A stretch of 64,000 nt of DNA from Mobula birostris (Eukaryota). A program made the position numbers and the translations under genes. The notes beneath the pieces were generated by a model, which was given only the letters and a program-made list of their open reading frames with translations, did no database searches and was not told where the DNA came from. This document shows, piece after piece, positions 1 to 64,000 of the stretch. Every line of letters starts with the position of its first letter. Positions within the stretch are counted from its first letter, which is position 1. The DNA lies in NCBI RefSeq assembly GCF_030028105.1, contig NC_092380.1:70615717-70679716 (forward strand), in the 5' to 3' direction.

Positions 1-1333
1 GTTGTCTCAGCTAATTATGCCTCTGCAATGTTGGTCCATCTGTTTTTACCGTCTTATACCAATCACATACAACCTCAATGCTATTACAAATGTAATTCCC
101 ACAGGAGTTATCTTTTCTCCAGTATAAGTTCTAAGTTGGATATCTGCAGGCTTCAGTTTACTACCTTTGAAATGCCTCTCAAACTCGCTTTGTGGAATGA
201 CTGAGACAGCCGAACCAGTGTCTACTACCATTTTAATTAATTTGCTGTTCGCTTCTGGCACAGCCATATTGCCTGTCTATTGTTAATTTTTATTCAGTAT
301 ATCTTAAGGCTATACAGTCTTGTGTCACTCATATCATAATCAGAATTTTCCTCAATGATGTGCAGATTAGTGATCTCTTTGAAACTGCAACTTGACTTTT
401 TAATCTTTTTTCTTCTCCGCGCAGCCCATTTATTTTTGTTTGCCCAACAAGCTCGTTGTAATGACCTGCTGTGTTGCGTTCTCTGCAAGTTTCACCTTTA
501 AATCTGTACTTGTTTGATGTATGTGAGCCCCTGCCACAACGGTAAGACAATTTGTTTAGCCAAGCTGGTTTCTGTCTAGATGCTGCAGTTTTGTTCACGC
601 TCATTTTCATTCGTGACTACAACCCAATTGCATCTGTCTGCAGTTTCCATTCAAACAGCAATTTCAACTGCTCTTTTAAATATAAGTTATGCTTCAGTCA
701 GGAGCCATTTTTGAAATCTTTCTTTCAAAATTCCACAAACTAAATGATCTCTCAGTGCTTTGTTAAGGCTATTACCAAACTGACGATTATAAGACAAACA
801 CTTCCGTTCAGCTGCATATACTAAAATAGACTCCCCTTCTTTTTGATTTCACTTATGAAACCTAAAGCTTTCTGTAATGAACAATGGCTTCAGTTCTAAG
901 TGTCCCTGCATTACTTTGACAATATCAGCAAAGCTAATTTCAGATTAGTTGGAGCAGTTAAACTTTGAAGCAAACTGTATGCCTTTAAACCCAATCCACT
1001 CAACAAATTTAGCACTCATCTCATTGACTAATTCATTTGCTTCAAGATACTGTTCCAATAGCTCAGCACACATCAGCAACTGTGGAATCAAACTTGTCAA
1101 ACTTTGCAATGTAGTCAGCCATTTCTGATTTTTGAAAATGACTTTATCACCTGATACTCACTGTTTACAACCCTGTATTCTTCTGTTTACAGCCTTTATT
1201 TTTATCTCGACATCTCTGCACATGCTGGGCTCTTTTTTCTCCCCCACTGTTTTTTTCTAGTTTTTAATGTCTCGCTGCATTTTAACAGGTTAGCAGCTAT
1301 CTTGGGTTCATTTTAAAAATACCTCATTGCTAA
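1..1333 (-). mobile_element. Degenerate Gypsy (Mag/K02A2.6-like) gag-protease fragment, running off the window start
   Basis: ORF 46..267 has the aspartic protease motif MVVDTGSAVSVI. A zinc-knuckle remnant (YRCGRGSH) is in ORF 329..610. Many stops and frameshifts. A PBS-like TAGCAATGAGG (CpG-decayed TGGCGACGAGG) lies at 1322-1332. Confidence 0.85.
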
Positions 1334-1580
1334 TGTTATGTTTTGTAACTTCAGAATATTAAATTAATTGAAAGGAAGACTTGGGAGTCTGAAATGTGAG
1401 TCTAACTATGGGTTTACTTTAGGTGAGGGCTGCACATATCACATGGTAGCATGATGATGTATGCATTTCACATATTTTACATATAACCTGTAACAAATTA
1501 CTCAAGCAAACAAAAAAGGTTAATCAACCGATATATATACATGATTACTCAAATATTATTGAAATTTTAAATACACAACA
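1334..1580 (-). repeat. 5' LTR of the Gypsy fragment
   Basis: TGT...ACA termini, 247 bp, directly followed on the minus strand by the PBS-like motif and gag. Confidence 0.65.
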
Positions 1581-2139
1581 GAGGGCTACTTGAGAAAGCA
1601 GAAGAAATGAGTGAGGTAGTAATTATGTATTCTCTAGCTGTCTATATGTAACTGTAAAGGAGAACTGGTGCTGATATTGGATAGGAAGTAGCACTGAAAG
1701 TAGTGTTCCCTGTTGAGGTGGTAAATTTAAAGTTGATACCACTCAAAACTGATTTGCTCATTTGGCTACAGAATTTGTGGGGCTGATACCATTAAATTTA
1801 TCTTGAAATCCAGAACATTGCTGACAGAGATGCCATTTCTGTATAAATAAAGGACCGTTAGAACTTTTGCTTGATCCTTGTTTTGATGCAACTTAGAACA
1901 TTCCTAAGAAAAAAAATCCTGGACGTAAATCCTGAACTGCAAAAAGATTGTCAATAGTTTAGGTAGAAGACATTTTGAAGTGAGTGCACATGTTTGAAAA
2001 ACGGGCTCTTATAATTCCCAAAGTTTAGAACTCTGCTGTCTACTGTGCGAAGAAATTGATTTTATTTCTATTTTTTGTTATCTTTAGACAAGATAAAATA
2101 AACATATAAAGGGAAAGATACGGGACTGAAGATAGTATG

Positions 2140-2480
2140 TGTTCAAAGAAAATTTATTATCAAGTTACATATATGTCGCCATTACAGAATCAATGAAAGA
2201 CCATTCCCAACAGGATGGACAACCATGTGCAAAAGACAACAAACTGTGCAAATTCAAAAGAAAAAAGTAATAATAATAATAATGTATAAATACTGTGAGC
2301 AATAAATATCGAGGACATGATGTGAAGAGTTTCATAGCTACAGTTGATGGGGCAAGTGAAGTTGAGTGAAGTTATCCTCTCTGGTTCAAGAGCCTGATGG
2401 ATGAGGGGTAATAACTGTTCCTCAGCCTTGGTGGTAAGTCCTGAGGCTCCTGCACCTTCTTCCTGATGGCAGCATTAGAC
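2140..2480 (-). mobile_element. 3' fragment of a Rex1/Babar-type LINE
   Basis: C-terminal motif PRLRNSYYPSSIRLLN in ORF 2372..2755. The TTCAAAG..TTTATTATCAA tail is shared with copies at about 46750 and 54460. Confidence 0.65.
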
Positions 2481-2931
2481 AAAGAAATGATAGCAACTGT
2501 GCTGCCATGTACTGTGCTAATGCAGACTGGGGTAGATAGAGCTGAAATGAACAGAGGTATGTGTTTTAAGTGTGCAATGAAAATAAGAAATGGGTGAAAA
2601 TGACAACTTCCAGCATAAGCTACGGAGAAGGGGCTGAGGTGTGTCTGTGGAACAAGATGGCAGAGGAGGTGTTGGAAGCAGATACAATCACGTTGTCTAA
2701 AAAGAATTTGGAAGATACATGGATAAGAAAGGAACAGAAAAAAATATGGGCCCAATGCTGGAAAAAGGTATTAATGTAAATAGGCCTCTACGTTGGTCTG
2801 GGCACATCGTTCTGTGCTGCAAAACTTTGTAACTCTAAGAGTCTTCAGTTCCCACCCTATAGGTACAACTGGCGTGGGTTAAAGGGCCGGTTTCTGTGTT
2901 GTTTGACTCTAATGGTGCTATGTCTCTATGC

Positions 2932-3281
2932 CAGTGGTCCCCAACCTCCGGGCCGTGGACTGATACACCGCCGCGAAGAATGCAGTGGTGCAGCGGTAGT
3001 CAGAACGCACCCAGCACATCATTAAGAAAAAAGCCCAAATAAGCAAGCTAATTAATTAGGTGCCGCTCGGCACATAAATGTCGGCCGAGAGTAGAGGCGA
3101 TTGCCGATTGTGTTGCCTCTGATCTGGGTCGACATTTACTTGCCGGGTGGCACCTAATTAATTAGCTTGCTAATTTTGGCTTTTTCCTTAAAGATGTGCT
3201 GGGTGCGTTCCGACTACCACTATACCACTGCATTCTTCACAGCAATGTATCGGTCCACGGCCCGGAAGTTGGGGACCACTG
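2932..3281. mobile_element. Palindromic hAT-type MITE (350 bp)
   Basis: Ends CAGTGGTCCCCAAC / GTTGGGGACCACTG. The two halves are reverse-complementary along most of their length. Perfect 8-bp TSD CTCTATGC at 2924-2931 and 3282-3289. Confidence 0.93.
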
Positions 3282-3633
3282 CTCTATGCTGGGAAAGGGG
3301 ATAAATTGTCCCTGTGTTATATCAAATCAGAGATATAAAGTTTCAAAATATTTTATTATCATACTTAGCAAGAGGGAGTGCCAAAATATGCCAATCAATC
3401 CTTGATCTCCTTCAGGAAATAAAGAAAATCCCAAAAATTTGTACTAGCGACATCTTCTCTTGCTCTTCATAAACTTAAGATCATTTTCTTGATTAATGTG
3501 ATAAATATGATTCATTCCCAATCAGGAAGACTCTAAAGTTATATATCATTTCAAAAGCAATGACTAATTGTTTGGATAAGGATTTGTCTTTGAATTAGAA
3601 CTGAGGCATTCTCCTTCAAAGCAGAAGTTAATT

Positions 3634-3653
3634 TTACTTGACTGATGAATCAC
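3634..3653 (-). CDS. Probable last coding exon of the B7-H6-like gene (G-DSSVK-stop)
   Basis: Strong acceptor TTTTCCTTTCTCTTCTATATCCTAG. Phase 1 matches the TM exon donor. TAA at 3636-3634 and a minus-strand AATAAA at 3357-3352. Too short to confirm by homology. Confidence 0.5.
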
Positions 3654-4689
3654 CTAGGATATAGAAGAGAAAGGAAAATTAAGATGCATTGTTAACCTGG
3701 TTTGCCTTCTCATGCAGTTTGCTTAGGAAATAATTCTACTTTACTGACAGACAATGTATTAGCCAAAAATGTTTGGCTTTCCACGTCATTACATGAAGTG
3801 ACTGTAAATGACAAAAATGAAATATTATATATTTTATAATGTAATGAATTATGTTTAATATATCTTACATAACCTATAGAAAATTAAACTTAGTATATCC
3901 TGTCATCACTCTATGCAAAATATTATTTGTATCGATAGTACCTAATAAGATGTCAGTGTTAACTATAACGCATTAATATTTTCAGAATACATTCCATTTA
4001 ACATGACAACCTGTAAAATTAAGAAACTAAGACATGTTTTCCACCTGTATGCAGGCAAGGTTTGTTTCTTTGTGCTGGGATTCACAAGAGGTAAACTGAG
4101 TGCAAATTGTTGCCAGTATTGAAGTCATTGGTGCTGACGGTAAAACTGGCTTTGTTTTAAAAGGGACCTGTTACAGGGAATCCTTGGTGCTCATTTCATA
4201 CGGATGAAAAACCCTTGGTAATTAGTTCAATAATACAAAACTGCAGTCTGGGATAATAGTAAATCATGTCCATGGAAGGTGGAAAAGCAAAAGCAAAAGC
4301 TGAAGGGAAATCTTAAGCTAATTCCGCAGACCCCTATGAATGAAGACTCCAGGGTGAGTTAATTTAACCTGATGCACTGCTGCACTGAGTAATGTCTCTG
4401 TGAAGCTGTGAGCCTTTCCTCTCACCACAACTACCATTACCTAACACTGTGTCATTGGGAAGCTTCATCAGGAGATCTGTTGGGAATCACAGAGCACTGC
4501 TGATGAAGTTAGCTGTGATCCACAAAATGATAGTTTATTTTCCTGTCAATTTGTAAACAAATGCATGAGGTGCATCCTTGGCTGTATTTTTGCCCTGCTT
4601 ACCTCTGGCTGCCCTTCTCTAATTGCTTCCTTTCTCTTGATATTTCATCATTTCTATCATTGCACTGACAATCAAAATGTGGCGCACCT

Positions 4690-5340
4690 CAAGATTGCGT
4701 GCTTAGCCCACTTCTCTACTCTCTCTGCACCCACGACTGTGGTCAGGCACAGCTCAAACACCATCTATAAATTTGCCAATGACAACTACTGTTGGCAGAA
4801 TCTCAGATGGTGATGAGGAGATGTACAAGAGTGAGGTAGATCAGCTGATTGAGGGGTGTCACAACAACAACCTTGCATTCAACGTCAGTAATTTGTGGAT
4901 ATATTTCATTAGGAGTTTGAGGAGATTTGCTATGTCACCAAAGACTAGCAATTTTCTAAGATATACTGTGGAGAGCATTCTAACAAATTATATCACCATC
5001 AGGTACGGACAAGCACCTGCAGAAAAAGCCACAGAAAATTGCAAACTCAGACACCTCCATCATGGGTACTAGCCTCTCCAGCATTGAGAACGTCTTCAAA
5101 AGGCGATGCCTCAAAATGCTACATCCATCATGAAGGACCTCCATCACCGAGCACATGCAAGTATTACTTGATCCTCATTGCTACTGTCAAGGCGGGGGGG
5201 GGGTGGGTACAGGAGCCTGAAGATGCAAACAGTGTTTTAGGAACAGCTTCTATCCTTTTGCCATCAGATTTCTGAATGAACAATGAACTCATTTATACTA
5301 CCTCACTATTTTTTTCACTCTTTTTTTTTACACTACTTAT
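4690..5340 (+). mobile_element. Degenerate Rex1/Babar-type LINE RT 3' fragment
   Basis: HSSNTIYKFAND..., EMYKSEVDQL..CHNNNLAFNVS and RYTVESILT motifs, with multiple frameshifts. Confidence 0.7.
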
Positions 5341-7215
5341 TTACAGTGCCTATAAAAAGTATTCACCAACCACCACCCCCCCGGAAGTTTTCATATTTAT
5401 TGTTTTACAACTTTGAATCACAGTGGACTTAATCTGGCTTTTCTGACACAGAAAAAGACCCTTTTGTGTCAAAGTGGATGTTTATGCATTCAATTATTTT
5501 GTGTTTTAGGTGAAAACAAAGTGATCTAAATTAATTATAAGTATAAAACACAAAATAATTGATTGCATAAATATTCACTCCATTTGATATGACACACGTA
5601 ATCATCACTGGTGCAGCCAATTTGTTTAAGAAGCCACATTATTAGTTAAATGGAGATTACCGTGTGTAGTCAAGGTGTTTCAATTGATTGTAGTAAAAAT
5701 ACACCAATATCTGGAAGGTCCAACTACTGGTGAGTTAGTATGCTGGCAAAAAAACGCCCCATGAAAACAAAAGAACATCTCAAGCAACACCATGGAAAGG
5801 TTATTGAAAAGCACAAGTCAGGAGATGGTTACAAGAAAATTTCTCATCAAGAAATGGTAAGAATTTGGCACAGCTATAAATCAGCCTAGAGCAGGCTGTC
5901 CTCAAAACTGAGTGACCATGCAAGAAGGGGTTGAGTGAGGAACGCCATCAAGAGACCTATGACAACTTTGAAGGAGTTACAAGCTTCAGTGGCTGAGATG
6001 GGAGAGACTGTGCATACAACAACTGTTGCCCGGATGCTTCACCAGTCGCAGCTTTATGGAAGAGAGCCAAAGAAAAAGCCACTGTTGAAAAAAACACATG
6101 AAATCTCAGCTAGACTTTGCCAGAAGGCACGTGGGAGACTCTGAAGTCAGCTGGAAGGAGGTTCTATGGTCTGATGAAAACAAAATTGAGCTTTCTGGCC
6201 ATTAGACTAAATGCTACATTTGGCATAAGCCAAACACTGCACTTCATTAATGTAGCCCCCCTGGCCACCCTCAGGGTCGCTCGGCTCGCTGTCGTCTAGG
6301 GAAACAGCCTCGGCCCCGCCAAACTGGGTAATTCGTTTGTGTGGATGCTGTGTGAGGTACCCCACCCCGCCCAAATAACAGACAATACACCAGATGCAAT
6401 TAAATGATTTACAGTTTATAGATATTACTGGAACTATGTAATTAAAAGAGAATAAAATATAAAAGGAAAATAAAAGGCGCCACACTTATCACAGTTCAAT
6501 CTCTTCGTGCACAAAAACCGTTGGAGCTCAAGGACCTTCTTCGTCACCCTGTGACCCCTCGGACCACCTCGACCAGCCGCCTGGGACCAACAACGGTGGT
6601 CGACCAGACGCTCCACACGAGTCCGTCTCCGTCTCCTCGCTGAACGTCCCGCTCGGGGTCTGACCCCGTTAGCGGACTCACAGCACCTGGTCCATCCTCT
6701 GTCTCGCTCTCCCGCCTTCTGCCCCCAAACCCCCTCGCATACAGTATCTTCAAATACACCAAAACCATAACAACTATCCCAATTGGTTAATAGCACCCTC
6801 TTATCACCCTCTAAACCACAATAAGCTGCTAGCGCAAACTTTCTCAGCGTTAAAGCACAACAAAGCCGCATTCCCCAGATTAACATAGCAAAAACGCCAT
6901 TTTAATTAGCCTCCGCAGTAACATAAAAATCGAAACCCCCTTACACTCTCCCCCCACCAAATAAAGTCATGTCCTCATGACTTCTAAATAACTCGCCACC
7001 CAGTCCTACAGACACACAACACACACATACACAGATACACACAGTGACAGTGCTCCCCAAACAGTGGACCTTACTCCCGTCCCACGGGCGCTAAATAGGC
7101 CAACCTATCTGGGAGCTTCTTAACCCTCTGAGACCTCTGTACCCCCTCACCTAAACCCACAAGGCTCAGACACTACTAGGGATACCTCGGGCCTGCTTGC
7201 CAACTCCTCTCTCAC

Positions 7216-8931
7216 TCAGGCCACCACTACAGCTCGGAGCCCCCTGTCCCGTGGCCGGGGCCCCGCCTCTCCTCCTTCCTGATCCTGCCGTAACTCAGAC
7301 TGCCCACAGCTAGCCCTCCCCACTACACCTGACTCAGTGGGAGAAGGGCCAAAGGTCTCTTCCTCAATCACGGGGAAATTAGCGAAAGGCAGCATGTACC
7401 ACATGTGCAGCACATCATCCTCCGAATCCGTATTCTTCCTCATTCCTTCGATCGGTAGCTGCTGTTTGAGTTTCTCCAAACTGAAACATTTAGCTGGGGC
7501 TACCCCTTCAGCCTCCTGCAGTCGAGACGTCAGCTTCTTCGGGGACTCCTTCAACTCTCGCCACAGCCTCAGCAGTTCTGACTCAGGGTTCCTGGCCATC
7601 TCAATCTGGGACGCAGTTACCCCACCAGCTTCTTCCACCCTGACTTGAAAAGCAGCAGTTAAAGAATGTTCAGCCTCCGGTTGTTTCTTCCTGAGGACGT
7701 CTTCCAGGTCAACTTTCAGTTTTTCCACTTCATTTAAACTCACGATTGTCACCTTCAGGTTCCTTTCAAGCGTCCGCCTCCCTTTTCCGAGATCGGTCCT
7801 CCATTTCTTTACCTCCTCGGGAGTGTAGTCAAACACCCCTCCCTGGGCTCTCGGTTTTCTGTTGACCTTAGTCAGAACACTTCCTCGATCTTCCCCAACT
7901 TGTAAATCTTCCAATCTGTTCTGAATGGACGTCTTGAGTTTCTGCTGATACCTTCGAAGGTGGGTCATTGTTTCTTCTCGCTGGATTAATTCGTCAGTAT
8001 ATGACCGCAGTGCGGTGCAAATCCCCTCTCTTCCCTGTGTCTCATTCAGATTGACGACCTGGGTTTCCATCCCCCGGTCCACCACTGTCTGTCCCAACAC
8101 CAGGAAGTTCAACTGGTATGTCGGGTCATTTTCCTCACATTTCACCAAACTCCTCCGGCCAAAAACTCCTCCACATTTGACACTTCGCTTCGGTCGCCCG
8201 GGCTCAGCCACTCGCCTCGCCTCATAGTCCCCCAAGGCGAATCCAAGCTCTAGGCGGTCATCCACATACGTCAAAACTCCACACACCTTCACTTCCCCCA
8301 CGGTTTTCCTCATGCCCCGCGGGAAGGATGCAGGGGCTCCGGATATGCCCTTGGGCATCTTTTCGGATCGGAAGAATCCTAGGGAACTAATAAAGGCCAT
8401 CTTCGGCTCAACAGCCGCACTCCTCAGGATCTGGCAACATCCACCCCTCAGATGCAGCACATTAAACCACGTCGCATCATCCACACACACGCTGTCTTCA
8501 TCTTCCACGCCGCCAGGGTCCAGTTGCCGCGACCTCTCTCTCACTGAGGTGTCTTCAGCGGTCAACTCCCCTCCCTCATGGTGGTTCGGAGCATCTACTA
8601 AGAGGGTCTCACCCTCAGCTACTTTCCCCAAGCCGTACCACCGCTGGGTCTCGTTTAAATTCGGTACCGGCTCAAGGCTGCTACACACGTCCTCAGAAGC
8701 AACTCGACACGCTGGGTGCCCAGACAATGCCCCCATGAACTCCAGGGTCATTAACCAATCATCGTCTTCTGGATAACTACTACCACTAGTACCCAAAGTC
8801 TCCGGTGCCCTTGCGGTTGTCAAGGGTAAATGCTTCAGACACTGGTTGTAAAACGAACTGTCCAACAACTTGATCTGTGCGCCGGGGTGGAGGATAGCAT
8901 TAGCATCGCTTCCCTCTATCCATAGCGACAC
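7216..8931 (-). CDS. 571-aa open Pol remnant: protease-like N-terminus fused in frame to an integrase C-terminal tail
   Basis: ANAILHPGAQIKLL resembles the AILDTGAQV protease site with the catalytic Asp lost. LQVGEDRGSVL...GRRTLERNLK resembles the Gypsy integrase tail. No YxDD RT context or DDE core recognisable. Confidence 0.6.
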   Translation of the reverse strand: MSLWIEGSDANAILHPGAQIKLLDSSFYNQCLKHLPLTTARAPETLGTSGSSYPEDDDWLMTLEFMGALSGHPACRVASEDVCSSLEPVPNLNETQRWYGLGKVAEGETLLVDAPNHHEGGELTAEDTSVRERSRQLDPGGVEDEDSVCVDDATWFNVLHLRGGCCQILRSAAVEPKMAFISSLGFFRSEKMPKGISGAPASFPRGMRKTVGEVKVCGVLTYVDDRLELGFALGDYEARRVAEPGRPKRSVKCGGVFGRRSLVKCEENDPTYQLNFLVLGQTVVDRGMETQVVNLNETQGREGICTALRSYTDELIQREETMTHLRRYQQKLKTSIQNRLEDLQVGEDRGSVLTKVNRKPRAQGGVFDYTPEEVKKWRTDLGKGRRTLERNLKVTIVSLNEVEKLKVDLEDVLRKKQPEAEHSLTAAFQVRVEEAGGVTASQIEMARNPESELLRLWRELKESPKKLTSRLQEAEGVAPAKCFSLEKLKQQLPIEGMRKNTDSEDDVLHMWYMLPFANFPVIEEETFGPSPTESGVVGRASCGQSELRQDQEGGEAGPRPRDRGLRAVVVA

Positions 8932-9116
8932 CCTGGGGCGTGGCCCCTCTAAGCCTTCAGGAATAGGGTCTTTTCCTTGCGGAAGTTCAGTGGTACATTG
9001 CTAGGAACGTGTTTCCCCAGAGACCGCAGGCCGTTCCCCCACTGGGCCTCCACTAAGTTTCCCGACACCTCTCTGATCAGCTGAACAACTGACCCCCTGA
9101 AATGATCTCCCTGGCA

Positions 9117-9628
9117 CTACAAGCAATTTAGCCGCCCTCCCCGCCAGAGAAGACACACTGAAAACGTTCCCCCCTCTTTCAAATAACTGACAGCTGTCAC
9201 TACGGTGTAAGTGAACCTGACAGCTCTAACACCGTCACCAGCCCGCCTACTCAAACTTTCAACCAATCCCTGTCGCTCTCCCTCAACCGAGCACTGCCAC
9301 TCATCTAACAACTGAGAGATCCGCTCCGCCCACGTCTCACACATCTCCGCCCCTCCTGGGGTGGACACTATCCCCAGTGCCAGGCGGAGCCTGCCAGAGC
9401 TAGAACATTTATTCGCAGACTCTACCTCCAAATCAGACCACTCTTTCCTCTCTCTCCCAACTGCATGGACAGCCCCGAGTGCCACCTCTAACTCGTCAAT
9501 GCTAGTCTGAACTCGAACGAAGACCGCACCCACAACGCATACAGCAATCAACAGCAAATAACCCACAGAGACACACATTACAGATTTAATCAGGGCACCA
9601 CACAGCATACCAACAGACTCAAGCATCC
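9117..9628 (-). CDS. Shortened PNMA-like Gag ORF
   Basis: [46 protein letters not shown] resembles the PNMA-type Gypsy Gag capsid segment (recognised from memory). The frame is open from the PBS region to 9117. Confidence 0.65.
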
Positions 9629-11785
9629 CGGACAAAGCCCCCACAATGTAGCCCCCCTGGCCACCCTCAGGGTCGCTCGGCTCGCTGTCGTCTAGGGAAA
9701 CAGCCTCGGCCCCGCCAAACTGGGTAATTCGTTTGTGTGGATGCTGTGTGAGGTACCCCACCCCGCCCAAATAACAGACAATACACCAGATACAATTAAA
9801 TGATTTACAGTGTATAGATATTACTGGAACTATATAATTAAAAGAGAATAAAATATGAAAGGAAAATAAAAGGCGCCACACTTATCAAAGTTCAATCTCT
9901 TCGTGCACAAAAACCGTTGGAGCTCAAGGACCTTCTTCTTCACCCTGTGACCCCTCGGACCACCTCGACCGGCCGCCTGGGACCAACAACGGTGGTCGAC
10001 CAGACGCTCCACACGAGTCCGTCTCCGTCTCCTCGCTGAACGTCCCGCTCGGGGTCCGACCCCGTTAGCGGACTCACAGCACCTGGTCCATCCTCTGTCT
10101 CGCTCTCCCGCCTTCTGCCCCAAAACCCCGCGCATACAGTATCTTCAAATACACCAAAACCATAACAACTATCCCAATTGGTTAATAGCACCCTCTTATC
10201 ACCCTCTAAACCACAATAAGCTGCTAGCGCAAACTTTCTCAGCGTTAAAGCACAACAAAGCCGCATTCCCCAGATTAACATAGCAAAAACGCCATTTTAA
10301 TTAGCCTCCGCAGTAATATAAAAATCGAAACCCCCTTACATTAAAAACACACCATCCCTACCACGAAGCATGGTGGTGGCTGCATCATGCTGTGGGGATG
10401 CTTCACAACTGGAAGGCTTGTGAAGGTAGAGGGTAAAATGAACGCAACAAAATACAGGGAAATCCTGGAGGAAAACCAGATGAGGTCTGGAAGAATTTGG
10501 GAGAAGATTTGTTTCCAGCAAGACAACAGTCCCAAGCATAAAGCCAAAGCTACATAGGAATTGCTTAAAAACAACAAAGTTAATGTCCTGGAGTGGCAAG
10601 TCAGAGTCCAGACCTCAATCCAATTGAGAATTTGTGTCTAGACTTGAAAAGGGCTGTTCACTCACGATCCCCATGCAATCTGACAGAGCTTGAGCAGTTT
10701 TGTAAAGAAGAATGGGGAAAATTGCAGTGTCCAGATGTGCAAATCTGATAGAGACCTATCCACACAGACTCAAGGCTGCAATTGCTGCCAAAGGTGCATG
10801 TACTAAATACTGACTTGAAGGGGCTGAATACTTATACAATCAATTATTTTATGTTTTATATTTGTAATTAATTTAGATCACATTGTAGAGATCTTTTTCA
10901 TACAGTATTGACAAGTAAGAGTGCTTTTCTGTTGATCAGTGTCAAAAAAAGCCGAACTAAATCCACTATGATTCAATGTTGTAAAACAATAAAGCATGAA
11001 AATTTCCAGGGTGGGGGTGAATACTTCTTATAGGCACTGTAATTTAATTTTTATATCTATTTTCCTATTGCAATTTATAGTTTTTTTAAAATTATGTGTT
11101 GCAATGTACTGCTGCTGGAAAACAACAGATTTCATGACATATGCCAGTGATATTAAACCTGATTCTGACAATTGTCTACTCCACTACACCCTTACCCATC
11201 AACATCCAAGGATCCTGAACCATCCATTCACTCTCTGTGCCACAGGTACTCATGTTCTTCTTGTCTGTCTCACTCACTATTCTAACTTATCTGCTTGGAA
11301 TTGCCAGGATATTAGCCAATTTATGGAGAGATCAGAGACTCAGTATTCTTCTGCAAGTAGCTTATTCCTATTGCCAGAATCTTCTCCATCACTTAAAAGA
11401 CTGAGTTAAGACTGTTGTGAATAACAACACTCAACAAATTAAACACAATCTTAATACAAACCAGGCTACTGTAATTACAGTAAGTGTTATCAAAAATTGT
11501 ATTGGTACTTGCTATTTCAATGCCACCTTGTAATCACACAAACTCTAACTCGGCTCCACTCTGCTCAACTGTCCCACATTTAAAATAGCTCTTCCATCAT
11601 CATTGGGTAAAAGTCCTAAAGCACCTTATCAATAGCATTGTCATCATCACAAGAAAAGTGGCCTCTCAGAGACACAGAGTGATGGACAATGTACGTTTGA
11701 CTTCATGCCAATACCCACATTCCTAGAAGGAATAAAGAAGATAGTAGCAGATATGCTCATGTACTGTGAGAAAAAAAGACCTTAC

Positions 11786-11878
11786 CTCTTAATTTAACTA
11801 CGTATCTTATAAATGATGCCGATACTACTGCCAAAATACAAATAATACTTGCAACAATAACGTAATGATTCCTGGGTT
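11786..11878 (-). CDS. NCR3LG1: B7-H6-like gene, transmembrane exon (EPRNHYVIVASIICILAVVSASFIRYVVKLR)
   Basis: Acceptor TTAATATTTACAG, donor AG|GTAAGG, 93 bp, phase 1-1. A roughly 20-aa hydrophobic helix is followed by basic residues. Confidence 0.85.
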
Positions 11879-12706
11879 CTGTAAATATTAAGAATAAAAT
11901 AAGCATCAACTAATATTTGATCATTTGAAGCAATGCATTGGCTTAACTTGTCAGGATGATCCTTTGTATTTAACACAGTACTTATACAGATTTGATGCTA
12001 TTAAGAACAATGGAGCAACCATGAAATCTGGAGAAGAAACAAAGAGATTCAAAGCTAAAAATGAGCATGAAATATAAACAGATAAAATATTACTTCAGAC
12101 TTTAACATTGAAAGAACTGAGTGTGGTGTCTTTCCTAAACAAAGATTTTTAAATTCTATAGGTATAGATGGGATGGAATTCTTAGAAATGAAAAAGCAAT
12201 GATGTCTCACCATCAGCCAAGAGCTGAAAATAACATAACGTGAAGAAAATAATTAATGTGTTGATCATCTCCTTTCACACACACATAATTCACCCACAGA
12301 ATGGAAGGCAAGAGCAAGCCTCTATGAATAAATGGAAAGCAATGGTCACCAAGATTAATCTTAATCCAGTTATGACAACGAAGGAGACATCTTATCTCAC
12401 TTCACCAAGCAAGAAGTGGGGACAAATGTAAAATCCTCACCAGGCCTAAAAAAAATACTAAGAAAAGAAAAGGTTATCCTTATTCCCAGTCCCAGCTGTG
12501 AGAGTATTCACTGCCATACTTCTTCAGCCCACCTGATTTCTCTCTCAGTTCTCCATCTTATCCATTTGTTTTTCCATCCTTGATTTCCCTTTGATAGACC
12601 TGCAGATGGTATTTTTTTTTAATGGAGTAGAATGGAATATAGTAAATCTGGTCCACAAAAAAGAAGTCAAATGTGGCTTGTTGATTGTGGTAAAGCTGGG
12701 GTTACA

Positions 12707-15700
12707 TAGAAACATAGAAACATAGAAAATAGGTGCAGGAGTAGGCCATTCGGCCCTTCGAGCCTGCACCGCCATTTATTATGATCATGGCTGATCATCC
12801 AACTCAGAACCCTGCACCAGCCTTCCCTCCATACCCCCTGATCCCCATAGCCAAAAGGGCCATATCTAACTCCCTCTTAAATATAGCCAATGAACTGGCC
12901 TCAACTGTTTCCTGTGGCAGAGAATTCCACAGATTCACCACTCTCTGTGTGAAGGAGTTTTTCCTAATCTCGGTCCTAAAAGGCTTCCCCTTTATCCTCA
13001 AACTGTGACCCCTCGTTCTGGACTTCCCCAACATCGGGAACAATCTTCCTGCATCTAGCCTGTCCAATCCCTTTAGGATTTTATACGTTTCAATCAGATC
13101 CCCCCTAAATCTTCTAAATTCCAACGAGTACAAGCCCAGTTCATCCAGTCTTTCTTCATATCAAAGTCCTGCCATCCCAGGAATCAATCTGGTGAACCTT
13201 CTTTGTACTCCCTCTATGGCACGGTTGTCTTTCCTCAGATTAGGGGACCAGAACTGCACACAATACTCCAGGTGTGATCTCATCAAGGCCTTGTACAACT
13301 GCAGTAGTACCTCCCTGCTCCTGTACTCGAATCCTCTCGCTATAAATGCCAGCATACCATTTGCCTTTTTCACCGCCTGCTGTACCTGCATGCCCACTTT
13401 CAATGACTGGTGTATAATGACACCCAGGTCTCGTTGCACCTCCCCTTTTCCTAATCGGCCACCATTCAGATAATAATCCATTTTCCTATTTTTGCCACCA
13501 AAGTGGATAACTTCACATTTATCCACGTTAAATTGCATCTACCATGAATTTGCCCACTCACCCAACCTATCCAAGTCACCCTGCATCCTCTTAGCATCCT
13601 CCTCACAGCTAACACTGCCACCCAGCTTCGTGTCATCCGCAAACTTGGAGATGCTGCATTTAATTCCCTCATCCAAGTCATCAATATATATTGTAAACAA
13701 CTGGGGTCCCAGCACTGAGCCTTGCGGTACCCCACTAGTCACTGCCTGCCATTCTGAAAAGGTCCCGTTTATTCCCACTCGTTGCTTTCTGTCTGCTAAC
13801 CAATTCTCTTACCCCCAATACCGTGTGCTTTAAGTTTGCACACTAATCTCCTGTGTGAGACCTTGTCAAAAGCCTTTTGAAAATCCAAATATACCACATC
13901 CACTGGTTCTCCCCTATCCACTCTACTAGTTACATCCTCAAAAAATTCTATGAGATTCGTCAGACATGATTTTCCTTTCACAAATCCATGCTGACTTTGT
14001 CCGATGATTTCACCGCTTTCCAAATGTGCTGTTATCACATCTTTGATAACTGACTCCAGCAGTTTCCCCACCACCGACGTTAGGCTAACTGGTCTATAAT
14101 TCCCCAGTTTCTCTCTCCCTCCTTTTTTAAAAAGTGGGGTTACATTAGCCACCCTCCAATCCTTAGGAACTAGTCCAGAATCTAATGAGTTTTGAAAAAT
14201 TATCACTAACACATCCATTATTTCTTGGGCTACTTCCTTAAGCACTCTGGGATGCAGACCGTCTGGCCCTGGGGATTTATCTGCCTTTAATCCCTTAAAT
14301 TTACCCAACACCACTTCCCTACTAACATGTATTTCGCTCAGTTCCTCCATCTCACTGGACCCTCTGTCCCCTACTATTTCTGGAAGATTATTTATGTCCT
14401 CCTTAGTGAAGACAGAACCAAAGTAATTATTCAATTGGTCTGCCATGTCCTTGCTCCCCATAATCAATTCACCTGTTTCTGTCTGTAGGGGACCTACATT
14501 TGTCTTTACCAGTCTTTTCCTTTTTACATATCTATAAAAGCTTTTACAGTCAGTTTTTATGTTCCCTGCCAGTTTTCTCTCATAATCTTTTTTCCCCTTC
14601 CTAATTAAGCCCTTTGCCCTCCTCTGCTGAACTCTGAATTTCTCCCAGTCCTCAGGTGAGCCACTTTCTCTGGCTAATTTGTATGCTTCTTCTTTGGAAT
14701 TGATACTATCCCTAATTTCTCTTGTCAGCCACGGGTGCACTACCTTCCTTGATTTATTCTTTTGCCAAACTGGGATGAACAATTGTTGTAGTTCATCCAT
14801 GCAATCCTTAAATGCTTGCCATTGCATATCCACTGTCAATCCTTTAAGTGTCATTTGCCAGTCTATCTTAGCTAATTCACGTCTCATACCTTCAAAGTTA
14901 CCCTTCTTTAAGTTCAGAACCTTTGTTTCTGAATTAACTATGTCACTCTCCATCTTAATGAAGAAATCCACCATATTATGGTCACTCTTACCCAAGGGGC
15001 CTCTCACAACAAGATTGCTAATTAACCCTTCCTCATTGCTCAAAACCCAGTCTAGAATAGCCTGCTCTCTAGTTGGTTCCTCGACATGTTGGTTCAAAAA
15101 ACCATCCCGCATACATTCCAAGAAATCCTCTTCCTCAGCACCTTTACCAATTTGGTTCACCCAACCTACATGTAGATTGAAGTCACCCATTATAACTGCT
15201 GTTCCTTTATTGCACACATTTCTAATTTCCTGTTTAATACCATGTCCGACCTCACTACTACTGTTAGGTGGCCCGTACACAACTCCCACCAGTGTTTTCT
15301 GCCCCTTAGTGTTACGCAGCTCTACCCATATCGATTCCACATCTTCTCGGCTTATGTCCTTCCTTTCTATTGCGTTAATCTCATCTTTAACCAGCAACGC
15401 CACCCCACCTCCTTTTCTTTCATGTCTATCCCTCCTGAATATTGAATATCCCTGAACATTGAGCTCCCATCCTTGGTCACCCTGGAGCCATGTCTCTGTG
15501 ATCCCAACTATATCATAATCATTAATAACAATCTGCACTTTCAATTCATCCACCTTGTTACAAATGCTCCTTGCATTGACACACAAAGCCTTCAGGCGCT
15601 CTTTTACAACTCTCTCAGCCCTTATACAATTACGTTGAAAAGTGGCCCTTTTTGATGCTTGCCCTGGATTTGTCGGCCTGCCACTTTTACTTTTCTCCTT

Positions 15701-15960
15701 ACTACTTTTTGCTTCTACCCTCACTTTACACCCCTCTGTCTCTCTGCACTGGTTCCCATCCCCCTGTTGTGAACTAACCTCCTCTCGCCTAGCCTCTTTA
15801 ATTTGATTCCCCCCCACAACCATTCTAGTTTAAAGTCACCTCAGTAGCCCTCGCTAATCTCCCTGCCAGGATATTGGTCCCCCTAGGATTCAAGTGTAAC
15901 CCGTCCTTTTTGTACAGGTCACGCCTGCGCCAAAAGAGGTCCCAATGATCCAAAAACTTG
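12707..15960 (-). mobile_element. CR1 LINE, near-complete ORF2 (APE endonuclease + RT), frameshifted
   Basis: 675-aa ORF 13796..15823 (GITETW, GDFN, YLDFQKAFD). PQGSVLGP and FADD are in the next frame. (ACATAGAA)n tail at 12707-12729. Confidence 0.95.
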
Positions 15961-16965
15961 AAAAGGTTCCAAGCCTTTTTTATGCCATGGATCCCTACCA
16001 TTAACCAAGGGGTCTGTGGACCCCAGGTTGGAAACTCCTGTGTTAAAGGATCATCTGATTTTTATCCTTGCTCACAATCTCAGCAAAAATGCATGAAACA
16101 AAAGCTACTGAGATAACAGTAACAAGAAAAGAGAAGATATGATTGTAAGTTTGGCTGTCTGTAAGATTTATAAACAGCCTAGGTTAAACACAGGAGAAAA
16201 TTGACATAGCTTACCACATAATTTACAGAGGGACAAAAGTCCTTAATCAAACTTGGAATTCTCGCATTGGACTGAGCATTGAGTCCATCAGTGGAACACA
16301 TATTTCCTAAGCTGAGGGTTCTATTGCACATCAGATCTAACCCCTCAGCTTTCGTCATGTCTGCTGGTTGCACGCATTTGAAAGAGCTGACAGTTTTGGT
16401 TATTTTTTACATGTTTAATATTTAACTCTATTTAATGATATTCTTTACTTCGTTAGTTTTTATTTTGATGCAATAAATAAATGAAGCAATTATTTAGCCC
16501 CAGTTTAGAGGAGCACTTTACAGCCAGGGAATGAAGCAATGTAGACTGTGTGCAAGCAGATGGGATCAAATTAAATTGACATCTCGGGGCACAGGGCCTG
16601 TTCCTGTGTTGTACTGTCTCTGTTCAGTATTCTATATCTAAGTTTACTAAAGGTTAAAAGGCTCTTAGGACAATTCAGGACACTCTGATTGACCTCCTGA
16701 TGGCTTGCAGCCAATGGCAGGGCTGCAGAAGGGAACTGCGACTCTGCTGAAAGGAACAGAAAGAGGGGCTTAGCGTGGCTGTTGGACTGGATCAGTGTCT
16801 AGCTTTTCCAAGCAACTTTTAAAAGAACAAAGTAAATGGATATATCATATATCTATAAACTTGTCCTGCCCACTCACCCCCATATTTCACTTTTCAGATG
16901 CCCTTCCTTCTCTGCTCCCTTCTAACTCCTTTTCTCATTTACGTTCTTCTATCGATCGAACTCAC

Positions 16966-17286
16966 CTGGCACAGTGAGAGTTGATTCTATTGTAAAATAA
17001 TCCGGAAATGTTAGATGTCTCACTACACATCTGTACTTGTCACCATTATTGTTGAATGTTGGTTGAATCTTCAGTTGACTGTGAACATTAAAAGTGTTAT
17101 CACTATTAGCGACAACCTGATTTGTATAACAGTCCGATGAAACAACTTCACTTCCCAGTTTTGTCATTTTCACCCAGCTGATTTCCAGCTGCTGAGGGTA
17201 AAATCCATTAACGTTGCATGTCAGAGAGCCTTCCGAACCATTCAGAATTGTTATTGAGTGTGAAGATATGCTAATGTTTGGTCGAG
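16966..17286 (-). CDS. NCR3LG1: B7-H6-like gene, IgC1 exon
   Basis: ARPNISISSHSITILNGSEGSLTCNVNGFYPQQLEISW...NSDNTFNVHSQLKIQPTFNNNGDKYRCVVRHLTFPDYFTIESTLTVP carries the C1-set CxVxGFYP, W and YxCxVxH motifs. Acceptor TTTTTTTTTACACAG, donor CAG|GTGAG, 321 bp, phase 1-1. Confidence 0.93.
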
Positions 17287-17479
17287 CTGTGTAAAAAAAA
17301 ACAAAATTACAGTTAAATAACTGCAGGTGTTGGAAGAGGAAAACAGAGATAGACTATAGCAGAAACACTAAGGAAATCAAAAAGCATCTGCAGGGTCATT
17401 TTTTCAGGTGAAGAACTCTCCATCAGAACTGGAAAAGTTAGAATCACATGTGTCTCAAGTTCTAGAAAGAGGAGAAAGG

Positions 17480-20400
17480 AATTCAACAGAGGGAAAATCA
17501 GCAACAGGGTGTTACAATAGTTATGGGAGATTTCAGTATGCAAGTAGATTGGAAGCATCTAGTTGGTGTTGGATCCCAGGAGAAGGACTTTGTAGAGTGC
17601 CTATATGTTCCTTTTAGAGCATCCCGTGCCGAACCCAGCCAGAGAAAAAGTAGTTCTGGATTTGGTGTTGTGTTATGAACCAGATTTGATTAGGGAGGCT
17701 TAAAGTAAAGGAGCACTTAGGAGGCAGTGATAATAGTATGATAGAATTCACCATGCAGTTTGAGAGGGAGTCAATAAAATCAGATGCATCGACATCACAG
17801 TCGAGTGGAAGTAACTGCAGAGGTATGAGAGAGGAGCTGGCCAAAGTTGATTGGAAGGGGAAAGTAAGTCAGGATGTTAATAGAGCAGCCATGGTAGGAG
17901 TTTCTGAGAGTAATTTAGAAGATGCAGGATCAGTTCATCCCAAAGGGAAGATCAGGCAACCATGACTGACAAGGGAAGTCAAGGACCACACAGAAGCAGA
18001 AGAGAGGGCATATAATATAGCAGAAAATGAGTGGGAAGCTCGAGCATATGGAAGCTTTTCAAAAACAACAGAAGGTAACTGAAAAAGGAAGACGAAGAAA
18101 TTGGTTGTTGACTTCAGAAGGAGCAGCGGACCGCACGATCCAATTTACATCGGTGGTGCACAAGTAGAACAGGTCAAAAGCTTTAAGTTCCTTGGGGTCA
18201 GTATCACAAATGACCTGACTTGGTCCAACCAAGCAGAGTCCACTGCCAAGAAGGCCCACCAGCACCTTCACTTCCTGAGAAAGCTAAAGAAATTTGGCCT
18301 GTGCCCTAAAACCTTCACTAATTTTTATAGATGCACCGTAAAAAGCATTCTTCTAGGGTGCATCACAACGTGTTATGGAAGTTGTCCTGTCCAAGACCGG
18401 AAGAAGCTGCAGAAGATTGTGAACACAGTCCAGCACATCACACAGACCAATCTTCCGTTCTCGGACTCACTTTACACCGCATGCTGTCGGAGCAATGCTG
18501 CCAGGATAATCAAGGACACAACCCACCCAGCCAACACACTTTTTGTCCCTCTTCCCTTGGGGAGAAGGCTCAGGAGCTTGAAGACTCCTACGGCCAGATT
18601 TGGGAACAGCTTCTTTCCAACTGTGATAAGACTGCTGAACGGATCCTGACCCGGATCTGGACCGTACCCTCCAAATATCCGGACCTGCCTCTCGTTTTTT
18701 TTGCACTACCTTACTTTCCCTTTTCTATTTTCTATTTATGACTGACAATTTAAATTTTTAATATTTACTATTGATTTCTAATCCAGGGAGCGCGAAGCAC
18801 AGAATCAAATATTGCTGCGGTGATTGTACACTCTAGTATCAATTGTTTGGCGACAATAAAGTAAAGTAAAGTAAAAGCAAGGAGAAAAGGAAAGATGAAA
18901 TATGAAGGTAAGCTTGCCAATAATATAAAAGAGGATACCAAAAGTTTTTCAGATATATAAAGAGTAAAAGAAAGGCAAGAGTGGAAATTGGACCATGGGA
19001 AAATGATGCTGAAGAGATAGTAAGAGGAAAAACTGAAAATGTGGTGAACCTAATCAGTATTTTACATCAGGCTTCACTGTGGAAGACACCATCAATATGG
19101 CACAAATTCAAGAGTGTCAGGGGGCAGAAGTAACTGTAATTACTATTACTAACAAGAATTTGCTTGGGAAGCTGAAAGGTCTGAAGGCAGAGAAGTCAAC
19201 TGGACCGGATGATGTACACCTCAAGGTTCTGAAAGAAGTGGCTGAAAAGATTGTGGAGGCATTCATAATGATCTTTCAAGAATCACTAGATTCTGGAATG
19301 GTTCCAGAAGAATGGAAAGTTACAAATGTCACTCTACCCTTCAAGAAGGGAAGGAGGCAGAAGAAAGGAATCTATAGGCCATTTAGTCTGACCTTAATGA
19401 TTGGGAAGATATTGGAGTCGATTATCAAGGATGAGATCTCAGGGTACTTGGAGGCACATGATTAAATATGTCATAGTCAGTATGGATTCCTCAAGGGAAA
19501 ATCTTGCCAGAGAAATCTGTTGGAATTCTTTGCAGAAATAACAAGCAGGCTAGACGAAGTGTACTTGGATTTTCTGAAGGTCTTTGACAAGGTACCACAC
19601 ATGAAGCTGCTTTACGAGCTACGAGTCCATGATATTACAGGAAAGATTCTAGCATGGATAAAGCAATGTTTGGTTGGCAGGAGTCAATAAAGGGAGCCTT
19701 TTCTGACTGGCTGCCAGTGACTAGTGGTGTTTCACAGGGGTCTGTGTTGGGACCAATTCTTTTTACATCATATGTCAATGATTTGGATGATGGAATTGAT
19801 GGCTTTGTTGCAAAGTTTGCAGCCAATATGAAGATAGGTGGAGGGGCAGGTAGTTTGCGGAAGTAGAGAGGCTACAGAAGGACTTAGACAGATTTGGAGA
19901 ATGGGCAATAAATGGCAGATGAAATACAGCATCAAGAAGTGCATGGACATGCACTTTGGTAGAAGAAATGAAAGGGTTAAGTATTCTCTAAAAGGAGAGA
20001 AAATACAAAAAAACTGAGGTGCAAAGGTACTTAAGAGTCCTTGTGCAGGGTTCCCTAAAGGTTAATTTGCAGGTTAAATCTATGGCAAGGAAGGCAAATG
20101 CATCAGTAGTGATCTTTCAAGAATCGCTAGATTCTGAAATGGTTCAGGATGACTGGAGAATTGCAATGTTACTCCATTCTTTAACAAGGGAGAGGAAAAA
20201 ACAGGAATTTATAGGCCAACTAGCCGGACTTCAGTGAATGGGAAGTTGTTAGAGTTTATAATTGTGAAGTTTTAGAGTACTTGGAAGCACATGATAAAAA
20301 AGACCAAAGTCAGCATGGTTTACTTAAGGAAAACTCTTGCCTGACAAATCTGTTGGAATACCTTGAAAAAGTTACAGGCACGATAAACTAAGGAGAATGG

Positions 20401-20580
20401 ATGGATGTTGTTTATTTGGATTTTTAAAAGACCTATGACAAGGCGCCGCACAAAAGGCTGCAAACAATTTAGGAGCCCAGGGTGTTACAGGAACCATACT
20501 AGCATGAACAGTAGATTGGCTGACTGGCAGGAGGCAAAGAATGGGAAAAAAGGGAGCATTGTCTGGTTTGCTGCTGGCAG
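17480..20580 (+). mobile_element. Degenerate CR1 fragments (EN/RT), interrupted
   Basis: KSTGPDDVHLKVLKE and SQGSVLGPILF...FAANMK motifs, with many stops. Confidence 0.85.
18100..18875 (+). mobile_element. 5'-truncated Rex1/Babar-type LINE inserted in CR1
   Basis: ORF 18101..18649 (MVVDFRR...FKFLG...FFPTVIRLLN). AATAAA(GTAAA)n tail. Its 3' part is nearly identical to 36409-36693. Confidence 0.85.
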
Positions 20581-20584
20581 CTAG

Positions 20585-21430
20585 TGGAGGCAACAAACCA
20601 TACGGGTGTCCTTCTCATGTCCACAAAATCTCCTGTCTGCTCCCCTGACTATAGAGTCTCCAATGACGACCGCTCTCCTCTTCTCCGTCCCATCCTTCTG
20701 CACCACAGGGTCAGACTCAGTGCCGGAGGCCCTGCCACCGTGGCTCACACCTGGTCAGTTGTCCCCGCCAACAGTATCCAGGACAGTAAACTTATTATTC
20801 AGGGGAATGACTACAGGGGTGCTCTGCACTACCTGTCTGCTCACCTTCGCTTTCCCCCCTCTGACTGTCACCCAACGACCTGCTTCCAACAGTCTAGGTG
20901 TGACTACCTCCCTGTAGCTCTCATCTAAGGCTGCCTCATTCTCGCTTATGAGTCAAAAGTCATCCAGCTCCTGCTCCAGATTCCTCGCACCGTCTTCCAG
21001 ATCGCCCAGCCGTATGCACTTCTGGCAGATGTGACTCTGCGGGAAAGGAGAGTTCCCCCAAGACTGCCACATCTCACATGACAGGCACGTCACTGTCTCA
21101 GGAGGCATTGTAAAAACTAACTGCGAGCAAGCTTGTCCTCCACCTCTTCTCGTAGAAGCCTCTCAAGTCAAAGCCTGAAAGCTCCACTCCTTCACTGGCC
21201 ACTTCGCTTGAGCTATCCCTCTATTTATCTGTTTGAGCTTTTCAAAATGTTTGGTCACCTAACCTCGACTGCCCAAGCAGCTGCTTTCTGCTGAGTCTGA
21301 GCTACTCAAATCTTGATTGTCTAATCAACATCTTTCTGCTGATCTATTCAAATCTTGATTGACTTGATTGCACAGACCAACTGCCAAAACTGCCAGAATC
21401 TCTCGAGTCAAAGCCTCAAAGCTTGAAGTA
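20585..21430 (-). mobile_element. CR1 5' end / ORF1 (zinc-finger and coiled-coil region)
   Basis: The minus strand encodes MPPETVTCLSCEMWQ...HICQKCIRLGDLEDGARNLEQELDD. Confidence 0.7.
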
Positions 21431-21889
21431 TTCAGTGAACCTGCAGAGAGAAACCTATGAATTACCACACTTCAGTGTCACTTGTTTCATTCCCTATAGC
21501 TATGAGGAAAAGTGCCAAGAGAAGCGGAATGGTTGGAGGTGATTAAGGAGGACACCAGGGATCACAGAGGGAGCAATCCCTTAGGAAAGCTGACAGGTCT
21601 GCCTTGTGATGAAATCAATTCAAGGTGGTAAAATTTATGGATTTTTACCCTTTAAATTTGAACGTTGGCGGGTTGCAAGGAGGGCACCATGGGAACTCTT
21701 TCCTTCTTGCTGTCAGGAACAGCAGCGTGCTTTTCATCTGAGCATGTGACTGCTCAGCAGACAGTATTGAATTTAACCATTTCACATAATTACCCTTTCA
21801 TTTCTCTCGCTTTTAATTTGTCTATTTTGGTCTTTTCTGTTTAATTTAATTTCTTTCTTTGATTTCTTTTGATTTGTTTTCCCTCTCGA

Positions 21890-22530
21890 CCCCGTTCTCC
21901 TGACTTCTGCCCATAACCTTTGACACACTTACCGTACTAATCAAAAACCTATCAACATGCTTTGGCCTCCATTGGCATCTGTGGCAATGGATTCCACAGA
22001 TTCACAAACCTATGGCTAAAGAAAATTCTCTCCATCTCTATTCTAAACAGATATCCATTGATTCTGAGGCTGTGCCCTCTGGTCTAAGACTCTCACTTTT
22101 CAAAACATCTCCTTCATATCCCCTCTCTCCAGGTTTTTCAATATTCAGTAGATTTCAATAGATCCTCTCTCATTCTCTTAAACTCCAGTGAGTACAGTTC
22201 TAGAGCCATCATACGCTCCTCATACATAAATCCTTTCATTCCCAAGATCATTGACGTAAATCTCCTCTGAACCCGCTCCAATGTCAGCATATCTTTGCTT
22301 AAATAAGAGGCCTAAAACTACTCACAATACTCCAAATGTTATCTGACCAATGCATTGTAAATTCTAGTCCTCTTGAAATGAATGCTAACATTGCATTTGC
22401 TTTCCTTACTACCAACTCAACATGCAAGTTAACCTTTAGGGAACCATGCGCTAGGTCTCCCAAGTCCCCTTTCCCCTCTGATTTCTAAATTTGCTCCCAG
22501 TTTTCAAAATTGGCTATACCTTTATTGCAA
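21890..22530 (-). mobile_element. Degenerate CR1 3' fragment
   Basis: Similar to the 3' ends of other CR1 copies in the window. Confidence 0.7.
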
Positions 22531-22559
22531 AGTCTATGTACTTCCCTGTTGTCTATTCC

Positions 22560-25500
22560 ATTTAAACTAGATTTGCAGGGGGAGGGGAACCAGAGTGTTA
22601 GAGCAGATAGTGAGGTGGAGGAGGATAAAGGTCATGCGAGAACTGCAAGTATAGTGCATGGAGTAAAGCCAGATCTGACATATAAAGAGGCTTTGAGGAA
22701 AGGGAAACAGAATAAAGGGTGTAAAGGTAGTAAGGTAGAAGGGCTAAAGTGTGTGTACTTCAATGCAAGAAGCATCAGGAACAAGGGTGATGAACTGAGA
22801 GCTTGGATACATACGTGGAATTATAATATAGTGGCCATTACAGAGACTTGGCTGGCACCAGGACAGGAATGGATTCTCAATATTCCTGGATTTCAGTGCT
22901 TTAAAAGGGATAGAGAGGGTGGAAAAAGGGGAGGAGGGGTGGCATTACTGGTCAGGGATACTATTACAGCTACAGAAAGGGTGGGTCATGTAGCAGGATC
23001 CTCTTTTGAGTCAGTATGGGTGGAAGTCAGGAACAGGAAGGGAGCAGTTACTCTATTGGGGGTATTCTATCCCCTGGTAGCAGCAGAGATACAGAGGACC
23101 AGATTGGGAGGCAGATTTTGGAAAGGTGCAAAAATAACAGGGTTGTTGTCATGGGTGACTTTAACTTCCCTAATATTAGTTCCACCTGATTAGTTCCAAG
23201 GGTTTAGATGGGGCGGAGTTTGTTAAGTGTGTCCAGGACGGATTCCTGTCACAGTATGTGGACAGGCCGACTAGAGGGAATGCCATACTAGATCTAGTAC
23301 AAGGTAATGAACCGGGTCAGGTCACAGATTTCTCAGTGGGTGAGCATCTGGGGGACAGTGACCACTGCTCCCTGGCCTTTAGCATTATCATGGAAAAGGA
23401 TAGAATCAGAAAGGACAGGAAAATCTTTAATTGGGGAAGGGCAAATTATGAGGCTATAAGGCTAGAACTTGCGGGTGTGAATTGGGATGATGTTTTTGCA
23501 GGGAAATGTACTATGGACATGTGGTCGATATTTAGAGATCTCTTGCAGGATGTTAGGGATAAATTTGTCCCGGTGAGGAAGATAAAGAATGGTAGGGTGA
23601 AGGAACCATGGGTGACAAGTGAGGTGGAGAATCTAGTCAGGTGGAAGAAGGCAGCAGACATGAGGTTTAGGAAGCAAGGATCAGATGGGTCTATTGAGGA
23701 ATATAAAGAAGCAAGAAAGGAGCTTAAGAAGGGGCTGAGAAGAGCAAGAAGGGGGCATGAGAAGGCCTTGGCAAGTAGGGTAAAGGAAAACCCCAAGGCA
23801 TTCTTCAATTATGTGAAGAAAAAAAGGATGACAGGAGTGAAGGTAGGACCCATTAGAGATAAAGGTGGGAAGATGTGCCTGGAGGCTGTGGAAGTGAGCG
23901 AGGTCCTCAATGAATACTTCTCTTCGGTATTTACCAATGACAGGGAACTTGCTGATGGTGAGGACAATATGAGTGAGGTTGATGTTCTGGAGCATGTTGA
24001 TATTAAGGGAGAGGAGGTGTTGGAGTTGTTAAAATACATTAGGACGGATAAGTCCCCGGGGCCTGACGGAATATTCCCCAGGCTGCTCCACGAGGCGAGA
24101 AAAGAGATTGCTGAGCCTCTGGCTAGAATCTTTCTGTCCTCGTTGTCCACGGGAATGGTACCGGAGGATTGGAGGGAGGCGAATGTTGTCCCCTTGTTCA
24201 AAAAAGGTAGTAGGGATAGTCCGGGTAATTATAGACCAGTGAGCCTTACGTCTCTGGCGGGAAAGCTGTTGGAAAAGATTCTTAGAGATAGGATCTCTGG
24301 GCATTTAGAGAATCATGGTCTGATCAGGGACAGTCAGCATGGCTTTGTGAAGGGCAGATCATGTCTAACAAGCCTGATAGAGTTCTTTGAGGAGGTGACC
24401 AGGCATATAGATGAGGGTAGTGCAGTGGATGTGATCTACATGGATTTTAGTAAGGCATTTGACAAGGTTCCACATGGTAGGCTTGTTCAGAAAGTCAGAA
24501 GGCATGGGATCCAGGGAAGTTTAGCCAGGTGGGTTCAGAATTGGCTTGCCTGCAGAAGGCAGAGGGTCGTGGTGGAGGGAGTACATTCAGATTGGAGGAT
24601 TGTGACTAGTGGTGTCCCACAAGGATCTGTTCTGGGACCTCTACTTTTTGTGATTTTTATTAACGACCTGGATGTGGGGGTAGAAGGGTGGGTTGGCAAG
24701 TTTGCAGACGACACAAAGGTTGGTGGTGGTGTAGATAGTGTAGAGGATTGTCAAAGATTGCAGAGAGACATTGATAGGATGCAGAAGTGGGCTGAGAAGT
24801 GGCAGATGGAGTTCAAACCGGAGAAGTGTGAGGTGGTACACTTTGGAAGGACAAACTCCAAGGCAGAATACAAAGTAAATGGCAGGATACTTGGTAGTGT
24901 GGAGGAGCAGAGGGATCTGGGGGTATGTGTCCACAGATCCCTGAAATTTGCCTCACAGGTAGATAGGGTAGTTAAGAAAGCTTATGGGGTGTTAGCTTTC
25001 ATAAGTCAAGGGATAGAGTTTAAGAGTCGCGATGTAATGATGGCGCTCTATAAAACTCTGGTTAGGCCACACTTGGAGTACTGTGTCCAGTTCTGGGTCG
25101 CCTCACTATGGGAAGGATGTGGAAGCATTGGAAAGGGTACAGAGGAGATTTACCAGGATGCTGCCTGGTTGAAAGAGTATGCATTATGATCAGAGATTAA
25201 GGGAGCTAGGGCTTTACTCTTTGGAGAGGAGGAGGATGAGAGGAGACATGATAGAGGTATACAAGATAATAAGAGGAATAGATAGAGTGGATAGCCAGCA
25301 CCTCTTCCCCAGGGCACCACTGTTCAATACAAGAGGACATGGCTTTAAGGTAAGGGGTGGGAAGTTCAAGGGGGATATTAGAGGAAGGTTTTTTTACTCA
25401 GAGAGTGGTTGGTGTGTGGAATGCACTGCCTGAGTCAGTGGTGGAGGCAGATACACTAGTGAAGTTTAAGAGACTACTAGACAGGTATATGGAGGAATTT

Positions 25501-25597
25501 AAGGTGGGGGCTTATATGGAAGGCAGGGTTTGAGGGTCGGCACAACATTGTGGGCCAAAGGGCCTGTACTGTGCTGTACTATTCTATGTTCTATGTT
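22560..25597 (+). mobile_element. CR1 LINE, near-complete ORF2 with few lesions
   Basis: ORFs 22510..23193 (APE) and 23258..25189 (RT: [21 protein letters not shown]). (TTCTATG)n tail. Confidence 0.95.
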
Positions 25598-26275
25598 CAA
25601 TTATGATGATTCTACGTTGCTGTACCTCAATGTACAATGTAATGATCTGATCTGTATCAATGACAATCTTTTCACTGCATCTCAGTGCATGTGACAATAA
25701 TAAACCAATTCCAATTCCAATGTCTTTTTCCTTTTCGCGTTCCATTGTCCAACAACCCAAACTGTTCTTCCAAATAAAGCAATGAACTTCACTTGAAGTT
25801 CTTCCAATTTTACACACAGCATTCAGTGTTCACAGTGTGGTCTCATTTAAATTGAAATAAAATAAAATACAGATTAGGTGACTGTTTTGCAAAGCACCTC
25901 AATTCAGTCAACAAAAAAGAGCCTCAGCATCCAATTATCTGCCTTTGAAATTCTCCTTCGCATATTCAGTGTGACTCCTTTGTTCCCAGCTTCTTCAATT
26001 ACTCCAATAATTCGTGTACGAATGAAGAATAGCACCTTACTTTCCATCCTACACTTTGCTGCCCCTGAGACTCAACACGGAACTTTAATAATACAGATTA
26101 CTGACAAATTTTCTTCACTCTACAGATGCTCTGTATTTTTTTTGTTTCACTTTGTCTTTTTTTCTCTCTACAGTATTTCAAATTTTCTGATGCTATTGGT
26201 TTTCAGACACAGAATATTCATTTTTGCTTCAAACTTCCAAAATATTTTCAAGATAATATTTTGTTTTACTCTTAC

Positions 26276-26614
26276 CCAACACTTTCATGATTGAAGCCTG
26301 TTCTGCACTTTCAGGAACGATGAACACAGTGCAAGTGTAGCTTCCTTCATCAGCAATCTGTACTTTTGGAAGATGAAGTGAAGCATTTCCCCTCTTTAAA
26401 TCGGGCTCAGAAATGTACGCACCAGGTCGATTTTGAACTTGATTTCCTGTCTCGTAAGAAAATACAGCTGTTTCTTTGTTACGAGTCCATTTGACTCCTA
26501 GCTTGTCTAAGTCAATCTCTGCACCTGCAAAGTCAGTAACTTTGCATTTCAGACTAACATCTTCATTTACAAATACTGTCAGTGGGCTTGGAAATATCTC
26601 CAGATTAAAAGCAC
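26276..26614 (-). CDS. NCR3LG1: B7-H6-like gene, IgV exon
   Basis: GAFNLEIFPSPLTVFVNEDVSLKCKV...LGVKW...NRPGAYISEPDLKRGNASLHLPKVQIADEGSYTCTVFIVPESAEQASIMKVL has the V-set C, W and DxGxYxC motifs plus the RPGA...GxASLxLP pattern recalled for human B7-H6. Acceptor CTTTTATAG, donor TGG|GTAAG, 339 bp, phase 1-1. Confidence 0.92.
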
Positions 26615-26965
26615 CTATAAAAGAAGCATAAACATTGCGAAGTTATAAGATAACATAAAAGTTATAAAATCCCATTTAGATGTAACACTGCTGCAACATT
26701 GCAAGATTGTCAGTTCAAAGCATATCTACAGTTTCAAAACAATACCTGCACAAATTCTGTTAGCGCATCCTATCTTTGTATGACCTCTAGAAGCACTTGC
26801 TGCCAGGATGGGCCTACCTGGAAGCTCAGTGAAGATGTTTTCAGGTCTGGCCATGATGTCAGCTATCAGTGTACGTTTTCATGGCATTATTTTTCACTCA
26901 TCGATCTGAACACATTGTCCTAATATTTATTACAGATCAATTTGTGATTTTTATGTGCATTAATG

Positions 26966-27117
26966 AGTATTTCAATGACAATATGCAAGTGGATAATGAG
27001 TGAACAGAAAGACTGGACAATTAAAATGTGTAAGTTTCTTTGTGAGGAAGTACACGTATTAATTGTCAAGCCTTTCCATTCATTATTTATCCACTTGCAT
27101 ATTGTCATTGAAATACT
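26966..27117. repeat. 152-bp hairpin with a 31-bp perfect outer stem
   Basis: 26966-26996 is the exact reverse complement of 27087-27117, and the inner arms pair imperfectly. Confidence 0.85.
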
Positions 27118-27229
27118 TACTACTACACAGAGAACTGTTCAACCCACTGAGTCAATGCCAACCCCAGGCAAAGGAATTCTATCAATTATCTTCCTTCCCT
27201 TACTTTCCCTGCAATCTATTCACCCTCAC

Positions 27230-29390
27230 ATGTAGGTATCGGACTACTGGAAAATGATGGTAGAGAGGTAGTAATGGGGAACAAGGAAATGGTAGACAAA
27301 CTGAATAGGTATTTTGCATCAGTCTTCACTGTGGAAGACACTAACAGTATGCTGGAAATTCAAGCGTGTCAGGGGGCAGAAATGTGTGAAGCTGTTAGTC
27401 TAGGGATCTGTAGTGGGTCCAATGTTGTTTGTAATATATATTCATGATCTAGATGATGGGGTGGTAAATTGGATTAGTAAGTGTGCAGATGATACTAAGA
27501 TAGGTGGTGTTGTGGATGATGAGGTAGGTTTTCAAAACTTGCAGAGAGATTTAGGACAGTTAGAAGAGTGGGCTGAAAGATGGCAGATGGAGTTTAATGC
27601 TGAAAAATGTGAGGTGCTACATTTTGGTAGAACTAATCAAAATAGGACATACATGGTAAATGGTAGGGCATTGAAGAATGCTGTAGAACAGAGGAATCTA
27701 GGAATAATGGTGTATAGTTCCCTGAGGATGGAATCTCATGTGGATAGGGTGGTGAAGAAAGCTTTTGGTTTGCTGGCCTTTATTAATCAGAGCATTGAGT
27801 ATAGGAGTTGGGATGTAATGTTGAATTTGTATAAGGCATTGGTAAGGCCAAATCTGGAGTATTGTGCACAGTTCTCATCACTGAATTATAGGAAGGATGT
27901 CAATAAAATTGAGAGAGTACAGAGGAGGTTTACTAAAATGTTGCCTGGGTTTCATCTCCTAAGTTACAGAGAAAGGTTGAACAAGTTAGGTCTTTATTCT
28001 TTGGAGCGTAGAAGGTTAAGGGGAGACTTGATAGAGATGTTTAAAATTATGAGGGGGATTGATAGAGTTGACGTGGTTAGACTTTTTCCATTGAGAGTGG
28101 GGAAGATTCAAAGAAGAGGGCATGGTTTGAGAATTAGAGGACAAAAGTTTAGGGATAACATGAGGGGGAACTTCTTTACTCAGAGAGTGGTGGCTGTGTG
28201 GAATGAGTTTCCAGCAGAAGTGGTTGAGGCAGCTTGTCGTTGAGGTTGTCGTTTAAAGTTAAATTGGATAGATATATGGACAGGAAAGGAATGGAGGGTT
28301 ATGGGCTGAGTGGAGGTCGGTGGGAATAGGATAGGGTAAGGGTTCGGCATGGACTAGAAGGGCCGAGATGGCCTGTTTCCGTGCTGTAATTGTTATATGG
28401 TTACATGGTTATATAGGGAGAAGGTTCCTGGGAAACTGAAAGGTCTGAAGGTAGATGAGTCTCCTGGACCAGATGGTGTACACCCCAAGGTTCTGAAAGA
28501 GGTAGATGAAGAGAATATGGAGGCATTGGTAATGACCTTTCAAGAATCAATTTATTCTGGCATAGTTCCGGAGGAATAGAAAATTGGAAATATCATGCCA
28601 CTCTTGAAGAAGGAAGAGAGGCAGAAGGAAAGATAGGCCAGTTTTGGCCTGAAACGTTGACTGTACTTTTTTCCATAGATGCTTTCTGGCCTGCTGAGTT
28701 CCTCCAGCATTTTGTATGTTGCAGTCCTTGTACAGGATTCCCTAAAGGTTAATGTGTAGGTTGAGTCAATGGTGAGGAAGGCAAATGCGATGTTAGCATT
28801 CATTTCAAGAATTACTAGAACAGAAAAACAAGGATGTAATGTTGAGGCTTTAAAAGCACTGGTGAGGCCTCACTTGGAGCATTGTGAGCAGTTTTGAGCC
28901 CTTATCTAAGAAAGGATGTGCTGACATTGGAGAGGGTTCAAAGGAAGTTCACGAAAATGATTCTGGGATTGAAAAGCTTGTCATATAAGAACATTTGATG
29001 TCTCAGGCCTGTACTCACTGGAATTCAGAAGAATGAGGGGTGACCTCATTGAAACCTATCGAATGTTGGAAGGCCTCAATAGAGTGAATGCGGAGAGGAT
29101 GTTCCCTATGGTGGGGGAGTCTAAGACCAGAGGACACAGCCTCAGAATAGAGGGGTGTCCTTTTAGAATGGAGATGAGGTGGAATTTCTTTAGCCAGAGA
29201 GTGGTGAATCTGTAGAGCCCTAGTCATTTGGTATACTTAAGGCAGAGGTTGATAGGTTTGTGATTAGTCTGGGCATAAAGGGATGCAGGGAGAAGGCAGG
29301 AGATTGGGACTGAGAGGGAAAATGGATCAGCCCTGAAGAAATAGCCGAACAGACTCTATGAGCCAAATGGCCTAATTCTGCCCCTGTATT
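27230..29390 (+). mobile_element. Several degenerate CR1 fragments
   Basis: ORF 27413..28243 (CADD, YCAQF, RGHGLRI) plus further RT and 3' fragments. Confidence 0.85.
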
Positions 29391-29763
29391 TTATGTCCAC
29401 CAACTCCCTCCCAATTCTCTTGCCACCAGCCAACACTGCAAGGTAATTTTCAGTTGACAATGAGCCCACCCACACGGTCACAAAGAGAACAAATTCGTCA
29501 CAGACAGCACTTGAAGTCAGGATCAAATCTAGGATCTCTGGTGCAGCACTGATGCAGTCCTTAACTGAACATACTGTACCCAGAACATAAAACATGGAAA
29601 AATACAACACAACAGGCCCATTGGCCTTTGATGTCTGTGCTGCCTGTGAGGTAAATTTAAGTTTCATATCTGCCCGCACAAGGACTATATCCCTCCATTC
29701 CCTGTATGTTCATGCATCTGTCTAAATGCGTCTTAAAAGTAAACCTAGATCGTAATACTTTAC

Positions 29764-29812
29764 CTGATGCTGAAATAAGTGAGACAATACCACAAAGGGT
29801 CAGAATTTTCAT
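29764..29812 (-). CDS. NCR3LG1: B7-H6-like gene, signal-peptide exon (MKILTLCGIVSLISAS-G)
   Basis: ATG with an in-frame upstream TGA, a hydrophobic leader, and donor CAG|GTAAAG in phase 1 that joins the V exon in frame. Confidence 0.8.
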
Positions 29813-29878
29813 CCTTGCATCAACCTTTCAAAGCATTTTCTGCCGACTATATCCATGAGTAGTTTAGTTAAAGTAGAA

Positions 29879-30006
29879 AAACTATTTTACTTCCATTACT
29901 GCACGAACTTTTGTACGCTTAGTTACTAAGTGAAACTAAATGAGGCATTCAGCTTCATTTGATATGAAGGGTACAAAGGTTATATGATTAGGGAAGTAAA
30001 TAGTTT
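29879..30006 (-). promoter_or_regulatory. Candidate promoter with ETS and IRF/ISRE-like motifs
   Basis: GGAAGT at 29894-29889 (minus) and at 29992 (plus), and AAGTGAAACT at 29928-29937, all 80-190 bp upstream of the ATG. Motif matches only. Confidence 0.35.
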
Positions 30007-30734
30007 AAGCATAATTTAACAACATTCCAAAAGGGGCAAGATTTCAAATTAATAGACTCTAGAAATGAGCATTTATTTGAATACATAGTGCGTCAAAAAT
30101 AAGAGTGAAAGAGAGGGATAGAGGAAGAGAATGAGAGGGAATGAGAGAGAATGAAGTTAAAAAAGAAAGAGACAGTGTGAGTGGGAGAAGAAAGAGAGAG
30201 TGAGACCACGTTAAATGTTGATCTGAGATTAAGTGCTGTGGAGTGCTGAAGAATGAGTGATTTCTACAGGGAAGAATAATAAATGGACATGGTAATCATT
30301 AGTGTTTTATATTGGCAAAGTCAGCTGTGCCAATGGGAGGACTGTAGAGAAGTCACAGATACTGGTGCAGGGAATTATGTATTTGACAATGAACAATTTA
30401 TGTTGGAGTAAGGATCTAAAAATGTGGTGGCAAAAAGCATCCAGCTGGCTGATAGTGAAATGGAAATAAATCAAAATCAACCACCAGCATGATGGAGGCA
30501 CGAATGGATGTCAAAATAGATAAGGTCAATATAAAGTCATATGATTTTGATATAACCAGAAAAGAAAAACCTGGTGGAGGCTCCACATCCTGCAGATCAA
30601 AATACTTGGTTATATGAAAATAAAGGGGAGTAGCAGGGTGACAGCAGCATTGGAATATCTGGTTCGTGTCAATGTGAGAACACGGCTGCAGTACCTGAAA
30701 CAACTTTACAGTATGTGTCTTTTGCCTCTTTATC

Positions 30735-33700
30735 CTCGAAACTGAGATTGTGATTAGAGTCCTTGGCAAGGATGCTTTTCACTCAAATGCTGGAGGATCT
30801 GAGGCTAGATTCGAGGCATGGAATAAAACTAGATTGAGAACTGAGCACAAAACAGAATGCTAGATGTTATCTCTGGTTGGGCTTACAACTGAGCTCCATT
30901 CAGTTGTTCTTTAAATGCTCAATTCTTGGCCCCCAAAATGTGATTGCCAATTACAGGGACCATCTTGAATCTTTCAAGGGTATCCATATTCTGGAGAGTT
31001 AGAGGCCTAAACCCCGGAAGCTGGTGTGGTCGGGTGTGTGTTGTGACAGGACCCCCTCCCCTACGGCTGACTTCTGATGGCCCTGGAAGCTCGGAGAGAC
31101 GGTGATGGTAGTCATGGATGAGACCTGGATTCAAAATGTCCCTCTCAGTAACCCAGCACCATTCCTTGGGTCCGAATCCTTCCCAGTCCATGAGGAACTG
31201 CTGAACACCCTGAACAGTTTGTGAATCCAAAGTACTTCTCATGGTGAAGACCTGTTCCCCATCAACAAACCTGGATGGTGGTGGGACTAAAGGGCTGATG
31301 TTTACGAGTTTTAATTTGGAAATATGGAAAGTGGGATTGATCTAGAGGGTCTTGAGGAACTACAAGGTCTAAGCCACCAGGTTTACATTCCTGAGAATCT
31401 TAAAGGATCTAGTGAACTTGGGCGCCAATTTCCTAGGCTCCACTCAGAGAGGTAAATCCTGAGTCAACAACCAGACCCATTGCCCAGGCTGAAAAACTGG
31501 TCCCTGTCTTATTTGCTGTTCGCCTTTATTTCAGCCTTACAAGCAGAAGCTAGCAAAATGTCCCTTGCCCTAATCCATTTCTCCTTGCAACGTCGACAAG
31601 CTCTTCCGCTGCAAGAACCCCAGCCTCGGTCTCCTGCTCAGGGAGAGTGAGAGAGTGATGGAAAATACCCAAAATGGCATTCAAAAGGGGATATCCTGTG
31701 TGCCGAGTGCCATAAAGTGTTGTTGGCAACCTCTGCCCACATCAAGTGGTCACACAACTCATCCAACCTTTCAGAGGCCAGGCATCTGAGAGGGTTCGTT
31801 CCAAGTCTTGGTTCATCTGGTAATTGGACTGTGGGTGAAACCCAGAGGAAAGACTGGTTGTTACCCCAAACAGCTTGCAGAACGCCCTCCAAAAACATGA
31901 CATGAATTGCGGACCGTGATATGACACAATGTTCACTGGAAAACCATGGATCCTGAAGACCTGATGCGGGACGATTTTGGCTGACTCTGCTGCAGATGGT
32001 AGTCAGTCTAAGGCGATGAATTTGCAGGCCCTCGAGAAACAATGTACAATTACCATGACGACAGTCTTCCCTTTGGAAGGAGGAAACCCATGACAAATTT
32101 CATGGAGCTGTGCGCCCATGATCTGTCCAGAACAGGTAGAGGGTGGAGGAGCCCTTGAGGTTGAGTGCAGGGTTCCTTGTTCCGGGCGCACACCTTGCAT
32201 GCCTGCACGTATTGACGCACCTCCCTCACCATTCCAAGCCACCAATATCTTCTTGTAATGAACTCGAAGGTCCTGGCAATCCCTGGGTGAGTGGTCATTC
32301 TCAATGCATGTCCCCATTGAAGAACCTAAGATCGGATGGAACTAGGAATGAACAGCCAACCTGGAGGGCCGTTCTGAGGAATCTCCCCTTGAGCCTGAGG
32401 CTTGTGAACTAGTGTGTCGATTCCCCAAACTGGGAAAAAATTTCAGTAGGCTGCTCCTCTTTTGGGTTCGTTGAACTGACAGAACAAGGCATCCAGTTTC
32501 TGGTTCTATGACCCTGGTTGATAGGTCAGGATGGAATTAAAGCAGTTAAAGAAAAGACATCACCTGGCCTGCCTGCAATTCACTCTCAGCCCCCTCAAGC
32601 TAATGACGCCATTCCTCCAGAGCTAACTTGACCACAAGCAGTTTCGATTTCCATTGTCGTAGTTCACCTCTGTTGGAGACAGTCATCTGGAAAAGAACAC
32701 ACACGGGTGCAGTTTATTGTCCGAAGGTGCCCGTTGAGATAATGCTGCATCCACTTTGATGTCTGAGGCATCCACCTCCATGATGAAGGGAAGATCCGGG
32801 TTAGATCCAACCAAAATGGGTGTTGTCATAAACTGTTGTTTGAGTTCTGGGAAAGCAGCCCAGCCTTTGAGAAAATTAGGATGTCATTCAAGTAGACAAA
32901 GGCGTAGTTATGGAGAGCATCCCAGAGCGCATCGCTTCTAAAGGCCTGGAAGGTATGACCTTATGCAAACCAGATTGTACACACTCCACAAGTCTAGCTT
33001 TGAGAATACACTTGCCCCTTGGGGATTCTCAAAGGCAGTGTTTATGAGAAGAAGAAGGTAATGATTCTTGACCATTATGCGATTCATCCCTCTATAATCA
33101 ATACATGGCTGCAGGCTGCCATCCTTTTATGTATGAAGAAGAAGCCAGCACCAGCTGGAGAGGTGGAGGGCCAAATGAATCCCAGGGCAAGAGCCTCCTT
33201 TATATACCTCTCCATAGCCATTCTCTCCAGTCCCGAGAGTACATGTAATCAACCTTGCAGAGGACAAGTACCAGGCAGTAGATCTATAGCACAGTGGTGC
33301 GGTGGAAGAGTCGAGGCCTTTCCCTAGCTGAAGACCTCTTCCAAATTCTTGTAGATGGAAGGGATTTCTACTGGCTTGAGTGTTGCTATTACCCCCGAAC
33401 CTTGCTCTGAGGATGACTCCTGAGGCTCCTTAGGTAGCAGGGGTGATTCAGCAGACCCCACAGGTTCACAAGAGTCTTTAATGAAAACAGAGGCTAAGTC
33501 ACAGTCCTAATCCTCGTCCATCTCCTCAGACATCGGCAACAAGGTGCGACAGATGGTCTTTGTGCTTCTGGAACTAGGCTGTTTTGGAGCCTTCACTTAG
33601 ATGGGAGCTGGCAACTGGCTTAGCGGCTGGAGTTCCAGACTGCTTGGGCACCTCCTTGGTTTGCTCCTGAACTGGAGATCTAGTTCCAACGCACCCCTGA

Positions 33701-35476
33701 CTGGACAGGGTTGGGACTCACACGGGCCTTTAGACTGGAGCTGGCTGGTCTGCTCTTGAAGGCAGGTCTAGGTTCCCTGAAGGCTTCAGGTTACCCTGAA
33801 CAGAAGTCTGCCCCCTCATCGGCTGCTGGTCTCGGGAGAGTCTGGGGGTCGGAACACCATGTCAAAAACATACCTTCTTGCAGCGACTGGACCATGCAAT
33901 GATCCTCTCTTCCTTCCAGTTCACAGGAGGGTTATTGTGGGACAGCCAAGGGTGCCCAAGGATCAGGGGTATATGAGGAGACTCAATGATTATAGAAACT
34001 AATGTTCTCTGCATGATCGTCTGTCCTCATCCACAAGACCATTGTCTGCCTGGAACCAAGTGGACAGCCGTCCAAGACAGTTGCAGGCATGGGCTGACTC
34101 AACTCCTGCAGTGGTATGTTGAGCCGACATGCAGTCCCCAAGTCCAGGAAATTTCCAGCTCCCCCCGAGAGCCCAAAAACGCATTCACCTCTCGTCGGTT
34201 TTTACCCCAGGAGATCTCCGCCCTCAGCATGACACCAAAATCTGTGAGGTTGTGGGTAGTGGTTGCTATCATCACAGTCCTCCCAACACCAGACGGTCCT
34301 GATAGTTCTCTCAACGGCTGCAGCTTTGGATCTTCAACCTGCAGATGACCTGCTTCCCCACAGTAATAGCAGCAACCCTGGCTTCAACTCCAGAACCACT
34401 CATTGGCGGAGATTCTTATGTGGCCAATTTGCAAGGGCTCGACAGGATCCTGAGCAGGAGGTCACGGTCTGAGACTGGGGGTGGAACTGTGATGCACTGA
34501 GACCGGCCTTGGGCTAACCCTCTTTGACCTCTTGATGAATGGATTGGTCAATCAAACCTCTAAGTCCTCTGCTGGTTATCCCAAGGCGAGGGCATCCGTC
34601 AGTTCATCTCAGAGTCCGTGGTGGTGTAGAGTGGTCAAGGCCTCCCCGTTCCAGCCACTGTCTTGGGCCAAGGTCTGAAACTTGATAGCATAGTCGGCCG
34701 CTGACCGTTTGCCCTGTCAAATCATCGTCAGACTGTCCAAGGCTCAGCTGGCTCTGGCAGGGTGATGGAACACCTTCCTCACCTTCGAATCCGATCAAAC
34801 CTTCAACCTTCGTTCCCAATGTGCAGTGGCCCGGGCCAGGAGAGAGGTAATGAAGGCCACCTTTCCGCACTCCAAAGGGAACCGGGATGGCTGGAGTTGG
34901 AAAACTAATGAGCATTAAATGAGGAAGCTGCGGCAAGAGCCTGGGTCACCGTTGAATCTCTCTGGGTTTGGAAGATGCTCTGCAGAGCAACTGACAGACT
35001 CCCCTAAGTGTCTTTGACTTCCTCCTTGAAAATGTTGACAAAAGGCTTCCTGGAGGTTGTGCATCTCCAGGCTCTGTCTGCGAAGCTTCTTGCTGTGGCT
35101 TGTCACGGTGGATGAAAGACTCTGAGGCCCTGCTGGGTCCAAACTCGTATGGTGATGAGAGTCCTTGACAAGGATGGTTTGGCCACAAATGCTGGAGTAT
35201 CCGAGGCTACGATTAAGACACAGAATAAAACTGGATCGAGAACTGTGCACAAAACAAAACGCTAGACGACATCTCTGATTGGGCTCATGATTGAGCAATG
35301 AGCATTGGGCTTCGTCCAGGTGCTCCTTAAATTATCAATTCTTGGCACCCAAAATATGGCTGCCAATTAGCAGGACAGTCCTGAATTTTTTAAGGGTGCC
35401 GCGCCAGCTATCTATATTCCGGAAGTTAGAGCATCTAAACCCCAGAAGATGGCATGGCTGGGTGCATGTTATAACA
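30735..35476 (-). mobile_element. Old, degenerate chromodomain-bearing Gypsy element with diverged LTRs
   Basis: Chromodomain QFLMDWEGFGPKEWCWVTERDIL, integrase remnants (HPGIART..RRYWW, SDHGPQF-like, HPQSN), PPT GGGGAGGGGGG. LTR-like repeats at about 30735-31048 and 35140-35476 are visibly diverged. Confidence 0.85.
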
Positions 35477-35708
35477 GAGATACACAGACAATTTTGAAAT
35501 ACTTTGTACCAGGGACAATATTGAACAAGTTAAACTCTGATAATTGAGGACCAGGTGGCTAGAATGATTACGAGAACCAGCATGAATTTGAAAGTATCAA
35601 ACAAGTACTTATATGAAAAAGGAGTTGAATTATAGATATATAATTGGCTATAAAATAAATTGCCCTTCATCCCTTAATTAACCACTGGGTAAAGAAGAGG
35701 CAAGTTGA

Positions 35709-35911
35709 GGGCAGCATGGTAGTGTAGCAGTTCATGTAACGCTATTACAGCACAAGCAACCTGCGTTCAATTCTGCTGCTGTTTGTATGCTCTCCCCGTG
35801 ACCATATGGGCTTCCCTGTGTCCACATGCTGTGGTTCTTCCCACATTCCAAAGACATACAGATGGATGTAATTGTGTGGTGCAAGATTGGTAGGCCAGAA
35901 GGGCCTGTTAC
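35709..35911 (+). mobile_element. tRNA-derived SINE, interrupted at its 3' end by the hAT element
   Basis: GGTAGTGTAGCAG A-box-like and GTTCAATTC B-box-like motifs. The SINE tail CCTGTTAC|CATGCTGTA resumes at 38471. Confidence 0.65.
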
Positions 35912-35974
35912 CAATATTCCCTGTAAGGTGTGCATGCATACATCTTTTGCTACTAGCACACAAAAGAATGTAAA

Positions 35975-36708
35975 TCCTAAGAACTTTTTACAGGGGCACA
36001 ATTGGGAGCATCCTGACTGGCTGCATCGCTGCCTGGTATGGGAACTGTACCTCCCTTAATCGCAGGACTCTGCGGACAGCCCAGTGCATCTGTAGTTGTG
36101 AACTTCCCATGATTCAGGACATTTACAAAGTCAGGTGTAAGAAAAGGGCCCGAAGGATCATTGGGGACCTGAGTCACCCCAACCACAAACTGTTCCAGCT
36201 GCTGCCGTCCAGGAAATAGTACCGCAGCATAAAAGTCCAACAGGCTCTGGGACAGCTCCTTCCACCAGGCAATCAGACTGATTAACTCATGCTGATTTTA
36301 CATTGACCTATTTATTATAAAATACTATAATTGCACATTGCACATTTAGATGGAGACGTAACATAAAGATATTTACTCCTCATGTATGTGAAGGATGTAA
36401 GAAATAAAGATTTGGGAACAGCTTCTTTCCAACTGTGATAAGACTGCTGAACGGATCCTGACCCGGATCTGGGCCGTACCCTCCAAATATCCGGACCTGC
36501 CTCTCGGTTTTTTTGCACTACCTTACTCTCCCTGTTCTATTTTCTATTTATGATTTATAATTTAAATTTTTAATATTTACTATTGATTTCTAATCCTGGG
36601 AGCGCGAAGCACAGAATCAAATATCGCTGTGATGATTGTATACTCTAGTATCAATTGTTCGGCGACAATAAAGTAAAGTAAAGTGAAGTAAAGTCAATTC
36701 AATTCAAA
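35975..36708 (+). mobile_element. Two nested Rex1/Babar-type LINE 3' ends
   Basis: The host tail AATAAAG...TCAATTCAATTC is split by a (GTAAA)n-tailed fragment at 36409-36693. Confidence 0.75.
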
Positions 36709-37015
36709 ACTCCGTACAAAAGGTTATCACCCTCTACCTCATTGGCATGTTCAGTATATTTCACAGTCGTACACAAACACATTTCCTTTTCCAGACTCTG
36801 TCGACAATGTGGAGTTTGTGATGATTTGTCTGTAGATTTTAGAACTGGCTTATGTATACTGTTTTTATTGAAGAAATTATTGATTCACTGTGTTGAATTC
36901 CAAGGAAGCAAAGGGCATGAAGTGCAAAAGAACTGCTCGTTCATTTAAGGCGGAGTGGCTTAATGACCATTTCAAACAACTTTAATAATGTGAGAAGGGT
37001 GATATTGTTACATGC

Positions 37016-38246
37016 AAACACGAGGAATTCTGCAGATGCTGGAAATTCAAGCAACACACATCAAAGTTGCTGATGAACACAGCAGGCCAGGCAGCATCTC
37101 TAGGAAGAGGTACAGTCGACGTTTCAGGCTGAGACCCTTCGTCAGGACTAACTGAAAGAAGAGCTAGTAAGAGATTTGAAAGTGGGAGGGGGAGGGGGAG
37201 ATCCAAAGTGATAGGAGAAGACAGGAGGGGGAGGGATGGAGCCAAGAGCTGGATAATTGATTGGCAAAAGGGATACGAGAGGATCATGGGACAGGAGGCC
37301 TAGGGAGAAAGAAAAGGGGGGGAACCCCAGAGGATGAGCAAGGGGTATAGTGAGAAGGACAGAGGGAGAAAAAGGAGATAGAGAAAAAGAATGTGTGTAT
37401 ACAAATAAATAACGGATGGGGTATGAGGGGAAGGTGGGGCATTAGTGGAAGTTTGAGAAGTCAATGTTAGCCCTTACACTTCCTCCCTTACCACCATTCA
37501 GGACCCCAGACAGTCCTTCCAGGTGAGGTGACACTTCACCTGTGAGTTGGCTGGGGTGATATACTGCGTCTGGTGCTCCTGATGTGGCCTTCTATATATT
37601 GGTGAGACCCGACGCAGACTGGGAGATCGTTTCACTGAACATCTATGCTCTGTCTGCCAGAGAATGCAGGATCTCCCAGTGGCCACACATTTTAATTCCA
37701 CATCCAATTCCCATTCTGATATGTCTATCCACGGCCTCCTCTACTGTAAAGATGAAGCCATACTCAGGTTGGAGGAACAACACCTTATATTCCGTCTGGG
37801 TAGCCTCCAGCCTGATGGCATGAACATTGACTTCTCAAACTTCTGCTAATGCCCCACCTCCCCCTCGTACCCCATCTGTTATTTATTTATATACACACAT
37901 TCTTTCTCTCTCTCTCCTTTTTCTCCCTCTGTCCCTCTCACTATACCCCTTGCCCATCCTCTGGGTTTCCCTCCCTCCCCCTTTTCTTTCTCCCTGGGCT
38001 TCCTGTTCCATGATCCTCTCATATCCATTTTGCCAATCAACTGTCCAGCTCTTGGCTCCATCCCTCCCCCCGCCCCCCCCGTCTTCTTCTATCATCTTGG
38101 ATCTCCCCCTCCCCCTCCCACTTTCAAATCTCTTACTAGCTCTTCTTTCAGTTAGTCCTGACGAAGGGTCTCGGCCCAAAACTTCGACTGTACCTCTTCC
38201 TAGAGATGCTGCCTGGCCTGCTGCGTTCACCAGCAACTTTGATGTG
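37016..38246 (+). mobile_element. Penelope-like element fragment (GIY-YIG C-terminus) with inverted terminal repeats
   Basis: DLPVATHFNSTSNSHSDMSIHGLLYCKDEAILRLEEQHLIFRLGSLQPDGMNIDFSNF. Arms at about 37053-37468 and 37823-38246 are inverted. 13-bp flanking direct repeat TATTGTTACATGC. Confidence 0.75.
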
Positions 38247-38629
38247 TATTGTTACATGCTGTCATTTGGTATATGAGAAGTAAGACTCACTGTTGTGCAT
38301 TATTTTATTTCTTTTAAACAACAAACTGGACTTGGCAGTTTACTATCGTTAAGATAGCTTCAGGTTTACTTCCAATCAAAAATTCAGTGCATAAATGTTG
38401 TCACTGGGCAAAAATTGCACAGCATAAGATTTTTGCATACACTGATCTTTACAAGTTAGAGGGAAGATTGCCTGTTACCATGCTGTAGCTGCCTGTCTCT
38501 TTTTCATCTCACCTCCAGTTTCTAATAAGACCTGCCACAAAATGTAACTTGTTGGTCTTCTACATCTGTTGTCACCTCTTTCTATGGATTTGATTTCATT
38601 TCTTTTACCAACAGAGCCACCCCAACCCC

Positions 38630-40300
38630 TCTGCCTGTCCTTTCAATACAATGTGTATCCATGGATGATAAGCTCCCAACTATGACCTTCTTTCAGCCAT
38701 GTCTCAGTAATGCCCAGAACGTCATACCTGCCCATCTCTAACTGTGCTACAAGATCATCCGCCTGATTCCATATTCTGCTTGCGTTTGAATATAACACCT
38801 TCGATCCTGTATTCATCACTGATCTTGCTCCAATGTTACATTTCAACTTAACCCACAGACTGCAGCTTTGCTCTATCATCTGCCCATCCTTCCTCACAAT
38901 CTCACTATATGCTGCATTGACTTGTCTACCAACTGCTCCATCCTCAGCCCTATTACTCTGGTTCCCATACCCCTTCCAAATTAGTTTAAACCCTCCCCAA
39001 CAGCTTCAGCAACATTGCTCGCAAGGATATTGGACCCCTCTGGTTCAGGTGCAAGCCATCCTTTTTTTACAGGCCATACCTTTCCCAGAAAAGATCCCAA
39101 TGATCTAGAAATCTGAAACCATGCCCCCTGCACCAATTCCTTAGCCACACATTTATCTACGTTATTACATTATCACATTCATCCTATTCTTACCCTCATT
39201 GGTGTATGGCATGGGCAACAATCCAGAGATTACTACCCTAGAGGTCCTGCTTTTCAGCTTTCTACCTAATTCCCTGTATTCTCTCCTCAGGACCTCTTCC
39301 CTTTTCCTGCCTATGTCATTGGTAACAAAGTGTACCACAGTGTCTATTTGCTCACCCTCCCCCCTTATAATGGTGTGGACCCAAACTGAGACATCCCTGA
39401 CCTTGGCACCTGGGAGCCATGTTCCCTCTAATTTGAAGTGACCGGTGTGTGCAAAAATCTTGTGCTGTGCAATTTTTTGCCCAGTGACAGCAACATGTGT
39501 ATACTGAATAATTTCTTCAATAAAGCAGTATAAACATGCCAGTTCTAAAATCTGCAGACAAATCATTGCAAACTCCTTGTGTCAACGCTGTTGGCATCAC
39601 AAACCAGAAAAGGAAATGTGATTGTGTATTATCATGAAATATACTTAACATGCCAACGAGGTAGAGGGTGACAACCTTTTGTGCGCAGTTTAAATTCCTT
39701 TGTGTGCTAGTAGCAAAAGATGTGTGCGTGCACACACGCGCAGACCTTAGAGGGAACATTGCCTGGGAGGCTACAAACCATCCAGGTGTCTCTATCACAT
39801 CCACAGAATCTCGTCTCTATTCCTATCACTACTTCAGTCCTTCTCACTTCTCTTCTCTTCTGAGCCACAGCACCAGACTCAGTTACAGAGATCTGGTCAC
39901 TGCAGCTCCCCCCGATAGGTCAACCCCTCTATGATGTCTGAAGAGCTATACTTATTAATGAGGGGAATAGACACAGAGGTGTTCCACACTGGCTGCCTAT
40001 TTCCTATCCCTCTTCTATCAGTCTCCCCGCCAGCTGCCTCCTGCAGCTTAGGGATGACTACCTCCCTGAGTCTCCTCATTCTCCAGTTTGAGCCGAAGGT
40101 CAATGAGTTGCTCCAGTTCTAAGGAGCCGCAGCTCAGTGCACTTCATGCAGGGAGACTGGAGGTATCCCAGAATTCCCACATGTCGCACAGATAACATAC
40201 CATTAACCTAGACCCATTCTCACCCCACTAACAGACAAAATATAGAGAAAAAATGCTAAAATCCTACTTAGAGCTTCTGCATCTTCTTGCCTGTTGAGCT
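38630..40300 (-). mobile_element. CR1 5' half: ORF1 SGNH-esterase-like domain and start of the endonuclease
   Basis: LPGAKVRDV...VVHFVTNDIGRKREEVL...VVISGLLP and DVLGITETWL motifs. Confidence 0.8.
39417..39761 (-). mobile_element. hAT MITE (345 bp) inserted in CR1 ORF1
   Basis: TIRs CCATGTTCCCTCTAA / TTAGAGGGAACATTG and perfect TSD CCTGGGAG (39409-39416, 39762-39769). Confidence 0.92.
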
Positions 40301-40315
40301 GAGTCTGAGGAGAGA

Positions 40316-40887
40316 NNNNNNNNNNNNNNNNNNNNNNNNNNNNNNNNNNNNNNNNNNNNNNNNNNNNNNNNNNNNNNNNNNNNNNNNNNNNNNNNNNNNN
40401 NNNNNNNNNNNNNNNNNNNNNNNNNNNNNNNNNNNNNNNNNNNNNNNNNNNNNNNNNNNNNNNNNNNNNNNNNNNNNNNNNNNAGAGAGAGAGGAGATGG
40501 GGGAGAGAGAGAAAGAGAGACAGGCAGAGAGGGAGAAACAGAGAGAGAGAGAGAAGAGACAGAGAGAGAGACGGAGGGAGAANNNNNNNNNNNNNNNNNN
40601 NNNNNNNNNNNNNNNNNNNNNNNNNNNNNNNNNNNNNNNNNNNNNNNNNNNNNNNNNNNNNNNNNNNNNNNNNNNNNNNNNNNNNNNNNNNNNNNNNNNN
40701 NNNNNNNNNNNNNNNNNNNNNNNNNNNNNNNNNNNNNNNNNNNNNNNNNNNNNNNNNNNNNNNNNNNNNNNNNNNNNNNNNNNNNNNNNNNNNNNNNNNN
40801 NNNNNNNNNNNNNNNNNNNNNNNNNNNNNNNNNNNNNNNNNNNNNNNNNNNNNNNNNNNNNNNNNNNNNNNNNNNNNNNNNNNNNNC
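40316..40887. other. Two N gaps (40316-40483, 40583-40887) flanking a GA-rich simple repeat
   Basis: N runs seen directly, with (GA)n-rich sequence between them. Confidence 0.97.
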
Positions 40888-41373
40888 TTCAGCCTTCCGA
40901 CTCCGTACTTATCATAATTTGTTCTTTCCACTTTCTCCTCTCACCCTCCATACTGTAGCAACCACCTACATGGTAGGAACAGGATGCCTTGGCCAATTAG
41001 CTTACCAGTTCACACGTGATTAGGATGTGGGAGGTAACAGAGCACTTGGGACACCTACACTGCCACTGGGAGTGTGCAGGCAGCACTGGAGGGTGGAATT
41101 GATCCCAGAATTCTGGTGAGGCAGCAGCCCCTGTGCTGCTATACTGTGAGTGCTGGTCTAAACTGGTTACTGCCTAGACCAGCATATAACTGGCAGACTG
41201 TGAGTTCTCCCCACTTCTCTTAGGAAGTGTGGTGTATGGCATGGTAGAATTATGCAAACCCTGAACTAATTGCAGTTCAAGTCCCATTTACAGATTGCCA
41301 CACCTTAGAAAGAAAGCTTTGGACCAGGAGAGAGTTCAATCTGATTCACTGTATGCTGTCAAGAGTGAAAGTA

Positions 41374-44300
41374 TATTCAGTGGCCACTTTATTAGGTACA
41401 CCTGTACACCTGCTTATTAATCAGTCACTCATATGGCAGCAACTCAATGCATAAAAGCTTGCAGACATGGCCAAGAGAATCAATTGTTGTTCAGATCAAA
41501 CATCAGAATGGGGAAGGAATGTGATCTAAGTGACTTCCACTGTGGAATGATTGTCGGTGCATATGGTGTGGTTTGAGCATCTCAGAAACTGCTGACCTCC
41601 TGCACAACAGTCTTTAGAGTTTACAGAGAATGGTGTGAATGGCAGTTCTGTGGGTGGAAACTCCTTGTTAGTGAGAGAGGTTATAGGAGAATGGCCATAC
41701 TGGTTCAAGGTGACAGGAAAGTGGCAATAGTGCAAATAATCACGCATTACAACAGTGGTGTGGAGAAGAGCTTCACTGAACGAGTAACAGGTTGAACCTG
41801 TGCGCATGCAGCCGGTCACAGTTGCTCCACAGTTTCTTACTTTTAAACTTTTTAACTTAGTAATTTGTTGTATTTTTTTTCTCACGGTAACACGTTGAAG
41901 CTGCACCCTCTCTAACATGCTGGTGGAGAGAGTTTTACTTGTTTTTTTAGCGCTGGAATTAGTTACATTCGGACACGTCTTGTTAGCGTGGCAGCAGGAT
42001 GGCTGCATTGTGTATTCCAGGGACCAATTGATTGCGCTCATGCCCGCCGGTTTAGCGAACAGGGCAGCGGGCATACCAGCTGAAATCTGGAGGAAAACAC
42101 ACAGAGGATGCAGAGGGGGATCAAAAAGGCGAGGGAAGAGGACCAGGTCGAGACAACAGAGGCTTTTGGAGAAGGGAAGTTATAAGCCTTGTCTCCCCTC
42201 TCTTATCATGGGAAATGTGAGATGGCTGGGGAATAAAATGGACGAACTGACTGCGCTTGTCAGGAGTCAGAGAACAGTTCGGGAGCGCAGTGTCATGTGC
42301 TTCACTGCGACGTGGCTGCATGAGGACATACCCGATCAAAACGTTTCCATAGAGGGCTTCCAGACCGTGCGAGCTGACCGGAATTGCACTGAGAGCGGTA
42401 AGCATAAAGGAGGGGGGCTGGCGGTTCTGGTAAATAACAGATGGTGCAATCCTGGGCATATTACGATGTCTGTAGCCCGGATATTGAACTTTTTGCTGTT
42501 GGACTCCGGCCATATTATTTGCCAAGAGAAATCTCACGTGCAATTGTGGTTATTGTGTACATCCCTCTCTCTGCCAACCCGACATCGGCGTGTACAGCAT
42601 TTACACCGTCATAGCCAGATTACAAACCCCGCACCAGAGTGCCCTCATTACCATCTCGGGTGACTTCAACCAGTTTACCATGGCTAGAACACTGCCCAAC
42701 TTCACGCAGTATGTCAGCTGTACAACCAGGAGGGAGAGGACTCTGGATTTGATGCACGCTAACGTTAAGGATGCATACAGCTCCTCTCCCCTCCCCCCAC
42801 TGGGAAGGTCAGATCACAACCTGGTGCATCTAAAACCCTGCTATGTGCCTCTGGTGAAGAGTAAACCTGCAAACTCGAGGACAGTGAGAAAATGGTCGGA
42901 GGAGGCTTATGAGGTGCTCCAAGGTTGTTTTGAGGTGACAGACTGGCAGGCACTCTGTGAGCCACATGGAAAGGATATTGATGGGCTCACAGAGTGCATC
43001 ACTGATTACATCAACTTCTGTGTGGACTGCAGTGTTCCGACAAGAACTGTCCTTTGTTATTCAAATAACAAGCCATGGGTGACAAAGGACATTAAGGACA
43101 TCCTGAACACTAAAAAAAGGGTGCTTAGAGATGGAAATAGGGAGGAGCTGAGGGCGATACAGAGGGACCTGAAAGCCAGGATCAGGGAGGCTAAAGACAG
43201 GTACAGGAGGAAGCTTGAGTGGAAACTCCAGCAGAACAACATGAGAGAGGTCTGGAGGGGAATGAGGACCATCACTGGGTTCCGGCAAACTAGCAACAGA
43301 GGAGGGGAAGGCAGTGTGTACAGGGCCAATGAACTTAACCTGTTCTTTAACAGATTTGACAGTGTAGCCCCTGCCCATCCCACACATGAGCCATCTGTTG
43401 TCGGCCCCCAACCAACACATATTCCACTCTCCCCTCCTACCCCTCCTCACAGTCCGCCACCCTGCCCTCATGACTATACCGCTTCCCCACACGAAACCAC
43501 CACGGTGGGCTTCACAGCTGAACAGGTGAGAAGACAGCTGAAACATCTCAACCCAAGCAATGCTGCAGGACCGGATGGTGTCAGTACCAGGGTGCTCAAA
43601 GCCGGTGCCCCTCAGCTATGTGGAGTACTTGGCTATGTATTCAACCTGAGCCTGAGGCTCCAGAGGGTTTCTGTACTGTGGAAGACGTCCTGCCTCATCC
43701 CCGTGCCGAAGACGCCGCACCCTAGCAGCCTCAATGACTACAGACCGGTGGCATTGACCTCCCACACCATGAAGACCCTGGAGAGACTTGTTCTGGAGCT
43801 GCTCCGGCCTATGGTCAGGCCACACTTAGATCCCCTCCAGTTCGCCTACCAGCCCCGACTAAGAGTTAAGGATGCCATTGTCTACCTGCTGAACCGTGTC
43901 TACGCCCACCTGGACAAGCCAGCGAGCACTGTGAGGGTCATGTTTTTTTACTTTTCCAGTGCGTTCAACACCATCCGCCCTGCTCTGCTGGGGGAGAAGC
44001 TGACAGTGATGCAGGTGGATGCTTCCCTGGTATCATGGATTCTTGATTACCTGACTGACAGACCACATTCCGTGTGCTTGCAACACTGTGTGTCCGACAG
44101 AGTGATCAGCAGCACTGGGACTCCACAGGGGACTGTCTTGTCTCCCTTTCTCTTCACCATTTATACCTTGGACTTCAACTACCGCACAGAGTCTTGTCAT
44201 CTTCAGAAGTTTTCTGATGACTCGCCATAGTTGGATGCATCAGCAAGGGAGATGAGGCTGAGTACAGGGCTACAGTAGGAAACTTTGTCACATGGTGTGA

Positions 44301-45138
44301 GCAGAATTATCTGCAGCTTAATGTGAAAAAGACTAAGGAGCTGGTGGTAGACCTGAGGAGAGCTAAGGTACCAGTGACCCCTGTTTCCATCCAGGGGGTC
44401 AGTGTGGACATGGTGGAGGATTACAAGATACGAATTGACAATAAACTGGACTGGTCAAAGAACACTAAGGCTGTCTACAAGAAGGGTCAGAGCCGTCTCT
44501 ATTTCCTGAGGAGACTGACGTCCTTTAACATCTGCCGGACGATGCTGAGGATGTTCTGCGAGTCTGTGGTGGCCAGTGCTATCATGTTTGCTGTTGTGTG
44601 CTGGGGCAGCAGGCTGAGGGTGGCAGACACCAACAGAATCAACAAACTCATTCATAAGCCAGTGATGTTGTGGGGATGGAATTGGACTCTCTCACGGTGG
44701 TGTCTGAAAAGAAGATGTTGTCTAAGTTGCATGCCATCTTTGACAAAGTCTCCCATCCACTACATAATGTACTGGGTGGGCACAGGAGTACATTCAGCCA
44801 GTGACTCATCCCACCGAGATGCAACACTGAACGTCATAGGAAGTCATTCCTGCCTGTGGCCATCAAACTTTACAACTCCCTTGGAGGGTCAGACATCCTG
44901 AGCCAATAGGCTGGTCCTGGACTTATTTCATAATTTACTGGCATAATTTACATATTACTATTTAACTATTTATGGTTCTATTACTAGTTATTATTTATGG
45001 TGCAACTGTAAAGAAAACCAATTTCCCCCGGGATTAATAAAGTATGACTATGACTATAGCAGCAGAAGCCCAGAAACATGCACTCGTTGGTTGCACTATT
45101 AGGTATAGGACATACCCAATAAAGTGGCCTCTGAGGGT
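41374..45138 (+). mobile_element. Non-autonomous Tc1-like element split by a Rex1 insertion
   Basis: Inverted ends CAGTGGCCACTTTATT / AATAAAGTGGCCTCTG and HTH-region remnants at 41460-41790. Confidence 0.7.
41800..45057 (+). mobile_element. Apparently full-length Rex1/Babar LINE, frameshifted
   Basis: APE (MGNVRWL..KMDEL, MCFTATWL, SGDFN, SDH) and RT (PQGTVLSPFLF, FSDD) are spread over ORFs 41917..42663, 42590..44230 and 44323..44901. AATAAA + (TATGAC)n tail. Confidence 0.9.
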
Positions 45139-46391
45139 ATAAGGGAAGATTTCAAAAAGAAGCTTGTAAGGAGTTGGGAGAAACTGCTGAAAGGCAGAGG
45201 AAGTGTTGCTCTCTGAATACCTGAAAATCTGAAAAGAAAGACAAGTAGACAGCCAAGTGGGTTAGAGAGGAAAATTGGCCTTGACAGCTGAAAGCACAAT
45301 AATTCAGTGAAAGCCTGGAACTCAGTGGTGTGCTACTTCAATTCAAGCATGAACAAGCAGCTAGACTTATGGAGCATAGATATCCTGAGGGTGTGGTGGG
45401 GAAGAGGAACCCACAGGACAAAGCAAAACAATGGAAGCATTGATTAAAAAAAAGTAGTAAGAATTTCAAAATTGAGGTATTGTGTAATTAACATTCACTG
45501 GTAGTGAACAGGAAGTGTTGAGATCACTCAGGTCAAATAACATCTGGGAAAGAGGAAACAGAATTAACATTTCAGATCAACAATTCTTTGGCAGAACTGG
45601 GAAAGAGCTTCTGATTTTATTTAAAATTTCCAGCAACTTTTTTCATACAAGTGTTCAAGATAGAATTTATGGGTAACATGACAGCTTAAGGGAATCAAAT
45701 TTCTGTCTACATATTAATATCAAATATCTGACTATGTCATATTGTCAAAATTAGCAGCAATACTGCAAACACTAACCCCTTCAAGGCCAGTTTCTGGGAA
45801 GAACATTTGAACAAGTGTGTCTCCATTTAATTATTAATTACATTTATTTACATTGTTCTGTATGATCATGCTAATAAATTCTAAATAAAATTATCTAATG
45901 TTACATAAAAAGTCAAGAACACTTACGCAAAAATTAAAGACAATTCTGCACAACTGCTCAGCAATCAACCATGGCTGAGCCAATATTATAAAGCAAGTAC
46001 TTGTCTGTTAAACAAAATAATTAACCATGTATCGAGATAATGTAACAGGAAAGAGTAGAAATTAATATTGCTATTTCCATTTCTTAAAATGCCGGCTATA
46101 TTCTATCAAATCAAAACATGCAAATAAATTAAAGCTTTATGTAAATGCTAGCATTTATCATTATAAAGGGTTCACTGAAGTATACTTATCTTCTACTTTT
46201 GATTCAGATTTATTTTCCTCATGTACATTGAAACATAAGGCAAGTGTCATTACGCATTCAGGTGCCAATGTTGCATGCCCACAATGTTCACAAGAAGAGC
46301 ACAAGCTGCAGCAACAACAGTAATAACAAAACAATAGCAAGTCAAGCCACTTCCCCACCCTCTTACCCCTCCTATCCGTCCTATCCATCCA

Positions 46392-46430
<39 letters not shown>
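46392..46430. repeat. Compound (CT)n(CA)n microsatellite
   Basis: Seen directly. Confidence 0.95.
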
Positions 46431-47768
46431 TCATGACTCCAATCTCAGGGCATGCTGCCACCAGGCCTCCAGTCCTTGGTCCTGGACACTCAGACTCACA
46501 GACATCGGGCCTCCGATCTCCAGTCTTTCCCAGACTTACAGACATTACGCTTCTGACCTCCGGACAAGCAACCGGTCAAAGGTCAAAGGCTTTGACCTTT
46601 GGGCCTCTACCTCTACCCCTAGATTCACTGATCTCTAGACCTTGTCCTTCATCTTCATCCTCTGGACTTCACCGACCTCTGGGTATCAAGACTGCAATAA
46701 AAATAATTTAAAATTCATTCCTTGTTCTTTCTTGATTCAGCAGCAAGAGGTATCCAAAGTGAATTTATTATCAAAGTACAAAAATGTCACCATAGACAAC
46801 ACTGAGATTCATTTTCTTGCAGGCATACTCAATAAATCCAATAACTATAATAGAATGAATGAAAGAAACAAATTCTAAGGTATTATTTCATTTTATTTAC
46901 AATGACCTGTTTTGCATATAACATCTTTAACGATTTAACTTTTATATTGCCATATGTGATAATGTCTATTTAAAATGTCTTCTGTTTGACTCAATAATCA
47001 TGCACATCAAAATTACCATGTACCTAACATTGTTACTCCTATATAAGGTTGTGCAAAGTTGTTTTTGAAGGAACATTAGGGCCTTCAGGTGATGAGGGAG
47101 TAAGAATAGACACAGTAAGAAGTCTGTATATTATGGGTGGGATTCTTAAACAAGAGAACTAGGGTCTCAAGTGGAAATTTTATGTAAAAATCTTTTGGAT
47201 GTTTACTATTACCCACATCGTCCCATAGTTTGCTAGCTTCATGGGGAAAGGAATGAAGTGCTTTTCAGTGGCACATCTCATATTCTTCTAGGTCACACTC
47301 CAGTATAAACTCCAATCTCTGGTTCTGCCTGTGCAGGGTTTGTGCAGGATACTCTTCTTGTGGCTACATTGCTCTCTTCTGGTTATTCTAATCTTAGCCC
47401 AAATGTGGGATGGCAAGTTACTTGGCTATTGTAAATTGTCCTCAGTGTGTTAGTGAGCGATAGAGTCCAATCAGAATAAAATGGGATTAGTATTAATGGA
47501 TGATCAATGGTCGGTACAGACTTAATGGTCCAAACTGTCAGTTTCTATGCTGTATGACTCTATAATCTATGATTTTGTAAGTATTAGTGAACTGAAGACT
47601 GAATTACGTGGCAAAAGAGGCTCAGCTGGGAGACATGGCAACAATGCCAATAACCTTTTGGGGTGGCACAGCAGTGGAGCGATTTGTGTAACACTATCAC
47701 AGCATTCATTTTGCCACTATGTGTAAGGACTTTACATGTTCTTCCTGTGACCTCAAGTGCTTGTTCTT

Positions 47769-50700
47769 TTCTTTCTTTCTTTTCAAATCTTTTTATTGTA
47801 TATATAGGAAAAATAACATGAGTACATCAAAGTAACAACACTTACAATGCCTCAAAAAAAACCATCATCTTAAAGATTGAAAACAAAATTTTGTGATAAC
47901 AAAAAAACCTACTGAACAGAAAAGTGAGAAAAAAAAGAGAACCCATTAGGTGTACAACCCCGGAGCCATGCGTCATACAAAAAGCTTCTAAAAATAAACA
48001 TCAAACCGCCAGCAAGAAAAGAAAATATACTAAAAGAATTTACAATTAGGTCGTGGAAAAATTATATCAATTAACTCAAATGATAATAATGAGCAAATGA
48101 CCCCCATCTTTTCTCAAAATCAAATAAAGGTTCAAAGGTTCGACTTCTAATTTTCTCCAAACTAAGACATAGCATCACTTGAGAGAACCAATGTGACAAA
48201 GTGGGAGCTGATGTATCCTTCCACTTCAACAAAATGGCCCTCCTAGCTATCAATGTAACAAATGCAATAACATGTTGGTCAGACACAGAAATACCATGAA
48301 TATTTTGAGGAACTATTCCAAAAAGCACAGTTAATTTATTAGGTTGTAAATTAATTTTAAGTGCTTTAGAAATTGTTGCGAAAACCGACTTCCAGAACTG
48401 TTCCAATATAGAACACGACCAAAACATATGTGTCAGTGTAGCTATCTCAGTTTTCCATCTATCACAATGACTATCAACATTAGGAAAGATTTTAGAAAGT
48501 CTCTCCTTTGTCAAATGATAATGATGTACAATTTTAAATTAAATCAATGAATGGCTGGCACAAATTGAAGAAGAGTTAACCAACTTCAATATCCTCATCC
48601 AATCCTCCGTCATAAAAGTCAAATTAAGTTCCTTTTCCAAATCTTGTTTAACCTTAGACAAAGGACGCTTATCCCATTGTAATAGTAAATTATAAATTCT
48701 TCCAATAGAACCCTTAATCAAAGGATTCATACTCATAATAGCATCTAACAGGTCAGCCTCCAATATGTAAGAGAAATTACTTAAATATTTTTGTAAAAAG
48801 TGTCTAACTTGAAGGTATTGCAGAAAGTGTGAGTATGAAAGAGAATATTTCTCAATTAATTGTTCAAAGGACATCAATCTATCTTTTTTAAATAAATCCA
48901 AGAAAGAATTAATACCTTTATTTTTCCAAAGTAGAAAAATTGTATCACTCAAAGAAGGCTTAAAAAAGTAATTTTGGTAAATTAAGCTACAAAGTTTAAA
49001 TTTTTTAAGATTAAAAAAATTGCAGAATTGGAGCCAAATTTGTAAAGAATACTTAATCACAGGATATAAGTTTAAATTAACAACTTTACCTAATTGCATA
49101 GGTAAAGGAGCCCCCAATAACGAGGTTAAATAAAACTGTTGTAGAACTTTTAGTTCCAGGTCTACCCAAATTGGCCAATCACTCTTATCAACCCAGTATA
49201 ACCAAAAAGACATATATCGCAGATTAACAGCCCAATAATACATTCTAAAATTAGGCAAAACAAGACCTCCATCCTTTTTCAATTTTTGTAAATGACATTT
49301 ACTAATTCTTGGTCTTTTATTATTCCAAATAAAAGATAAAATAATAGAATCAATCCGATCAAAAAGCTTCCTAGTCAAAAAAACAGGAATATTCTGAAAT
49401 AAATATAAAAATTTCAGTAGAATCATCATTTTAACTATATGAATATGACCAACAAGTGAAAATGTAAGTGGACTCCATCTACTAAATAAATACTTCAAAG
49501 AATCTACTAAGGGAACAAAATTAGCTTTATAAAGATCCTTATATTTTTTAGTAATTACAATACCTAAATATCTAAAAGAGTCTGAAACTTTAAAAGGAGT
49601 ATTATCATATATAGAAACATCATTTAAAGGAAACAATTCACTTTTACTAAAAAGTGAATATCCTGAAAAACCCCCGAATTCCTTAAATAATTTTAACAGG
49701 ACAAGAATGGATTCATCAGGATTAGATATATAAACCAATAAATCATCAGCATAAAGAGAGACCTTATGCATGGTCTCATTCACAAATATCCCATGGATAT
49801 TTTTAGCCTCACGAAGAGCAATAGCAAGGTGTTCTAATATTAAATTAAACAACAAAGGACTTAATGGACAGCCCTGCCTTGTCCCCCGTGAAAGCTGAAA
49901 AAAAGGAGACCTACAATTGTTAGTAACAACAGTAGCAATAGGGGCTTTATATATCATTTTAATCCAATTATTAAAATTAACACCAAAGCCAAATTTCTCT
50001 AAAACATTGAATAAATATTTCCATTCGACTCGGCCGAACGCTTTTTCAGCATCCAAAGGTACAACACATTGTGGAATTTTAGAAGAGGATGAATATATAA
50101 TGTTAAGTAGTCTCTGAACATTTGAAAAGGAATAGCGATCCTTTATAAAGCCTGTTTGATCTTTACAAATAATTTTACCCAAAATATTTTCCAACCGATT
50201 GGCCATTATCTTTGACAAGATCTTAGCGTCAACATTCAGTAATGAAATAGGTGTGTATGAAGCCCAGTCAGTAGGATCTTTATCTTTTTTAAGAATTAAA
50301 GAAATAGAGGCCTCATAAAAAGTAGAGGGTAAGTCACCTTTCACAAAAGAATCCTTAAACATTTCCAACATATACGGAGAGAGCAACTTTCCAAATTTTT
50401 CATAAAATTCTACAGGATAGCCATCAAGTCCTGGGGACTTAGCAGATTGCATTGAAAAAATAGCTTTATGAATTTCGGCTTCAGTAATTTGAGCATCGAG
50501 AATCTTTGATCCTCAGCCGAGATTTTAGGAAAAACAACCTTTTGTAAAAAGGCATTCATTTTAGAGGAATCTAACAGACATTGAGATTTATATAGCTCAG
50601 CATGAAAGTCTTGAAAAATCTTATTAATTTCCTCATATTCCTGAGCTAAGGTACCATCTTTCCTACAAATTTTCATGATTTGCCTTTTGGCTGCAGCCAT

Positions 50701-53537
50701 TTTTAATTGAGATGCAAGCAGTTCATTATTTTTATCTCCAGACATATAAAATTGGCTCTTTAACTTAAGCAAATAACCTTCAATGGGATGAGTTAATAAC
50801 AGGTTATATTGTGATTGAAATTCCACCCTTTGTTTAAATAAATCAGTATTGGGGGAAATTGCATAAATATTATCTAAATCTTTAATTTGTTTTGAAATTC
50901 TATCTAATTCTGCTTTAGTTTGTTTTTTAAGTTTAGCTGAATAAGAAATAATCTGACCGCATAAAAATGCTTTAAATGTATCCCATATAACTAATTTAGA
51001 CATACCCCCTATATCATTAAAAAGAAAAAATTCCTTTATCTGGGTTTCAATGAAAGTGACAAAGTCAGAGTTTTGCAATAATGTCTGAGACATAGGCCAG
51101 GTAGGCGGGCAAGAGTGACATCATCAAATTCAAAAGACAAACTCAGAGGCGCATGATCAGATATAGCAATAGCGCCGTATTCGCAGGTTTTAACACTAGG
51201 CAAGAAGCGGGGATCGATTATAATACAATCGATCCTCAAATTTTTTATAAACATATAAGAAGAAAGGATATTCTCTATTGTCGGGATGAAGATACCTCCA
51301 CAAATCAATCAACCCAAAATCAATCAAAAAGGAATTAATAAATGACGCGGATCGATTTGGAAGTCGCTGATTGGTTGAGCTCTTATCAATCATAGGATTT
51401 AAACAACAATTAAAATCCCCACCCATTCTGAACATATATTCATTTAAGTCAAGCAGTAAAGCAAATACCTTTTTAAAAAAAGAAGGAACATCTAAGTTAG
51501 GACTATACAAATTAACCAAAACAACTTTTCTATTATAGATTGTTCCTTTAGCAATTAAAAATCTACCATTAGAATCTGATTCAATATCCTCTTGAATAAA
51601 TATATTAGGTTTAATGAAAATAGACACGCCTTTTGTTTTACTCTGAGAAGTAGAGTGGAATTGCAAACCATTCCACCATCTAAAAAATCTATTTTGAACT
51701 CCCGCCCTGATATGTGTCTCTTGAGCAAAAATTATATCAGGTTGGAATCGGTTAATAATTTTAAAAGTCTTCTTTCATTTAATAGGATGATTCCAACCAC
51801 ATACATTCCAACTTATTATTTTAATCCGTTTGAACAGCATACTATAAGTTCATTCTACTTTATACATGCACAAAGCACATACCAATGCAGGATGATCAAA
51901 GATGGCGGTGATGAAGAATACAACCAAATAAAAAACACGCATGCTCCGGAACCAACCAATGGGAAAAAACTAACTCTAAACCAACCCACCCACACCCGGA
52001 AACCCAAAAAAGGCAGGCGATCTACGATAGAATTCAAAGCTGCTGACTGCTCTGTCTGTGTTTTCTTTCCCTCCCCCCATTTAGTAAAAAAGTAGAGTGA
52101 CCTTGTGAAAAAGACAATAAAGTCTCAGGAAAAAAAGGTATTTACATTCCATCAACTGATAAACAAGAAAGAACCAAAATAGTTATCTCTTAGAGAGAAA
52201 AACCAGCGCCATATTTAAGTTTAATATTAATTCCCTAAAAAAGCTTTAAATTCAATTATAAAATGTTATAATAGAACAGAAAAATATATAAAAAGCCCTA
52301 TTAGTAGGAAAAACTACCAATTAGCTACGAAGTATTAAATTAAAGGAACAAATCGCCTTATCTTCTTCCCTCAGTCATAAAATGTCCAGAGATCATTCGA
52401 GCAGAGATACTTAATCCATAAATCTTTCCAAAGGAAAACCAATAATATGCAATAAGGAACAACTCACTGTGTTCTTTAATTAGTCTGTCGATGAAATATG
52501 CAAGTGACTTCATAAATCTTCTTTCCAAAATGCGAATAATATACAAATAGCTAAACAGCCTTTCAGGTGGATCATTCAACAGCGGTGTCAGTAACAGTGG
52601 CAGGCAAAGCCTGAACAAAATCTAGTACAGCTTTTGGATGAAAAAAAGTATGACGAGGAGAATTAGGAGGGAAAATTTTAAGTCTTGTCGGATACCTCAG
52701 AGACATGAAAAGATTCTTATCATATGCTTGTTTCATTATCAGGGCAAATTTTGATCTTTGTTCCATTATCTCTCTTGGATAATCTTCATAGAAGCGGAGA
52801 TCAGATTCCATAAATCTAAAAACTCTCTGTTTTCTTGCCTGTCGTATTATTTGATCTTTAATTTTAAAGTGATCAAAGCAAACCAGAACAGATCTTGGTT
52901 TACTAGAGTCCTTCGATTTTGAGATAAACGCCCTGTGTGCCCTTTGTATAGCAGGCGGCTGGCTTTGATAGAATGGTAGGAAATAAAGTGTGGAAAAGCT
53001 TACCAAAGTAAGCTGTTAGATCTCCATCTTCAGCTCCTTCCTGCAGCCCAACAATTCTTATAATCCTTTGTCGAGACCTAGTTTCCAGGTCTATAATCTT
53101 ATTTTGCTATCTTTCCAAACGAGTTGTAGCTTCAGACAGCTTTTGCTTAGTTATCTTCAATTCCTCTTCGTGTGAAATAACTTGAGTTTCCAGGTCTTTA
53201 AGTTTTCCCAGAAATGACTTCATTTCATTACTATTCTTTTCCAGTTGGTCTTTAATTGATCCATTCTGATCCTTAATTGAATTCAGTGTCCGAACGATAT
53301 CTTCAGCCCACGATGGCATTTCGTCAGATCTTTCCTTTTGCACCTTTCCTTTCCCATTACCTTTATCACTAGGTTCAGATAAATTCTTCCCACTTCTTGT
53401 AGACATAGACATACTGATCACCCTCAAGAATCAACAAGTAAAAATTTTAAATTCAAAGCTTAAACTAGGGGGAAAGAAAGAAAACTAAGAGCAGCAGAAA
53501 AGTACTGCTACTCCATTGGCAGACAGGGGCGGTCCCC
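47769..53537 (-). mobile_element. Full-length degenerate L1-clade LINE (ORF1 + ORF2) inserted in a SINE
   Basis: ORF1 coiled coil and RRM-like region (IQRAHRA, PRSVLVCF, YEDYP). ORF2 has APE (KGVSI, GGDFN), RT (RQGCPLSPLLF, YADD) and a Cys-rich C-terminus (CDRW..TLTHMFWSC). AATAAA + A-rich tail. TSD GTG(C/T)TTGTTCTT, 11/12 match, at 47757 and 53538. Confidence 0.93.
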
Positions 53538-53984
53538 GTGTTTGTTCTTAGTGTCCAGTTTCCTCCCTCATTCTAAACACATACAGTTTAGTCGGTCAGC
53601 AGTCACCTGGGTGTCTTTGGGTGACGTGGGTTATGGGTTGGAAGGGCCTGATACTGTGCTATATCTCTAAATAAACAAAGACAACTAATATCTATTAATT
53701 CAGTGAAACCTGAGTGTTGCTACGCCAATTATACAGCACATTTAATTTCAAGTAATTGCTCCTCAGGTGTTTGGTGCAGAAAGTGCTTTCTATTTCCTAA
53801 GGACATGAAACAACTATATACACATTCAAAGGACTCTGTGGTTCCAAACCATGGGTGGACGGATTTTGAAAATGAGAGGTAGGACTCTCCCAAAACTCAC
53901 GGCCTGTGAAACAATGTTTAGAATATACTCTGTTGCTGAAAGGAAATTTCACTGTACAGATGACAGGAAGATTAATCTTGTGAA

Positions 53985-54320
53985 TGTGGATGCAGTACTG
54001 TTTGATATCACAGGGGAGTCTAGGACCAGAGAGCACAGCCTCAGAATAGAGGGATGTCCCTTTAGAACAGAAATGAGGATGAAATTCTTTGGCCAGAGGA
54101 TGGTGAATCGGTGGAATTCATTGCTACATATAGATGTGGAGGCCAAGTTATTGGTATACTTAAAGTGAAGGTTTACAGGTTCTTGATTAGCAAGGGTGTC
54201 AATGGTTATGGGGAGAAGGCAGGAGAATGCAGTTCAGAGGGATAATAAATCTGCTAGGTGGAATGGCAGAGTAGACTTGATGGGCTGAATGGCCTGATTT
54301 TGTTCCTACATCTTATGGTC
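53985..54320 (+). mobile_element. CR1 3' fragment
   Basis: SRTREHSLRIEGCPFRTEMR motif and the CR1 3' UTR. Confidence 0.8.
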
Positions 54321-54479
54321 AAATTTTGTTCAGTAATAAATTTTTAGCTCACTTTAGGATCTCTTCTTTCAAAGTTTGTGTGTTGTCTTTAGGTAAGATA
54401 AAACAACCATGTAAAGAGAAAAGTATGGGACTGAAGACAGTGTTTATGTTCAAAGTTCAAAGTAAATTTATTATCAAAG

Positions 54480-56505
54480 AATCAGAATCAGAATCGGGTT
54501 TATTATCACCAGCATGTGACATGAAATTTGTTAACTTAGTAGCAGCAGTTCAATGCAATACATAATATAGAAGAAAATAAAATAATAATAATAATAAATA
54601 AGTAAATCTTATTCAGTGTACTTTATACAGTATACATATATTGAATAGATTAAAAATCGTGCAAAAACTAGAAATACTATATATTTTTTAAAAAGTGATG
54701 TAGTGTCCAAGGGTTCAATGTCCATTTAGGAATCGGATGGCAGAGGGGAAGAAGCTGTTACTGAATCACTGAGTATGTGCCTTCAGGCTTCTGTACCTCC
54801 TACCTGATGGTAACAGTGAGAAAAGGCATGACCTGGGTGCTGGAGGTCCTTAACAATGGACACTTCCTTTCTGAGACACCACTCCCTGAAGATGTCCTGG
54901 GTACTTTGTAGGCTAGTACCCAAGATGGAGCTGACTAGATTTACAACCTTCTGCAGCTTCTTTTGGTCCTGTGCAGTAGCCCCTCCCCCCATACCAGACA
55001 GTGATGCAGCCTGTCAGAATGCTCTCCACGGTACATCTATAGAAGTTTTTGAGTGTATTTGTTGAAATACCAAATCTCTCCAAACTCCTAATAAAGTATA
55101 GCCACTGTCTTGCCATCTTTATAACTGCATCAGTCTATTGGGACCAGGTTAGATCCTCAGAGATCTTGACACCCAGGAAATTGAAACTGCTCACTCTCTC
55201 CACTTCTGATCCCTCTATGAGGATTGGTATGTGTTCCTTCGTCTTACCCATTCTGGAAGTCCACAATCAGCTCTTTCGTCTTACTGACGTTGAGTGCCAG
55301 GTCATTGCTGCGGCACAACTCCACTGGTTGTCATATCTCATCACTCCTGTACACCCTCTCGTCACCACCTGAGATTCAACCAATAATGGTTGTATTGTCA
55401 GCAAACTTATAGATGATATTTGAGCTGTGCCTAGCCACACAATCATGGGTATATAGAGAGTAGAGCAGTGGGCTAAGCACACACCCCTGAGGTGCACCAG
55501 TGCTAGTCGTCAGCAAGCAGGAAATGTTATCACCAATCCGCATATATTGTGGTTTTCCGATTAGGAAGTCGAGAATCCAATTGCAGAGGGAGGTACAGAG
55601 GCCCAGGTTCTGCAACTTCTCAATCAGGTTTGCGGGAAAGATGGTATTAAATGCTGATCTATAGTCGATGAACAGCATCCTGACATAGGTGTTTGTATTG
55701 CCCAGGTGGTCTAAAGCCATGAGTAGAGCCATTGAGATTGTACCTGCCATTGACCTATTGTGGCGATAGGCAAATTGCAATGGGTCCAGGTCCTTGCTGA
55801 GGCAGGAGTTCAGTCTAGTCATGCCCAACCTCTCAAAGCATTTCATTACTGTAGATGTGAGTGCTACCGGGTGATAGTCATTAAAGCAACTCACGTTATT
55901 CTTCTTAGGCACTGGTATAATTGTTGCCTTTTTGAAGCAAGTGGGAACTTCCGCCCAGAATAGTGAGAGGTTGAAAATGTCCTTGAATACTCCCACCAGT
56001 TGGTTGGCACAGGTTTTAAGAGCCTTACCAGGTACTCCATCAGGACCTTCCACCTTACGAGGGTTCACTCTCTTTAAAGACAGCCTAACATCAGCCTCTG
56101 AGAGATCACAGGGTCACCAGATGCAGCAGGGATCTTCACAGCTGTAGTTGTATTCTCCTTCTCAAAGCGGACATAGAAGGTGTTGAGTTGATCTGGTAGT
56201 GAGGCATCGCTGCCATGCATGCTATTGGGTTTCGCTTTGTAGGAAGTAATGTCTTGCAAACTCTGCCAGAGTTGCTGTGCATCCGATATCACCTCCAACC
56301 TCATTTGAAATTGTCTCTTCGCCCTTAAAATAGCCCTCCGCAGATCATACCTGGTTTTCTGGTACAGGCCTGGGTCGCCAGACTTGAGTGCCATAGATCT
56401 AGCTTTCAGCAGACAACGTACCTCCTGGTTCATCCACGGCTTTTGGTTTGGGAATGTGCAGTAAGTCTTTGTAGGCACAAGCTCATCCATACAGGTTTTA
56501 ATGAA
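54480..56505 (-). mobile_element. 5'-truncated Rex1/Babar-type LINE
   Basis: RT motifs [28 protein letters not shown] and KFADN. (GAATCA)n tail on the plus strand. Confidence 0.88.
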
Positions 56506-56689
56506 GTACATATATGTCACCATAAGCAACATTTTCTTGCAGGCATACTCAATAAATCCAATAACAATAATAGGATCAATGAAAGACCACACCAATAGGG
56601 TGGACAACCAGTGTGCAAAAGACACCCAAATGTGCAATTACAAAATGAAGAAAAAAATAGAAATAATAATAATAGTAAATTGAAACCTT

Positions 56690-58205
56690 AAGAGCATAAA
56701 TAGTCGACCTAATGGAGCATAAAATGGATAACTCAAGTAAGACAGTTAAGAGAAAAGCTAAGAAAATTCTAATTGAAATATCAGGTCAATACAAGATATG
56801 ATCAGCCTAATGAAAGCACTGTTGCATTTGTAAACACACGAAAATAAATGCTCGGTGCATACAAAGCCAGACAAATGTGATACATGAAATGTGTCAGACG
56901 GAGAAAACAGTTCAGGAACAATGAAAAAGGTTGATACAACATAGTGAAACTAAATTTGATGGACCAAAATGTCACCAACCATAGCATAGAATTACCAACA
57001 AACATAGAAACTTTTGTTCTAATATCTGGTCAGATAAAGTGACACACAATCGACAGGCAAACTGGATTGTGGAGGGAAAAGAACACACACATAAGTGAAG
57101 GCATGCAAATACCTGAAGTTACAATGGATATGCGAAAAGCAGTTATAAAAGTTACCCACAACTGGAAAAGTATCAGCAGTGACAATATTCATAACTATCG
57201 GTATAAAAAATTTAATTATCTTCATTTGTATCTAGTAATACATATAAACAATTTCCTTAAAAATCCTGAAAACATGTCCGATCTTTTGACACAAGGTAAA
57301 ATATGTCTTTTACCTAAAGGAGAAATCACTAATGAGCCATCAAAATATCATCCTGTTACTTGCTTACAAACTGTATATAAAATTGTAACTTCATGTATCT
57401 CGCAACTACTCACCACTCACTTACCACTCATTACAATATACTTACCGAAGTGCAGAAAGGATGCCATAAGGGTATGAAAGGATGTAAAGAGCAACTGATA
57501 ATAGATTCTGTAATTCTAAATCAAGCCCAGCGGAACAGCAGAAATCTTTCAGGTTGTTATATTGCCTACGAAAAGGCATTTGATTCTGTCCCACACGCAT
57601 GGTTAATAAGAGTTCCTAATATATACGGTATAAACTACACGCAGTACTTGTGAAATTCTTTCAACATCTGTTGAAGCTTTGGTGTACTATAATCACCCTA
57701 TCTATTTATAACCAAAAAAGAACTACCACTATTATCAAAATAAACTGAGACATTTTCCAGAGCAACTTTCTGAGCCCGCTGTGGTTTGGTCTAGCTTTAA
57801 ACCAACTTGCTAATTTATAGAATTGGATAAAAATTGAGTATCAAATCAGAAACAATCAAATGAATTATACCTTGACACACCTATATATGGATGATTTGAA
57901 ATGTTATGCTCCAACAGTAAAGCTGAAACAATTAATTCAAATAGTTGAACTATCTTCAAAAGCTATAAACATGAACTTTGGACTAGATAAGTGTAGAACA
58001 TTAAACATAAAGAAAGGTGCACTAGAGCTAATAAAATATAAAACAGATCAGCAGGTTACAATACAGCCGAAGGATCAATATGAAACACATCAGTATACGG
58101 AAGATGAAAAAGCAAAGAAAATAGATCGTAGTGTGATAAAGGGAAAATTTTCCACAGAACTTACTTTAAGGCTTAAGAAAATCTGCCAAACAGAGCTCAG
58201 TAGTA
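56690..58205 (+). mobile_element. R4/Dong-like non-LTR RT fragment (degenerate)
   Basis: HNWKS...DNIHNY, SKYHPVTCLQTVYKI, QKGCHKGMKGCKEQLIID, YEKAFDSVPHAWL and THLYMDDLK motifs. AT-rich. Confidence 0.75.
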
Positions 58206-58214
58206 AAAACATGG

Positions 58215-59095
58215 AAACATAGAAAACCTACAGCACAATACAGGTCCTTCAGCCCACAAAGTTGTGCCGAACATGAGCCTACCTTAGAAATTACTAGGGT
58301 TACTCATATATTTTTCTAAGCTGCGTGTACCTATCCAAAAGACCCTATCATATCTGCCTCCACCACCGTTGCCAGCAGCCCATTCCATGCACTCACCACT
58401 CTCTGTGTAAAAAAACTTACCCCTGACATCTCCTCTGTACCTACTCCCAAGCTCCTTAAACCTGTGCTCTCCTGTGGCAGCCATTTCAGCCCTGGGAAAA
58501 AGCCTCTGACTATCCACACAAACAATGCCTCTCATCATCTTATGTAACTCTATCAGGTCACCTCTCATCCTCCGTCACTCCAAGAAGAAAAGGCCGAGTT
58601 CACACAACCTGCCTTCGTAAGGCATGCTCCCCAATCCAGGCACATCCTTGTAAATCTCCTCTGCACCCTTTCTATGGTTTCCACATCCTTCCTGTAGTGA
58701 GGCGACCAGAACTGAGCACAGTACTCCAAGTGGGGTCTGACCAGGGTCCTATATAGCTGCAACATTACCTCTCGGCTTCTAAGTTCAATTCCATGATTGA
58801 TGAAGGCCAGTACACCATATGCCTTCTTGACCACAGAGTCAACCTGCACAGCTGCTTTGAGCGTCCTATGGACTCAGACCCCAAGATCTCTCTGATCCTC
58901 CAAACTGCCAAGAGTCTTACCATTAATACTATATTCTGCCATCATATTTGACCTATGGGAATGAACCACCTCACACTTATCTGGGTTGAACTCCATCTGC
59001 CACTTCTCAGCCCAGTTTTGCATCCTATCAATGTCCCGCTGCAACCTCTGACAGCCCTCCACACTATCCACAACATCCCTAACCTTTGTGTCATC
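58215..59095 (-). mobile_element. CR1 3' fragment
   Basis: YTDDTK, HLEYCAQFW and RGDLIE motifs. ACATAGAA tail. Confidence 0.88.
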
Positions 59096-59105
59096 AGTGT
59101 AATAT

Positions 59106-61625
59106 TGATGTGACTCGGACACCGGTGTAGATTGAACAACCAACCTTTATTCACCAGACTTCCATTCTTTTAAAACCCTTTTCCACGTCCTGACGTCATA
59201 CGCACTCTGATACTATGAATACTCACACAGTACATTACATCCCCCTTCTCAAGATTTTTTTTTACAACACTGTGAATTACCAAAACAATGCCTCTAGGTG
59301 TGCCCTTCTTACAGTGCAACAACTATGACATAAACTAAAAAAAATCTTACCTTGTACTGTATTCTGCATTGTATTTTACAATACTAACAGCAGTGTATTT
59401 TCTTTTACTAACATAGACTAATAAACCTTTTACTTCACACCTTGGAACTTATGACATGTGTGACTTTGCCTGAAACTGTATGTCTAGTCTCTGTATCTAG
59501 CTGGAAGTTTGACTTGTCTCCCAGACCGTGTGTGACACAACTGTGACTGTGCTTGACCTTCATCCGTGTCAGTCTCTCGAGTGACCTCTGTGTCTTTGCG
59601 GTCTGCATCATTCTTGGTGTCATTTGTTTCCATGTCTGTACCTGTGGAAATGTCCTGTGCATCTGTACGTGGAAACTCACTCTGACCTGTCTTCAGCAGA
59701 TGCTTCCTGTTCCTCCTGTAGACTCTTCCATCCGGCGTGCGAACTATGAAGGATCTTGGTTGCTGATGTCTGTTCACAACCACAGCTGGTTGCCAAGTGT
59801 CCCCTCTCTGTATTCTGACATTTTCACCTGTATGTAGATCTGGCAACTGTATTGTATGTCTGTCATAGTAGCTGTTTTGCTTTATTTGCTTGTACTTTTG
59901 CTTGTCATGTACTTGAGCATTACCTTCAGGAGTCAGTAGAGTTGTGGATGTTAGCAGTTTGGACTTCAGATGCCGTCCCATCAACAGCTGTGCAGGAGAG
60001 AACCCCACACCCTCAATAGGTGTGTTGCGGTATTCAAGCAGAGCAATGTAAGGGTCACCGTTGCTGCTTTGTGCCTTCTTGAGCATGTTCCTGACAGTTT
60101 GTGCAGTTCTCTCTGCTTGTCCATTAGACTGAGCATGCCCTGGACTGGAAGTAACATGTTGAAATTCCCAGCTTTCTGAGAACCCTCTGAACTCCTGGCA
60201 TATTGTGGACCATTGTCTCTAACGACAATATCTGGAATACCATGTCTTGCGAATGTCGACTTCATTGCGGTAATGGCACCTCAACTGGACATGTCACTTA
60301 ACTTGGTGATCTCCGGATATTTTGAATAGTCGTCCACACAAAGCAGATATTCTGTACCATTGTAGTGAAAGAGATCTTTGCCAATCTTCTCCCATGGTCT
60401 TCCTGGTAGTGGGTGGGGAAGCAGAGGCTCTCTTGGATTGCTGTTTTTGGTTTCATTACAGACAGCACACTGAGACACAATGTCTTCTATCTGAGTTGAC
60501 ATGCCTGGCCAATAGAAAATGTCTCTTGCTCTTTCTTTACATTTCACTATCCCCAGGTGTGACTCATGAATTCTGTTGAGCATTTCCTGTCTCATTTGGT
60601 TTGGTACGATGAGTTTTGCCATTTTGAACATTAGTCCTGATCCTTCCTTTGGAACATCTTTTCTGTCTGTTGGCCATCCACTTATTGTAATGTCTCTTAG
60701 CATTTGCATTTCAGGATCATCTGCAGTCGCTTTCCTGAACATGTTCAACTTCTCCTCAGAGATGGGTAGCTGAGGTGTAACCCGGTTGACCTCCAGCTCT
60801 CTTCCTAGCAACTCTTCCTTTTGCTGTTTGAGGTAAGCACGGCTCAAAGCATCAGCAATGTACAGTTCTGTTCCTGGCTTATGGGTGACTGTGAGAGTGT
60901 ACCTCTGTAGCCTGAGAAGCATCCTTTGCAGCCTCATAGGAGCTTGGTGGAGTGGCTTTTTGAAGATGCTCTCAAGTGGTTTGTGATCACTCTCAACCTG
61001 GATTTCTTTGCCATATACATATTGGTGGAACTTCTCACACCCATAAACTATGGCGAGTAATTCCTTCTCGATTTGAGCATATCGGCATTGGCAATCCGTA
61101 AGTGCTCGTGATCCAAACACCACAGGCCTCCCATCCTGCAGTATAACAGCTCCTAGTCCCTCCGAACTGGCATCCACAGACATCGTCACTGGTTTATTGA
61201 CATCATAGAACTTGAGTGCTGGTGCATTGGTAACCAACTGCTTCAATGTGTCAAAACTTTTCTTTTGTTTGTCTTCCCAATGCCATTCAGTGTTGCTCTC
61301 TAGTAGCTTTCGGAGTGGAGCGCTGACCTCTGATAATTTGGGAATGAATTTGGCAAGATACTGTATCATGCCCATGAACGTTAATAGTTCTTGCTTGTCT
61401 TCGGGTGGTGGTAGCTGTACCACAGCTCTGACCTTTTCATCATCTGGTTTTAGCCCATCAGTGCTGAGCACATGACCTATGTATTTGATCTCTGTAGTTC
61501 TGATCTTACACTTACTTTTGTTCAGTTTTAAGTTGTACTCACATGCTCTCTCCAGGAGCTTCCTCAGTCTCTGATCATGTTCCTCAATTGTGTCACCCAT
61601 ATCAGCAAATCATCAGTGATGTTGC
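59106..61625 (-). mobile_element. 5'-truncated Gypsy (Mag/K02A2.6-like): RT C-terminus, RNase H, integrase, 134-bp 3' LTR
   Basis: VDASSEGLGAVIL, YAQIEKELLAIV, HESHLG..C..C, DNGPQY and GPY/F-like tail. PPT GAGAAGGGGGA before the LTR at 59239-59106 (TG...CA). Confidence 0.92.
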
Positions 61626-61939
61626 CTCATTCAATTTTCCCAATGTTTGGAAATTAATTCCACTTAATTAGAGGGAGCACTGTAGCACAGAAGTTAGTGT
61701 AAAGTTTTACAGCACCAGCGATCAATTCCCTCCACTGTTGGTAAGCGGTTTATACATTCTCCCTGTGATCACATGGGTCTCCTCTAGGTGCTCCGATTTC
61801 TCCCATATTCCAAAGACTTGTGTTGGATCTCTTATTTTTCTGATCCTTAGAGTTCTTTCAGGGATCAAGAATGGTAAGCAGTCCTAATTTTTAATGACTA
61901 CTTATATTAAAGTTTAAACAAACACTTTTATATAGTTAG

Positions 61940-62780
61940 GTTAAGTGATTGGGCAAGGATCTGGCAGATTGAGTACAATGTTGGTAAATGTGAGGTCATC
62001 CACTTTGGAAGGGAAAATGAAAGAGCAGATTATTATTTAAATGGTAAAAAAAAATTCAGCATGCTGCTGTGCAGAGGGACTTGCAAATGCTTGTGCATGA
62101 ATCACAAAAGGTTGGCTTGCAGGTGCAGCAGTCTATCAAGAAGGCAAATGGAATGTTGGATTTAAGAGCAGGGAGGTTATGCTGCAACTGTACAGGGTAT
62201 TGGTGAGGCCGCACCTGGAGTACTGCGTGCAGTTCTGGTCCCTTTACTTGAAGAAGGATATACTGGCTTTGGAGGCGGTACAGAAGAGGGTCACCAGGTT
62301 GATTCCTGAGATGAGATGGTTTGACTATGAAGAGTGATTGAGTCGCCTGGGACTATACTTGCTGGAATTCAGAAGAATGAGAGGAGATCTTACAGAAACA
62401 TATAAAATTATGAAAGGGATAGATAAGATTGAAGCAGGAAAGTTGTTTCCACTGGTAGGTGAGACTAGAACTAGGGGACATAGCCTCAAGATTCAGGGGG
62501 AGTAGATTTAGGATGAAGATGAGGAGAAACTGCTTTTCCCAGAGAGAGGTGAATCTATGGTGAATCTCTGCCCAATGAAGCAGTGGAAGCTACCTCAGTA
62601 AATATATTTAAGACAAGGTTGGATAGATTTTTGCATAGTAGGGGAATTAAGGGTTATGGGGAAAAGGCAGGTAGGTGGAGATGAGTCCATGGCCAGATCA
62701 GCCATGATCTTATTGAATGGCGGAGCAGGCACAATGGGCCGAATGGCCTACTCCTGCTCCTGCTTCTTATGATCTTATGT
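61940..62780 (+). mobile_element. CR1 3' fragment
   Basis: RPHLEYCVQFWS motif and the CR1 3' UTR ending in TTCTTATG. Confidence 0.88.
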
Positions 62781-62989
62781 TCAAGCATACAAATACCAAG
62801 CAAACTAAGTGAAGAGATGAGAAGCAAGGCTGAAATTCAACAGATTCAAAGATGAAGAAAGTGAAAATAAAAAGGTGGTGCCTCTGAAAAATCAATGAGA
62901 TTTAGAAATTTCCTTAAATAAAAATAAACCAATGGTTGTACAATTATGTCAAGTGTGTAATGTGCTCACACTTAGTCAATGAAAAATGA

Positions 62990-63300
62990 AAAGGTAACTC
63001 CTATATTGCCTTCTGTCAGTCTTCTTCGGCTGTCCATCGATTTTCGATGTTGACTGAGGCCTGGGCAAGGTTGTATGGAAGACCGGCAGTTGCCCATGCT
63101 GCAAGCCTCCCCTCTCCATGCTACCGATGTTGTCCAAGGGAAGGGCACTAGGACCCATACAGCTTGGCATTGGTGTCGTCGCAGAGCAATGTGTGGTTAA
63201 GTGCCTTCCTCAAGGACACAACACCCTGCCTCAGCTGAGGCTTGAACTGGCGACCTTCAGATCACTAGACCGACGCCTTAACCACTTGGCCCCGTGCCAC
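62990..63300 (-). mobile_element. tRNA-derived SINE
   Basis: A-box GCCAAGTGGTTAAGG and B-box GTTCAAGCC on the minus strand near 63290-63240. Confidence 0.7.
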
Positions 63301-63451
63301 ACAAGTAAATGGGGATGAACCACCACATTTTGTGAAAAATACACGAGTTTGTTAAAAAAGTACAAATTATAATTAAACAATGACTTTAGTCTTGCATTAA
63401 TTCATCTAATATCTTATTAAAAGTATTTTAAAAAACAGTGGTTTCCAACAG

Positions 63452-63492
63452 TCACTCCTTTGGTTCTATAAGGGACCCTGGCAGAATCACAT
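63452..63492 (-). CDS. Candidate terminal exon of an upstream gene (D-VILPGSLIEPKE-stop)
   Basis: Acceptor TTTTCTGCCTTTGAATTTTCAG and a phase-1 open frame to TGA. No homology support. Confidence 0.22.
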
Positions 63493-63853
63493 CTGAAAAT
63501 TCAAAGGCAGAAAATACTTAAAGTATCTATGTTACAGAGTAATCAAAAATTATTTAAAAGCATTGAGTCGTTTCAACCGGCACATCATGAGTAAGGGAAA
63601 CATGCAAAAATATAATAACAAATGTCAAAATAAAGTCCATAATATCCAATTAAATGTCCAATAATTATATCTGTGCTTTAAGTCTTCCCACAGTGCTTGT
63701 CTTAATCTGGAGTCACTTTAGCTTGTTTGCCATGACTAGCATGTATCCACATTTATTTTCTACTTTAACTGCTGAAATGGTAATTAACAGTCATTGTAAG
63801 GACCTTCCCACCAAACTCCAGGGTTCCTACGCAGTTTGTTCACCAGGACCCAC

Positions 63854-63909
63854 CTGGCAGGAACCAAGGTGTGTCCTCCTTCTGATGGACCACTCTAAGT
63901 AGCAGAAAG
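63854..63909 (-). CDS. Candidate 56-bp internal exon of an upstream gene
   Basis: Branch-like CTAAC, acceptor TATTTCTCAACAG and donor CAG|GTGGGT. Two frames are open. Product not recognised. Confidence 0.28.
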
Positions 63910-64000
63910 CTGTTGAGAAATAGACTAAACTTGGGTTAGTTTCACACAATAATCAATTAACCTATCTGACATAACATACAGTATATCAGCCTCTCAGAAC

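Follow-up and report, generated by a model that had tools for sequence, protein, structure and literature searches.

At this locus of the giant manta ray, Mobula birostris, exon-like segments lie scattered among transposons, and the question is whether they encode an intact ligand of the B7-H6 (NCR3LG1) type and whether such a gene was already known. B7-H6 and its receptor NKp30 belong to a small number of NK receptor-ligand pairs whose origin is placed as far back as the first jawed vertebrates. B7H6 of cartilaginous fish is already in the literature, and shark B7H6 was reportedly treated by Flajnik et al. in 2012. We analyzed a window of 64,000 nucleotides, the whole stretch of DNA to which the positions below refer. 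A first-pass annotation, made from the letters of this window, had proposed a hidden, functional and possibly unannotated member of the family. Our analysis indicates that the giant manta NCR3LG1-like gene is very probably a member of the B7-H6 branch that encodes a type I membrane glycoprotein, predicted to serve as a ligand of the NKp30 family.

Gene structure, transcripts and public annotation

Five minus-strand exons splice to a coding sequence of 822 nt, which specifies 273 amino acids and a stop codon without interruption. All junctions are in phase 1; the donors read GTAAG or GTGAG, and the acceptors consist of a polypyrimidine tract followed by AG. The exons and introns, in the order of transcription, are:

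29764–29812, minus strand: exon 1, coding part; ATG at 29812, 16-residue leader and the first base of the Gly17 codon
26615–29763, minus strand: intron 1, 3,149 nt, GT..AG; LINE reverse-transcriptase fragment at 27413–28243, plus strand (RVT_1)
26276–26614, minus strand: exon 2, IgV, 339 nt, phase 1/1; RPGA and GNASLHLP motifs; Pfam V-set, E = 2.4e-12
17287–26275, minus strand: intron 2, 8,989 nt; LINE at about 22510–25433, plus strand, and other repeat fragments
16966–17286, minus strand: exon 3, IgC1, 321 nt, phase 1/1; YRCVVRH; Pfam C1-set, E = 4.5e-16
11879–16965, minus strand: intron 3, 5,087 nt, GT..AG; minus-strand LINE
11786–11878, minus strand: exon 4, connecting peptide, transmembrane (TM) helix and start of the tail, 93 nt, phase 1/1, from a hydropathy scan and the sequence
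3654–11785, minus strand: intron 4, 8,132 nt; Gypsy-like element at about 6251–10340, with a PNMA/gag-like match at 9117–9881
3340–3653, minus strand: exon 5, last five codons and TAA (3653–3634), then 3' UTR; AATAAA at 3357–3352

The 5' UTR of exon 1 runs upstream past 29900. The gene spans 26 kb because its introns are filled with LINE and Gypsy-type elements, and introns enlarged in this way are normal for the manta ray genome. The LINE in intron 2 carries endonuclease and reverse-transcriptase open reading frames (matches to Exo_endo_phos and RVT_1), and that in intron 3 contains a 675-amino acid endonuclease and reverse-transcriptase frame at 13796–15823, identified with Pfam. Rfam and tRNA scans of the 64-kb window returned no match.

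RNA contigs from two Mobula species show the junctions that join exons 1 and 2, 2 and 3, and 3 and 4, together with use of the exon 4 donor. A 563-nt contig from run X3, with a depth of 237, covers 29900–29762 and contains the junction 26612/29762 (GT..AG, minus strand). Exons 2 and 3 are bridged by a 622-nt contig from run X1, which follows 26576–26276 and then 17287–16966 with zero differences. Contigs of exon 2 (runs X1–X4) all stop exactly at 26276, where the depth in the adjacent intron is nil. The exon 3 stretch 16966–17287 is covered in runs X1, X2, X3 and X5, and the junction 16966/11878, which skips 5,087 nt (CT..AC), appears in X1 and X3. A 151-nt X1 contig on 11784–11878 is joined to exon 3, and its match to the genome ends where the exon 4 donor lies. 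The RNA runs that contain the IgV exon also contain the exon 5 stretch 3340–3653, at 1.00 in X1, 0.76 in X5 and 0.59 in both X2 and X3. The first three junctions are those observed in RNA; the join of exons 4 and 5 is predicted from the sequence and from the ends of RefSeq proteins, those of two Mobula species matching the protein end encoded by exon 5.

At all 273 residues the spliced product matches RefSeq XP_072128571.1, an entry for Mobula birostris titled natural cytotoxicity triggering receptor 3 ligand 1-like isoform X1. The publicly called gene extends over 26,179 nt, which is the length of 3634–29812. A second RefSeq protein, isoform X2 (XP_072128572.1; 242 amino acids), corresponds to our model minus the 31 codons of TM exon 4. 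The gene is already known, standing in RefSeq with a matching name and structure. The first-pass annotation had correctly described, to the base, five minus-strand GT-AG exons in phase 1 and an uninterrupted 273-amino acid product; it was also right that the list of open reading frames shows only 16949–17173, part of the IgC1 exon. The splicing that it predicted is seen in RNA contigs for exons 1-2, 2-3 and 3-4. Its view of the locus as an intact, functional-looking B7-H6-like V-C1-TM gene agrees with the sequence, the predicted fold, the phylogeny and the transcripts. The suggestion that the gene was hidden or possibly unannotated is refuted by the RefSeq identity and the equal gene span. Our result is confirmation and not discovery; it has the value of a positive control, in that a reading of raw sequence recovered exactly a five-exon gene dispersed over 26 kb of repeats.

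In the public record, the 10 kb flanking the NCR3LG1-like gene on each side contain no further gene call. Searches of the window by tblastn with the two Ig exons and about 200 relatives found no other family members, since only the gene's own exons matched; the window has neither a tandem cluster nor any remnant of the exons that encode long tails in shark paralogues.

Domain architecture and probable place in the B7-H6 branch

The protein consists, in order, of a leader, an IgV domain, an IgC1 domain, a TM helix and a 13-residue tail. The predicted signal peptide comprises 16–17 residues. Paired cysteines are present in IgV (Cys40-Cys111) and IgC1 (Cys153-Cys216), and the protein has three N-glycosylation sequons and one uncharged transmembrane helix. 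This is the type I layout of B7-H6, with a signal peptide, one IgV domain, one C1-set domain and a single TM segment. The C domain scores 59 bits with the Pfam C1-set profile vs 19 bits with the CD80-like C2-set profile. All invariant residues of the family are retained; R79, G81, G92 and L96 vary little or not at all among its members. In the AlphaFold model (pLDDT 91.5), two domains fold as beta sandwiches and residues 241–267 form a helix. With this model as query, the top seven Foldseek matches in the PDB are human B7-H6, with target-normalised TM scores of 0.80–0.87.

Comparison by sequence gives a similar picture. Per V-C unit, B7-H6 scores about 103 bits, compared with 50–57 for CD276 (B7-H3), 55 for TAPBPR, 49 for SIRP-alpha and 40 for PD-L1. 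Human B7-H6 is also the best PDB match of each domain taken singly (IgV exon, 42.8 bits; IgC1 exon, about 52 bits). Among solved IgSF proteins, B7-H6 is the closest by sequence and by fold. A profile search intended to supply named outgroups returned only proteins named NCR3LG1.

Phylogenetic trees contained further relatives from matches to the IgV exon, and their outgroups were drawn from the weak tail of that search: CD276, a single tapasin-related row on a long branch, and four unnamed Ig proteins, two of them from gar and bichir. The elasmobranch proteins form a clade (94/91) whose sister group is amniote NCR3LG1 (87/95). Taken as a whole, the B7-H6-like clade is moderately supported (72/90) and leaves out CD276 and the TAPBPL-like row; TAPBPL-like sequences, represented by four rows in one tree and one row in the others, form the nearest outgroup. 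The AU test rejects a clade of rays and CD276 (p = 0.0002). Rays with the single TAPBPL-like row are not rejected (p = 0.066), a value that concerns one very long branch able to attach almost anywhere and that we discount as evidence for tapasin kinship. Many names within the clade come from automatic annotation, and those of the frog sequences are inconsistent.

The B7-H6 assignment of the first-pass annotation fits both results: the protein groups with NCR3LG1, apart from CD276 and the tapasin-related sequence, and B7-H6 leads by bits, ahead of TAPBPR and SIRP-alpha. The motifs on which that assignment was built, RPGA and GxASLxLP, do align with human B7-H6; G[DN]ASL also occurs in CD276, and RPGA alone discriminates.

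Annotated orthologues are found in M. hypostoma (XP_062918030.1; 4 differences), the stingray Hemitrygon akajei (91%), the basking shark Cetorhinus maximus (55%) and Scyliorhinus, which fall with the manta protein into one group (100/99). The elasmobranch NCR3LG1-like proteins share the architecture of the manta protein and have a nearly identical leader. Tails vary within this group. The Cetorhinus protein likewise has 273 amino acids and a short tail; in Scyliorhinus torazame and Chiloscyllium the tail is long and repetitive, and the proteins reach 645–706 amino acids in total. The coding sequences of M. birostris and M. hypostoma differ by 4 amino acid replacements and 3 synonymous changes. 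Positive selection between the two species was considered and set aside; these changes are too few, and their pattern is unsuggestive.

Predicted function and alternative readings

Homology suggests that the manta protein is an NK ligand. With a tail too short to signal, the protein would be a passive ligand displayed at the cell surface, and receptors of the NKp30 (NCR3) family on cytotoxic lymphocytes would read its V domain, by analogy with human B7-H6 and NKp30. RefSeq isoform X2, in which the TM exon is skipped, may give rise to a secreted form. It is tempting to go further and imagine that the short-tailed orthologue, from basking shark to manta, and the TM-skipping isoform act as membrane ligand and secreted decoy for one specific NKp30-like receptor, an idea that we regard as tentative and on balance doubtful. 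If true, it would define a receptor and ligand of the oldest jawed vertebrates whose pairing could be tested.

An alternative, to which we give a small but real chance, is that the gene belongs to an elasmobranch V-C1 lineage of B7-like proteins that has a common ancestry with B7-H6 and a different receptor, the product being a co-inhibitory or adhesion ligand nearer to B7-H3, for which the function of NK ligand would be wrong. B7-H3 is the second-best match in the PDB and its V domain carries GNASL.L; sharks have many paralogues with very different tails, which suggests functional divergence, and the 72/90 support leaves the B7-H6-like clade less than firm. These points are outweighed by the twofold lead of B7-H6 over B7-H3 in bits per V-C unit, the preference of the C domain for the C1-set over the CD80-like C2-set, and the AU rejection of a ray and CD276 clade.

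Far less likely, and close to refuted, is the idea that the locus is a relic without function that is still transcribed, or that it is an artefact of assembly or annotation that combines chance exons among transposons. The exons do occupy only 3% of a span dominated by repeats, and the last coding exon provides only 20 nt through a predicted junction. However, the frame is open and the splice sites canonical, spliced contigs reach a depth of 237 in one run, and the gene has kept its structure and length across two Mobula species and one stingray. The 4 replacements and 3 synonymous changes are the only coding differences seen between the Mobula species, the invariant family residues are all present, and the fold is predicted with confidence.

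Slightly less probable again is a tapasin-related (TAPBPL-like) or SIRP-like protein outside the B7 ligands: V and C1 domains also occur in tapasin, TAPBPR and SIRP, these proteins are among the PDB matches, and TAPBPL-like sequences are the nearest outgroup with a weak AU test, but the large N-terminal domain of tapasin and TAPBPR is absent from the manta protein, whose leader exon joins the IgV exon directly, SIRP has two C1 domains vs a single C1 exon here, in a window without other Ig exons, TAPBPR and SIRP-alpha score about half as many bits as B7-H6, and the top seven Foldseek matches are all B7-H6.

On the preferred reading, a B7-H6-branch protein predicted to engage an NKp30-family receptor, this cleanly defined and expressed ray orthologue is useful for testing the co-evolution of B7-H6 and NKp30.

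Comparison with B7-H3 and human B7-H6

B7-H3, a V-C ligand of the B7 family, has the GNASL.L motif in common with the manta protein; it differs in its score of 50–57 bits, vs 103 for B7-H6, and in its separate clade. Human B7-H6 (PDB 3PV6, 3PV7, 4ZSO and 6YJP) and the manta protein share a leader, IgV, IgC1 and TM segment. The V domains of both contain RPGA and G[DN]ASL.LP, their C1 domains contain Y.C.V.H, and the identity is only 28–29%. In human B7-H6 the cytoplasmic tail is long and bears signalling-type motifs, a feature that is probably not family-defining; the manta protein ends in 13 residues and lacks a long tail of the signalling type. Judged from the sequences, such a short tail is compatible with membership in the B7-H6 branch, because elasmobranch members differ widely in tail length. 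Human B7-H6 is read by NKp30, and binding to NKp30 has been shown for the human protein only; a receptor of this family would be expected to read the V domain of the manta protein.

Exon structure and annotation of the gene

We rebuilt the gene on the minus strand by hand and by script. The five phase-1 exons and 273-residue product proposed in the first-pass annotation proved exact. The spliced coding sequence measures 822 nt.

Exons of the NCR3LG1 (B7-H6)-like gene
29812-29764, minus strand, exon 1 (coding part), ATG at 29812
26614-26276, minus strand, exon 2 (IgV), from sequence reading and script
17286-16966, minus strand, exon 3 (IgC1), from sequence reading and script
11878-11786, minus strand, exon 4 (TM), from sequence reading and script
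3653-3634, minus strand, exon 5, TAA at end

Each donor reads GTAAG or GTGAG, each acceptor combines AG with a pyrimidine tract, and all four junctions are in phase 1. A second ATG upstream of the start, at 29820, reaches a stop after three codons, and an AATAAA lies 3' of exon 5 on the minus strand (3357-3352). Of this gene, the mechanical ORF list indeed covers only part of the IgC1 exon (16949-17173).

With the IgV exon as query, HMMER returned 723 matches among 1.84 billion representatives. Starting from one of these, a 273-residue Cetorhinus protein named "NCR3LG1-like" (P0006), we reached a 90% cluster that comprises three proteins: XP_062918030.1 from Mobula hypostoma and isoforms X1 (XP_072128571.1) and X2 (XP_072128572.1, P0155) from Mobula birostris. 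The spliced model is identical to isoform X1 at 273 of 273 positions; isoform X2 (242 amino acids) lacks the 31 exon 4 codons and otherwise matches the model. In the public annotation of GCA_030028105.1 the gene is 26,179 nt long, exactly the span from 29812 to 3634, and that annotation calls no second gene within 10 kb. Orthologues are annotated in the stingray Hemitrygon akajei (91%) and in sharks. The suggestion that the gene was hidden and possibly unannotated is thus refuted by the identical RefSeq protein and equal gene span; the gene is already known, under the very name that had been proposed for it.

LINE endonuclease/reverse-transcriptase ORFs and one Gypsy-like element fill the introns and account for the 26-kb span, in keeping with the earlier description of exons dispersed among transposons.

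Mobile-element features of the introns
18101-18649, plus strand, intron 2, ORF with a Pfam ALKBH8_N match (E=4e-11) amid reverse-transcriptase-like fragments
12655-16092, minus strand, intron 3, LINE with a 675-aa endonuclease and reverse-transcriptase ORF
6207-6886 and 9117-10281, minus strand, intron 4, paired near-identical ORF sets at both ends of the Gypsy-like element

With RNA contig word depths of up to 10^4-10^5, the intron 3 LINE belongs to a very abundant family that is probably active. Within the Gypsy-like element, ORF 9117-9881 has a weak PNMA/gag-like match. The ORF at 18101-18649 is probably the C-terminal portion of a LINE ORF2 and no host gene. N runs (masked or gaps) occur at 40316-40483 and 40583-40886, inside a simple-repeat-rich stretch.

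Transcription and splicing

The IgV exon is present in RNA-type sequencing runs X1-X5, and contigs of runs X1 and/or X3 contain the exon 1-2, 2-3, and 3-4 junctions, which the first-pass annotation had put forward as a check. A 563-nt contig of run X3 (depth 237) links 29762 to 26612 over 3,149 nt, a GT..AG joint on the gene strand in the stretch examined (26150-29900). Every exon 2 contig from runs X1-X4 terminates exactly at 26276, and RNA contigs aligned to 26150-29900 give zero depth in the intron flanking exon 2. In a 622-nt contig of run X1, letters 1-301 correspond to 26576-26276 and letters 301-622 to 17287-16966, with no differences. The exon 3-4 joint (16966/11878) appears in runs X1 and X3, skipping 5,087 nt with GT..AG. 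At the donor of exon 4, an X1 contig of 151 nt departs from the genome at 11784, two letters beyond the exon end; this fits exon 5, whose first two letters (GT) are also those of the intron. The exon 5 stretch (3340-3653) was found in the same runs in similar order (X1 1.00, X5 0.76, X2 0.59, X3 0.59).

S108R, H97R, and N196S, all found in run X3, are changes that distinguish the Mobula hypostoma protein; the junctions are therefore observed in two species. This run also contains low-depth intron contigs beside exons 3 and 4 (11700-11813, 11852-12601, 16011-16995, and 17258-17400), at depth 4-30 compared with 186-254 for exons; these are probably pre-mRNA. Read-through of the exon 4 donor in X3 (depth 30 versus 186 spliced) would terminate the protein a few codons later.

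Sequence, fold, and phylogeny

PDB sequences, the predicted fold, motifs, and phylogeny agree on the B7-H6 membership first proposed from sequence. Pfam assigns exon 2 to the V-set and exon 3 to the C1-set. PDB scores, reckoned per V-C unit, were about 103 bits for human B7-H6, 50.4 and 56.8 bits for the first and second units of 4Ig B7-H3, 55 bits each for mouse 2Ig B7-H3 and TAPBPR, 49 bits for SIRP-alpha, and 40 bits for PD-L1; for 4Ig B7-H3 the two units add up to 108.7 bits. Taken singly, the V domain (42.8 bits) and the C1 domain (about 52 bits) also find their best match among PDB sequences in B7-H6. Two motifs, RPGA and G[DN]ASL.LP, regarded earlier as a B7-H6-type V-domain pattern, align with human B7-H6. 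AlphaFold2 produced a confident model from a 64-sequence alignment (pLDDT 91.5, pTM 0.78). In a Foldseek search of the PDB, human B7-H6 took all of the first seven places, with E between 7e-22 and 4e-19 and a target-normalised TM of 0.80-0.87; B7-H3, PD-L1, butyrophilins, and tapasin ranked next.

In a maximum-likelihood tree built from V-C units (50 rows, IQ-TREE, LG+C20), the manta protein groups with its Mobula and Hemitrygon orthologues (100/100). Together with Cetorhinus, Scyliorhinus, and Chiloscyllium they form an orthologue group of six rows (100/99), which in turn nests in an elasmobranch clade (94/91) whose sister is amniote NCR3LG1, represented by marsupials, kiwi, and tortoise (87/95). 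Support for the entire B7-H6-like clade, frog expansions included, is 72/90. Outside this clade lie CD276, one tapasin-related row, and four unnamed Ig proteins, of which two are gar and bichir entries. Five long-branched unnamed rows were excluded, and a quick tree that includes them agrees. A clade of rays with CD276 was rejected by the AU test (p=0.0002). When the rays are joined to the one, very long-branched TAPBPL-like row, the log-likelihood drops by 11.7 units (p=0.066), a weak test. By every testable feature, the gene belongs to the B7-H6 family.

Many shark B7-H6-like gene models extend 400-1,300 residues past the TM helix (P0005, P0010, P0012, P0017, P0030, and P0048 among the fetched proteins). 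The Heptranchias model (P0012) has four additional C1-set domains there, and most of the long post-TM part in the Heterodontus and Scyliorhinus models consists of repeated units without a Pfam match. Either gene models have been fused here or the architecture is unusual.

Protein features and comparison with human B7-H6

The gene is intact, spliced, and conserved, and it encodes a leader-IgV-IgC1-TM protein. The canonical disulfide cysteines are present (40/111 and 153/216), and there are three N-glycosylation sequons, at N93, N133, and N145; the TM helix is uncharged, and the tail has 13 residues. If human B7-H6 and NKp30 are a guide, the manta protein would act as a passive ligand at the cell surface, its V domain being engaged by NKp30-family receptors. 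RefSeq isoform X2 leaves out precisely the TM exon (11786-11878), with a predicted junction from 16966 to 3653. Such a TM-skipping isoform would give a secreted product.

B7H6 was reportedly described in cartilaginous fish by Flajnik et al. in 2012, and its number is said to co-vary with that of NKp30. The manta tail is far shorter than that of human B7-H6; this does not disqualify the protein from B7-H6 membership, because tail length varies widely among elasmobranch B7-H6-like proteins.
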